From NCBI GenBank assembly GCA_002269645.1, contig NIVC01000911.1, positions 310,001 through 374,000 on the forward strand: DNA of 64,000 nucleotides, given 5' to 3'. Made by a program: the position numbers and the translations under genes. This document shows positions 1-64,000 of this stretch, in pieces. Source of the DNA: Macrostomum lignano (lineage: Eukaryota). A model generated the notes under the pieces. That model saw only the letters and a list, made by a program, of their open reading frames with translations. It searched no databases and had not been told where the DNA came from. Every line of letters begins with the position of its first letter. The stretch's first letter is position 1.

Positions 1-73
1 ATCAAAACACAATAATGCCCGAAGCATCTACTTCTAGTAGCAATGTTAGATAAAAATACAACGATCCTCCTAG

Positions 74-490
74 GGCGACAATGTGAACACAGAGACGCTA
101 CTGAAGCGGGTGAACAAATCCGGCCAGATCCACATGGTCCCAGCCGCTTTGAAAGGCCGCTACATCATCCGTTACACGGTCACCTCGCCCATGACCACCG
201 AAGCTGACTTGGACTTCGACTACTCCGTCATTAGCGACATCGCTGGTCGAGTTTTGGCCGACGTCGGGCGTGAGCAGCAGCTCCAGCAGCAGAAGCAGAA
301 ACAGCTGCTACAACTGCAGCAACAGCAGCAACTGCAGTTGCCGCAGCAACCGATGCCACAGCAGCCGAGACGGCCACCAAAGAGAATCGGCGACTATCGA
401 ATGTCTCTGTTGCTAAGCAACGTGACATCCCAGCCGAAGTTTGTCGACAGCTCGTTCGCCGCTCTTACTGACAGTCGAGAGTTGGCCAGG
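74..490 (+). CDS. Hdc: Histidine decarboxylase-like (group II PLP-dependent decarboxylase), penultimate coding exon
   Basis: Acceptor ctcctag at 73. Translation GDNVNTETLLKRVNKSGQIHMVPAALKGRYIIRYTVTS...DYSVISDIAGRVL resembles the C-terminal domain of DDC/HDC/TDC. The later SLLLSN..PKFVDSSFAA motif resembles the protostome HDC tail as I recall it. Donor AGG|gttggt at 491, phase 0. Confidence 0.72.
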
Positions 491-503
491 GTTGGTGGCT
501 GGT

Positions 504-785
504 CCATCCCTAATCCCATACCCCTAATCCCATATCTTCAATCCAATATCCCTGATCCCCATATACCATATCTCTAATCCCACATCTCAAATCCCATATC
601 CCTGACCACATATCCCATATCCCTAATCCCATACCTCAAATCTCTAATTCGATATCCCATATACCTAATCCCGTATCTCCAATCCCATATCCCTAATCCC
701 ATTTCTCTAATCCTATTTTCCTAATCCCATATCCCTAATCCCATATCTCCAATCCAATATCCCTAGTCCCATACCTCTGATCCTA
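504..785. repeat. Degenerate intronic minisatellite (ATCCCTAATCCCAT-like units)
   Basis: Many imperfect copies of atccctaatccc/atatccc directly after the donor at 491. Confidence 0.85.
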
Positions 786-916
786 TAGCCTTTATATGGC
801 GTTTTTTTCGTAATATCCCTGGTATCGTATCGATAATTCAAAAATCAATAACTTTATTTCGCACGTCGGCTGCTTAATCTCACAAGAAAGCGCATCCTGA
901 ATCCCCAACTATCCAG

Positions 917-1384
917 GACTTCCGCAGCCAGCTGTCCGTGTGGGTGAGCAGTCGACCCTTGTCATTTTCCCCAATCGCCGGGGGTCGTTCGGCGGCCGCC
1001 GCCGCCGCCGCAGCGATGCGCGGTCAGAAAAGTCTCGACTTTGGCGGCGGTTGCCTGCCGCCGCAGTCGCAGAGCTCTTCGACGATGTCGTCTTGTCGGC
1101 GTTTAGTTCGACCTTCTCGTGGCCGTCTGAACTCGCTGGACTCCAAAGTCGACGGCCTGGTGGTGAGCAGCGTCAGCGAGGCGGACGGGGACGCGGAGGC
1201 TGCGGCGGCTGAGGAGGAAGAAGAAGATGAAGAGGAGAGCATCTGCGATGGCGAGGTGGATGAAGAAGACGACGGCGAGGACGCGGATGAAGGCGACAAA
1301 GAGGAAGCTGAGGATGACGCCAACGATTGTGATGAAAGAGGATCAGGATCTGTTGGAGATGACGCCAAGAAGTCCGGCTATTGA
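917..1384 (+). CDS. Hdc: Histidine decarboxylase-like, last coding exon (low-complexity acidic tail)
   Basis: Acceptor atccag at 916, phase 0, in frame with ORF 938-1384. Contains RLNSLDSKVD, similar to the SLDS-x-x-D motif of invertebrate HDC tails, then an Asp/Glu tract and stop TGA at 1382-1384. Confidence 0.6.
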   Translation, partial: DFRSQLSVWVSSRPLSFSPIAGGRSAAAAAAAAMRGQKSLDFGGGCLPPQSQSSSTMSSCRRLVRPSRGRLNSLDSKVDGLVVSSVSEADGDAEAAAAEEEEEDEEESICDGEVDEEDDGEDADEGDKEEAEDDANDCDERGSGSVGDDAKKSGY

Positions 1385-2387
1385 AGGCCGATTATCGATA
1401 GTTTACAGGCTAGGGTTGGTTCAAATTTATTTTACAACTTTGAGAACATTTTCTAACGTCGATTTCTGGTTTGACTTCTGCAGAAATGATATTTTATTGA
1501 ATGGGATTGAATAATTTACTTCAAAGGTTTTATTGGTACTTTTATCAAGTGTTGGAAATTGATTTTAGACCAATAGCTGTATTTAAGTCCACTGTCTGCG
1601 ACCTATAAATTTAGCAATATGCAGTAGTATTTTTCAGTAGTATTTTAGTTTTTCTGCGCTTAAATGTTGCTACATGTATTTCAAATTAACTGATCCTTTG
1701 CTGTTGTATGTTAATGTATTACCTTAGCAAGCTGTGTGCACGCTGTACGCGTATTTATAATCGTAAATAATGTTTCCTATAATAGCTACGGCGGACTGTA
1801 TTTGCACGCCTCTTAGATTCTTAGATTTTTAGAACCTAGCCAAGAACGTTATAATTGTTTTTATTTCCTCTTTATTTGTTTTTGTGTACACTAAGAAAGC
1901 ACATTGGAGTATAATCTTAGATTGTCTCTATCCATCGGCATTGAAACACATCAGACAGAAAAAATTATAGCACTAACAATTTTTTGTTTTTTTTTGTTTA
2001 ATCGCTTAAATGCTACTACGTTAAAAGATATTAATCAGTCATTTCGTCTGCATATCGTAGATGAATATTGTACTTTAGAAATGATTGCACACGGCTATTG
2101 AAATTATTTGTTGCTGTTATTCAAAATTTATTCATTTATTAGTAAAACTAAAATGTTTAAATTAATATTTCATTGACGGACAATATATCAATACGAGTAA
2201 ACTTTTTGTTAGTTTGTTAGTCTGAGCACTTTTAATAGTGCCCAATAAATATTGACTATGGTATTTATTGCCAGATCGACTACTAACAATAGTGCTTCAG
2301 TTTCACGGCCCGCTGAGAAAGTCTATGGTAAAGGTACAAAAATTAGATGTCTATAAAAGACTCGGAAAGTCTATTGGAAAGTTTATA

Positions 2388-2833
2388 TTGGTTTTGTCAG
2401 CCTAACTGAGAATAAAGCCATCCAAAGTGAGAATCCTGCCTACGCTGACTGCGAAGGGCCTGGCTGCGTGCAGCCTTAGTCTATGGGCCATAGACAATAA
2501 AGGACAAGCAAAGTGATAAAAAGCCATCCAATGTGAGAATCGATTGGTCTATGCGTCGTATTCTTTTATTTTTATACCTTCTGAGCCATATGACTAGCCA
2601 ATCCTAGCCTATCCTTTATAGTCTATGGCTCATAGACTAGGCTGGACGCAGCTAGGCCCTTCGTATTCAGCGTAGGCAGGATTCTCACATTGGATGGCTT
2701 TTTATCACTTTGCTTGTCCTTTGTTGTCTATGGCCCATGGACTGGGGCTGCACGCAGCCAGGCCCTTCGCAGTCAGCGTAGGCAGGATTCTCACTTTGGA
2801 TGGCTTTATTCTCAGTTAGGCTGACAAAACCAA
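2388..2833. mobile_element. Foldback/MITE-like element with about 150-bp inverted arms, flanked by TA
   Basis: ttggttttgtcagcctaactgagaataaagccatcc... (2388 onward) is the reverse complement of ...ggatggctttattctcagttaggctgacaaaaccaa (ending 2833). TA lies on both sides. Confidence 0.6.
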
Positions 2834-4656
2834 TACCAGTAACATGTGGTGGTGTATTGCATTTGCAAATTTTATTGGCGGCAGTGATAATGGATGTCTT
2901 TCTGCGATAGCTATACACTTCTATTAGCTATTTAATAATTGTACAGTAAGTTAGTGCAGGCCTCATGAAGCTACCGAATCGACTAACTTTCAAATTTCAA
3001 AGTCACATTTCGCGCCTCGATCTGAGCATCTTCGGACGTTTGTCAAACCGCGACGTACTCGACGTCAACATAAGTCGCTAGAAAATTGGTGTTTTTACGT
3101 TACGCCGACGGATGGCAAGGCTATACCGGTACGTCGGCCGAATGTGGGCGTAATGTAACTTATTTAATAGCGACGTCGAAGCGTTGGCCAATGTCGCCGA
3201 AGTCGGATTTTGCTGTATGGGCCCCGTAAGCATACTGAAACTCAGCATCAGAATTGTGCATCCAGGTCAGAAAAACCCGTCGCGTCACTGGCTAGATCGG
3301 ACACAATCTATATAAATATTTGCTAACTACAGCACAAATTTACATGCAGCATAAATAATATCAGATCGGGATCGAGCAGCTTAACGAAAAACGCATGTGA
3401 CTCTCGCGTCACAATTCAGTTAGGAGCAATTTGCCAGTGGGTTGTCGGTTGTCGTGCGACAACCGACAACCCACAATTAGAACAAATTGTGGCACAATAT
3501 CCGTAAAAAATCGTGTAGTGATTACCGCTGTAAAAATCGATCGCGAAATTTTAGCGTACCCGTCGATGGAAGTCTTTAACAAAGCAGGTAATTTTTATTA
3601 CGCCGACGGATAGCGACGTTTAAAGTAGGATAGCTCGTACTAGTAATCTTCGTTGTATTATATACATATGGTTTACTCGTAGTAAATATAAGTATATATG
3701 TAGCATATATTTCGATAGATTCGAAAAACGAGTTGGCAAGCATATTGCGAATCAAGCCCTCTTAAACGACTAACTGGGTGGGGGGAATTTAGAAACAGAA
3801 AAGTACTGTACAAATTAAGAAGCATTCAAAAAATGTAGAAGGAAAATACGGATTTACCCACTAAAATAGAACGTAATAAACCATATTAGTAGCTGGAAAT
3901 TACACATACAACAATGCATATATCATAACAGCGTACCATTTCATACCATTAGCAACCCTTTCCGAGTGACGCCGATAGACGTCGCAATTATCAGATGCCA
4001 GTAGTTAACACAACTTGTTAACACATGCCAGTAGATTATCGTAAGATATTGAGAAATAGCATTAATATTTTACGTGAAAATAACATGGATAAATACAGAA
4101 TGTGATAGACAAACACCTATAATTGATTGGACAACTATAGACACTATTAGCACGATTCAAAGACGAATTAATTGGATCTTTAAGTGAATTAATTTACTGA
4201 TTTTCCAATTAAATGTATGATCATATGCACTGAAATTACAGTGCTTTCTGAACAGTTTAGATCAGCACAACGCAAATGTAAATATAATTTAATTCAATAT
4301 TAAAAAATTGAATGACACGAAGTTCATGTTTTGTTTTTAGTTCACGTTAAGGTCGTTATGAGGACTTACATTATAAAGTTCTTTTATACCACCTTCATGC
4401 ACTTATGACCTATGAGCCACTAAATTACACGATTGACGAAAAACGAGCACAAGCCATGTGACAAGGACCACTCTAAAAGTTACCGTTGTCTACGTTGTTG
4501 TGTTTTTATGGTAACTTCTAGTGGTCCTTGCCATGTGATCGCTATTAAAATTAGCTTCGCTGAATGAAGGTGTGATCGAGTCCTAGAAAGTTTTCTATAC
4601 TTCAACTATGCCCTTGCAATACTTGCTTCTGAGGAGGTTAGAGTACAACAGATATA

Positions 4657-6483
4657 TTAAAGCGTCTCTAGTATTATGCCAGGAACTCTACCAGGCTTAC
4701 TGACATATACAACGACATCGTAAATATTTTCAATTTCACTTCTATCATTGGAATTACCGTTTAGAACGATGTCAGTTGCTGGTTGCCGAGTCGTTCGTAA
4801 TCGTCGCGAACGCCGGCGGAGCCAGAATCCAAGCGCTATCAAAGCGCCACAACCGAGCACTACAGCAGACAGCAGCAGAGCCAGTCGACGATAGAAACTT
4901 GCCGGATCGACGCTTTCAGCGATCAAATCAAAGTTCACCATCATCTTCTTAAGGCTCTCTGGCCTATCTGAGTTAATCATCTGGTCTTCGAATGCAGTAG
5001 AGTAGAAACAAGTCGGATCTTCAGCACAGATCGTGTCGCTACCGTTGTACCCCACTTTCCGAGAGTATCTTACCAGTTCTATATGGTCGAGGACTTCAAT
5101 TTCAGGGTAGTGATAGTTAAACACCGCGGTGAGTGAACCCGATTTCTTTGACGCTTGTTCCTTAAAAAGGTTCAATAAATTTGGCGTGCTCTTCATGGCG
5201 GCAACGTTTACGCTAAAAATGAGTTGACCATTTTTATTGTCATACTCGATGCTCAATGCGTCTTGCCAACCGCGTTCGATCAGGAATGCTCGTGTAAGCG
5301 CGAGTCCGTTCAGACTGAAATGTCCAGTAAAGCGAGCTCCAGAAGATGTTACAGACTCAAGGAACCGTCGCTCCATAGAAAACTTCCAGTCAATGCGACT
5401 GTAAATCAGGCACAGATGTTTCCATGAGCAGTGACTCGCACTGCTAGCTGTGACATGGACTTGTGGGAGAATTTCGGGAACTAAAACGATGTGGGAGCGA
5501 GCACGCATCCAGTACATCGGCAGTTCGGGCTCACCGTCTTGTATAGATTTCACTGTACATACAAAAGTATTTGCGTCTTCAAAGGAAGCTGAAGTATTTA
5601 TTCCGTAGAAACGATTCAAATTATTTTCAGCCGGAGGTAAGTATACAGTCTGTTTAGTAAGAATCGACGAAAACTGCGAGTTTCTTTGAGTTTTAGTTTT
5701 ATAATTGACACTTATTCGCGTGTCTGCTTGGTCAGACACTTCTGTCTCGCAAGTCAGATTTATGCTGTCACCCTCAGCTACCAAAACTCGATCTGGAGGG
5801 TACCTCAGCCTCTGTGGTGGAACAACTACACGAACTTGTATATGTGCAGACACTCCTCCTGCTCTGCACATGTAGTCACCACCGTGACTTTTCTGCGACA
5901 GTTTCTTTGGCAGTTCGATCACGTGACCTCCAGTCGCGATCTTTATTCTATTGGCAAGCGTTGTCCATTGCTTAGTAGGGTAACCTGTTGACAATTCAGC
6001 AATCAGAGACTGATTTTTGTGGTAAAACTCGGATTGACGACTCCCGATCGCCGAGTTGCACACAATCGGACAAGCTAAATGAGAGCGCACCATTCCTGAT
6101 CGAAGAGTTACACTTCTTCTTTTCTTACCAACAAGACTGCATTTTGCACCGCGAACTACAAGTGGTGTTCCAGCCTCCTTTGTGCTTGGAAGAGACAAGC
6201 GTCCAACTCTTCGGCGAACCTCGTAAGGTTCCCGTTCGCCAGAAAGTGACAGAATGACGCAAAATGTGACGTCTCCTGTGCTGCGTTGTTTCATTACATC
6301 CATGAAGCCAATTGAGAACAATTTCAATCTACCTGTAGCCACGTCCAGTTGTGCATGCCGCATCAGATCCAAGTTCCACTGGTCTAGCTTCGTGTAGAAA
6401 TTATTTGTTAGAATAACTGATCGGCTGAACTGCAGATTCTGACAATGGTCTGGACTGAGCGCAAGGCCTACATTGATCAATGG
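4657..6483 (-). CDS. Ig-domain type I membrane protein, copy 1, main exon (Ig domains, TM, tail)
   Basis: 610-aa ORF with Ig motifs (HLACP...W...GGDYMCRAG; SINLTCE...FVCTV), hydrophobic TM LALLLSAVVLGCGALIALGFWL followed by RRRSRR, and a tail containing ENIYDVV. The 3' end may be spliced at a gtaagc donor near 4698. Confidence 0.8.
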   Translation of the reverse strand, partial: PLINVGLALSPDHCQNLQFSRSVILTNNFYTKLDQWNLDLMRHAQLDVATGRLKLFSIGFMDVMKQRSTGDVTFCVILSLSGEREPYEVRRRVGRLSLPSTKEAGTPLVVRGAKCSLVGKKRRSVTLRSGMVRSHLACPIVCNSAIGSRQSEFYHKNQSLIAELSTGYPTKQWTTLANRIKIATGGHVIELPKKLSQKSHGGDYMCRAGGVSAHIQVRVVVPPQRLRYPPDRVLVAEGDSINLTCETEVSDQADTRISVNYKTKTQRNSQFSSILTKQTVYLPPAENNLNRFYGINTSASFEDANTFVCTVKSIQDGEPELPMYWMRARSHIVLVPEILPQVHVTASSASHCSWKHLCLIYSRIDWKFSMERRFLESVTSSGARFTGHFSLNGLALTRAFLIERGWQDALSIEYDNKNGQLIFSVNVAAMKSTPNLLNLFKEQASKKSGSLTAVFNYHYPEIEVLDHIELVRYSRKVGYNGSDTICAEDPTCFYSTAFEDQMINSDRPESLKKMMVNFDLIAESVDPASFYRRLALLLSAVVLGCGALIALGFWLRRRSRRLRTTRQPATDIVLNGNSNDRSEIENIYDVVVYVSKPGRVPGIILETL

Positions 6484-6561
6484 CTGCAAGAATGGAGGAG
6501 CTGACTTGATCAGGTTGACTTAATTATCACTTATGATTTGGACACTTTGCGCTGTGTCCAC

Positions 6562-7158
6562 CTCTGACTCGATCATGCCTCGCGAAAACAAAGCATTCAG
6601 TATTTCCGATGCATTGTGAACCAAAGTAGGAATTTTCAACCAAGCATCCATGGTCCAAACGTAGAGTCGACCGCTTTCCATCAGAATCGTGCCATCGAAG
6701 CCTTTCCATACCACCTGCAGAATCAGCGCATCGCTAAACTTCCCGGCGAGAGCTGATCTTTCGAAACGCCAGTTGGATTTTTCAACAAGTCTAATCAGTA
6801 ATTCTGTGCGGTCTATTGAGAACAGCTCGAAAGGACTGCCGGCTGTCAAGCAAAGCTTCTCATTCCTTGTCGTTACCAGCCGATCTTTAAAGTTCCCCTG
6901 TAGTAAAGCAGTTTCAGAAGCACCTTGTTTACATTTATATCGCAGATAAATACTGTTGTACGCTTCGATATGCTTCGCTAATGAAGGAAAGTCAACTTTG
7001 ATTTTGAGCACGTGACTGGGTGACTCAGCAGATAAAACGGCCAGCTGTGCTGTTCTCTGTTGACTAGCAAACCATGTGTCGCCCCACATCAGCAAATTCT
7101 GGTTGTTGGATGCTACCAGAGCGAAATCCATTTGTAAAAGCAGCGCTGTAGCAACAAT
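6562..7158 (-). CDS. Ig-domain membrane protein copy 1, exon encoding end of signal peptide and variable N-terminal domain
   Basis: Acceptor cattcag, then IVATALLLQMDFALVAS...WGDTWF. Length is 597 nt, the same as the equivalent exon of copy 2. Putative donor GAG|gtggac at 6561. Confidence 0.65.
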
Positions 7159-7421
7159 CTGAATGAGTTGTAAATGAATTAATTTGTCAATAGAAATGAA
7201 AAGCAATGCAAAATTGTTTAGAAAATTTATTGCAAACGTTGGCTCAGTATCTAATATAGCTAAGCTGTTGGTAAAATTGAGGAGATACTTATCATCTGCC
7301 TATTTGTCAACCGACGGATTCTGGTCTTTAGTGTATATGCAAGTAGACTTTAGATTTTCTACAAGGTACTATACTATTTAAGTAGGAAAAATTTCCAAAA
7401 AAATATAGAATTTTTATTTAC

Positions 7422-7439
7422 CAAAACATTCAGTGGCAT
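7422..7439 (-). CDS. Putative first micro-exon (MPLNVL) of Ig-receptor copy 1
   Basis: aacgccATG context and TTG|gtaaat donor. Phase-0 joining gives a plausible signal peptide MPLNVLIVATALLLQMDFALVA. Confidence 0.35.
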
Positions 7440-8115
7440 GGCGTTGTCGAGAAGAATTTTCTTCCAGAAGAACCACTACAAAAACCTGTCGTCTGTATTG
7501 TGCTTTGTGTGACAGATTGATTTTTAGTAAAACAGTTGCTCCTTAGAACGCTACTTGGACATTGCAGTTATATTCCAGGTTATTAGCAGATTAAATAGTG
7601 ACCCATGCTAAAAATGTTCTTCAATTTTAAGGATTGATATGATATACAATTATAGTAGCTAAGTTCAGCATTCTACGCTCGTAGAATGAACTAAAGTTAT
7701 AATGGCTAAGTCATCAGTCGCAGTGATGTTCACTTGGCGGAATTCTAACTTTTGCAGAAGCTTTGCCTTCTGTCACAGCTATATTTCTTATATTTCTTAT
7801 TTTACGCTTGGTACCGCAACCTGCTTCTAAAATTTACAGATCGTACGCGCACGTAATGACAAGAGAGAAAAGTTCATTTTTAGAAAACATTACTAGCAAT
7901 CTACGCCCCCCGTTGGGGAGCCAAAGAAATGCAATACACGTTTTTTTAATAAGCTACATGTATCCTTGAAATCTTAAAAAATCTCCTGTCAAACCTTGTA
8001 AGCCTTGAAATGTCAGTTATCCCCCCCCACAAGCTTTAACATATCAACTTCCCCCCTTGACATCTCAGCAATGCCCCCAATAAGCCTTGGAAATCTAAAA
8101 ATATCTGTCAACCTT

Positions 8116-8177
8116 CTAACCCTAACCCTAGCCTAACCCTAACCCTAACCCTAACCCTAACCCTAACCTAACCCTAA
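8116..8177 (-). repeat. Interstitial telomeric repeat (TTAGGG)n inside element A
   Basis: About 10 CCCTAA units with variants. Confidence 0.9.
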
Positions 8178-9079
8178 AGCATTGAAATTTCAGTAATTCT
8201 CTCTAAGAGTCATTATAGCACTACTACAGCATTATAGTGATTCCCTGCAAGCCTCAACATCGTAGGGATTCCCAAATGAATCTCTTAACTTTGACATGAA
8301 GCTTCTTTTATTTTTTACATTACGCTTTTTTATCAGCGATCCCTCCCCTGAGGAGGCATCAAATAATGTAATAAAAAGTTTTCAATAAACTACATGTAGC
8401 TTCTGACTTTAGCCTTGAAATCTCATTTATACCCCCGTGAGCCTTGACATCTCAGCTATTCCCCCCGTAAGCCTTGACATGTCAGCAATGGCCCCCATAA
8501 ACCTTGAAATCTAAAAAATCCCCTGTTAACCTTGAAACCCGATAAAATATAACCCTCAACCCACACCTGACCTAAACCTAACTTTAACCCAACCTAAAGC
8601 CTTGAAATCTCAGCAATTCTTCTCCCCTAAGCCTTGACATTTTAGTGATTCTTTCTTTAAGAATCACAGCACCATAACGATTTCCACCAAGCTTTGACAT
8701 CGTAGCAATTCCCAAATGAATCTTTTAACTTCGACATGACTTTTCTTTTATGTATACATAGTGCCACTTTTATTTTTTACATGACTTTTCTTCTATCAGC
8801 GCCCCCCCGTGACGAGCCAACAAAGAATGCAATAAAAAATGGAGTAAAGTACATGAACTTTGAAGTAGCTTCTGACTTTTGCTTTGACATCTCAGAAACC
8901 CCCCCCCGTAATCTCAGTTATTCTCTGAGAGCCTTTACGTCTCAGTTTTTCTCCCCAGCACAGCATTATAGTTGCATTTAATTTTTACATGAACCCTTCA
9001 TGTCTGACATGACGTTTCTTTTATTCTACCGTGACGCTTCTTAATTTTTTAAATGACACTTTCATTAGTTTTAAATGAG

Positions 9080-12000
9080 GCTTCCATGATTTTTTCTTGA
9101 CGCTTCTATGATTTTTACATGACGCTTCTATGATTTTTATATGACGCTTCTATGATTGTTTACATGGCGCTTCTATGATTGTTTACATGACGCTTCTATG
9201 ATTTTTTTACATGACGCTTCTATGATTTTTTACATGACGCTTCTATGATTGTTTACATGACGCTTCTATGATTGTTTACATGACGCTTCTATGATTGTTT
9301 ACATGACGCTTCTATGATTGTTTACATGACGCTTCTAAGATTTTTTACATGACGCTTCTACGATTTTTTACATAACGCTTCTATGATTGTTTACATGACG
9401 CTTCTATGATTTTTTAAATGACGCTTCTATGATTGTTTACATGATGCTTCTACGATTTTTATATGACGCTTCTATGATTTTTTACATGACGCTTCTATGA
9501 TTTTTTAATGACGCTTCTATGATTTTTACATGACGCTTCTATGATTGTTTACATGACGCTTCTATGATTTTTTAAATGACGCTTCTCTGATTGTTTACAT
9601 GACGCTTCTACGATTTTTATATGACGCTTCTATGATTTTTTGAATGACGCTTCCATGATTTTTTAAATGACGCTTCTATGATTGTTTACATGACGCTTCT
9701 ATGATTGTTTACATGACGCTTCTACGATTTTTATATGACGCTTCTATGATTTTTTAAAAGACGCTTCTATGATTTTTTAATGACGCTTCTATAATTTTTT
9801 ACATGACGCTTCTATGATTTTTTACATGACGCTTCTATGATTTTATACATGACGCTTCTATGATTGTTTACATGACGCTTCTATGATTGTTTACATGACG
9901 CTTCTATGATTTTTTAAATGACGCTTCTATGATTGTTTACATGACGCTTCTATGATTTTTATATGACGCTTCTATGATTTTTTACATGACGCTTCTATGA
10001 TTGTTTACATGACGCTTCTATGATTGTTTACATGACGCTTCTACGATTTTTATATGACGCTTCTATGATTGTTTACATGACGCTTCTACGATTTTTTACA
10101 TGACGCTTCTATGATTGTTTACATGACGCTTCTATGATTTTTTAAATGACGCTTCTATGATTGTTTACATGACGATTCTACGATTTTTATATGACGCTTC
10201 TATGATTTTTTACATGACGCTTCTATGATTGTTTACATGACGCTTCTACGATTTTTACATGACGCTTTTATGATTTTTTGAATGACGCTTCTATGATTTT
10301 TTAAATGACGCTTCTATGATTGTTTACATGACGCTTCTATGATTGTTTACATGACGTTTCTACGATTTTTTACATGACGCTTCTATGATTGTTTACATGA
10401 CGTTTCTACGATTTTTTACATGACGCTTCTATGATTGTTTACATGACGCTTCTATGATTGTTTACATGACGCTTCTACGATTTTTATATGACGCTTCTAT
10501 GATTTTTTGAATGACGCTTCCATGATTTTTTAAACGACGCTTCTATGATTGTTTACATGACGCTTCTATGATTGTTTACATGACGCTTCTATGATTGTTT
10601 ACATGAGGCTTCTACGATTTTTATATGACGCTTCTTTGATTTTTTAAAAGACGCTTCTACGATTTTTTAATGACGCTTCTATGATTGTTTACATGACGCT
10701 TCTACGATTTTTATATGACGCTTCTATGATTTTTTAAAAGACGCTTCTATGATTTTTTAATGACGCTTCTATGATTTTTTACATGACGCTTCTATGATTT
10801 TTTAAATGACTCATCTATGATATTTATATGAAGCTTCTACGATTTTTTGAATGACGCTTCTATGATTTTTTACATGACGCTTCTATGATTTTTATATGAC
10901 GCTTCTATGATTTTTTACATGACGCTTCTATGATTTTTTAAATGACGCTTCTATGATTGTTTACATGACGCTTCTACGATTTTTATATGACGCTTCTATG
11001 ATTTTTTGAATGACGCTTCCATGATTTTTTAAACGACGCTTCTATGATTGTTTACATGACGCTTCTATGATTGTTTACATGACGCTTCTATGATTGTTTA
11101 CATGACGCTTCTACGATTTTTATATGACGCTTCTATGATTTTTTAAAAGACGCTTCTATGATTTTTTAATGACGCTTCTATGATTTTTTACATGACACTT
11201 CTACGATTTTTTACATGACGCTTCTATGATTGTTTACATGACGCTTCTACGATTTTTATATGACGCTTCTATGATTGTTTACATGACGCTTATATGATTT
11301 TTTAATGACGCTTCTATGATTTTTTAAATGACGCATCTATGATTTTTATATGACGCTTCTATGATTTTTTACATGACGCTTCTATGATTGTTTACATGAC
11401 GCTTCTATGATTTTTTAAATGACGCTTCTATGATTTTTTAATGACGCTTCTATGATTTTTTAAATGACCCATCTATGATATTTATATGACGCTTCTACGA
11501 TTTTTTGAATGACGCTTCTATGATTTTTGAAATGACGCTTTTATGATTTTTATATGACGCTTCTACGATTTTTTACATGACGCTTCTATGATTGTTTACA
11601 TGACGCTTCTATAATTTTTTACATGACGCTTTTATGATTTTTATATGACGCTTCTATGATTGTTTACATGACGCTTCTATGATTGTTTACATGACGCTTC
11701 TATGATTTTTTAAATGACGCTTCTATGTTTGTTTACATGATGCTTCTACGATTTTTATATGACGCTTCTATGATTTTTTAAATGACGCTTCTATGATTTT
11801 TTAATGACGCTTCTACGATTTTTACATGACGCTTCTATGATTTTTTAAATGACGCTTCTATGATTGTTTACATGACGCTTCTACGATTTTTATATAACGC
11901 TTCTATGATTTTTTGAATGACGCTTCCAGGATTTTTTAAATGACGCTTCTATGATTGTTTACATGACGCTTCTATGATTGTTTACATGACGCTTCTATGA

Positions 12001-13182
12001 TTGTTTACATGACGCTTCTACGATTTTTATATGACGCTTCTATGATTTTTTAAAAGACGCTTCCACGATTTTTTAATGACGCTTCTATGATTTTTTACAT
12101 GACGCTTCTATGATTTTTTAAATGACCCATCTATGATATTTATATGAAGCTTCTACGATTTTTTGAATGACGCTTCTATGATTTTTTACATGACGCTTCT
12201 ATGATTTTTATATGACGCTTCTATGATTTTTTACATGACGCTTCTATGATTTTTTAAATGACGCTTCTATGATTGTTTACATGACGCTTCAGTGATTGTT
12301 TACATGACGCTTCTATGATTTTTACATGACGCTTCTATGATTGTTTACATGACGCTTCTATGATTGTTTACATGACGCTTCAGTGATTGTTTACATGACG
12401 CTTCTATGATTTTTTACATGACGCTTCTATGATTGTTTACATGACGCTTCTATGATTTTTTACATGACGCTTCTATGATTGTTTACATGACGCTTCTATG
12501 ATTGTTTATATGACGCTTCTATGATTTTTTTAAAAGACGCTTCTATGATTGTTTATATGACGCTTCTATGATTTTTTTAAATGACGCTTCTATGATTGTT
12601 TACATGACGCTTCTATGATTTTTTACATGACGCTTTTATGATTGTTTACATGACGCTTCAGTGATTGTTTATATGACGCTTCGATGATTTTTTACATGAC
12701 GCTTCCATGATTGTTTACATGACGCTTCTATGATTGTTTACATGACGCTTCTATGATTGTTTATATGACGCTTCTATGATTTTTTCATGACGCTTTTATG
12801 ATTTTTACATGACGCTTCTATGATTGTTTACATGACGCTTCAATGATTGTTTACATGACGCTTCTATGATTTTTTCATGACGCTTTTATGATTTTCACAT
12901 GACGCTTTAATGATTGTTTACATGACGCTTCTATGATTGTTTATATGACGCTTCTTTGATTTTTACATGACGCTTCTATGATTGTTTGCATGACGCTTCT
13001 ATGATTTTTTACATGACGCTCCTATGATTGTTTACATGACGCTTCTATGATTGTTTACATGACGCTTCTATGATTTTTTTAAAAGACGCTTCTATGATTT
13101 TTACATGACGCTTTTATGATTTTTGACATGACGCTTCTATGATTTTTACATGACGCTTCTATGATTTTTACATGACGCTTCT
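9080..13182 (-). repeat. Satellite array, 21-23 bp unit (ATGACGCTTCTATGATTGTTTAC), inside element A
   Basis: Continuous array of near-identical units with a variable T-tract. Confidence 0.95.
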
Positions 13183-13248
13183 TTTTAAAAAGTCTTTTAG
13201 TTTTCCTGACGTTGAAAAGCTTTAATTAAAAAAATTATACTCTATGAA

Positions 13249-13312
13249 AATTCGAACCACCGTCGCTGCATTTAGCAGTTCAGTTTGTTCACCTCTAGGC
13301 TATCTCTCATCG
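13249..13312 (-). pseudogene. tRNA-like (A/B-box) cassette in element A
   Basis: Minus strand reads gatagcctagaggtgaac...ctgaactgctaaatgcagcgacggtggttcgaatt. Confidence 0.45.
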
Positions 13313-14310
13313 TTTTGATAACATCAAATTTTGCACTTATATAATTCAACACTTTAAAATCCAAGCATAGAGTAAATCACACGAAGCAGTTATGACATAA
13401 TCAGTTTCTCAGTCAGTCAGTATCAGTTAACAATTATGGTTACGCAATTTAAATCAAGTCTGTGCTACGCTTCCACACTGCATTTTCAATTCAAGTCGGA
13501 GTTACAATTCAGTTATGATGCAATCTATTTCAGAATCAGAATTCAACCAGTCAGTTTTTTCTCTAGCATTCTTACAATGCATTTCAAGTCGAAAAGTTTG
13601 CTTGACCTTTGCAAAAAAGCATGTTTTTCGAATATTAATGCCTTTAGCATCGAGCAATTTCTTAGCCACGATGCATGTACCGTCACGGGAAAATTTCTGA
13701 TCGAACAGTGCAAGTCTCATAAAAATCGGTTAAGCCATTTTTTCTCTAATCGATTACAAGCTTGATTACGTTGCTATCTAATATACTAAAAATGAAATGC
13801 TTGGTTGCTTGCTTGTAATTGATTTTCTCCCGAACGGCTCAACCGATTTTCTTCAAACTTGCACCATTCGATCAGAAATTTTTCCGTGACGGTACATGCA
13901 TCGTGGCAAAGAAATTGCTCGATGCTAAAGGGATTAAATATTCGAAAAACATGCTTTTTTGCAAAGGTCAAGCAGCTATTTCGACTTGAAACGCACTGTA
14001 AAAATGCTAGAGAAAAAACTGACTGGTTGAATTCTGATTCTGAAATAGATTGCATCACAATACACTTTATTTATCGTCTGTGTACTGGCTGAATTTGACA
14101 CTCAATTGAATTGCGTCACAGCTTTGAGTGTGAAAGTATAGTGCAGTACTGAATTTATATTACGTAACCATATTGTTAGCTTTCATAGACACTGGTACTG
14201 ACTTGCCTAAGAAATTGATTATGTCATAACTGCTTCGCGTGACTTTTTACTCTACCTGACTTGGTGTGAGTGTTGAATTATATAAGTGGTACAAATTCAC
14301 TGATAACTTC

Positions 14311-14376
14311 GATGAGAGCTAGCCTAGAGCTGAGCAGACCAGACTGCTAATGCAGCGACCTGGGTTCGAATCTAAG
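14311..14376 (+). pseudogene. tRNA-like cassette B1
   Basis: tagcctagagctga...agactgctaatgcagcgacctgggttcgaatctaag, with an A-box-like segment, a ctgctaa loop and a GGTTCGAAT B-box. Confidence 0.5.
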
Positions 14377-14444
14377 TAGTTTAAAAGTAGTAGTGTAAAA
14401 TTTTTTATTAAAAGCTTTTATTAAAGGACTAAATAAAAACACTT

Positions 14445-16455
14445 AGATTACTGCACTCGATAAGCTAAGGATTATTGCTCTTGGCAAACCAAGGAATACT
14501 GCACTCGATAAGCCAAGGATTATTGCTATTAATAAACCAAGGATTACTGCACTCAATAAACCAAGGACTATTGCTATTAATAAACCAAGGATTACTGCAC
14601 TCAATAAACCAAGGACTATTGCTCTTGGCAAACCAAGGATTACTGCACTCGATAAGCCAAGGACTATTGCTCTTGGCAAACCAAGGATTACTGCACTCAG
14701 GAAGCCAAGGATTATTGCACTTGGAAAACCAAGGATTACTGCACTCGATAAACCAAGGACTATTGCTCTTGGCAAACCAAGGATTACTGCACTCAAGAAG
14801 CCAAGGATTATTGCTATTAATAAACCAAGGATTACTGCACTTGGAAAACCAAGGATTACTGCACTCGATAAACCAAGGACTATTGCTCTTGGCAAACCAA
14901 GGATTACTGCACTCAAGAAGCCAAGGATTATTGCACTTGGAAAACCAAGGATTACTGCACTCGATAAACCAAGGACTATTGCACTTGATAAACCAAGGAA
15001 TATTGCACTTGATAGGCCAAGGATTACTGCACTTGATAAACCAAGGATTATTGCACTTGATAGGCCAAAGATTACTGCGCTTGATAAACCAAGGATTATT
15101 GCACTTGATAAACCAAGGATTATTGCACTTGATAAGCCAAGGATTACTGCGCTTGATAAACCAAGGATTATTGCACTTGATAAACAAAGGATTATTGCAC
15201 TTGATAAACAAAGGATTATTGCACTTGATAAACAAAGGATTATTGCACTTGATAAACCAAGGATTATTGCACTTGATAAGCCAAGGATTATTGCACTTGA
15301 TAAGCCATGGATTATTGCACTTGATAGTAAAGAATGTTGCACTTGATAAGCCAAGGATTACTGCACTCGATAAACCAAGGATTATTGCTATTAATAAACC
15401 AAGGATTATGCACTTGGCAAACCAAGGATTACTGCACTCGATAAGCCAAGGATTATTGCTATTAATAAACCAAGGATTACTGCACTCAATAAACCAAGAA
15501 CTATTGCTCTTGGCAAACTAACGATTACTGCACTCGATAAGCCAAGGATTATTGCTATTAATAAACCAAGGATTACTGCACTCGATAAACCAAGGATTAT
15601 TGCTATTAATAAACCAAGGATTACTGCACTCGATAAGCCAAGGATTATTGCTATTAATAAACCAAGGATTACTGCACTCGATAAACCAAGGATTATTGCT
15701 ATTAATAAACCAAGGATTATGCACTTGGCAAACCAAGGATTACTGCACTCGATAAGCCAAGGATTATTGCTATTAATAAACCAAGGATTACTGCACTCAA
15801 TAAACCAAGAACTATTGCTCTTGGCAAACTAAGGATTACTGCACTCGATAAGCCAAGGATTATTGCTATTAATAAACCAAGGATTACTGCACTCGATAAA
15901 CCAAGGATTATTGCTATTAATAAACCAAGGATTATGCACTTGGCAAACCAAGGATTACTGCACTCGATAAGCCAAGGATTATTGCTATTAATAAACCAAG
16001 GATTACTGCACTCAATAAACCAAGGACTATTGCTCTTGGCAAACCAAGGATTACTGCACTTGATTAATCAAGGATTATTGCTATTAATAAACCAAGGATT
16101 ACTGCACTCGATAAGCAAGGATTATTGCTATTAATAAACCAAGGATTACTGCACTCGATAAGCCAAGGATTATTGCTATTAATAAACCAAGGATTACTGC
16201 ACTCGATAAGCCAAGGATTATTGCTATTAATAAACCATGAATTACTGCACTCGATAAGCCAAGGATTATTGCTATTAATAAACCAAGGATTACTGCACTC
16301 ATAAGCCATGGATTATTGCTATTAATAAACCAAGGATTACTTACTGCACTTGGCAAACCAATAATTACTGCACTCGATAAGCCATGGATTATTGCTATTA
16401 ATAAACCAAGGATTACTGCACTCGATAGCCAAGGATTACTGCGCTTGATAAGCTT
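14445..16455 (+). repeat. 24-bp minisatellite array (CCAAGGATTAYTGCACTYGATAAA variants)
   Basis: Tandem 24-bp units, which produce spurious repetitive ORFs in several frames. Confidence 0.92.
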
Positions 16456-16479
16456 GGCTACATGTATAGGATTATTTCT

Positions 16480-16700
16480 ATCCAGGGATGCTTGCTATTT
16501 AGGGATTCTTGCTATGTGCAGGATGCTTGCTATCTGGAAGGATGCTTCTACATTATTTGGGGTATGCTTGCTATCTGCAAGATGCTTGCTATCTGCAAGA
16601 TGCTTGCTATCTGCAGATGCTTGCTATCTGCAGATGCTTGCTATCTGGGTGGATGCTTGCTAGGAGTATTAGGGGATGCTTGCTACTGGGGGGATGCTTG
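16480..16700 (+). repeat. Degenerate 18-bp repeat (GATGCTTGCTATCTGCAA)
   Basis: Repeated gatgcttgctatct motif. Confidence 0.75.
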
Positions 16701-16744
16701 CTGTCTTGGGAATATTTTCTATTTAGGGGTAATGACTAAAATTC

Positions 16745-16806
16745 ATGAGAGCTAGCCTAGAGGTAAACAGACTAAACTGCTAAATGCAGGGACGATGGTT
16801 CGAATT
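16745..16806 (+). pseudogene. tRNA-like cassette B2
   Basis: tagcctagaggtaaacagactaaactgctaaatgcagggacgatggttcgaatt, closest in sequence to the cassette of element A. Confidence 0.45.
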
Positions 16807-16862
16807 TTTAGAGAGTAGAGTTTTTTTTAATTAAAGCCTTTTAACGCCAAGACAAAAAAAAT

Positions 16863-18580
16863 TATGGAAGCGTCATGTAAACAATCATACAAGCGTCATG
16901 TAAACAATCATAGAAGCGTCATGTAAAAATCATAGAAGCGTCATGTAAAAATCATAGAAGCGTCATGTAAACAATCATAGAAGCGTCATGTTAAAATCAT
17001 AAAAGCGTCATGTAAAATCATAAAAGCGTCATAAAAAATCATAGAAGCGTCATGCAAACAATCATAGAAGCGTCATGTTAAAATCATACAAGCGTCATGT
17101 AAACAATCATACAAGCGTCATGTAAACAATCATAGAAGCGTCATGTAAAAAATCATAGAAGCGTCATGTTAAAATCATAAAAGCGTCATAAAAAATCATA
17201 GAAGCGTCATGTAAACAATCATACAAGCGTCATGTAAACAAACATAGAAGCGTCATGTAAACAATCATAGAAGCGTCATGTAAAAATCATAGAAGCGTCA
17301 TGTAAAAATCATAGAAGCGTCATGTAAACAATCATAAAAGCGTCATGTAAACAATCATAGAAGCGTCATGTAAAAATCATAGAAGCGTCATGTAAAAATC
17401 ATAGAAGCGTCATGTAAACAATCATAGAAGCGTCATGTTAAAATCATAAAAGCGTCATGTAAAATCATAAAAGCGTCATAAAAAATCATAGAAGCGTCAT
17501 GCAAACAATCATAGAAGCGTCATGTTAAAATCATACAAGCGTCATGTAAACAATCATACAAGCGTCATGTAAACAATCATAGAAGCGTCATGTAAAAAAT
17601 CATAGAAGCGTCATGTAAAAATCATAGAAGCGTCATGTAAACAATCATACAAGCGTCATGTAAACAATCATAGAAGCGTCATGTAAAAATCATAGAAGCG
17701 TCATGTAAAAATCATAGAAGCGTCATGTAAACAATCATAGAAGCGTCATGTTAAAATCATAAAAGCGTCATGTAAAATCATAAAAGCGTCATAAAAAATC
17801 ATAGAAGCGTCATGCAAACAATCATAGAAGCGTCATGTTAAAATCATACAAGCGTCATGTAAACAATCATACAAGCGTCATGTAAACAATCATAGAAGCG
17901 TCATGTAAAAAATCATAGAAGCGTCATGTTAAAATCATAAAAGCGTCATAAAAAATCATAGAAGCGTCATGTAAACAATCATACAAGCGTCATGTAAACA
18001 AACATAGAAGCGTCATGTAAACAATCATAGAAGCGTCATGTAAAAATCATAGAAGCGTCATGTAAAAATCATAGAAGCGTCATGTAAACAATCATAAAAG
18101 CGTCATGTAAACAATCATAGAAGCGTCATGTAAACAAACATAGAAGCGTCATGCAAACAATCATAAAAGCGTCATAAAAAATCATAGAAGCGTCATGTAA
18201 ACAATCATGGAAGCGTCATGTAAACAATCATAGAAGCGTCATGTAAAAATCATAGAAGCGTCATGTAAAAATCATAGAAGCGTCATGAAAAAATCATAGA
18301 AGCGTCATGTAAAAATCACAGAAGCGTCATGTAAAAATCATAGAAGCGTCATGTAAAAAATCATAGAAGCGTCATGTAAACAATCATACAAGCGTCATGT
18401 AAACAATCATAAAGCGTCATGTAAACAATCATAAAAGCGTCATGTAAACAAGCATAGAAGCGTCATGTAAACAATCATAAAAGCGTCATGTAAACAATCA
18501 TAAAAGCGTCATGTAAACAAGCATAGAAGCGTCATGTTAACATAGAAGCGTCATGAAAAAATCATAGAAGCCTCATATAA
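16863..18580 (+). repeat. Satellite array (same 21-23 bp unit as in A, opposite orientation) inside element B
   Basis: (ATCATAGAAGCGTCATGTAAACA)n. Confidence 0.95.
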
Positions 18581-19524
18581 AAACTAATGAAAGTGTGTCA
18601 TTTAAAAAATTAAGAAGCATCATGGAAGAATAAAAGAAGCGTAACGTAAAAATCAAAAGAAGCGTCATGTCAGACATGAAACAAGTGTCATAAAAATTAA
18701 ATGAAGCTATAGTGCTGTGCTGGGGAGAATCACTGAGACGTCAAGGCTCACAGAGAATAACTGAGATTACAGGGGGGTTTCTGAGATGTTAAAGCAAAAG
18801 TCAGAAGCTACTTCAAAGTACATGTACTTTACTTAAGTTTTTTTATTGCATTCTTTGTTGGCTTGCCACGGTGGGGGGGGGCGCTGATAGAAAAAGAGTC
18901 ATGTAAAAATAAAAGGAGCACTATGTATACATAAAATAAAAGTCATGTCAAAGTTAAAAGATTCATTTGGGAATTGCTACGATGTCAAAGCTTGGAGGGA
19001 ATCGTTATAGTGCTGTGATTCTTAAAGAAGGAATCATTAAAATGCCAAGGCTTAGGGAGAAGAATTGCTGTGATTTCAAGGCTTTAGGTTGGGTGAAAGT
19101 TAGGTTTACGTCAGGTTTGGGTTGAGGGTTAGATTTTAGCGCGTTTCAAGGTTAACAGGGGATTTTTTAGATTTCAAGGTTTATGGGGGCATCGCTGACA
19201 TGTCAAGGCTTACGAGGGGAATCTATCTATCTATCTATCTATAGCTGAGATGTCAAGGCTCACGGGGGAATAAATGAGATGTCAAGGCTAATGTCAGAAG
19301 CTACATGTAGTTTATTGGAAAAAAGTTATTACATTATTTGTTGGCTCCTCACGGGAGGGATCGCTGATAGAAAAAGCGTAATGTAAAAAAATAAAAGAAG
19401 CTTCATGTCGAAGTTAAGAGATTCATTTGGGAATCCCTACGATGTCGAGGCTTGCAGGGAATCGCTATAATGCTGTAGTAGTGCTATAATGACTCTTAGA
19501 GAGAATTACTGAAATTTCAATGCT

Positions 19525-19564
19525 TTAGGGTTAGGGTTAGGGTTAGGGTTAGGGTTAGGGTTAG
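19525..19564 (+). repeat. Interstitial (TTAGGG)n inside element B
   Basis: Six perfect units plus a partial unit. Confidence 0.9.
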
Positions 19565-20847
19565 AAAGTAGACAGATTTTTTAAGATTTCAAGGCTTATG
19601 GGAGCATCGCTGAGATGTCAAGGGGGGAGTTGATATGTTAAGGCTTGTGGGGGGGGGATTGCTGACATGTCAAGGCTTACAAGGGTACTGGTAGCGTACT
19701 GAAGCATACTGGTAGAAGTAGCTCTGAAAGAAGGCAAGTATGGTTGAATTTCAATGTCTGTTATAAAATTCTGCACAAGCATGTTTTATTGGTACATAAG
19801 CCTGGAATTAAAATGAGAATTCGATTCCTAGCCCCCCTCCCTAAGAATTTTTTTTCATTTTAAAGGATTCGTCCCTTGCTTATTGGCCACCCCGAAGGGG
19901 GGCGCTAGATTGCTAGTCTAAATATACTAAATCTCTAATATTTGTATGCTTGCTTGCTTGTCCATAACGCTCTAGAGATTGCAATTCTTCACCGATTTTG
20001 ATCGCGTTTTCGCCAAAAGATTTGTAATCAGCCTGGGATTGTATGGTTAAAATTTCTTGTATCTGCTTCAATGCTAAAGGGATTAGATATTCGAAAAACA
20101 TGCTTTTTTGCAAAGGTCAAGCAGCTCTTTCGACTTGAAATGCATTGTAAAAATGCTAGCAGATAAAAAACTGACTGACTGAATTCTGATTCTGATAAAG
20201 ATTGCATCACAACAAGTTGAAAACACTGCGCCAAGTTAAAAGACAGAAATTGCGTAACCATATTGCTAACTTTAATTGAGACTGATGCTGACTGCCTGAG
20301 TATTTGATTATGTCATAGCTGCTTCGTATGACTTTCACTCGAACGGCCTTGGTGTTAGTATTCGTGTAACGTTCTAGAGATTGAACCAATTGACCAATTT
20401 TAATCGCTTTTTCGCCAAAAGATGCAAAATTGTCTGGAAAGAAGACAGTTAAAATTTCTTTAATCGGCTTAAATGCTAAAGGTATTAAATATTCGAAAAA
20501 CGAGTTTTCCCAATGCTTTTAATGGGAGGGCAAACTAGGTTGAATTCTTGACTGGCTGAATTCCAATTCCAATTATGATTGCGCCATAACTTTTCTCTCT
20601 CCACTGTAAATGCTTCAATACTGGCTGCAGTGTGCAAGGAGAAAAAATGCTCAGTGGCTGCGTGTGTACATTCTGACCCTGGCTCTGACTGGCGGACTCC
20701 ATAGAAAATTGCTATTTATAGATTTCACTCAATCAACTGTGCATTGGCTCCGCCTGCACGCCTACACACTGAGCAGCCTATCACTGCTATGTATTTAACT
20801 GAAGTTCTGAAGGATATATGGCTGATTTTGTTGTCCTCCCATCAATA

Positions 20848-20927
20848 GGCGGAGTAGCCGCACTGTAGGCACTAGGACTAGGTTTAGGCTAGGCGTAAGG
20901 TCCAAGGTTCGAGTCTGCCTCCCCGGC
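20848..20927 (+). pseudogene. Second type of tRNA/SINE-like segment in element C (copy 1; copy 2 at about 21463-21543)
   Basis: ggcggagtagccgcactgtagg...ggtccaaggttcgagtctgcctcccc, inside a duplication of about 615 bp. Confidence 0.3.
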
Positions 20928-22647
20928 GGATAATTAAAATTAAAATAATTCAATAATTTATAGCTTGCGCCTCGACTAATTGGAACATTTTTTTATTAAT
21001 TTCAATTGAAACATATTTCATTAATTCGCAATTCATTTTTTGCTACTCGGCACAAGCCGCTAATCAAATTTGATTTGTTAAAACTGCTTCGAGTATAACT
21101 GATCCCATCAAGGGTATTGTCTATCTCCATAAAAGTACGAAATTACTAAACTGCAGACAATGCTGCTAAATTGCTTAAAGGTATTGCTAAATGCAGAGCT
21201 GCCGATATGTATCGAAAATTGATTAGTGAGCCGTACAATTCTGAGCAAATTGCAGTTTTCTGAGGGGACTGAGGTGCCGGCCAGAGAAGAACTGCAGACT
21301 GTGAAGTAGTTCCTCCAGACTTAAATCTAATTTATAGATTTCACTTAACTGTGCATTGGCTCTGCCTGCATGCAACCCGTGCACTAAGCAGCCTATCACT
21401 GCTGTGTATTTGACTGCAGTGCCAAAGCATATATGGCTGATTTTGTCGCCCTCCGATCAATAGGCGGAGTAGCCGCACTGTAGGCACTAGGACCAGGTTT
21501 AGGATAGGCGTAAGGTCCCAGGTTAGAGTCTGGCTCGCAGCGGACAATTGAAATTGAGCTAATTATTATTTCATTTTAGCTTGTGCTTCGACTAATTGGA
21601 AGTTTTATGCTTAATTAACAAGGCACACTAAATGAACTACATGTATTTTTGCTATTTAGCACAAGTCGCTAAGCAAATTTGATTTGTAAAAACTGCTTCG
21701 AGTACATGTATTACGAGCGTACTGATCCCATCAATGGGTATATGGCGTAGTTCCATGAAAGTATGAAATTGCTAAACTGCAGACCATTCTGAAAAAAACT
21801 TCTGACGGTATTGCAAAATGCTGAGTTTTGCAAGACTGCCGATGTGTATCGAAAATTTATTAGTGAGCCGTAAAATTCTGAGCAAATTGCAGTTTCCTGA
21901 GGAGCTGAGGTGCCGGCTGAAAGAAGAACTGCAGGCTGCTGAGAGGATGAATGAAAATTGTTAATTGAACACTTGTAGACTGCAAATGGAATGACTGCAG
22001 ACTGCTTAGGGAAACTGCAGACTGTCGAAGGGATCATTGCAGATTGCAAAGGGGAAACAACTGCAAACTGCTGAGGTAGTTCCTCCAGACGTATGAGCGT
22101 ATAGCTGCAGACTGCTGAGAGGGAAAACTGCCGACTAATAGGGGGATAATGGCAGACTTCTGAGGGTAATAACTAACTATTGAGCTTTGAGTGGATATTA
22201 ACTGTGGAATATTAAGTACAAGTTGTTGAGGGGATTACTGCAGGCTGCCAAGTGAAATATTTTTTGCTAAGAGGACAATTCTATGAGCTGAAGGTATACA
22301 TGCTTAATTTTAGTAAAAGTTGTAGAATGCAAAGTGGATGATAAATGCCGGCTGCTAAGAAATAACTGCAGTCTTTTTGCGGGATTAGATGCAGGGATAA
22401 TTTCAGGTTGTTGTAGGGATAAATGCCGATTTCTGGGGGTTAACTTCAAACGGCTGAAGTTGCTAAACTAGATTATTTCGACCACATGTCAATAGGCACA
22501 ACAGCCGCAGTAGGCAGGCAGTATCCGGCAGAAGCTAAGCAGAATGCTTTGATGTCAGCAGTTCGAGCCTGCATTGAAGCAGCGAATTTATATTTGTGAC
22601 CTGTGACAATAATGATTGTATCCTTTGCAGATTTTGCGGAACAGTGC

Positions 22648-22888
22648 CGGTGAACCATTGCTAAACTGCTGGTGAACCATTGCTAAACTGCTGCTGGTGA
22701 AATTGCTAAAGTGATGGTAAACCATTGCTAAAGTGATGGTGAACCATTGCTAAACTACTGGTGAACCATTGCTAAACTGCTGGTGAACTATTGCTAAAGT
22801 GATGGTAAACCATTGCTAAACTGCTGGTGAACCATTGCTAAAGTGATGGTAAACCATTGCTAAAGTGATGGTAAACCATTGCTAAAGT
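22648..22888 (+). repeat. 22-bp minisatellite (GGTGAACCATTGCTAAACTGCT) in element C
   Basis: About 11 tandem units. Confidence 0.85.
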
Positions 22889-25171
22889 GTTTAATAATTT
22901 TAATAATTTTAATAAATGCTACTTTAAACAGAAGAAAACTCAACACAAGACAAAGCGAGAAAAGAATCACCATGTCAACCATAAAAAAAGCAGTCTGTCG
23001 AGAATAAAATACTCAATGTGAATTGCTAAGATTTCAAGGCTGGTATGGGAAATTTCTGTGATATCAAGACTCATGGGAGAATTTCTAAGATCTCAAGGCT
23101 CAGTGGTAATTGCTATAATGATGTGATTCTGGGGAGAATTGCTTTGATTTCAAAGCTTGAGTTCAATTGCTGCGATGTCGATCTTAATGAGGGAATTTCT
23201 GAGATGTCAAGGCTTACTGAGGAATTATTGAGATTTCAAGGCTTACTGGGCCATGGGCCAGATCAAGGCCCATGGGAGAAATTCGGAGATGTCTTGTCAA
23301 GGCTCAGAGGGAAATTCCTATACTGATGTGATTCTGGGCAGAATTGCTTTGATTTCAAAGTTCATTTGAGAAATTGCTGAGGTATCAAGGCTCATTAAAA
23401 TTATTTGCTGTCACGGCTCATGGAGATAATTTCTGGAATGCTGTGGCTCTTGGGGAATTGCCGACATTTTTAGGGTAAGAGTAAGACGTAAACCATATAA
23501 ATGAATAGGCCTGTCTAACATTAAATACTTATTGGGAATTGCTAAGTTGTCAAGGCTCATGGGGGGATATCCGAATTATAATGTGGCTCAATGCTCAGGG
23601 GGATTGTTGTGATTGCAGCACCTGCTCATATTGCCGAAATTTTGTGTCTCAAATAGGAGTTGCTGATATATCAAGGCTCATTGGGGAATAGCTGAGATTT
23701 CAAAGCTCACGGGGGATCCCTGTAATGCTGTGGGCTGTGACTCTTGGGTATTGCTGAGATACTAAGGTTCACAGGGGAATGGCTGAGATTTCAAAGGCTC
23801 CTAAAGGGAATAGCTGAAATTCAGGAAATGTCAAGGTTCATTGGGTAATTGTTGAAATGCTGTGGTTCATAGTGGGAATAGCTGAAATGCTGTGACTTGG
23901 CAGGGTTAGGGTTCAATCATAAGACCCGTGTGAAAGTGCCAAGATATCAAAAGGTTAGTCGCTCAATTTTCAGGCTCCTGGGAAAATTGCTAAGATTTCA
24001 AAAGCTCCTTGGGGAATTTTTGAAATTCTTGGGCTGAGAAGGAGTTGCTGAATTCTGTGACTCGGCTGCAGATAAAGGGTTATGGTTTGGGTTCAATTAT
24101 AGAGCCATCGTCGTGTCAATCATAAATGATTCATTAAGGAATTTCTAAGATTAAAGGCTCTTGGCGCGAATTAGTTATATGCTTTGGCTCTTCGGGAATT
24201 GGTGACAGTTCAAGGCTTTCGGTGAAATTTAGATTTCAAAGCTTATGAGGAAGTTACTTAAATGCTCAGGCTCAAGGCTCACGGGGGAGATTGCTAACAT
24301 GCCAAGACTCACTTATGGGTTAGGGTTAGGGGCTTAGGGTCAGTTTTGGTTCAATCATAGAATAACCACTCTGTTAACCATCAACCAAGGACTTGCCATC
24401 AACTAAAGACTTACTAAGATGGGAATTGCTAAGATATCAAAGCTCATGGATGGAATCGCTGAGTTGACAAGGCTCATGAAGAAATTGCTGAGATATCAAA
24501 GCTCATAAGGGGATTGCTGAATTCTTGGGGGAGGGGAGTTAGGTTGTTGGGATGTCAAGGCTTACTGGGGGAATTGGTGAGATTTCAAGGCTTACTGGGG
24601 GAATTGCTGATATGTCAAGGCTTACTGGGGAGGAATTGCTAAGATGCCAAGGCTCATGGACTCATGGTTGTTGGGCGATTGTCAGGTAGTCAGGTAGTAC
24701 GGCTGAAGTAGCTGATGTAATTCAGATAATGAAATTGTACACACAAGTGATGCTGATTTCTGCTAATAGGAAATACCAGCGCATTTATTAAAGGTTTCAT
24801 TCTTTGATTTAGGCTAATAAGAGAGTCTAAGGACGTCAATGATTTGCATATTTGCTGCGGATCAGAATATGCCCGGCCAGCGACGATATGCACTAAGAGT
24901 TTGTGCTTGAAAGGATAAGCACTATTTGCTGATTGAGAAAGGGTTTTGGGCTGATGAAGGAAACTTTTTTGGCTGATGAAAGTTCTGATTCATGGCAATT
25001 TATTTTTGCCAAAATGAGAAAAGGTAATTTTTGATTAATGGAAATCAACATTTTGGATAATTAAAGTAAGGTTACTCTTGTGTCAAAATAAAAACCAATT
25101 GGTGTCATTTTCGGGCTCCCCAGCGGGGGGCTAAATGGCTAGTCCTATATACTAAAAATGGTCTGTCTGTG

Positions 25172-25204
<33 letters not shown>

Positions 25205-25653
25205 GTGATCGATTAGAGAAAAAATGGCTTAACCGATTTTCATGAGACTTGCACTGTTCGATCAGAAATTTTCCCGTGACGGTACATGCATCGTGGCTAA
25301 GAAATTGCTCGATGCTAAAGGCATTAAATATTCGAAAAACATGCTCTTTGCAAAGGTCAAGCAAACTTTTCGACTTGAAATGCATTGTAAGAATGCTAGA
25401 GAAAAAATTGACTGGTTGATTCTGATTCTGAAATAGATTGCATCATAACTGAATTGTAACTCCAACTTGAATTGCGTCACAGTATTGAAAATGCAGTGTG
25501 GAAGCGTAGCACCAGACTTGATTTAGATTGTGTAACCATATTGTCAACTTTAATTGAGACTGATACTGACTTGCCTGGGAAATTGATTATGTCATAACTG
25601 CTTCGTGAGTGAGTGTTGAATTATATAAGTGCTACAATTTCACTTATAAATTC

Positions 25654-25719
25654 GATAAGATCTAGCCTAGAAGTTAACAGACTGGACTGCTAATGCAGCG
25701 ACCTGGGTTCGAATCTTAG
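25654..25719 (+). pseudogene. tRNA-like cassette in element D
   Basis: tagcctagaagttaacaga-ctgga-ctgctaa-tgcag-cgac-ctggg-ttcgaat-cttag. Anticodon-like and T-like stem-loops are recognisable. Confidence 0.5.
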
Positions 25720-25776
25720 TAGTAAATTTTTTTATTAAAAGCTTTTATTAAAAAAATAATAAATTAAAGGACTAAA

Positions 25777-28460
25777 GGCGTCATGTAAAAAATCATAGAA
25801 TAGTCATGCAAAAAATCATAGAAGCGTCATGTAAACAATCATAGAAGCGTCATGTAAAGAATCATAGAAGCGTCATGTAAGCAATCATAGAAGCGTCATG
25901 TAAAAAATCATAGAAGCGTCATGTAAAAAATCATAGAAGCGTCATGTAAACAATCATTGAAGCGTCATGTAAAAATCATTGAAGCGTCATGTAAAAATCA
26001 TGGAAGCGTCATAAAAAATCATAGAAGCGTCAAGTAAAAAATCATAGAAGCGTCATGTAAACAATCATAGAAGCGTCATGTAAAAAATCATAGAAGCGTG
26101 ATGTAAAAAATCATAGAAGCGTCATGTAAACAATCATAGAAGTGTCATGTAAAATCATAATAGATGCGTCATGTAAACAATCATAGAAGCGTCATGTAAA
26201 AAATCATAGAAGCGTCATGTAAAAAATCATAGAAGCGTCATGTAAACAATCATTGAAGCGTCATGTAAAAATCATTGAAGCGTCATAAAAAATCATAGAA
26301 GCGTCATGTAAAAAATCATAGAAGCGTCATGTAAACAATCATAGAAGTGTCATGTAAAATCATAGATGCGTCATGTAAACAATCATAGAAGCGTCATGTA
26401 AAAAATCATAGAAGCGTCATGTAAAAAATCATAGAAGCGTCATGTAAACAATCATTGAAGCGTCATGTAAACAATCATAGAAGTGTCATGTAAAATCATA
26501 GATGCGTCATGTAAACAATCATAGAAGCGTCATGTAAAAAATCATAGAAGCGTCATGTAAAAAATCATAGAAGCGTCATGTAAACAATCATTGAAGCGTC
26601 ATGTAAACAATCATAGAAGCGTCATAAAAAATCATAGAAGCGTCATGTAAAAAATCATAGAAGCGTCATGTAAACAATCATAGAAGCGTCATGTAAAAAA
26701 TCGTAGAAGCGTCATGAAAAAATCATAGAAGCGTCATGTAAACAATCATAGAAGCGTCATGTAAAAAATCATAGAAGCGTCATGTAAAAAATCATAGAAG
26801 CGTAATGTAAACAATCATAGAAGTGTCATGTAAAAATCATAGAAGCGTCATGTAAAAATCATAGAAGCGTCATGTAAACAATCATTGAAGCGTCATGTAA
26901 AAATCATAGAAGCGTCATGTAAACAATCATGGAAGCGTCATAAAAAATCATAGAAGCGTCAAGTAAAAAATCATAGAAGCGTCATGTAAACAATCATAGA
27001 AGCGTCATGTAAAAAATCATAGAAGCGTGATGTAAAAAATCATAGAAGCGTCATGTAAACAATCATAGAAGTGTCATGTAAAATCATAATAGATGCGTCA
27101 TGTAAACAATCATAGAAGCGTCATGTAAAAAATCATAGAAGCGTCATGTAAAAAATCATAGAAGCGTCATGTAAACAATCATTGAAGCGTCATGTAAAAA
27201 TCATTGAAGCGTCATAAAAAATCATAGAAGCGTCATGTAAAAAATCATAGAAGCGTCATGTAAACAATCATAGAAGTGTCATGTAAAATCATAGATGCGT
27301 CATGTAAACAATCATAGAAGCGTCATGTAAAAAATCATAGAAGCGTCATGTAAAAAATCATAGAAGCGTCATGTAAACAATCATTGAAGCGTCATGTAAA
27401 CAATCATAGAAGTGTCATGTAAAATCATAGATGCGTCATGTAAACAATCATAGAAGCGTCATGTAAAAAATCATAGAAGCGTCATGTAAAAAATCATAGA
27501 AGCGTCATGTAAACAATCATTGAAGCGTCATGTAAACAATCATAGAAGCGTCATAAAAAATCATAGAAGCGTCATGTAAAAAATCATAGAAGCGTCATGT
27601 AAACAATCATAGAAGCGTCATGTAAAAAATCGTAGAAGCGTCATGAAAAAATCATAGAAGCGTCATGTAAACAATCATAGAAGCGTCATGTAAAAAATCA
27701 TAGAAGCGTCATGTAAAAAATCATAGAAGCGTAATGTAAACAATCATAGAAGTGTCATGTAAAAATCATAGAAGCGTCATGTAAAAATCATAGAAGCGTC
27801 ATGTAAACAATCATTGAAGCGTCATGTAAAAATCATAGAAGCGTCATGTAAACAATCATTGAAGCGTCATGTAAAAATCATTTAAGCGTCATGTAAAAAT
27901 CATAGAAGCGTCATGTAAACAATCATAGAAGCGTAATGTAAAAGCAAAAAAGCGTCATGTAAAGATCATAGAAGCGTCATGTAAAAAAAATCATAGAAGC
28001 GTCATGTAAAAAATCATAGAAGCGTCATGTAAAAAATCATAGAAGCGTCATGTAAAAATCATGGAAGCGTCATGAAAAAATCATAGAAGCGTAATGTAAA
28101 AAATCATAGAAGCGTCAAGTAAAAATCATAGAAGCGTCAAGTAAAAAATCATAGAAGCGTCATGTAAAAAATCATAGAAGCGTCATGAAAAAATCATTAA
28201 AGCGTCATGTAAAAATCATAGAAGCGTCATGTAAAAATCATGAAAGCGTCATGTAAAAGGCATAGAAGCGTCATGAAAAAATCATAGAAGCGTCAAGTAA
28301 AAAATCATAGAAGCGTCAAGTAAAAATCATTAAAGCGTCATGTAAAAATCATAGAAGCGTCATGTAAAAATCATAGAAGCGTCATGTAAAAAATCATAGA
28401 AGCGTCATGTAAAAATCATGGAAGCGTCATGAAAAAATCATAGAAGCGTCATTTAAAAAA
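25777..28460 (+). repeat. Satellite array (21-23 bp unit) inside element D
   Basis: Same unit as in A and B. Confidence 0.95.
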
Positions 28461-29315
28461 TAAGGAAGCATCATGGTAGAATAAAAGAAGCGTCATGTCA
28501 GACATGAAGGGTTCATGTAAAAATTAAATGCAGCTATAATGCTGTGCTGGGGAGAAAAACAGACGTAAAGGCTCTCAGAGAATAACTGAGATTACAGGGG
28601 GGGGGGTTTCTGAGATGTCAAAGCAAAAGCCGGAAGCTACTTCAAAGTTCATGTACTTTACTCAATTTTTTTATTACATTCTTTGTTGGCTCGCCACGGG
28701 GGGAGGCGCTGATAGAAGAAGAGTCATGTAAAAAATAAAAGTGGCACTATGTATACATAAAAGAAAAGTCATGTCGAAGTTAAAAGATTCATTTGGGAAT
28801 TGCTTACAATGTCAAAGCTTGGTGGAAATCGTTATAGTGCTGTGATTCTTAAAGAAGGAATCACTAAAATGTCAAGGCTTAGGGGAGAAGAATTGCTGAG
28901 ATTTCAAGACTTTAGGTTGGGTTAAAGTTAGGTTTAGGTCAGGTGTGGGTTGAGGGTTATATTTTATCGGGTTTCAAGTTTAACAGGGGGTTTTTTAGAT
29001 GTCAAGGTTTTTTGGGGGCCATCGCTGACATGTCAAGGCTTACGGGGGAATAGCTGAGATGTCAAGGCTCACGGGGGTATAAATGAGATTTCAAGGCTAA
29101 AGTCAGAAGCTACATGTAGTTTATTGAAAACTTTTTATTACATTATTTGATGCCTCGTCAGGGGAGGGATCGCTGATAAAAATAAAAAAAGCTTCATGTC
29201 GAAGTTAAGAGATTCATTTGGGAATCCCTACGATGTCGAGGCTTGCAGGGAATCGCTATAATGCTGTAGTAGTGCTATAATGACTCTTAGAGAGAATTAC
29301 TGAAATTTCAATGCT

Positions 29316-29390
29316 TTAGGGTTAGGGTTAGGGTTAGGGTTAGGTTAGGGTTATGGTTAGGGTTAGGGTTAGGTTTAGGGTTAGGGTTAG
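29316..29390 (+). repeat. Interstitial (TTAGGG)n inside element D
   Basis: About 12 units with variants, with the same flanks as the tracts in A and B. Confidence 0.9.
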
Positions 29391-30260
29391 AAGGTTGATT
29401 GACAGATATTTTTAGATTTCCAAGGCTTATTGGGGGCATTGCTGAGATGTCAAGGGGGGAAGTTGATATGTTAAAGCTTGTGGGGGGGAATTACTGACAT
29501 GTCAAGGCTTACAAGGTTTGACAGGAGATTTTTTAAGATTTCAAGGATACATGTAGCTTATTAAAAAAACGTGTATTGCATTTCTTTGGCTCCCCAACGG
29601 GGGGCGTAGATTGCTAGTAACTGTTCTAAATCTGCTGTAAGTGTTGGCAAAGTTAAGACTGAAATGCATAGAACTATCTTTATAGGCCCAACTAATTTTG
29701 ATGAATTGCATGGTTTTGAAAATTGAAACGTTACCTTGTGCTAGAAAATTGGGACTCCTTTGACTTTTGGAAACAGCAGCCAGAGAACAGGCACAATACT
29801 ATCAATTGCGCATAAAATTCTCATTTTGCATGCTGTTATAGGTTATATTCTGCTTCTAAAAACATCACGAACAAGTGAAAAAGTTACTAAATTTTTCTCG
29901 AATTGCATCAATCTTTTACTGTTTCGACAATCGTATAATTGTTGCTATAATTGTTGAGTATTCGGGAAGCTAATCTACGAGACGTACTAAGAGCTGTGCA
30001 TTTTTCCAACAATGACAACAAATGCCAGTCAACGAAGGAAATGCCAAGTTGCCAGAGAAGGTCTTCAAGAGTGCACTTTATTATCAGTGCGATATATCCC
30101 TGATTGTCTAATGCGCTCCTAGATCGAGCTCAAGAAGGATGAGCGCAGAATTCTAGGTTATGGTGAACTTTTTTTACTATATCTTTCACGTAAAACAAAA
30201 CTAGGCTGTACGATATTGAATGCAAAGCTAAAAGCTATATATTACAGTATATTATACATT

Positions 30261-30753
30261 CGTTCGTTCGATCCGAGCCGTCCTCCAGTCCGAAGCGCTG
30301 CCCGACCGCCAGAGGGCTCGGCTGTGGCAGGCGGTGGTCGAAACCGTCCTGCTTTACAACGCCGAGTGGACGCTGACGGCTGCGCTAGAGCGGCAGCTGG
30401 ACTCGGCGCACTCAGGGCTGCTCCGTGCGGCCTTTCGAGCTAACGAGAGCGTCGGAACCGAGGCCCTGTACGATCGGGCCAAGCTGCAGCGCCCGTCCAC
30501 CATCCTGCGCCAAAGGCGACTTAAACTGGCGGGCCACGTGATCCGGGCCGAGGGCTACTGCCCCCAACCTGTTCAGGACGTCCTGCTGCTCACTTTGCAG
30601 GGTCCGTTCATGCGGGGTCAGGCCCGAACCCGTCGATACGTCGACTGCCTGCTGTGGACTTTGTTCGCTCCCAGGCTCTGCGGCGCGCCATCTGACGCGC
30701 CCTGCTCTAACTGTGACTGTGCATGCGGGGTCGCGTATTTTGTTGTTGTTGTT
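30261..30753 (+). mobile_element. 5'-truncated RTE-type non-LTR retrotransposon fragment with 14-bp TSD
   Basis: VETVLLYNAEWTLT...RQRRLKLAGHVIR resembles the post-RT region of RTE-clade LINEs. (GTT)n tail. Direct repeat gtatattatacatt at 30247-30260 and 30754-30767. Confidence 0.78.
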
Positions 30754-31395
30754 GTATATTATACATTACAATATATAAAACATGTTTTTTTAAAGCCAGA
30801 AATGTACAATGAAATGCAAGTAAAGAAAAGCGAATCAGGATAAAACCAATAGTAACCGGCATGAAACATCTGTTGATGCTAGTCGTATAGTGTATTTCTT
30901 AAGAAAACTGTACAATTGCGGACAAGATTTTTTTCAAGAAAAATATGTAAGTGGAACAGCAAGACTTCGTTGGAAAATACATTTAGGAGCGTATTACCTC
31001 TACAGAAATCTTCACATTGACTTTCTAATTTGTGTGATTAAATCGTTGGTCCGCGAGCCGTGCGTTATGGCTAGCAGCAATTTTCACAAAACAGGAAGTT
31101 TATGCAACGTCAAAATGGTAGATGAAGCCTATTCCAACACGAGGCAATGCCCATCTAAGCTCGTTAAAACGTAGGCATAAATAATCCTGTTGTTGCGTAG
31201 GTCAACTGAATATTTAAATTAAAAATTAACAAAGTAGCCATAGGCGCATCGAAAAAAAGTTTGAGTGATGACGAATCGTAGACTTTCTGGGAGAAGTCTG
31301 GTATCGTTTAAGTGTCTGCTGCTTCGAGGACTAGTGGTAATTACTTTAATTTATGAATTTATTTCAATGCCATACTTAGTAAGTTAGATGACAAT

Positions 31396-31449
31396 ATGCA
31401 AAGCGGGAAACATTTTAAGACTTCCACATGCACGAGACTGAGCCTTCTG
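31396..31449 (+). CDS. Ig-receptor copy 2, putative first exon (signal peptide start)
   Basis: ATG...CTG|gtatga, 18 codons, phase 0. Joins to VAATVFYLPHTSA to form a plausible signal peptide. Confidence 0.5.
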
Positions 31450-31578
31450 GTATGATGCTTCACGAGAGGATTCACTTTTAGATACTTATTAAAACAAATA
31501 TTTCCAAGCGTTTATTAAAAACTGAAAAAAGACAGTTTGTTCCAATTCAGCTAAACTTTTTCTATTCTAAACGCGCAG

Positions 31579-32175
31579 GTTGCAGCCACAGTCTTCTACC
31601 TGCCACATACATCGGCGCAACGAAATGGTGACAATCGGTATTTGCTGCTATGGGGCGACACCTGGTTTGCCAGTGGACCCAAATTAGCACAGCTGGCCAT
31701 TTTATCCGCCGAATCGTCCGGTCATATTCTGAATATCAAAACTGACCTTCGCTTCGGGATGACTTCAGAGAACGCAACTAAATATTGTTTCTTAAAATAC
31801 AAATGTAACATCAGTGATTCTGATACAGACTTTTCAGAAGTAAGTCTTCACAGAAATTTAAATGAACAAAAGAAAAAGCTATGCTTCCGAGGCGCTATCG
31901 CCTTTGAGATTGAATCGACAAGTGGTTTCGATAATTTCGGTTTTCAACTTATTAAATCTTTGGAACAAGGAAGTAAAAACTATAAATTTACTCCCACATT
32001 TCGAGATGCACTGACATTGCAGGTGGTATGGAAAGGCTTCGATGGCAAGATTCTGATGAAAAGCGGTCGACTCTACGTTTGGACCATGGATGCTTGGTTG
32101 AAAATTCCTACTTTGGTTCACAATGCATCGGAAATACTGAATGCTTTGTTTTCGCGAGGCATGATCGAGTCAGAG
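31579..32175 (+). CDS. Ig-receptor copy 2, exon encoding variable N-terminal domain
   Basis: Acceptor cgcgcag at 31578. 597 nt. Shares WGDTWFAS, YKC and KLC with copy 1. Putative donor GAG|gtggac at 32176. Confidence 0.65.
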
Positions 32176-32253
32176 GTGGACAGAGCGCAAAGTGTCCAAA
32201 TCATAAGTGATAATTAAGTCAACCTGATCAAGTCAGCTCCTCCATTCTTGCAG

Positions 32254-33351
32254 CCATTGATCAATGTAGGCCTTGCGCTCAGCCCAGACCATTGTCAGAA
32301 TCTGCAGTTCAGCCAATCAGTTATTCTAACAAATAATTTCTACACGAAGCTAGACCAGTGGAACTTGGATCTGATGCGGCATGCACAACTGGACGTGGCT
32401 ACAGGTAGATTGAAATTGTTCTCAATTGGCTTCATGGATGTAATGAAACAACGCAGCACAGGAGACGTCACATTTTGCGTCATTCTGTCACTTTCTGGCG
32501 AACGGGAACCTTACGAGGTTCGCCGAAGAGTTGGACGCTTGTCTCTTCCAAGCACAAAGGAGGCTGGAACACCACTTGTAGTTCGCGGTGCAAAATGCAG
32601 TCTTGTTGGTAAGAAAAGAAGAAGTGTAACTCTTCGATCAGGAATGGTGCGCTCTCATTTAGCTTGTCCGATTGTGTGCAACTCGGCGATCGGGAGTCGT
32701 CAATCCGAGTTTTACCACAACAATCAGTCTTTGATTGCTCAATTGTCAACAGGTTACCCTATTAAGCAATGGACAACGCTTGCCAATGGAATAAAGATCT
32801 CGACTGGAGGTCACGTGATCGAACTGCCGAAGAAACTGTCGCAGAAAAGTCACGGTGGTGACTACATGTGCAGAGCAGGAGGAGTGTCTGCACATATACA
32901 AGTTCATGTAGTTGTTCCACCACAGGGACTGAGGTACCCTCCAGATCGAGTTTTGGTAGCTGAGGGTGACAGCATAAATCTGACTTGCGAGACAGAAGTG
33001 TCTGACCAAGCAGACACGCGAATAAGTGTCAATTATAAAACTAAAACTCAAAGAAACTCACAGTTTTCGTCGATTCTTACCAAACAGACTGTATACTTAC
33101 CTCCGGCTGAAAATAATTTGAATCGTTTCTACGGAATAAATACTTCAGCTTCATTTGAAGACGCAAATACTTTTGTATGTACAGTGCAATCTATACAAGA
33201 CGGTGAGCCAGAACTGCCGATGTACTGGATGCGTGCTCGCTCCCACATCGTTTTAGTTCCCGAAATTCTCCCAGCAGCCCATGTCACAGCTAGCAGTGCG
33301 AGTCACTGCTCATGGAAACATCTGTGCCTGATTTACAGTCGCATTGACTAA
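32254..33351 (+). CDS. Ig-receptor copy 2, main exon up to premature TAA
   Basis: Near-identical to copy 1. Acceptor ttcttgcag at 32253. TAA at 33349-33351 where copy 1 has TGG. Confidence 0.7.
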   Translation, partial: PLINVGLALSPDHCQNLQFSQSVILTNNFYTKLDQWNLDLMRHAQLDVATGRLKLFSIGFMDVMKQRSTGDVTFCVILSLSGEREPYEVRRRVGRLSLPSTKEAGTPLVVRGAKCSLVGKKRRSVTLRSGMVRSHLACPIVCNSAIGSRQSEFYHNNQSLIAQLSTGYPIKQWTTLANGIKISTGGHVIELPKKLSQKSHGGDYMCRAGGVSAHIQVHVVVPPQGLRYPPDRVLVAEGDSINLTCETEVSDQADTRISVNYKTKTQRNSQFSSILTKQTVYLPPAENNLNRFYGINTSASFEDANTFVCTVQSIQDGEPELPMYWMRARSHIVLVPEILPAAHVTASSASHCSWKHLCLIYSRID

Positions 33352-34083
33352 AAGTTTTCTATCGAGCGACGGTTCCTTGAGTCTGTAACATCTTCTGGAG
33401 CTCGCTTTACTGGACATTTCAGTCTGAACGGACTCGCGCTCACACGAGCATTCCTAATCGAACGCGGTTGGCAAGACGCATTGAGCATCGAGTATGACAA
33501 TAAAAATGGTCAACTCATTCTTAGCGTAAGCGTTGCCGCCACGAAGAGTACGCCAAATTTATTGAACCTTTTTAAAGAACAAGCGTCAAAGAAATCGGGT
33601 TCACTCACCGCGGTGTTTAACTATCACTACCCTGACATTGAAGTCCTCGACCATATAGAACTGGTAAGATACTCTCGGAAAGTGGAGTACAACGGTAGCG
33701 ACACAATCTGTGCTGAAGATCCGACTTGTTTCTACTCTACTGCATTCGAAGACCAGCTGATTAACTCAGATAGGTCAGAGAGCCTTACGAAGATGATGGT
33801 GAACTTTGATTTGATCGCTGAAAGCGTCGATCCGGCAAGTTTCTATCGTCGACTGGCTCTGCTGCTGTCTGCTTCAGTGCTCGGTTGTGGCGCTTTGATA
33901 GCGCTTGGATTCTGGCTCCGCCGGCGTTCGAGACATCAAAGTGTCGTGTCTACAAGGCCGCAATGCCGCTGGGAAACTGAGCCCGGAAACAATTTCGAAC
34001 GGCAAGACGCTTACGATGTCGTACTTTTTGTTGATAAGCCAGAGCCGACTGCTGTTATTAGAAATGATTTTTGTCGTAAATAG
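33352..34083 (+). pseudogene. In-frame remainder of Ig-receptor copy 2 (stalk, TM, divergent tail) behind the premature stop
   Basis: The frame stays open after the TAA. TM LALLLSASVLGCGALIALGFWL; tail ...QDAYDVVLFVDKP... Confidence 0.65.
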
Positions 34084-34719
34084 AAAAGTGGAGGATTTCT
34101 AAATTGCATATTTTTTATGAACTTTACTACTGTTTACAGAACAGAAGAAGCGCAACTCATATCCAGTAATAATTATTAGTAATAATGCTAATTTTTTTAA
34201 ATTCTCTATTCATTTTTTTAGTTTTGCATGTTGCTTTAGTCCGCCTTATTCTGTCCGATTGTATGTCGAAAAACACGACTGGATTTATTAGTACTTGCAT
34301 CAGGTACAAATGTAAATACCATGCTACGAGCTACATTTTTACTCAAGGGATTTGCTGATTTTAGCTCGAGTTTCAGTCCCAGTCATAGTGATTTATTTTA
34401 TTGCTTTCTTTTTTCGTTTCGGTTTTGTTAACAAAAACAATATACGCTATTATGCGCTATTCAAGCTATTCAAGTATTCAAGGTATGCGCTAAAATAAAC
34501 TTACATGCACGAATTCATTACCCATTCCATGGACCTCTCATTATTGTCAGTCTCTCCAGTTGGATTCTCAGAGCAAAATCGCAAACACACACTGTACCTG
34601 CTCTAAATGCTTTTCAGTTAATGATCAGTTTTAGTGCTAAAAGTGGGCTAACAAGAGCGAAAATAGCATCCTGCAGTTACGATAGTTACTGAATCATACA
34701 GTTGCATTTGTGCATCACC

Positions 34720-35198
34720 CTGCTCTGCGCAGGGCCCTGCTTGAACTCAACCGCAGGGACACTAGGGCGGTGAGTCGTGACCATGGCCCTTCGGGTCATG
34801 GCTGTTTTTTCAGGCATCGTCACCTCCAACTCCAGGGAAAAATCCGCAACGAGGAATGCCTTTTCTGTCTCTACGGTGTCGAGAATGCTGAGCACTTCAT
34901 CTGTGAATACCCCGCCTTTACCCAGGACAGGCTCAACCACTTCTGCTCAAAACCGGACCTCTCTAAAGTTTTCAGGCCCGAGAACCTCTGCCAGCTCATC
35001 CGCTACCTAAGGGCCATCGGGCGAGCGACCATCCACCTCCTGGACTCTCTGGAGGGGAACCGCGCTGCGGACAACGGCACCACCGAACTTCCTAACTACC
35101 ATTAGCTTCCAGTGGTAGCCAGGGGTTAGCAAAATGGGCGGCAACGCCTCCTAGCTGCATCCGGATGCACGGAGCCCCCGTGCAGCTAAGTAAAGTAA
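34720..35198 (+). mobile_element. 5'-truncated non-LTR retrotransposon (Loa/R1/I-like C-terminal CCHC region) with 10-bp TSD
   Basis: GH...[32 protein letters not shown] resembles the C-terminal Cys-His motif of I/R1/Loa ORF2. taagtaaagtaa tail. Direct repeat gtgcatcacc at 34710-34719 and 35199-35208. Confidence 0.7.
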
Positions 35199-37192
35199 GT
35201 GCATCACCTTGTTGTGTACAAATCAAGAATTTAGTTTTTGCCCTTTGTTTACTTAAGTACGGCCGTAAGTTACGGACGATAAAGAATGAATAGGAAGCCA
35301 GGACCATGATTCTTAGATTCTGGGTTTATGGTTTAGTCAGCTTCAGTATTCAAATCAAAAAGGTCAGCTTGGAAAAAAGTATTCGACTGGCTCTGAAGCT
35401 GGCCGTGCAATTCGCGCCCATCATGAGGTATTCCACTCGTAAATAGCTCGTATATAAACATCCACAAATATTATTGCAAATCATTGCTTGATTTGCTTAA
35501 CATTTGATAAATTGAATTATAACTACATTGCTGGATATTGACGTCGTACGTCGGCTATGTACAGGTACATAGTTATCAGGGACATTGATAAACGCCGGGG
35601 AGCGCGTCGGATTGCTGTATGGGTCTAGAGGTGCTGGCCTTGGCGATATGCGCATCGTCTTTCTGTCTCCAAGAGCTTGAAACCTGAATGCAGAGATGAT
35701 TAGATCCCGACTGGAAATGGTGTTCCATTAAAAAAAAGCGGCAAAATGAGTAAAAACCTAAATTTATTAACCATTTCATCTTTTGTCGCTTCATCCGCTG
35801 TTTCAAGGATGCTTAGTGCAGGCGCAAGCAGATCGCTTCGACGGAACCGCTTCTCTCGTATGACATTACGTGCGTAACATGTTTACAGTGACGTCTGTTG
35901 TATCACGTTCTTGTGCTATGACAACAACATCCCAATTCTTTTCACCATACTACTTGGATCAGCACTTGCAGTTAAGGGTACTAGTTTTCCCAACTGCTCC
36001 AGTGTCCAGAAAACATTGGTTCCCAACCCAGGATGTAGTGCGTTTCATCAACTTTAATAACTTCTTTGTCCCGAACAGAATAACAACATGTATTTCCTAT
36101 TGGCTCTTCTAAGCTGTGAATAGAACAATATTTAAGCATTCATAAGCGCGGACTACTTTAGTAAAAATAAACGACAAATAAGTAGTCCGTCAAATTGAAG
36201 ACAAAGCTGACACTGGAAAATTATGTTTTATATTTTTTCGATGAATTGGTTCTGAATGCATGAATGCATGAATGCATGAACCTACATGTACGTGATCATA
36301 GTTGTAGAAGCGATTCCAAGATTCTAGAAAGTACCCTAGCTAATGTTTAAAGTTCAAACTTTTACAATAATTTCGGTCCAAAGAAGCACGGAAGTACCTT
36401 TGGGTACCCATGGAGACCAACCAGAGCAATATATGAAACCGCAAACGTGCGAGCTGACACAGACTGCTGCATTTTTGATAGGCCAATACCAATGGAAGGC
36501 GCCTAGACGTTTACAAAATGGCACTGCATGTGCATGCACATGTTGCATGTATTATATGTTGTAGGATATAAAATAAACATATGGAATGCTTATTTTCTGA
36601 GCGAAAAGCCGTAAATATCAATAGAGCTATAAGAGAGGGAAGACATATCTAATGGAAATTGTGTCTGCCTCCAACAAGAGGTGTGCTGGAAAAATGAAAC
36701 CCTATTTCCATCTATGTATATTTCCTTATTTTACAGGTTTTTTCCTAACTATAAAACCTGTCTCCTAAAATTTTGCAAGAAACTACGTAGTTTCCTGTAC
36801 TTGCAGAGTAGTTCTTGAAACTACATTGACGCACGAAATGTAAACGGATGATTGTTGCATTGTAAGGTTAAGTTAAAGATTATAAGTTGTAAGGAGAAAG
36901 GGCACCACAAATGCCATGATGCTGTCCGCTGTGCGCAAAGTGCGATTATCCTGGGACGACTACCGATTAATAGCCTTCTATCTCCGCAGTTGCATCCTTG
37001 GTACCTTTTGGGCTATTTGGAGGGTGTATTTTATGCCTAAAAGCGTGAAATACATATAATACGCGTAGCAACCATGGGTTGTAAATTAGATAGCTCGAGT
37101 TGGACTTGAAAAACAGTCACCAATTATCGGCTTCAGTGTGCATGTTCGGCGGTCAGATCTTGACTCAGAAAGTATACATGTAGAGGGATTAC

Positions 37193-37384
37193 TGTAGCGA
37201 GCAACTCCGGCTATTGTTTGCGAGTGTTGGTTAGAGAAGTAGAAGGTGGCTGTGCCTGTGTATTTATTGTCTGACAGAACAGATTTCCGCTTTCATTGAG
37301 TGCGCGTGAGGATGTGCTCTAGTAAGGGAGTGGATAGGCTGGGCCAGTTCGTCACAGAGTGCGAACTGGCTTTCCCCGAACTGC
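37193..37384 (-). repeat. 3' LTR (portion homologous to the 5' LTR)
   Basis: Aligns by eye with 41798-42011. Contains aataaa. Preceded on the minus strand by the purine tract gagggagagg. Confidence 0.7.
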
Positions 37385-37469
37385 CTCTCCCTCGTCTGGT
37401 AGATTGAAACCTGGGGTGCGGGTTTGGCTCATGTTACGCGTGATCAAGGAATCAAAGTGTCAGTCTGAG

Positions 37470-40400
37470 TCAATAGTCAGTCATTGCTGCTGTCCCGTCT
37501 GATGTCCGGAGCCTTTCGCCAGTCGCCCTCTTCGTAGCGTTTTGGCGTCTCTTTAGCTTGTCGGGGGTGCGGCCTGTTGGCGAGCGGGACGTCCTGGTCG
37601 GCGGTTGGCTCGTATGGGCCGGTTGGTTCGTCCGGCTGGCTGTCCTGTCCGCTGTCTCGTTCCTCGTGGCCGTCTGGCCAATCGTCGGCTGCCTGGGAGG
37701 CTCGCTTGACGTGGGTGGCGTGCCTGGAGCACCTTTGGCCGGCCCGCTGGAGCTGCAGGGTGTTGCCGCAGACTTTTGCCACGGTCCACGGCGAGGCCTC
37801 GAAGAAGGGGTTGGTCTTTCTGCGGTTGGTGAGCCGGCGGAAGACGAGGTCACCCTCGGTGATTTCGTGGTCGGTGGCGCCCCTCTTGCTGTCTGCGAAT
37901 GCCTTCATCCGCTCCTTTGCCCTGGAGTCGTGGCCGCGGACGGTCTGTCGCCTGGCGTCAACCGGTCGGGAGTAGTGCAGGCTGGGGGATCGTGTCGTTG
38001 AGCTGTCGGCCGAACAGCAGGTCGGCTGGGGCCATGCCGGTTGTTGCGTGCGGTGTTCGACGGTAGGCCGCCAGGTAGTCGTCCATTGCCGTCTGCCAGT
38101 CGCTGCTCTCCAGGATCGCCGCTCTGATTGCCTTATTGAGGCCCCGGTTGCATCGCTCCACGAGTCCGTTGGCTTAAGGGTGCAGCGGTGTAGTCCGATG
38201 GTGGTGGATGCCCTGACTGCTCAAGAAGGCGTTGAACTCAGCAGACGAGAATGGCGGGCCGTTGTCGGTGGTCATCTTGACTGGTTGGCCAAACGTGCTG
38301 AACTACTGGCGGAGGGTTCGGATGACCGGGACTGCTGCTGTCGACCCCGCCATTGTCTGTATCAGTGGAAAACGTGAAAAAGTCGGTGCACACCAGCAGC
38401 ATGTGGCCTCTGATCGGTTCCAGGAACTCCAAGCCCAACTCTCGCCAGGGCCCCTGCGGCAACTCAGTAGGCTGGATTGGTGCTGCCTTCAGCTCAGCTA
38501 TGTTCGTGCAGGCCTTGCAGCTGAGACAGGAGTTTACAAAATTCTCGACGGAGGCCTGCATAGAAGGCCACCAGACCTTTGTCTGCAGGCGTGCCAAGGA
38601 TTTTTGGACACCCAGGTGGCCTTGGTGCTCCAGATGCAGGCAGCGGTAGCGCAGAATGTCGGGAACGACGATTTGGTGCCCTTTGAGCAGGAGTCCGTCG
38701 TGCTGTGAGAGCTCGTACCGCAGGCTGTGTAGGCTGCGCGTGTCGTGGCTTTCGAGTTGCCACCGCTGGGACTGGGCCCGGATACGGCGGCTTGGATCGC
38801 CCTGGCGCCTCCGGAGGCCGCCTTGATCGTGTCGGGGCTGATGCTGTTCGGTGCCGCTGCCTAAGCCGTCATTGCGCTGTAGGCCGTGTCGAGATCTTCG
38901 CCCTCGTTGTTCGGCGGTGTTGGACGTGGCTGGCGGCTCAGGACATCCGCCGGGTTGTCTGCCCCTGGTGGGTAGGTGACTTTGAAGTGGAGCTCCTGCA
39001 GCTGAAGTGCCATGCGCTCGATCTGCGGCGGGGGCCGAGAACCAGGGCTGAGCAGGCTGACTAGCGGCTTGTGGTCGGTGAAAACCTTGAACTTTGGGCA
39101 GCCGCTAAGGTAGTGGTGGGATTTGAGGCAGCCGAATTTGATGGCCAGCGCCTCCCTCTCTGTCTGCGAGTAGCGCTGCTCTGTGTCACTGGCGTAGGCT
39201 GGCGTAGGTGATTGGCTTGGTGACACCGCTCGGTTGCATCTAGGCGAGGATCGGCCCGAGGCCGGTCGGCTGGCCTGGTCTCGCAGTTTTTGTTGAAGAA
39301 GGCAAGCGTGGTGCTGTGTGCGATCGACTGCATGATGGAATGGAAGGCAGAGGCTTGCTGTGGGCCCCAAGACCACTGCACGTTCTCCTTGGTCAGCTCT
39401 CGAAGGGGCCTCGCTTTGTCGGCGAGATTTGGGATGAAGCGGACTACGAATGTGACGAGTCCGCGAGGAAGGACCGCACCTCCGTTGCATTTTCTGGTCG
39501 CTTGAAGTTGGCCACAGCCTCCAGCTTTTCCTCGGTCGGTTAGATTCCGGCCGCCGAGAGGCGCATGGCCAGGAAGTCGGCCTGCTGGGTCGCAATGCGG
39601 CATTTGCGGGGGTTCAGAGTCACGTTGTGTTGGCGCAGCCTGTCAAGGCAGTTGCGCAGCCGCTCGTTGTGCTCTCAGCTTAGGGTGCTGGCAAAGATGA
39701 TTGACGTGACGCGAAAGCCAGGAGCTGATTGTTGTTTAATAACGAATGTGAATGCTTGCGATATATTTGTAGGATAGCCAAAGTTACTTGACGAGCTAAA
39801 GACCGAGAGCAATAGCTTAAATATTGTAAATATTAAATTTCACTGATGCACTGGCTAAATGAGTGGGGAGAGTACAAAATGGTAGAGACTTAAGGGGCAG
39901 ATCGCAAGCTGCAACCAAAGTGACCAAGCGAAGTTAAGCAGACAAACCCCGCACAGTTACCATTACCAATCAACCGTCACTTCAATGATGATGTCGTCAT
40001 GGACCCACCGCACGCCCCTCAAACCGCTCAGGATGGAAGTCATGACGCGCTGTAGGATTTTTGATGCTGAAGTAAATCCCATGCAAAGACGCTTGAGGCG
40101 AAGCAGGCCCAGAGGTGTTGAGAAGGTGAGGAGGTGACGTGACTTCTCGCTGACCTCGATCTGGTGGAAGGCCTTGGCAACGTCCTGTTCGGAAAAGTAG
40201 GTGGAGCCGGCCATCTCATCTGTGACTTCCTCAAATGTCGGTATTGGCTGCTTTTCTGGAACGACGTACTTATTGACGTCCCTCAGGTCCTGTGTGATGC
40301 GGATCTCACCTGGCGAGGCCTTCGGACAGATCAACATACGTGAACTCCAGGCACTGGGCCCCGTCACTCGCTCCAGGATGCTGGCTGCTAGCTGGTCTTT

Positions 40401-40900
40401 CAGCTTTTTTCCACTGCGGTTCGAAGATGCACCTTGACTAGGGACGGAGGGTGGCAGACTGGCACCGCTTCTTCTTTCAGCTGGATGCTGACTGAGACGC
40501 CCTTGATGCAGCCAATTCCTTGAAACCTGTCGCTGAACTCCTTCATGATTTATGAATCTTGCGGAAAGTGCAGGTCGTTGACTGTTGGTGTCAGTCCGGC
40601 GGTGAGAGCTGTCTCAGCCTGCGGTCCGACCCTCAGCATCCCCATCTGCGTGCTTGTCCCGCGGCATAGATGGTGATGCAGTCCTCTCTGATGACGATGA
40701 AGCGCACTCACTCCGAGTTCCCGTTGATCTTCGTGTGCAGAGTGATCTGGCCAGCGGGTGTCAGGGGTCTCGCTGCTCCAAGAGGATAGACCCTTGTGTG
40801 TATGGGCTGCAGCGCCAGCTCGGGTGCTCCCGTTAGACGAAGTGTCCGCTGGCTGAGCACGTTGCAGCTCGCGCCGCTGTCGATCAGGACGGGTCGTTCG
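37470..40900 (-). pseudogene. pol: Gypsy pol (PR-RT-RNaseH-IN), frameshifted
   Basis: Motifs are spread over several minus-strand ORFs (39963-40367, 38861-39595, 38238-38597, 37958-38161, 37477-37908). Confidence 0.85.
39702..39984. mobile_element. Solo LTR of an unrelated family inserted in the RT gene
   Basis: TGACGTGACG...CGTCACTTCA termini (9/10 inverted match) and 5-bp TSD ATGAT (39697-39701, 39985-39989). The RT reading DDII|IFAS resumes after it. Confidence 0.75.
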
Positions 40901-41780
40901 AGCCGTTGATGACCGCTTTGAAGGTGGCGCTTCTGCGGCTGGGGTTCGAGGCTGGAGAATGCGCCACTGCCGGTTCCTCTGGTTTAGGCTCTGTCATGTT
41001 GATGCGTGCGCGGCCGCTTAGGCAGGCCTTCGCCAGGTGGTGCAGCTTGCCGCAGTTGCTGCCGCGCTTGCCTTGGGCCCGGTTGCAAGTGCGGTGGCCG
41101 GGCTCTCCGCACCTCAGGCATTTTCGGCCGGGCTTGCTGGCGGGCGCCTTGCGGGGCGCTTGTCGCGAGCCGCATGCACTTCTTCACCTGGTCCGGCTGC
41201 TGGGCGCTCCATGGCCGCCTGCTGGCTGGCTGCTTCGTTTGTTCTCGCCAGCTGGGGGCCTCTGGGAGGCTGATGTTGGGCACGTTCCTGAGCAGCCGCT
41301 TTCGGAGGGAGTCGCTACGGCAGCAGGCGACGATCTGGTCGCGGATGAGAAACAGCTGGCGCAGCTCTCCGAACTAGCAGGCCCCAGCCGCGTTGCACAG
41401 TCGGATGTACCACCTGTTGATGGCTTCCCCGTCCACTGAGCTGCGTGCACTGGCGGAATTGGTACCGGGTGAACACGACGTTGTCGCGTCCTTGAAAGTG
41501 CTGAGTTAGCGCCGCTATGAGTGAGTCGAGCGTTTGCTGCTCCGGCCTGTCAGTTGCTGGCCGTGTCGCTGAGATCTCTTTAAAATGTCCGAGACCTCTT
41601 TTCCCGCAGTGTACAGGAGAATTTCCTGCTTCTGGGCGTCGTCAGACACTCCTGATGCTGCAGGAATCGCTTTAGTGTGGTCGCCCACTCTTTCCAGCGC
41701 TTGCTGACGGTGTGAGAGTCCGCGCTGACGCTGAATGCGGATTGCGGCTGTAGCTGTAGTAGCGCAATTTGGTTCTGGTT
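40900..41780 (-). pseudogene. gag: Gypsy gag, frameshifted
   Basis: SKRWKEW..., AQKQEILLYTAGKEVSDIL, CLRCGEPGHRTC and NCGKLHHLAKAC knuckles. Confidence 0.75.
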
Positions 41781-41797
41781 TGCGATGCCAACGTACA

Positions 41798-42037
41798 TGA
41801 AGCGAGAAACTTCGGCTAATGTTTGCAAGTGTTTGCAAGTGTTGGTTAGCCACTCAAAAGGGTGAAGTAGAAGGTGGCTTTGCCTGTGTATTTATTGTCT
41901 GACTGAACTGATTTACGGTTCATTGAGTGCGCGTGGAAATGTGCTCTGTAGTAAGGGAGTGGATAGGCTGGGGCGGGGTCACAGAGTGCGAACTGGCTGT
42001 CTCCGAACTGCATGCCTCACTGCGTGCGCATGCAACA
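41798..42037 (-). repeat. 5' LTR
   Basis: Minus strand TGTTGC...CTTCA, followed after a few nt by a TGGCATC PBS-like sequence. Confidence 0.7.
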
Positions 42038-42139
42038 ATTACCATGAAGTGCATGCACATACATGTACTCTACAAAATATAAAAGTGCTCCGTTGATCCC
42101 ATCCATAGAAATATATATGTATATGATATCAATTTTAAC

Positions 42140-43972
42140 GATACAAACCAAAATGAGGAGTAGTAGGCATGTAGCCTCATTAGACCGGCATCGTGGAATT
42201 CAAAAGGGTTTCCATTCGGTAAATCGCTGAGGCGAAGAAGGACTCGATATGTTCGAGATGTGTGCCTCGAAAACACAACGGACATAAATATCCACGACGG
42301 TTGCCAGTTGCCGAATTTCTTTTGTCAGTTCCTTGGCTGCTTTTCTTGCCGGAATTTCCAGCAGCGCATCAATTGAGGCAGCTGCGATGCAATGATTCAA
42401 GCTCTAACCACGTATCACCGTCAAAATTCTCAAGAAGCGTGTGTTGCACCTGGATGTTTTGGATATAGCTTTCAGACTGCTGTACATGAAATGGTCCCAC
42501 ACTTACTTCCTGAAGGTTGTCTATCTCAATTCGAGGAAAGCCTGTGGACTCTGGATCTAGCACATCGACTGGTGACCAGCGCCTCGACCCTTCGATAGGA
42601 GTTCGGGTCACGTCACACAGGTAGTTCACACCTTCAATCGGATCGAATTCGTTGCTGAGAAACATACGCCTGGTAAAATTCTGACCAAACTCAAAAAGTG
42701 AGCTGTCATTCCATGACTTTGGCAGCGTTTTATTCAGTGGGAATCCAATGTGCGAGCGGTTGTATTTGGCAATACAGTTGTCGATAATGACATCTAGCCG
42801 ACTAGATGTACTGAATTCAGCTGGCTGCTGCCACTGGTATGGCTCATGCCGCTCATTACGAGCGTATTACACCTGTTCTGCTTGATTGCAGCGAACGCGC
42901 ACTCAACAAAAAAGCGGAAAAGCGTAGCCAGCCTACTGGTATTTGACTCAATAGAAGTCAGTTTTCCGTGAACGGGACGATCCTCAGCCGATACTAGATT
43001 CTTTACGTAGCAAAATCGATCATTAAGTATTGGATCGCCGGGTCCGAGAGGAAACGATAGGAGCGTGTTTCCTCGACTATTTGATTCAGTCAGATCGTGG
43101 AAACTCTTGCCCGATGAATCAGTGCAGCGTGGTGAACTGTAACCGCGGTCAAATATCGCCACGACTCGATACCCTGGCACATTGGCACAGAGTAGTTTTG
43201 TTAGTGCAGCTGGATTGAGATGCTCTCACTCCATCTCTATCTGGTAGGCCGTCAGATTTCCATCACTGAGGGCAGGAGATATGGATCCGCAGAGCGGTGC
43301 TGCGTAAACTACCTTGCCAGTCGCATTCACTACGACCAGTTTCTTTAAAACGTTGCTACTCTTCGGAGCATAGTATGTGCGTTTCTGCAGATGGTGCTGG
43401 CCGCCTTTACCGATGAAAAAGTACGTATGGTCACCGATAAACAAAACAAGCTGCTTATTCCGAACGTATCGTTCAAAAACACCTGCAAAAAATTCGTCCC
43501 TAACAACGTTCGTCTCCAGGATCGTCTCAATCGGAGCACATGACAGTAGCCTTGGTTGAAAAGGGTCGTTGATGTAGTGATCCTTGGCCACCTCCCAAAA
43601 GACTTCACAAGCGCGGCGCGCAGAAATGTTGAAATCGTTTCCTATGGCTTCAAAGCTGACGCCATGGCGGAGTTTTTTCAGGTAAAGAAATACTCTGTTC
43701 TCTTGACTTAGAAATCTAGTGCGTACTGAGCCAGAGATGAGGCTTTTGAAGCTGTCAAAGTTCTCTCGAGACATTCCGACGACTTTCTCAAAGCGCTTGT
43801 CAGCCAAAAGTTCCAGCGCATCTCTCACATCTGCGAATGACTTGCAGGAGCCAAAGGAAGTCGCTTTCTTTAAAACCGAACACCTGGTTGTCTGCTGATG
43901 TTTCTTGAGGCTGAATTCAGTGCTGAACTGTTTACCACATCGATGGCATGCCCAGTCCAGTTTATGACAAAG
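42140..43972 (-). pseudogene. Degenerate ISL2EU/PIF-Harbinger-type DDE transposase with N-terminal zinc finger
   Basis: CHRCGKQFSTEFSLKKHQQTTRC zinc finger; HTH-like VFLYLKKLRHGVSFEAIGNDFNIS; catalytic IGDHT, IFDRGY and RFFVECAF; FPRIEIDNL..VSVGPFHV and VFSRHTSRTYRV C-terminal motifs. In-frame TGA at 43226-43228 plus frameshifts. Confidence 0.75.
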
Positions 43973-44569
43973 CTAAGTTACATAGATTGAAAAGTGAAGG
44001 AAACAATGAGCCGCAAGAGTCGATCAGAAAATGTGCATCACCAAATTATTGCACGCATAGATTTCGAAATATAAATGGCTAATGGTCACGCACTTTAGAG
44101 TCCAGCATGCTGTCTTGAAGGCTACTGACAAGCGTTTTTGACATAAAATACATTCTGCCCAAATACTTTAACACTTTTATAATGATAATAGCAGTATTAT
44201 TAACACACTCAGCGTCGGCCATACAAATGTACATGGAGTGCACATATGGGTTGCGGGATTCAGATTGCGTAATCGATACTTAAATGCTCGTTGCCCAGCA
44301 AAAAGAAATTTCAAGGTGTCAGGGCAATAAAAGTGAAGAACACTCATTATAAAATGATACTGGCTAGCAAAGAATTACGTGCACATATGGGTGCGGGATA
44401 TAATGAGGCTGCCTCGATTAATGAGGATTTCAATATTAGGTCCATAAGATTTAGGCATATGATTACAAAGGCACAGCACCCTCTCGGCATCTCTGTTAGC
44501 CTATCTTGCCTACTGTATATCCCATCAGTACTCGAAATATGGCCCGTAAAAAATCATCAACGCAAGAGG

Positions 44570-44869
44570 GATGCGGTTTTCGACGATTCTTCTCTCATTG
44601 TCGGTCCAGTAGAGAGATCCAATAGAGAAACCGGCTCAATCGGCAACCGCTTCCATTTCAGGGCCTTAAGTTCACATGAAATCCCCATTTTTCCCCATTT
44701 ATCCCATTCAGGGAGACCAAATGATAGAGAGATGCGGTTTTCGACGATTCTTTTCTCATTGTCGGTCCAGTAGAGAGATCCGATAGAGAAACCGGCTCAA
44801 TCGGCCACCGCTTCCATTTCAGAGCCTTAAGTTCACATGAAATCCCCATTTTTCCCCATGCATTTATCC
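44570..44869. repeat. 161-bp tandem duplication
   Basis: gatgcggttttcgacgattctt... at 44570 and 44731. Confidence 0.85.
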
Positions 44870-46958
44870 CATGCGGAAGCGGCCGGGGTGGAAGAAAGAT
44901 CAATTACGCTTTTCTTGTCTATTTTGGGTCTGAATAGTGAGAATTTCGCAGCGGTTTAGTTGCTGGACTCACGGCTTCCAAATCGCGTTTAAGTTTACAT
45001 CCTCTTTCTGGCAGCATAAATGTATATAAAAATCAGTTTAAGTTTTACACTGCCTTCCCGATGTGGGAACACAATCGACACACGTCGATCATCAACGATA
45101 ATTCTATTCCTGTTATGTACATGTAGGAGTGCAAATCAAGGACCATATAGCTATGGCTAAATTTCTAAATATAGTTGGGGCGTTACTGTCTAAGGGAAGC
45201 TTAGCTCTTCAGGAAAAAAACGATTTGTTGAACGGAAAACTCGCTGCAGGAATATTATGTAGGCCGCGCTAGCTTAACAATGCTGTTTACTCAGTCTTTT
45301 AGTAGCGGTGTACGGTTATTAGTTTTCATTTAAACTTTCTTTGCCCTTTTCTCCACTGAATATTAGCACTGAAAAAACAGCTGGTCCTTTAATTGGTTGA
45401 TCCTACCATCCGGGTTGAAGTTCTTTTACGTACTAAAACAATGTAACACCTAAAGCTACTTAAATGGTGTCTTTCTGTGTATTATTGGTGGTGTATATTA
45501 TAGAAAAAGCAGTTGCTAAATTTAATAATTAATATTTTAGTCTAAAATATTATAAAAAGTTTGAACGCGTACATCTTTACGACGTGTTTTAATTCCAGTT
45601 TAATTTACTGTGCTATAAAATAATCAAACTAAGCCTAGCGTGGACCTGGACCTGCTGGTTATCACAAACCTTCGTGATAGTCATTTTAACTTTTTACAGA
45701 GCTAATTTCTTTTCAAAGTAGTGTCATCGCATTGTCTCAAAAGTTTTAGATAGCTATATATAGCTATGCAAGCATTCAGCCAGTTAGGCTTTGTGATTGC
45801 AATTGGCAGTAGGTCTCCAGTATTCCAGTAAGTAAAGGGCGCACCAAGTAAAGTAGCCTAGCCAATATCAAAAGATTGCATGACTAAGCCTACATTGATA
45901 CATTTGTGTTCGAAAATTTGTTCCAATAATTAAGTCAAGCCTAAATAATATGCATGTGATGTAAGAGGATTGCAATCAATAATTTTTCACTATATTTGCA
46001 ATTTTGCTATTGTGGGGCCTAATACTATATAGTGTAGGACCAAGACCGCCACACTTGAGGACCTGGGGAGGAATTTGGCTCAATGTGTTATTGGATGGTG
46101 CTAAATAAGATATGAGTGGGTAGAAGAGGGAGAGCCAGTAGGACAAGGCTACGAGACTAACAAGAGAGGAACCCATGAGAGGAATAAATGCTAGAAGATT
46201 GGTAGGCCTAGCTCCACCTCAATACCAGTAGCCAGTAATAGCTGATTAGCTGTGGCAGTCTTGATGTGTGGTGGTCTTAGTCATGCGCCAAGGAATTATC
46301 CAAATTATACACTTTTTTCCCTTTATTGATTGTCGCTGAATTTGCCTAGGCCCCCTAGATTTTTGCCAAATTTGCTTTTGCCAAATTGGTTCATTGTGAA
46401 TCTCTATTGCCAAATTTGTTTGTCTCCAAATTGGTTAGCACTCATTAAATGTAATAAATAGATATTGAATACAAAAGACAATAAGAATATGTTGAAATAG
46501 GGACATTGCAATTTAAAGTAGAGAATTTAGTGAATATAAATGGCAAAAGTAACTAGGGCCTATGTCTTTTATAGTTAAATGCAATAATATAATCTAATTA
46601 GTGCTATATTTATATTTTTTGATAGGTATTTTTTATAACTTGCCTTGACTAGGCCAAGTTAGCCAAGTGCTAGGGGCCTAAATGTATATAATTTTATTAT
46701 AGGACCCATAGCCTAGGCATAAGTATCAGAATAGGGGAAGGGGCTAGGGTCTTTTTGTCTACCTTTGCAATTGCATTCTCCTAATAAGTTTTGTCAATAG
46801 TATTAATAATGTACACTTATAATATATTTGATTATACACTTACTTGATGCTTGGTCACCTGTATCTCTAATTATATAGGCCTACATGACCTTATTGATTG
46901 TTATACACTTTTTGGTTGATTAAAACTTAATACTAGACTCTAAAAAGTTATATATGTA

Positions 46959-47136
46959 CATGGGCAGCGAGAGCTTGCAGCACCAAAAACATGCGCCCCC
47001 CCCCAGAAAATGAGTCCACCCAGTAATTTTTAGTGCTCTTTTTTATTTTAGGCCCTAATTAGCAGTTACAAAAGTACCTGTGCCCCCCTTGCCCTGTGCC
47101 TGGTGCCCCCTTAAAATATTAGGCTCCGCCGCCCCT
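46959..47136. mobile_element. Possible small MITE in a TA-rich site
   Basis: Imperfect TIRs atgggcagcgagagc / gctccgccgcccct. GC-rich island between (TA)n tracts. Confidence 0.35.
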
Positions 47137-48551
47137 ATATATATATGCCAGAAAATTCCAGCATACAAATGACCACCTTCAAAGTTGGCATACAAATTAT
47201 TGCATTTTTGCATGTTCATGCATGAACATTATAATGTAAATTAACATTTTTACATAAAATGAATTAAAATTTGTAAAGTCTAAAAAGTCAATGATAAACT
47301 TTTTGCTTCTTTAAATGAACAATAATTAAAGTTAGTATAAATTATTGCTAAGAACATAAATTTTGCTTACTTCTTTCTATCGGTATAATTTAAGTTTGTT
47401 TAAAATGAAAATATATTTAATTTTTTAAAAAGACTCTTTATATAAAAGCTTTTTTAGAAAACTCTACTCATGAATACCAAATGACATTTTAAATACTAGG
47501 CCTATATCTATACTAGATCTAATAAATACTATATCTGTATTTTTTGGGTGGGCATTTTTACAAGTTACCTTAATTGAGACCTTTACAAGCTGGCTAGGTT
47601 AGCCAAGTGCTGCATATGCATAATTATATCATAAGCCCATAAGTATCAAAATGGGAGGGCTAGAAAGCCATTGTCTTATTTTTTTAAATAGATAGAGTTT
47701 TCAATGGTACTTAGCCTATCCACTTTAAAAAAATATTCTTATGCCTATGCTAATAGGCTATATTTCAATGGTCTATAAAACATTAGATATAATCATGCAA
47801 TCCTTATCTTTATAAGTGATATAGACTGGGTATGGTATTGTTTCTTTTTGCATTTCTACAATTGTAAAAACTTTTATAATTCTGTCTATGTGCTAAAGTA
47901 TTGCAGTAATTAAAAATATTCAAGTTACTAAAAAGTAGTATGATAGTGTTTTTTGCTATATAGAAATATATCAGAATTTTTACTAGATATCATTGACATT
48001 AGAGATTTTTATATTTTGTATTTTTTTATTTAATGTATTTAATTATTTTATATTACAAAATAAATTATTTAATATAAATTTGATAGTAAATATTTAACTA
48101 TATTAATAATCTTTAAAAAATGACTAAAATCAATCTATGTCTATATTCTAGCTTTTTATTAATTAATCTATCAATCATAGTATTATATGAAATATTAAGT
48201 GAGGTAACTATATTATATTTTAAGTTTTGTTTTACATCTATATATGCTTTGAAGATAACATGAAAAAATCTAAGTAATTATTATAGCTAATTAGTTTGAG
48301 CGCCCAAATTTTATTTAACTTTTCAAGAAAAAAATATTTTTTATTTTATTTAAGTAGTAAAATAAATGTGAAAATCTATATAGATTAAGTTGGATTAAAT
48401 TTTTCCAATTTTTTGTTTTGGTCTAACAAGGGCTATCTTTAGGGTTTAAAATATTTTCACTAATGCAACAACTTTTATAAGAGATAAACAGAAAAGAAAT
48501 GTTTATTATAAAGTCCAGGGGCATACATATCAGGGGCAGATATGCTTGGGT

Positions 48552-48701
48552 GCAACCTTGGGATTCACTTGGCCATTTCTATTGGCAACATACACATATG
48601 TTGCTATTGGATGGAATAGTAGTCACATGACTACTCTCAGCCAATAGCAACTTACATATGCATGTTGCCAATAGAAATAGCCAAGTAAATCCCAAGGTTG
48701 C
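48552..48701. mobile_element. Palindromic 150-bp hairpin element (MITE-like)
   Basis: gcaaccttgggatt...gtagtcacatgactac...aatcccaaggttgc is self-complementary along nearly its whole length. Confidence 0.6.
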
Positions 48702-49600
48702 GCATGTATGGGGGTAGAATGTTCAAAGTAAGTTAGCAAAGATTGTAAGTACAATGATTAGGTTTGTGCCTTCACTTAGAATACCTTGAGTAAATGGCTC
48801 ACACCACTGTGAGAAAGTTAAATATTTAGATTTAGTTTCTGGTTTTTGATTTACATGGATTCAAGTATATTGAGCCTAAAGTCAGTCCTACAATAATCAA
48901 TAATTTTAAACTGCTGAGTTTGCTTAATATTGCAACAACTATTGCAACAGAGCAGGTGGTCTTGGATAGCCAACCTTTTCAACCAATGCTCTTGAACTCT
49001 GGTGTATGGGTGTCAATAGAATAAGAGAACTTGTACACAACACCCACAGCCAGAGCAAGGGGAAAATGGGATTTAAGTCTACCAACATATTTCGCATTTT
49101 TAGTTCAAGGCAAAATTGTATATTTTGTATATTTTTAAAGGTTTTTTAAGCATTAAAATTGCAATACTATTTGCGATTATTGGCCTAATTCTAAATGCCA
49201 AATTGAAAACCAATATTCTGGCTAGTGTCAGGCAGTTAAAAAGTTCAAAATCAAATATAAATACATCCCTACCCAATTTTTAATATTGTCTCTTAACCCA
49301 ATGAAGTTGCAAAAGTCTACTGATTCCATGTTTAAAGATTAGCCAAATTGACAATTCATAGAGTTCTTTAAATCCTGCATATTCCTACATAAATTTTTAT
49401 TGAACTTAAATGTTTGCAATACCTATTTTTCAATTTGGCATCCTGTTTGCATAGCTGCCTGTCTGTTAAACATCTGCCATTGCAAATAACAACAACTTGC
49501 CTTCCAGCTGTAAATTGACTCTATTTTGAAAATAAACAATCTTAGCTGATTTTCTATCTATTGGAAACTGACAAAGGACAAATAAGGATCCAGGCAAAAA

Positions 49601-49917
49601 ATGTCTTTTGGGCCTGGCGCTTCTGGTGGGACGCCGCCTCGTGCGCCTCAGCTATATAATCCGACAGCATTTGCCTCTGGCACTGCTCAATCAGCTAATG
49701 CCCAATCCAAAGGCTGGAATCCCTTTGCTTCGCAGCCGCAGTCATCATCAATGTACGGTACACCTGTGTTTCCTGGAAACTATAGCAGTGCAGCCGATCT
49801 AGATCCTGATAATTTTTTTTCATCTTTTGGCGTGTCTAGTCCGCCTAAGCCGAATTCCCAGCCGCCGCCGCCGCCGCCACCACAGGCGCAGCAGTATTTT
49901 AAACCACAGAGCGCTTA
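49601..49917 (+). CDS. SEC16: Sec16, probable first coding exon
   Basis: ATG at 49601, Pro/Ser-rich. Donor TA|gtaagt at 49918 (phase 2) is compatible with the acceptor at 50551/50554. Confidence 0.6.
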
Positions 49918-50039
49918 GTAAGTTAATAATTAGTACATCTAATACACTCCATAAAGTTTTAGTAATATTTCATATTCTCGATCAAATCTCAGATATGCAA
50001 TTTCACACATCATCTTACATTGAAATGTTAAACTCTTCT

Positions 50040-50480
50040 TAATCTCTGAGTTTGATTTTAGAACTCCCACATCATCAATCTCATGACTGTTGAGAGAAGG
50101 ATTTCAGTCTCAGCATTAATGATTCAGTATCATTAATCTCTGAGTTAGATTTTACACTTCTCTCTTAGGATGAAAATTCACAATCTCATAATGATGCTAC
50201 TCAATCTCAGGATTGGACTTCTCAATCTCAAGACGAGACTTCAGAATTCTCAATCTCAGGACGATACTTCTCAATCTGAGGATGAGACTTGAACTTCTCA
50301 ATCTTAGGATGATGTGACTTACTTCTCAATCTCAGGATAAGATTTTAAACTTCTCAGTATTATAATGAGAATTAGTATATAGGAAGGATGTCGGAGTAAA
50401 AGCATCGATTCTTATTGTCAGAAACTCAGAGTGAGATTGCAGGCTAAATTACTCAACATTCCGAAGATTGAGGGAGAATT
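50040..50480. repeat. Degenerate intronic repeat (TTCTCAATCTCAGGATGAGAC-like), Sec16 intron 1
   Basis: Recurrent ctcaatctcag motif. Confidence 0.55.
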
Positions 50481-50551
50481 TTAGAGCGTCAAAACTTGAA
50501 AAAATATTGAACCAGTTAATCTCTTCAACCCATTTTTACCCTTGATATCAG

Positions 50552-53500
50552 CAGCTGCGATCAGCCGGACTCAAATGCTGCTCATCAAGCGCCTGTGGCG
50601 GCGCCTGCGGCTTCTACGGCGTACGCCTGGCCAACTGCCGACTATCGCGTCGATGATAACGAGGACAATGCTTCTGGCGAAGCGGGCGGCGGAGACTGGA
50701 ACGACATCGATTTAGATGCGGAATCTCGCGGCGGAGGCAACGGCAGCGGCAGCGGCGGAGGCGGCGGCGGTTGGGAAGACGAGATCGGCATGCTAGGCGT
50801 GGCTTCCAGCGTGGACTCTCGCAATAAGGAGTATTTTTCTTCTTCTAGCAGCGGTAGCGGCGGCAGCAGCGGCAATGGCATGGACGAAGAAGACGAAGTT
50901 GATGACGATGGAGAGGGCAGCTCCGATGCCGTCCAAAGCGACACAGATAGCCAAATTGCTGGCGGGGAGCAGCCGCCCCATCAGGTTTATCAGCCGAACG
51001 CTTCGGCTGCAGCTGTCAGTCAGGCTGACATGCATCAACAGTCTGTTTTAGAGTCTTTCCAGCCTGATTCATCAGCAGCTTCCGCTAGTCAGGGCTATCA
51101 GATCTATCAGCCAAATTTAACCAATCCTCCTCCAGATACTACTAATGAGGATACTACTGCTACTCATCAGCAGCAGGATTATCCTGACTCTAACTATGAT
51201 CGTCTACAGAATATGGAGCAGCCTGAAGATAATGGGGAGTCTAGAAGTACACCACCGCCAGTAATGGGCAGTCAGGAGCATTGGCAGTTTGATGAAGCCC
51301 CGTCTGATAGTCAGTCCGCTCCGCCGGAATTGTTTGCCAACTCGGCTATTGAGCAGTCATTTCTTCCTACACCTGCCAATCAGGCTTATCAACTGCCAGC
51401 TGTGCAGTCAGCTGCTAGTGGCCATTCTTTGACTAACTCTTTGTTTCAACAGTCTGCGCCTTCGCTAGCTGGCTCTTTGTTCCAACCGTCTGCGACTATT
51501 CCACCAGCTAGTCAGGCTTACCAACAATCGATGCCACCTCCAGTCAGTCAGGCTTACCAACAATCGGCGCCACCTCCAGCCAGTCAGGCTTACCAACAAT
51601 CGGCGCCACCTCCAGCCAGTCAGGCTTACCAACAATCGGCGCCACCTCCAGCTAGTCAGGCTTACCAACAATCGGCGCCACCTCCAGCCAGTCAGGCTTA
51701 CCAACAATCGATGCCACCTCCAGCCAGTCAGGCTTATCAACAATCGGCGCCACCTCTAGCCAGTCAGGCTTATCAACAATCGGCGCCAACTCCACCACCA
51801 GCCAGTCAAGCTTATCAACAATCGGCGCCAACTCCTCCACCAGTCAGCCAGGCTTATCAACTATCGGCGCCAACTCCACCACCAGTCAGCCAGGCTTATC
51901 AACTATCGGCGCCACCTCCAGCCAGTGAGGCTTATCAACAATCGGTGCCACCTCCACCTCCAGTCAGCCAGGCTCATCAACAATCGGCACCACTTCCATC
52001 TGCTAGGCAGGCTTATCAAAAATCGATGCCACCAGAAAGTCAGGCTTATCAACAATCGGCGCCAACTCCTCCACCAGCCAGTCAGGCTTACCAACAATCG
52101 ACGCCACCTCCAGCCAGTCAGGCTTATCAACAATTCGTGCCAACTCCACCACCAGCCAGTCAGGCTTATCAACAATCGACGACACCTCCAGCCAGTCAGG
52201 CTTACCAACAATCGATGCCACTTCCAGCTAGTCAGGCTTACCAACAATCGACGCCACCTCCAGCCAGTCAGGCTTATCAACAATCGACGCCACCTCCAGC
52301 CAGTCAGGCTTACCAGCAATCGACGCCACCTCCAGCCAGTCAGGCTTATCAACAATCGGCGCCACCTCCATCCAGTCAGGCTTACCAACAATCGACGCCA
52401 CCTCCAGCCAGTCAGGCTTATCAACAATCGGCGCCACCTCCATCCAGTCAGGCTTACCAACAATCGACGCCACCTCCATCCAGTCAGGCTTATCAACAAT
52501 CGGCGCCACCACCAGCCAGTCAAGCTTATCAACAATCGGGGCCAACTTTAGCGCCTCCAGCCAGTCAGGCTTATCAACTATTGGCGCCACCTTCAGCCAG
52601 TCAGGCTTATCTACAATCGGCGCTACCTTCAGTCAGCCATGCTCATCAACAATCGGCGCCAACTCCTCCACCAGCCAGTCAGGCTTACCAACAATCGACG
52701 CCACCTCCAGCCAGTCAGGCTTATCAACAATTCGTGCCAACTCCACCACCAGCCAGTCAGGCTTATCAACAATCGACGACACCTCCAGCCAGTCAGGCTT
52801 ACCAACAATCGATGCCACTTCCAGCTAGTCAGGCTTACCAACAATCGACGCCACCTCCAGCCAGTCAGGCTTATCAACAATCGACGCCACCTCCAGCCAG
52901 TCAGGCTTACCAGCAATCGACGCCACCTCCAGCCAGTCAGGCTTATCAACAATCGGCGCCACCTCCATCCAGTCAGGCTTACCAACAATCGACGCCACCT
53001 CCAGCCAGTCAGGCTTATCAACAATCGGCGCCACCTCCATCCAGTCAGGCTTACCAACAATCGACGCCACCTCCATCCAGTCAGGCTTATCAACAATCGG
53101 CGCCACCACCAGCCAGTCAAGCTTATCAACAATCGGGGCCAACTTTAGCGCCTCCAGCCAGTCAGGCTTATCAACTATTGGCGCCACCTTCAGCCAGTCA
53201 GGCTTATCTACAATCGGCGCTACCTTCAGTCAGCCATGCTCATCAACAATCGGCGCCAACTCCTCCACCAGCCAGTCAAGTTTATCAACAATCGGCGCCA
53301 ACTCTACCGCCTCCAGTCAGCCAGGCTCATCAACAATCGGCGCCAACTCTACCTCCAGTCAGCCAGGCTCATCAACAATCGGCGCCACTTCCATCTGCTA
53401 GGCAGGCTTATCAACAATCAATGCCACCAGAAAGTCAGGCTTATCAACAATCGGCGCCAACTCCTCCACCAACCAGTCAGGCTTATCAACAATCGGCGCC

Positions 53501-55358
53501 AACTCCAGTCAGCCAGGCTTATCAACAATCGGCGCCAACTCCACCACCAGCCAGTCAATCTTATCAACAATCGATGCCACCCGAAAGTCAGGCTCATCAA
53601 CAATCGGCGCCACCTTTTGGAGCCAGTCAGGCTTATCAACAAGCATCGCCACCACCAGCCAGTCAGGCTTATCAACAACCGGCGCCACCTTCAGTAAGCC
53701 AGGCTTATCAACAACCGGCGCCACCTCCAGACAGCGAGGCTTATCAACAACCGGCGCCACCTCCAGCCAGCCAGGCTTATCGTCTATCGGCGCCACCGCC
53801 ACCTCCGGCACCCAGTCAGGCTTATCAACAATCGGCGCCACTTCCGTCTGCCAAACAGGCTTATCAACAATTGGCGCCACCTGCATCTGCCAGTCAGGCT
53901 TATCAAATATTCACACCAAGCATGGCAAGTTATTATTCCCAGTCTTCCACTGCAGTGACCACAGCTTTAACCAGCCAACCCTTGACTGCTTTGCCTAACC
54001 AGTTTGCTCCAATGGCAAAACAACAACAACAGCAGCCGCAATTCTATCAACCATATAGCGCTGCAAACGATGACAAAGGCACCGCCGCTGCATTTTTTGA
54101 TCACGGCAGCGACGAAGATGTCGATGTTAGAAAAGCTGGCGAAGTTGCTAGCGCTTCTGGTTCTGCAGCCGCCGCTAGTCCGAGAGAGGAGGCAACTACA
54201 GCTTTGAGTGTAAGCAGCTTCCAGCTGCCGCCGCTGCCTCCGCCGCCTGTGCAGCAACAGCCGAAACAGCAACCTTCACATTCAACAGCGGCTGACGATT
54301 TCAATCCTCAAGGATATCTTTACTTGCAACCAGGTCATCTGCAACAGCAGCAACAAGATAGTCAATTGGAACGAACCCTGACTCCGCCTGATAGTCGTCG
54401 GGCGATGTATCAGCCTCAGTATTCGCAACAGCAGCAACAGCCCGTGTCTTCTAGACCACCCTCTGTGCCAGCGGCTCCGTCATCTCAGGCTCAGGCTGCC
54501 TTTCATCAATCCAGCCCATTGATACCACAGCAGCAGCAGGCTCAGCCTCAGCCTCATCCACCAAAGGCTCAAATTCGAATGCCTGGCCTATCGGACACTG
54601 CTAGGCCTAGCAGCGAAATTCAATCAATTATGGCCGAGTTAAAACCTAGCCGTCAGGTGCTAAGCGTGTCTCAACAGCAGCAACAGTTACAGGCGGCTCG
54701 ACAGCAGCAGCAGCTACAGCAGCAGCAGCAATTGCAACAGCAGATGCAATTGTTGCAGCAGCAACAGCAACAGCTTCAACAGCAGTTATTGCAACAGCAA
54801 TACGGTCGCTCGTCTAATAAACACTCTCGTACAACATCCAAGACGTCTAGTTTAGCTTCGAATAATTCCATAGAATTAGGCAGTTCGGCTACAGGCTTGC
54901 CAAACATGCCATCGGCTGTACAACAATCGCAACCGCAGCCGCAGTTGTACCCGAGTTCCAGTCTGTTTCCTTATCAGCAGCACCAGCAATACGGTTATTC
55001 ACCAGCTGGTAGCAGGACAGCCAGTAGGCCCACCAGCAGGCCGGCAAGTCGAGCTGGCAGTGTCGCTAGCGAGTTGGCCGCCTCAGCATCCAGCCCGGCG
55101 CTGGGCAGCCTTGCCCAACAGTACGAGCAGTACTTTGATAATTGTATCAGACAGCAGCCGCAGAATGCCGCGTATTTTCATCAGCAGCGACAGGAGTATA
55201 GGAATTATTTTCTTAACTACATGAACTATGTCCAACAGGCGCAGTACGATGGAGACGGCGATGGCGATTATGCTCAACCGTCTGGTCGGTGCACTCCGTT
55301 AAAGTTCAATTTGCCTCACGCCAGACTGGGACTGGACGCTCCGGGACTTGTTGTACAG
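50552..55358 (+). CDS. SEC16: Sec16 giant exon (disordered N-terminal region, repeat domain, start of central conserved domain)
   Basis: Single open frame (ORF 50595-55430). Ends ...CTPLKFNLPHARLGLDAPGLVVQ|gtggga, similar to the TPxKFxxPH start of the Sec16 central conserved domain. Confidence 0.8.
51500..53910 (+). repeat. Coding tandem repeat, 33-39 bp units (PPPASQAYQQS[A/T])
   Basis: Dozens of in-frame units with frame preserved throughout. Confidence 0.92.
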
Positions 55359-55414
55359 GTGGGATTGATATTGTCTGATCTGGATTTTTGTGAAATGGAG
55401 TTTTGTGAGAGAGA

Positions 55415-57745
55415 ATCGCTCTTAGACTAATTCTATCTGAGTGAGAATCGGCCTTTACCTACCTGAGAGAGTGAGAGAATCGCCCTTTACCTACCTGAGA
55501 GAGAGAATCGCCCTTTACCTACCTGAGAGAGAGAATCGCCCTTTACCTACCTGAGAGAGAGAATCGCCCTTTACCTACCTGAGGGAGAGAATCGCCCTTT
55601 ACCTACCTGAGAGTGAGAGAGAGAATCGCCCTTTACCTACCTGAGAGAGAGAGAGAATCGCCCTTTACCCACCTGAGAGTGAGAGAGAGAATCGCCCTTT
55701 ACCTACCTGAGAGAGAGAGAGAGAATCGCCCTTTACCTACCTGAGAGTGAGAGAGAGAATCGCCCTTTACCTACCTGAGAGAGAGAATCGCCCTTTACCT
55801 ACCTGAGAGTGAGAGAGAGAATCGCCCTTTACCTACCTGAGGGAGAGAATCGCCCTTTACCTACCTGAGAGTGAGAGAGAGAATCGCCCTTTACCTACCT
55901 GAGAGAGAGAGAGAATCGCCCTTTACCTACCTGAGAGTGAGAGAGAGAATCGCCCTTTACCTACCTGAGAGTGAGAGAGAGAGAGAGAGAGAGAGAATCG
56001 GCCTTTACCTACCTGAGAGAGAGAATCGCCCTTTACTTACCTGAGAGAGAATCGCCCTTTACCTACCTGAGAGTGAGAGAGAGAATCGCCCTTTACCTAC
56101 CTGAGGGAGAGAATCGCCCTTTACCTACCTGAGAGTGAGAGAGAGAATCGCCCTTTACCTACCTGAGAGAGAGAGAGAATCGCCCTTTACCTACCTGAGA
56201 GTGAGAGAGAATCGCCCTTTACCTACCTGAGAGTGAGAGAGAATCGCCCTTTACCTACCTGAGGGAGAGAATCGCCCTTTACCTACCTGAGAGAGAATCG
56301 CCCTTTACCTACCTGAGAGAGAGAATCGGCCTTTACCTACCTGAGAGAGAATCGCCCTTTACCTACCTGAGAGAGAGAATCGCCCTTTACCTACCTGAGA
56401 GAGAATCGCCCTTTACCTACCTGAGAGAGAGAATCGCCCTTTACCTACCTGAGGGAGAGAATCGCCCTTTACCTACCTGAGAGTGAGAGAGAATCGCCCT
56501 TTACCCACCTGAGGGAGAGAATCGCCCTTTACCTACCTGAGGGAGAGAATCGCCCTTTACCTACCTGAGAGTGAGAGAGAGAGAGAGAGAGAGAGAATCG
56601 GCCTTTACCTACCTGAGAGAGAGAATCGCCCTTTACTTACCTGAGAGAGAATCGCCCTTTACCTACCTGAGAGTGAGAGAGAGAATCGCCCTTTACCTAC
56701 CTGAGGGAGAGAATCGCCCTTTACCTACCTGAGAGTGAGAGAGAGAATCGCCCTTTACCTACCTGAGAGAGAGAGAGAATCGCCCTTTACCTACCTGAGA
56801 GTGAGAGAGAATCGCCCTTTACCTACCTGAGAGTGAGAGAGAATCGCCCTTTACCTACCTGAGGGAGAGAATCGCCCTTTACCTACCTGAGAGAGAATCG
56901 CCCTTTACCTACCTGAGAGAGAGAATCGGCCTTTACCTACCTGAGAGAGAATCGCCCTTTACCTACCTGAGAGAGAGAATCGCCCTTTACCTACCTGAGA
57001 GAGAATCGCCCTTTACCTACCTGAGAGAGAGAATCGCCCTTTACCTACCTGAGGGAGAGAATCGCCCTTTACCTACCTGAGAGTGAGAGAGAATCGCCCT
57101 TTACCCACCTGAGGGAGAGAATCGCCCTTTACCTACCTGAGGGAGAGAATCGCCCTTTACCTACCTGAGAGAGAATCGCCCTTTACCTACCTGAGAGAGA
57201 GAATCGCCCTTTACCTACCCGAGAGAGAGAATCGCCCTTTACCTACCTGAGGGAGAGAATCGCCCTTTACCTACCTGAGAGTGAGAGAGAATCGCCCTTT
57301 ACCTACCTGAGGGAGAGAATCGCCCTTTACCTACCTGAGGGAGAGAATCGCCCTTTACCTACCTGAGGGAGAGAATCGCCCTTTACCTACCTGAGGGAGA
57401 GAATCGCCCTTTACCTACCTGAGGGAGAGAATCGCCCTTTACCTACCTGAGGGAGAGAATCGCCCTTTACCTACCTGAGGGAGAGAATCGCCCTTTACCT
57501 ACCTGAGAGTGAGAGAGAATCGCCCTTTACCTACCTGAGGGAGAGAATCGGCCTTTACCTACCTGAGAGAGAGAATCGCCCTTTACCTACCTGAGGGAGA
57601 GAATCGCCCTTTACCTACCTGAGAGTGAGAGAGAATCGCCCTTTACCTACCTGAGGGAGAGAATCGCCCTTTACCTACCTGAGAGAGAGAATCGCCCTTT
57701 ACCTACCTGAGAGTGATAGAGAGGGAGAGAATCGCCCTTTACCCA
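55415..57745. repeat. Intronic minisatellite GAGAATCGCCCTTTACCTACCTGA + variable (GA)n, Sec16 intron 2
   Basis: Constant 24-nt core with a GA-microsatellite linker. Confidence 0.95.
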
Positions 57746-57755
57746 AATTGCCCAG

Positions 57756-58010
57756 GTACCAGCAGCCAGACCAGATGAAGGCGAGCCAGCCCGCGTGCAT
57801 CTACTCGAAAGCTCGTGCGTTGTTAGCGAAGCAGAAAAACTCGAATTCGTCTCCTTTCCCGGGCCGCTAGTTCGCGGTAAAACTTTAAAAAGCGAAGTTC
57901 GAGCCTATTTGAATGGCAAACTGCAACAGCTGCAAGATCGACTGGCTGGCGACTGGGATAGCGCGACTCTGCTTATTGGCTATCTTGACTTTCTCATTCG
58001 GAATAATGGG
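57756..58010 (+). CDS. SEC16: Sec16 exon (central conserved domain)
   Basis: cccag|VPAARPDEGEPARV...FPGPLVRGKTLKSEV...LLIGYLDFLIRNNG|gtgagc, phase 0/0. Confidence 0.88.
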
Positions 58011-58169
58011 GTGAGCTGCAGCTGCTACTGACGGGGTGTTAAATGTAATTATTAACAGCCGTCATAAAGGCATATTTACACAAATTGCAGGTGTGAAAAT
58101 ATACACTTAATTATAGTGATATTTAGACAGAAACATCTAGACCGCTATACAAGGGCAGGCTTATCAAGA

Positions 58170-59155
58170 CTAACACTAACACAGACGCTCGAAGACAGGC
58201 ACATTAAAAAAGACACATTAAGATAGGCATACTAAGACAGACACCTTAAGACAGTCGCATTAAGACAGGCACATTAAGACAGTCGCATTAAGACAGATAC
58301 CTTAAGACAGTCGCATTGACACCGGCACATTAAGACAGACACCTTAAGACAGGCACCTTAAGACAGGTGCATTAAAACTGGCACCTTGAGACAGTCGCAT
58401 TAAGACAGATACCTTAGGACAGTCGCATTGAAACCGGCACATTAAGACAGACACCTTAAGACAGTCGAATTAAGACAGATACCTTAGGACAGTCGCATTA
58501 AGACAGATACCTTAAGACAGTCGCATTGAAACCGGCACATTAAGACAGACACCTTAAGACAGGCACCTTGAGACAGGCGCATTAAGACAGATAGATACCT
58601 TAAGACAGGTGCACTAAGACAGGCACATTAAGACAGTCACCTTGAGACAGACATATTAAGACAGTCACCTTGAGACAGACATATTAAGACAGTCACCTTG
58701 AGACAGACATATTAAGACAGTCACCTTGAGACAGACATATTAAGACAGTCACCTTGAGACAGACATATTAAGACAGTCACCTTGAGACAGACATATTAAG
58801 ACAGTCACATTGAGACAGACATATTAAGACAGTCATCTTGAGACAGACATATTAAGACAGTCACCTTGAGACAGACATATTAAGACAGTCACCTTGAGAC
58901 AGACATATTAAGACAGTCACCTTGAGACAGACTTATTAAAGCAGTCACCTTGAGACAGACATATTAAGACAGTCACATTGAGACAGACTTATTAAGACAG
59001 TCACCTTGAGACAGACATATTAAGACAGTCACCTTGAGACAGACATATTAAGAGAGTCACCTTGAGACAGACATATTAAGACAGTCACCTTGAGACAGAC
59101 TTATTAAAGCAGTCACCTTGAGACAGACATATTAAGACAGTCACCTTGAGACAGG
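58170..59155. repeat. Intronic minisatellite (19-bp variants, then 28-bp AAGACAGTCACCTTGAGACAGACATATT), Sec16 intron 3
   Basis: Tandem units visible directly. Confidence 0.9.
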
Positions 59156-59313
59156 TAGCACTAAGACTTTACACCCGAAGCCGCGCGCTAATACAAAAGT
59201 GCATAATCAATAAAATAAATAATTAAGCACCAGATATTAGTGCATGTGCACTATACAAAGACTGAGTGTTAATCACCGTCTCCCATCTCTATCTCCCTCT
59301 TCCTCACCACCAG

Positions 59314-59670
59314 ATAACAATGGGCGCAGATCTGACCGACCTACTCCTAGAAGGTCACGAGCCTCGCACCTCCGAATATCGCGATCACGGCCTCGCTATT
59401 CGGACTAATTCGTCCGATAATTTTGCTTCGTTGCCTCCAAGCGAACCGCCTAGCGGCAGGGCCAGCCCTACTGGCAGCGTGACCAGCATGCGGTCTGCCG
59501 GTCTCAGACAGCAGCAGCAGCAGCCGCCGTATTCTCTGCAGTCAAGCCAGGTGGCCCAGTTGATTGAACGACATGACGACAGGTTGATTGACAGGTTTCG
59601 CAAGTTGCTAATGTACGGACGGAAACGCGAGGCTTTGGAGTACGCTGGCAAACACGGCTTGTGGGGACAG
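59314..59670 (+). CDS. SEC16: Sec16 exon
   Basis: ccag|ITMGADLTDLLL...FRKLLMYGRKREALEYAGKHGLWGQ|gtgagg. Confidence 0.9.
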
Positions 59671-59754
59671 GTGAGGTTTTTGTTTCGATTATATATTTGA
59701 AATTTATTAAAATATCTCTATCTTTATTCAGTATTTATCATTTATTAAGTGGAC

Positions 59755-60400
59755 ACTAATCGCTCCTGAACTTCAATCGGAATCGATCTTAATCCCTACT
59801 CAAAACAGCCCCTAATCCTATTTAGAATCTCTTTAATCTTACTTATGGATTGAATCGCCCCTAATCTCTAAATAAAGTCGCTCCAATACTCACTTAGAGC
59901 CGCCCCTAATCCCTACTTAGAAACTCCCTAATTCCCAATTAGAATCTCCATAATCTCCAATTAAAATCACCCCTAATCTTTATTCAAAATCGCTCCTTAG
60001 TCCGAATTAGAATCGCCCCCAAAATTCCTACTTAGTATCGCTCCTAATTCTTTCTTAGAATCGCCTTTAATCCTTACTTAGAATTACCTGAATCCCTACT
60101 TAGAATCACACCTGATCCCTACTTGCAATCGTCCCTAATACCTACTTATAAGCGCACCTAATCCGTACTGAGAATTGCCCCTAAGCCCTACTAAAGATCG
60201 CCCTAATCCCCACTTAGAATGACACCTAAACCCTACTAAGAATCGCCCTAATCCCCACTTAGAATGACCCCTAATCTTTACTTAAAATCTCCTTAATCCC
60301 TAATTAGAATCGCCCCTAATCCCTACTTAGAATTAACGTCATCTTTACTCAAAATCGCCCAAAATCCCCTAATTAGGAATCACCTATAATGCAGAATTAA
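59755..60400. repeat. Degenerate intronic minisatellite (CTTAGAATCGCCCCTAATCCCTA), Sec16 intron 4
   Basis: Recurrent imperfect unit of about 23 bp. Confidence 0.75.
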
Positions 60401-60445
60401 AGAACTAATCAAGCAGTATCTCTTACTCAACCGCAACACTGACAG

Positions 60446-60796
60446 GCGCTGTTCCTATCCTACAACATGGACCCTGGCGTGCACGCCAAGATGCTGGTCC
60501 GCTTTGCCAATCAAGCGATGCGAATGAACGACCCGCTTCAGACGCTCTACCAGTACATGCAAGGCCAAATGCCAGCCGTCACTGCCGGATTAATGGATAC
60601 GACCGATTCTGCTTGGGGAGACTGGAGGCCTCATCTGGCTATGCTGCTGTCAAATCAGCCAGATAGACCCGAACTGGCTTCTCAGGCTATCGCTCAGATG
60701 GGCGACACTCTGGCCGCTAGGAGACTGCTGTACGCTTCCCAACTGTGCTATCTTATGGCTGGCGTACCGTTCTCCCAGTTCGGCTGCGATCGACAG
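60446..60796 (+). CDS. SEC16: Sec16 exon (ACE1-type domain)
   Basis: acag|ALFLSYNMD...RFAN...NDPLQTLYQYMQGQMP...WRPHLAMLLSN...MGDTLAARRLLYASQLCYLMA|gtattg. Confidence 0.92.
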
Positions 60797-60876
60797 GTAT
60801 TGTAGCTTGTTTTGCAGCTGATTTCCGGACACCAGTACGTTCACTGCATATCTAGCTTGTTCATTAGACACCAAAC

Positions 60877-62165
60877 CCTATTCACCGGACATATTCCTAT
60901 TCACCGGACACTCATCCCTATTCACCGGACACTTATCCCTATTCACCGGACACATCTTTATTCACCGGACACGCATCCCTATTCACCGGACACTCATTCC
61001 TATTCACCGGACACTTATCCCTATTTACCGGACGCTTATCTTTATTCACCGGACACTTATTCCTATTCACCGGACACTCATTCCAATTCACCGGACACTT
61101 ATTCCTATTTACCGGACGCTTATCTTTATTCACCGGACACTTATTCCTATTCACCGGACACTTATTCCTATTAACCGGACCCTCATTCCTATTCACCGGA
61201 CACTTATCCCTATTCACCGGACACTTATCCCTATTCACCGGACATATTCCTATTCACCGGACACTTATCCCTATTCGCCGGACACTTATCCCTATTTACC
61301 GGACGCTTATCTTTATTCACCGGACACTTATCCCTATTCACCGGACACATCTTTATTCACCGGACACGCATCCCTATTCACCGGACACTCATTCCTATTC
61401 ACCGGACACTTATCCCTATTTACCGGACGCTTATCTTTATTCACCGGACACTTATTCCTATTCACCGGACACTCATTCCAATTCACCGGACACTTATCCC
61501 TATTTACCGGACGCTTATCTTTATTCACCGGACACTTATTCCTATTAACCGGACCCTCATTCCTATTCACCGGACACTTATCCCTATTCACCGGACACTC
61601 ATCCCTATTCACCGGGCACTCATCCCTATTCACCGGACACTTATCCCTATTCGCTGGACACTTATCCCTATTTACCGGACGCTTATATTTATTCACCGGA
61701 CACTTATTCCTATTCACCGGACACTTATTCCTATTAACCGGACCCTCATTCCTACTCACCGGACACTTATTCCTATTCACCAGACACTCATTCCTACTCA
61801 CCGGACACTTATTCCTACTCACCGGACACTTATTCCTATTCACCAGACACTTATTCCTATTCACCGGACAATTATCCCTATTCACCGGACACTTATCTTT
61901 ATTCACCGGACACTCATCCCTATTCACCGGACACTTATCTTTAATAACCGGACACTCATCCCTATTCACAGGACACTTATCTTTAATAACCGGACACTCA
62001 TCCCTATTCACAGGACACTCATCCCTATTCACCGGACACTTATTCCTATTCACCGGACACTTATCCCTATTCACCGGACACTAATCTTTATTCACCGGAT
62101 ACTTATTCCTATTCACCGGACACTCATCCCTATTTACCGGACACCCATCCCTATTCGCCGGACAC
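60877..62165. repeat. 21-bp intronic minisatellite (TTCACCGGACACTTATCCCTA), Sec16 intron 5
   Basis: Tandem units visible directly. Confidence 0.95.
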
Positions 62166-62174
62166 AACCCCATG

Positions 62175-62738
62175 ATACAAACAAGAATCTGTATGACCAC
62201 ACACAAGAATCTTTATGACCAGACACAAGAATCTGTATGACCAGACACAAGAATCTTTATGAGCAGACACAAGAATCTGTATAACTAGACACAAGAATCT
62301 GTATGAGGAGACACAAGAATCTGTCGGAGGAGACACAAGAATTTGTATGAGCAGACACAATAATCTGTATGAGCAGACACAGGGATCTGTATGAACAGAC
62401 ACAATAATCTGTATGAGCAGACACAATAATCTGTATGAGCAGACACAAGAATCTGTATGAGCAGACACAAGAATCTGTCGGAGGAGACACAAGAATCTGT
62501 ATGAGCAGACACAATAATCTGTATGAGCAGACACAGGGATCTGTATGAGCAGACACAATAATCTGTATGAGCAGACACAAGAATCTGTCGGAGGAGACAC
62601 AAGAATCTGTATGAGCAGACACAATAATCTGTATGAGCAGACACAGGGATCTGTATGAGCAGACACAATAATCTGTATGAGCAGACACAATAATCTGTAT
62701 GAGCAGACACAAGAATCTGTATGAGCAGACACAAGAAT
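62175..62738. repeat. Second 21-bp intronic minisatellite (ATCTGTATGAGCAGACACAAG), Sec16 intron 5
   Basis: Tandem units visible directly. Confidence 0.95.
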
Positions 62739-62770
62739 CTTACTGCTTCTCAAATTTTAACCTCTGTCAG

Positions 62771-63010
62771 GCAAAGATAGTTCTCATCGGCGCCAGACAC
62801 CACGACTTCGATAGTGCCGCAGCTTCAAGAAGTTCAAACGCCAATTTATTCGCCACCAATGAAGCTATCCAGCTCACTGAAGTATTCGAATATGCAATGA
62901 GTCTGTCCGACAAAGACTACCAATTGGGTCACTTGCTGCCGTACAAGTTCATGTACGCTACTAGACTGTTGGATGCGGGCATGATTGAGGAGGCTTTCCA
63001 GTATTGTCAG
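62771..63010 (+). CDS. SEC16: Sec16 exon
   Basis: tcag|AKIVLIG...FATNEAIQLTEVFEYAMSL...YKFMYATRLLDAG...AFQYCQ|gtatta. Confidence 0.92.
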
Positions 63011-63074
63011 GTATTATTGATTGATTTATTGCATCTGAATTTTTTCGTCAAAAATATCCTAAATTATTAGAAAA

Positions 63075-63330
63075 AAAATTATCCCCAAAGCGTCAATAAG
63101 TATCAGAATAGGAGAGAATTATCCCCAAAGCTTCAATAAGTATCAGAATAGGGGAGAATTATCCCCAAAGCTTCAATAAGTATCATAAAAGGGGAGAATT
63201 ATCCCCAAAGCGTTAATAAGTATCAGAATAGGAGAGAATTATCCCCAAAGCGTCAATAAGTATCAGAATAGGGGAGAATTATCCCCAAAGCTTCAATAAG
63301 TATCAGAATAGGGGAGAATTATCCCTAAAG
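63075..63330. repeat. 41-bp intronic minisatellite, Sec16 intron 6
   Basis: aattatccccaaagc(t/g)tcaataagtatcagaatagg(g/a)gag, about 6 copies. Confidence 0.9.
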
Positions 63331-63380
63331 CCCCATTAATCCCCATGAATCAAAGGAAAACCCGCCACCCCAAATCCCAG

Positions 63381-63995
63381 GTGATCGGCAGATCGCTGCT
63401 CAACCAGCAGCAGTCTCCAGACCAGGCCGCATTCGCCACCGACACTCTGGTCCGCGAGACTCTCCGTCTATCCGAGCGGCTTCAGTGCCACCCGGCTTGC
63501 GAGATGTCCCTCGACCAGCCTGATTGGCTGAGCCAGCTCAGGCAGTACTACACAGCTGGCCAGTTGCCATGCCAACTGTCGCAGGACCAGCAGGTGTACC
63601 AGTCTCAGTACTGGCAACAGCAGCAACAGCAACTAGACGAAGTAGATCCATCAGTAGCGACAGCTCCGTTTTCTAGCTACGCGGCTGCTAAAACACCTGT
63701 TAGTTATTCACCTCTGCGTCAGCAACAACAGCAGCAGCAGCATAGAGATTCTCCTCTGTCATTTGGCGATGTCAACTCTTATAAACAGCAGCAGCAGCAT
63801 CTGGCAATGCGCAAGGACTCTGTATCGAGTGTGTCTCAGCATTCTAACGCTGGTTCCAGTCTGCACCAGCAGCCGCCTCCTCCGCCGCCGCCACCGCCGC
63901 AACAGCATCAACCGTCAAGTCCTCCTGGCACCTCCGGCTCGGGTGGTGGCACCGTATTTGATTATTATGGCGCGGTGCAGAGCAGCGGTCAGCAG
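63381..63995 (+). CDS. SEC16: Sec16 exon (end of conserved domain and Q/P-rich region); gene continues past the window
   Basis: cccag|VIGRSLL...LRLSERLQCHP...PDWLSQLRQYY..., 205 open codons, donor gtgag at 63996. Confidence 0.8.
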
Positions 63996-64000
63996 GTGAG

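Follow-up and report, generated by a model that had tools for sequence, protein, structure and literature searches.

Two homologous genes lie head-to-head within the 64-kb stretch of Macrostomum lignano DNA analysed here (the window), and they form a mosaic in which a nearly identical core is flanked by deeply divergent ends. We infer that genes A and B are probably old paralogs, carried on the inverted arms of a palindrome-like structure, whose middle has been homogenised by non-allelic (interlocus) gene conversion.

Gene A (4657-7439, minus strand) rests on a predicted model and on homology to Macrostomum proteins. Its first exon (7422-7439) carries the ATG and is followed by intron 1 (7159-7421), a second exon of 597 nt (6562-7158), a segment that is questionable as either a short intron or read-through sequence (6484-6561), and exon 3 (4657-6483), which ends with a TAA stop at 4657-4659. 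Under a model with a 78-nt intron the predicted product has 813 aa, arranged as signal peptide, N-domain, Ig-like region, transmembrane segment and a 53-aa tail. The predicted model of gene B (31396-34083, plus strand) comprises exon 1 (31396-31449), intron 1 (31450-31578), exon 2 (31579-32175, again 597 nt), the questionable segment (32176-32253) and exon 3 (32254-34083), which ends with TAG; its conceptual product of 826 aa is broken by a premature stop. An earlier sequence-only reading had proposed that the two genes are divergently arranged and encode type I membrane proteins and, at the level of sequence prediction, this is borne out here. The start codons (7439 and 31396), the stop codons (4657 and 34083) and, provided that the donor GAG|GTGGAC is used, the 597-nt length of exon 2 in both copies all agree with that reading. 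A and B have in common the position of intron 1, the 597-nt exon and a conserved motif in the tail, YDVV..KP. A tblastn search of the 64-kb window recovered these two gene copies and no third.

The genes occupy the outer ends of a palindrome-like structure ~29 kb long, with the gene arms 25 kb apart. Beside gene A lies a repeat, R (7879-9031, plus strand), that is inverted relative to a 1.1-kb copy beside gene B (28499-29630, minus strand); the two are 97.2% identical and differ by 31 substitutions and 13 indels. Arm A continues with a 23-bp satellite array (9032-13182, plus strand, ~182 units) and arm B with an array in inverted orientation (25778-28498, minus strand, ~120 units). The inverted arms extend via the satellites to 13758 and 25204, the distal flank of arm A after the satellite (13001-13758) being homologous to 25204-25957 (84%). 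A third, gene-less copy of the module (16856-19684, minus strand) is located in the palindrome spacer and consists of 23-bp satellite (16856-18670) and R' (18691-19684, 88% identical to the R of arm A). Given this third copy, R may be an independent repeat family and not part of one conversion history. Immediately upstream of gene B is a B-specific region (29631-31395, plus strand), dissimilar to the 447-bp upstream region of A, with a fragment of a non-LTR retrotransposon RT at about 30265-30843.

Within the genes, the core is an ungapped inverted repeat (4803-6738, minus strand, in arm A; 31999-33934, plus strand, in arm B) that is 97.5% identical, with 48 mismatches per 1936 nt and 0 indels. 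This confirms the near-identical, indel-free block described earlier and makes it slightly longer than the 1913 nt given then. The arm-A block starts in the last third of exon 2 and extends past both the transmembrane segment and RRRSR, the stop-transfer motif. Identity plotted along the gene is a step function, at ~45-57% until ~6760, then 96-100%, and ~45% below ~4800. The core differences (ts/tv 29/19) are evenly spread over the three codon positions (15/14/19), a distribution that looks nearly neutral. Inside the block lies a perfect run of 405 nt (6017-6421, minus strand; 32316-32720 in B). Given 48 differences, a run of such length has a permutation P of 0.00036, which suggests a nested, more recent conversion tract.

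Beyond the block, identity between A and B falls to 37% (aa) and 54% (nt) in the N-terminal region and to ~30% (aa) in the tails. The weak N-terminal similarity, with the motifs WGDTWFAS, YKC and KLC in both copies, and the abruptly diverging tails had both been recognised from the sequence, and both hold. While dS in the core is 0.036, it is 1.57 (~1.6, saturated) in the N-domain and likewise saturated in the tail. This roughly 40-fold contrast between core and N-domain bears out the earlier claim that homogenisation between the paralogs affected the core and left the N-domain and tail divergent. The further proposal of a diversifying ligand-binding domain does not stand: N-domain dN/dS is 0.37, with dS saturated, and the domain is conserved across Macrostomum relatives. 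Because neighbouring Macrostomum paralogs are uniformly 41-47% identical, the ends of A and B represent ordinary old-paralog divergence and it is the core that is anomalous. As read from these alignments, the pattern is one of interlocus gene conversion of old paralogs, not of fast N-domain evolution.

Both copies contain an in-frame TAA at the same place (6520-6522, minus strand, in A; 32215-32217 in B). Copy B has another at 33349-33351 (plus strand), at a codon that is TGG (Trp) in A and corresponds to Phe in the Macrostomum proteins. The earlier reading had missed both of these stops, as well as the upstream inverted homology of repeat R and the 23-bp satellite. Putative splice sites flank the shared TAA in frame: the donor, GAG|GTGGAC, is canonical, and the acceptor, TTGCAG, is strong and pyrimidine-rich. 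The proposed 78-nt intron, which would excise it, codes for a peptide that is conserved in Macrostomum: the translation around the TAA (VNLIKSAPPFLQ) is homologous to coding sequence in the relatives, and a Macrostomum-only profile gives the read-through model 222 bits, compared to 191, 201 and 209 bits for introns of 78, 57 and 27 nt, respectively. Since the intron that would remove the TAA encodes a conserved peptide, the pair would either depend on a young short intron or be decaying. We consider the chances about evenly balanced that a short, evolutionarily young intron removes the shared TAA, and somewhat short of even that A and B are both non-functional now because of it. The premature TAA of copy B arose by two adjacent G-to-A changes and lies upstream of the membrane-proximal domain and transmembrane segment. 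With this stop and the retrotransposon fragment upstream, copy B is probably either truncated or a pseudogene of recent origin.

The alternative that deserves most weight, although it falls a little below an even chance, is a decaying pseudogene pair, in which the shared TAA kills both copies and the block is neutral DNA kept similar by arm-to-arm conversion alone. The conserved family peptide within the supposed intron fits this account, as do the lead of read-through over any intron model (14-31 bits), the second stop of copy B, the uniform distribution of core differences across codon positions, and an exhaustive protein search with exon 3 that returned no near-identical annotated protein. 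However, the 1936-nt block has accumulated 0 indels among 48 substitutions, compared to 13 indels per 31 substitutions in the 1.1 kb of R, and its dN/dS is 0.5, a weak synonymous excess (p = 0.03). These two features argue for recent frame constraint on the core. Moreover, a frame of 610 codons is open in A, and the donor and acceptor bracket the TAA in frame. A different outcome, in which a newly evolved intron bypasses the TAA and was spread to both copies by conversion while selection separates the N-domains and tails to give two receptors with a common stalk, appears unlikely. In that reading the putative receptors may have distinct binding and signalling ends and belong to a flatworm-specific IgSF-like family. 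Intronization following a nonsense mutation has been proposed elsewhere (PMC2586383).

The similar substitution divergence of R (2.8%) and the core (2.5%) also fits a history in which a single recent duplication came first and the ends were replaced afterwards. Here the whole arm (R, satellite and gene) would have been duplicated in inverted orientation ~2.5% ago, after which the 5' part and tail of one copy would have been overwritten by ectopic conversion from a divergent third member elsewhere. The family is indeed multi-copy in M. lignano. This history is nevertheless doubtful, as it requires two separate replacement tracts and, in addition, a promoter that does not align, the window holds no third copy, and the conserved intron-1 position, 597-nt exon and YDVV..KP motif fit an old local pair.

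We favour a model in which A and B are old paralogs whose two ends are saturated at synonymous sites, and in which pairing of the inverted arms led to non-allelic (interlocus) gene conversion between them. The overwritten tract would measure 1.94 kb and reach from the middle of exon 2 to slightly past the transmembrane segment; conversion would also have homogenised the R and satellite module upstream, to the same ~2.5-2.8% divergence. The perfect 405-nt run nested within the block would call for at least two conversion events. The 5' part of the gene with its promoter, and the tail, would have escaped conversion and retained ordinary old-paralog divergence, and copy B would later have gained its premature TAA.

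Arm-to-arm conversion in inverted repeats has been described for inverted homologous gene pairs of C. elegans (PMC1803023) and for human Y palindromes (PMC8600007). The A/B locus resembles both in having divergent homologous genes in a long inverted repeat and an arm identity far above the age of the duplication, which would imply ongoing conversion. The arms also display a trait of gene-converting palindromes, namely an identity that far exceeds that of the homologous sequence next to them and that changes sharply at the boundaries. Unlike either case, they contain an unconverted island of 1.1-2.4 kb over the promoter and N-terminal exon, and their outer boundary falls inside coding sequence. 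Cross-species conservation backs the published cases (PMC1803023, PMC8600007), while A/B represents one locus.

An exhaustive HMMER protein search, with exon 3 (without the N-domain) as query, found relatives confined to M. lignano, in six clusters (phmmer E from 5e-29 to 1e-13). In tblastn single HSPs span aa 6-756 (E = 1e-46), and the score of the read-through model against the Macrostomum-only profile likewise reflects ectodomain homology that includes the N-domain. The relatives (for example PAA70766.1 / A0A267FAG6, PAA49069.1 and A0A1I8GDY1) are membrane proteins, uncharacterised and ~900 aa long, whose ectodomain is Ig-like and which often carry a Bravo_FIGEY tail of the L1/neurofascin type. 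Automatic annotation labels them 'Bravo_FIGEY domain-containing', 'Neurofascin/L1/NrCAM C-terminal domain-containing' or 'Ig-like domain-containing'. The earlier suggestion of an undescribed family is therefore half right: the proteins are uncharacterised, but automatically annotated M. lignano homologues exist. As in A/B, the whole ectodomain is collinear, the N-domain reads W.D.W ... Y.C ... SN.L.VW.LD, and alignment columns share invariant cysteines together with CPI.C, Y.C.AG and CFYST.F. A predicted signal peptide and single C-terminal transmembrane segment are also common to both, and the relatives often occur as adjacent paralog pairs. They are, however, only 22-31% identical to A/B, their ectodomain is in one exon, and their pairs are tandem and uniformly diverged, not inverted; in M. 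lignano the family occurs at tandem or single loci.

The tails of A and B (53-54 aa) are without the FIGxY part, and neither a Pfam match to Bravo_FIGEY (PF13882) at E <= 1 nor a FIG.Y motif was detected in either protein; a Bravo_FIGEY exon was also not found elsewhere in the window. Of five Macrostomum proteins tested, P0001, P0003 and P0004 have the tail. It is absent from clusters 4-6 and thus does not define the whole Macrostomum family. Judged by these similarities, A and B are members of a flatworm (macrostomid-type) single-pass membrane protein family, with a plan of signal peptide, conserved N-domain, Ig-like beta-sandwiches, membrane-proximal CFYST domain, transmembrane segment and tail.

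The description of the pair as Ig-domain receptors holds in part. The best-modelled beta-sandwich (Ig-like) domain in the AF2 model (5824-6141, minus strand) contains the CPIVC and DYMCRAGG motifs and is where generic Ig proteins (Dscam, FcRL) match. A second Ig-like stretch (5548-5805, minus strand) matched Pfam Ig_3 at E = 3e-4, below the curated cut-off; it was the sole Pfam Ig match in the window proteins, and none matched fn3. Foldseek, run from a moderate AF2 model (pLDDT 56.6, with a fairly confident beta-sandwich part), ranked the Ig arrays of contactin-1 and neurofascin-155 best (E = 4e-9, TM-scores ~0.2). In contrast, the N-terminal domain gave no Pfam or PDB-sequence match and has no detectable Ig signature. 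The hydropathy plot has one peak at the N-terminus and another at aa 736-760 (helix 527-558 in the AF2 model), and the transmembrane helices (4819-4884, minus strand, in A; 33853-33918 in B) lie inside the converted block, are near-identical and have no charged residue.

On the basis of the fold matches and the Bravo_FIGEY tails of the Macrostomum homologues, the most likely role of the A/B proteins is in cell adhesion or recognition, as relatives of L1/neurofascin-like IgSF proteins. The L1 family is defined by the Bravo_FIGEY cytoplasmic domain, and its CAMs have six Ig and three to five FnIII domains. Like L1, neurofascin, NrCAM and neuroglian, A and B are predicted type I IgSF-like surface proteins. 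However, Pfam does not detect the 6-Ig plus FnIII architecture in them, their N-domain and alpha/beta segments have no counterpart in L1-family CAMs, and the ankyrin-binding FIGQY motif is missing.

A pair of polymorphic self/non-self or paired recognition receptors, with selection keeping N-domains and tails distinct while the core evolves in concert, is very improbable. The mosaic does spare precisely the distal domain and tail from conversion, in what are predicted cell-surface IgSF-like proteins. Yet the N-domain has the low dN/dS and the conservation described above, a search for ITIM, ITSM and ITAM in A/B found none of them and just the shared YDVV, the transmembrane residues are uncharged, the window contains two copies of which one has a nonsense codon, and Macrostomum paralog pairs lack a comparable pattern. 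In paired receptors (KIR, LILR, SIRP, PILR) the ligand-binding domains are similar, and it is the transmembrane segments and tails that set members apart (a charged residue in one, ITIM in the other). A/B share with these the neighbouring IgSF-like paralogs, common core and unlike tails, but reverse the pattern, with N-domains 37% identical and the transmembrane segment identical and uncharged. The 41 genes of the Hydractinia Alr family lie in one complex; they are extremely polymorphic and encode proteins whose domain 1 is of the V-set type and whose tails carry ITAM or ITIM (PMC9546547). Both it and A/B are divergent IgSF-like surface proteins of invertebrates, and Alr also has clustered paralogs and pseudogenes. 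A/B nevertheless have no detected sequence homology to Alr (exon 3 query; N-domain against Pfam and PDB sequences), the exhaustive search with exon 3, without the N-domain, gave no cnidarian match, and the window is a single haplotype. The analogy to paired receptors and Alr drawn earlier is not supported, and nothing observed here points to an allorecognition system.

An assembly artefact is highly improbable, for although the satellite-packed region is hard to assemble, the arms lie 25 kb apart with 48 substitutions and no indels (ts/tv 29/19), and a duplicated haplotype or chimeric read would not produce mosaic arms with deeply divergent homologous ends and different upstream sequence.

The process underlying this locus would be textbook gene conversion, and one or both copies look damaged. 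The pair nonetheless offers a clean example of a conversion tract with edges inside exons, in which a core with a dS of 0.04 sits beside ends with dS above 1.5. It also serves as a warning that such mosaics mimic diversifying receptors when their ends are merely old. In addition, it flags a flatworm-restricted surface-protein family, tail-related to L1/neurofascin, that nobody has characterised. If transcripts are spliced across the shared TAA, the locus could be a case of intronization caught in the act; otherwise it would reflect ordinary paralog biology.

Comparison of the window with itself by repeat search and BLAST identified an inverted repeat, 4803-6738 versus 31999-33934, that forms the core of the divergently oriented genes A (4657-7439, minus strand) and B (31396-34083, plus strand). 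The repeat is 1936 nt long and 97.5% identical, with 48 mismatches (29 transitions and 19 transversions) and 0 gaps. Identity between the aligned genes follows a step function, rising from ~45-57% in the 5′ coding part to 96-100% at ~6740 and dropping to ~45% at ~4800. The coordinates, motifs, start and stop codons and 597-nt exons described in the sequence-only reading were all confirmed. Both genes have the same exon layout: a short exon 1 that carries the ATG (A, 7439-7422; B, 31396-31449), a phase-0 intron 1 inside the signal peptide, an exon 2 of 597 nt (A, 7158-6562; B, 31579-32175) and a long exon 3 that terminates past a transmembrane helix and a ~53-aa tail. Intron 1 has good splice signals in A and B and the intron sequences are unrelated, a pattern that fits an old paralog pair.

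To compare the regions of A and B, dS and dN were estimated by the Nei-Gojobori method. The N-terminal region (54% nucleotide and 37% amino acid identity) gave a saturated dS of 1.57, a dN of 0.57 and a dN/dS of 0.37, while the core (97.7% and 96%) gave a dS of 0.036, a dN of 0.018 and a dN/dS of 0.5; in the tail (30% amino acid identity) dN was 0.83 and dS was saturated, such that dN/dS is not computable. This 40-fold contrast in dS inside one gene is beyond what differences in protein constraint would produce, indicating that the ancestor of the core is much younger than that of the ends. The tails nonetheless have YDVV..KP in common and are of similar length, and the N-domain framework is also shared; thus the original duplication took in the full gene, and overwriting of its core came afterwards. 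Family members in M. lignano form tandem pairs at two loci and stand alone at one, and adjacent paralogs there are uniformly 41-47% identical; the ends of A and B thus diverge as is usual for the family, and it is the core that departs from the norm. A difference-free run of 405 nt within the core (6017-6421) is longer than expected for 48 randomly placed differences (P = 3.6e-4), which points to more than one conversion event. GC3 is slightly raised in the core (0.45, against 0.27-0.44 at the ends), a weak signal that is compatible with GC-biased conversion and not decisive. Taken together, A and B are a real, well-delimited mosaic pair that most likely arose by ordinary interlocus gene conversion. 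The mechanism matches the arm-to-arm conversion known from inverted gene pairs and palindromes (PMC1803023, PMC8600007).

The similarity between the two sides extends beyond the genes. A ~1.1-kb repeat, R, lies upstream of A (7879-9031) and, inverted relative to that copy, upstream of B (28499-29630); the two copies are 97.2% identical, with 31 substitutions and 13 indels. Each is followed by an array of a 23-bp satellite (9032-13182 and 25778-28498), beyond which the distal flanks are 84% identical (13001-13758 versus 25204-25957). The matching of R, satellite and distal flank on both sides thus places the genes at the outer ends of a structure that resembles a palindrome, whose arms measure ~9 kb and whose spacer measures ~11 kb. 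R and the core are separated by an unconverted island, 1.1 kb long on the A side and 2.4 kb on the B side, where it includes a non-LTR retrotransposon fragment. Substitution divergence is equal in R and core. Either R and core were homogenised at roughly one time, or the whole arm was homogenised. The module of R and the 23-bp satellite (TGACGCTTCTATGATTTTTTACA) occurs three times in the window, once without an adjoining gene. This third module (16856-19684; satellite 16856-18670, R copy 18691-19684, 88% identical to the R of arm A) is located in the spacer, and a search of the window for a gene copy beside it found none. Instead of promoter sequence, the module may represent a repeat family that is mobile or associated with satellites. 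The spacer also contains a 24-bp satellite of ~84 units (14446-16451) with long spurious open frames on both strands. Rfam detected no RNA families in the window.

A Pfam search with the window proteins returned a sub-threshold match to Ig_3 and nothing else, and a sequence search of the PDB returned weak Ig matches. An exhaustive HMMER search with exon 3 as query found 24 matches among 1.84 billion representatives, six of which are full-length relatives (E 5e-29 to 1e-13), the remainder being generic Ig-domain matches. The six relatives all come from M. lignano and are ~900 aa long, apart from one of 723 aa; their names are purely automatic (Bravo_FIGEY domain-containing, Neurofascin/L1/NrCAM C-terminal domain-containing, Ig-like domain-containing). 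These relatives align collinearly with the window proteins all the way from N-domain to transmembrane segment, and the alignment shows invariant cysteines as well as the motifs CPI.C, Y.C.AG and CFYST.F. An L1-type Bravo_FIGEY tail is present in three of five Macrostomum proteins tested; it is absent from A and B, and no such exon was found anywhere in the window. An AlphaFold2 model of exon 3, built from a 15-sequence alignment with moderate confidence (pLDDT 56.6), predicts a confident beta-sandwich at residues 115-220; a single-sequence model was discarded (pLDDT 34). The top Foldseek matches of the predicted structure were Ig arrays of contactin-1, neurofascin-155, titin and NEGR1, with E down to 4e-9 and low TM-scores. 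For the N-domain, a profile search of PDB sequences gave no match. A and B belong to an uncharacterised family of flatworm surface proteins.

The sequence-only reading had proposed a polymorphic recognition-receptor family with a diversifying N-domain. No excess of non-synonymous change was found in the N-domain, and tblastn identified A and B as the only gene copies in the window, both of which speak against that proposal. The suggested analogy with Alr allorecognition genes, judged on the family features reported in PMC9546547, was unsupported by sequence, motifs or copy number. That with paired immune receptors fails: A and B differ in their distal domains, share an identical transmembrane segment that lacks charged residues, and have neither an ITIM nor an ITAM.

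Non-LTR retrotransposon fragments lie on both sides of gene B (30265-30843 and 34686-35105, plus strand), the first being 72% identical at the nucleotide level to a fragment lying between the pair of family genes at locus L002 of M. lignano. Repeat-like DNA is common to the window and M. lignano family loci at 72-85% identity, which, along with the narrow taxonomic range of the family, suggests that the window derives from a macrostomid flatworm. A ~170-bp element (48542-48710) is 85% identical to M. lignano locus L003 (2771-2941) in both orientations, and is thus internally palindromic and MITE-like; it gives a hint of the same origin. Degenerate LTR-retrotransposon pol remnants (RVT_1, RT_RNaseH) occupy ~37400-41500 on the minus strand, with a GC content of 58%, far over the surrounding 31-46%. 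An open frame at 43226-43828 (minus strand) has an HTH_Tnp_4 domain, which is typical of PIF/Harbinger-type DDE transposases. At 83-577 (plus strand) lies the final coding portion of a histidine/aromatic-L-amino-acid decarboxylase (PDB 4e1o, E = 3.7e-7), not picked up by Pfam, followed by a poly-Q tail and directly by an array of CCCTAA-rich, telomere-repeat-like 14/21/70-bp units (512-777). A 1611-codon open frame with long poly-Q runs (50595-55430, plus strand), which we take to resemble a Sec16-like protein in its N-terminal part, includes a 36-nt unit that encodes PPASQAYQQSAP and is repeated ~64 times (51504-53906). An open frame at 59266-59700 may be a later exon of the same gene; Pfam and PDB searches run with this later frame gave no support for a Sec16-like identity. 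The chain of differing minisatellites at 55439-63331 (periods 28, 14/56, 23/45, 21, 22 and 40 bp), where tandem-repeat density is unusual, is probably intronic or downstream of the 1611-codon frame.

At least one copy of the A/B pair is damaged. At 33349-33351 gene B reads TAA in place of the TGG of A, and this column is aromatic (Phe) in all Macrostomum proteins; the site is therefore coding and the stop premature. At the remaining differing sites the family consensus is matched by B at 20 and by A at 10, indicating that the decay of B is recent.

A further in-frame TAA is common to A and B (6520-6522 and 32215-32217). The sequence-only reading removed it with a 78-nt intron (GAG/GTGGAC ... 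TTGCAG/). The translation of the segment, VNLIKSAPPFLQ, is homologous to family coding sequence (..vvNALRNAPPFLRAK). Against a profile that included only Macrostomum sequences, read-through scored 222 bits, compared to 191, 201 and 209 for introns of 78, 57 and 27 nt, and Macrostomum genes have no intron at this position. The shared TAA thus lies in ancestrally coding sequence. Use of TAA as a sense codon was rejected, as the terminal TAA of A gives a tail as long as the TAG-terminated tail of B. Either a short intron has arisen at the shared TAA, or A and B are both truncated after the N-domain. The absence of indels among 48 core substitutions (13 per 31 in R, whose repeat-rich sequence inflates the contrast) speaks for recent function, as does a weak excess of synonymous changes in the core (p = 0.03). 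Conversely, the core differences are spread evenly over codon positions (15/14/19), and the one nonsense change seen, where roughly two are expected by chance among 48 changes, is compatible with chance; both speak against recent function. We give roughly an even chance to gene A being live with a young intron, and consider it plausible, if short of probable, that both copies are dead. The only unusual point in this gene pair is the shared stop itself, which sits within conserved sequence and has good splice signals on either side.
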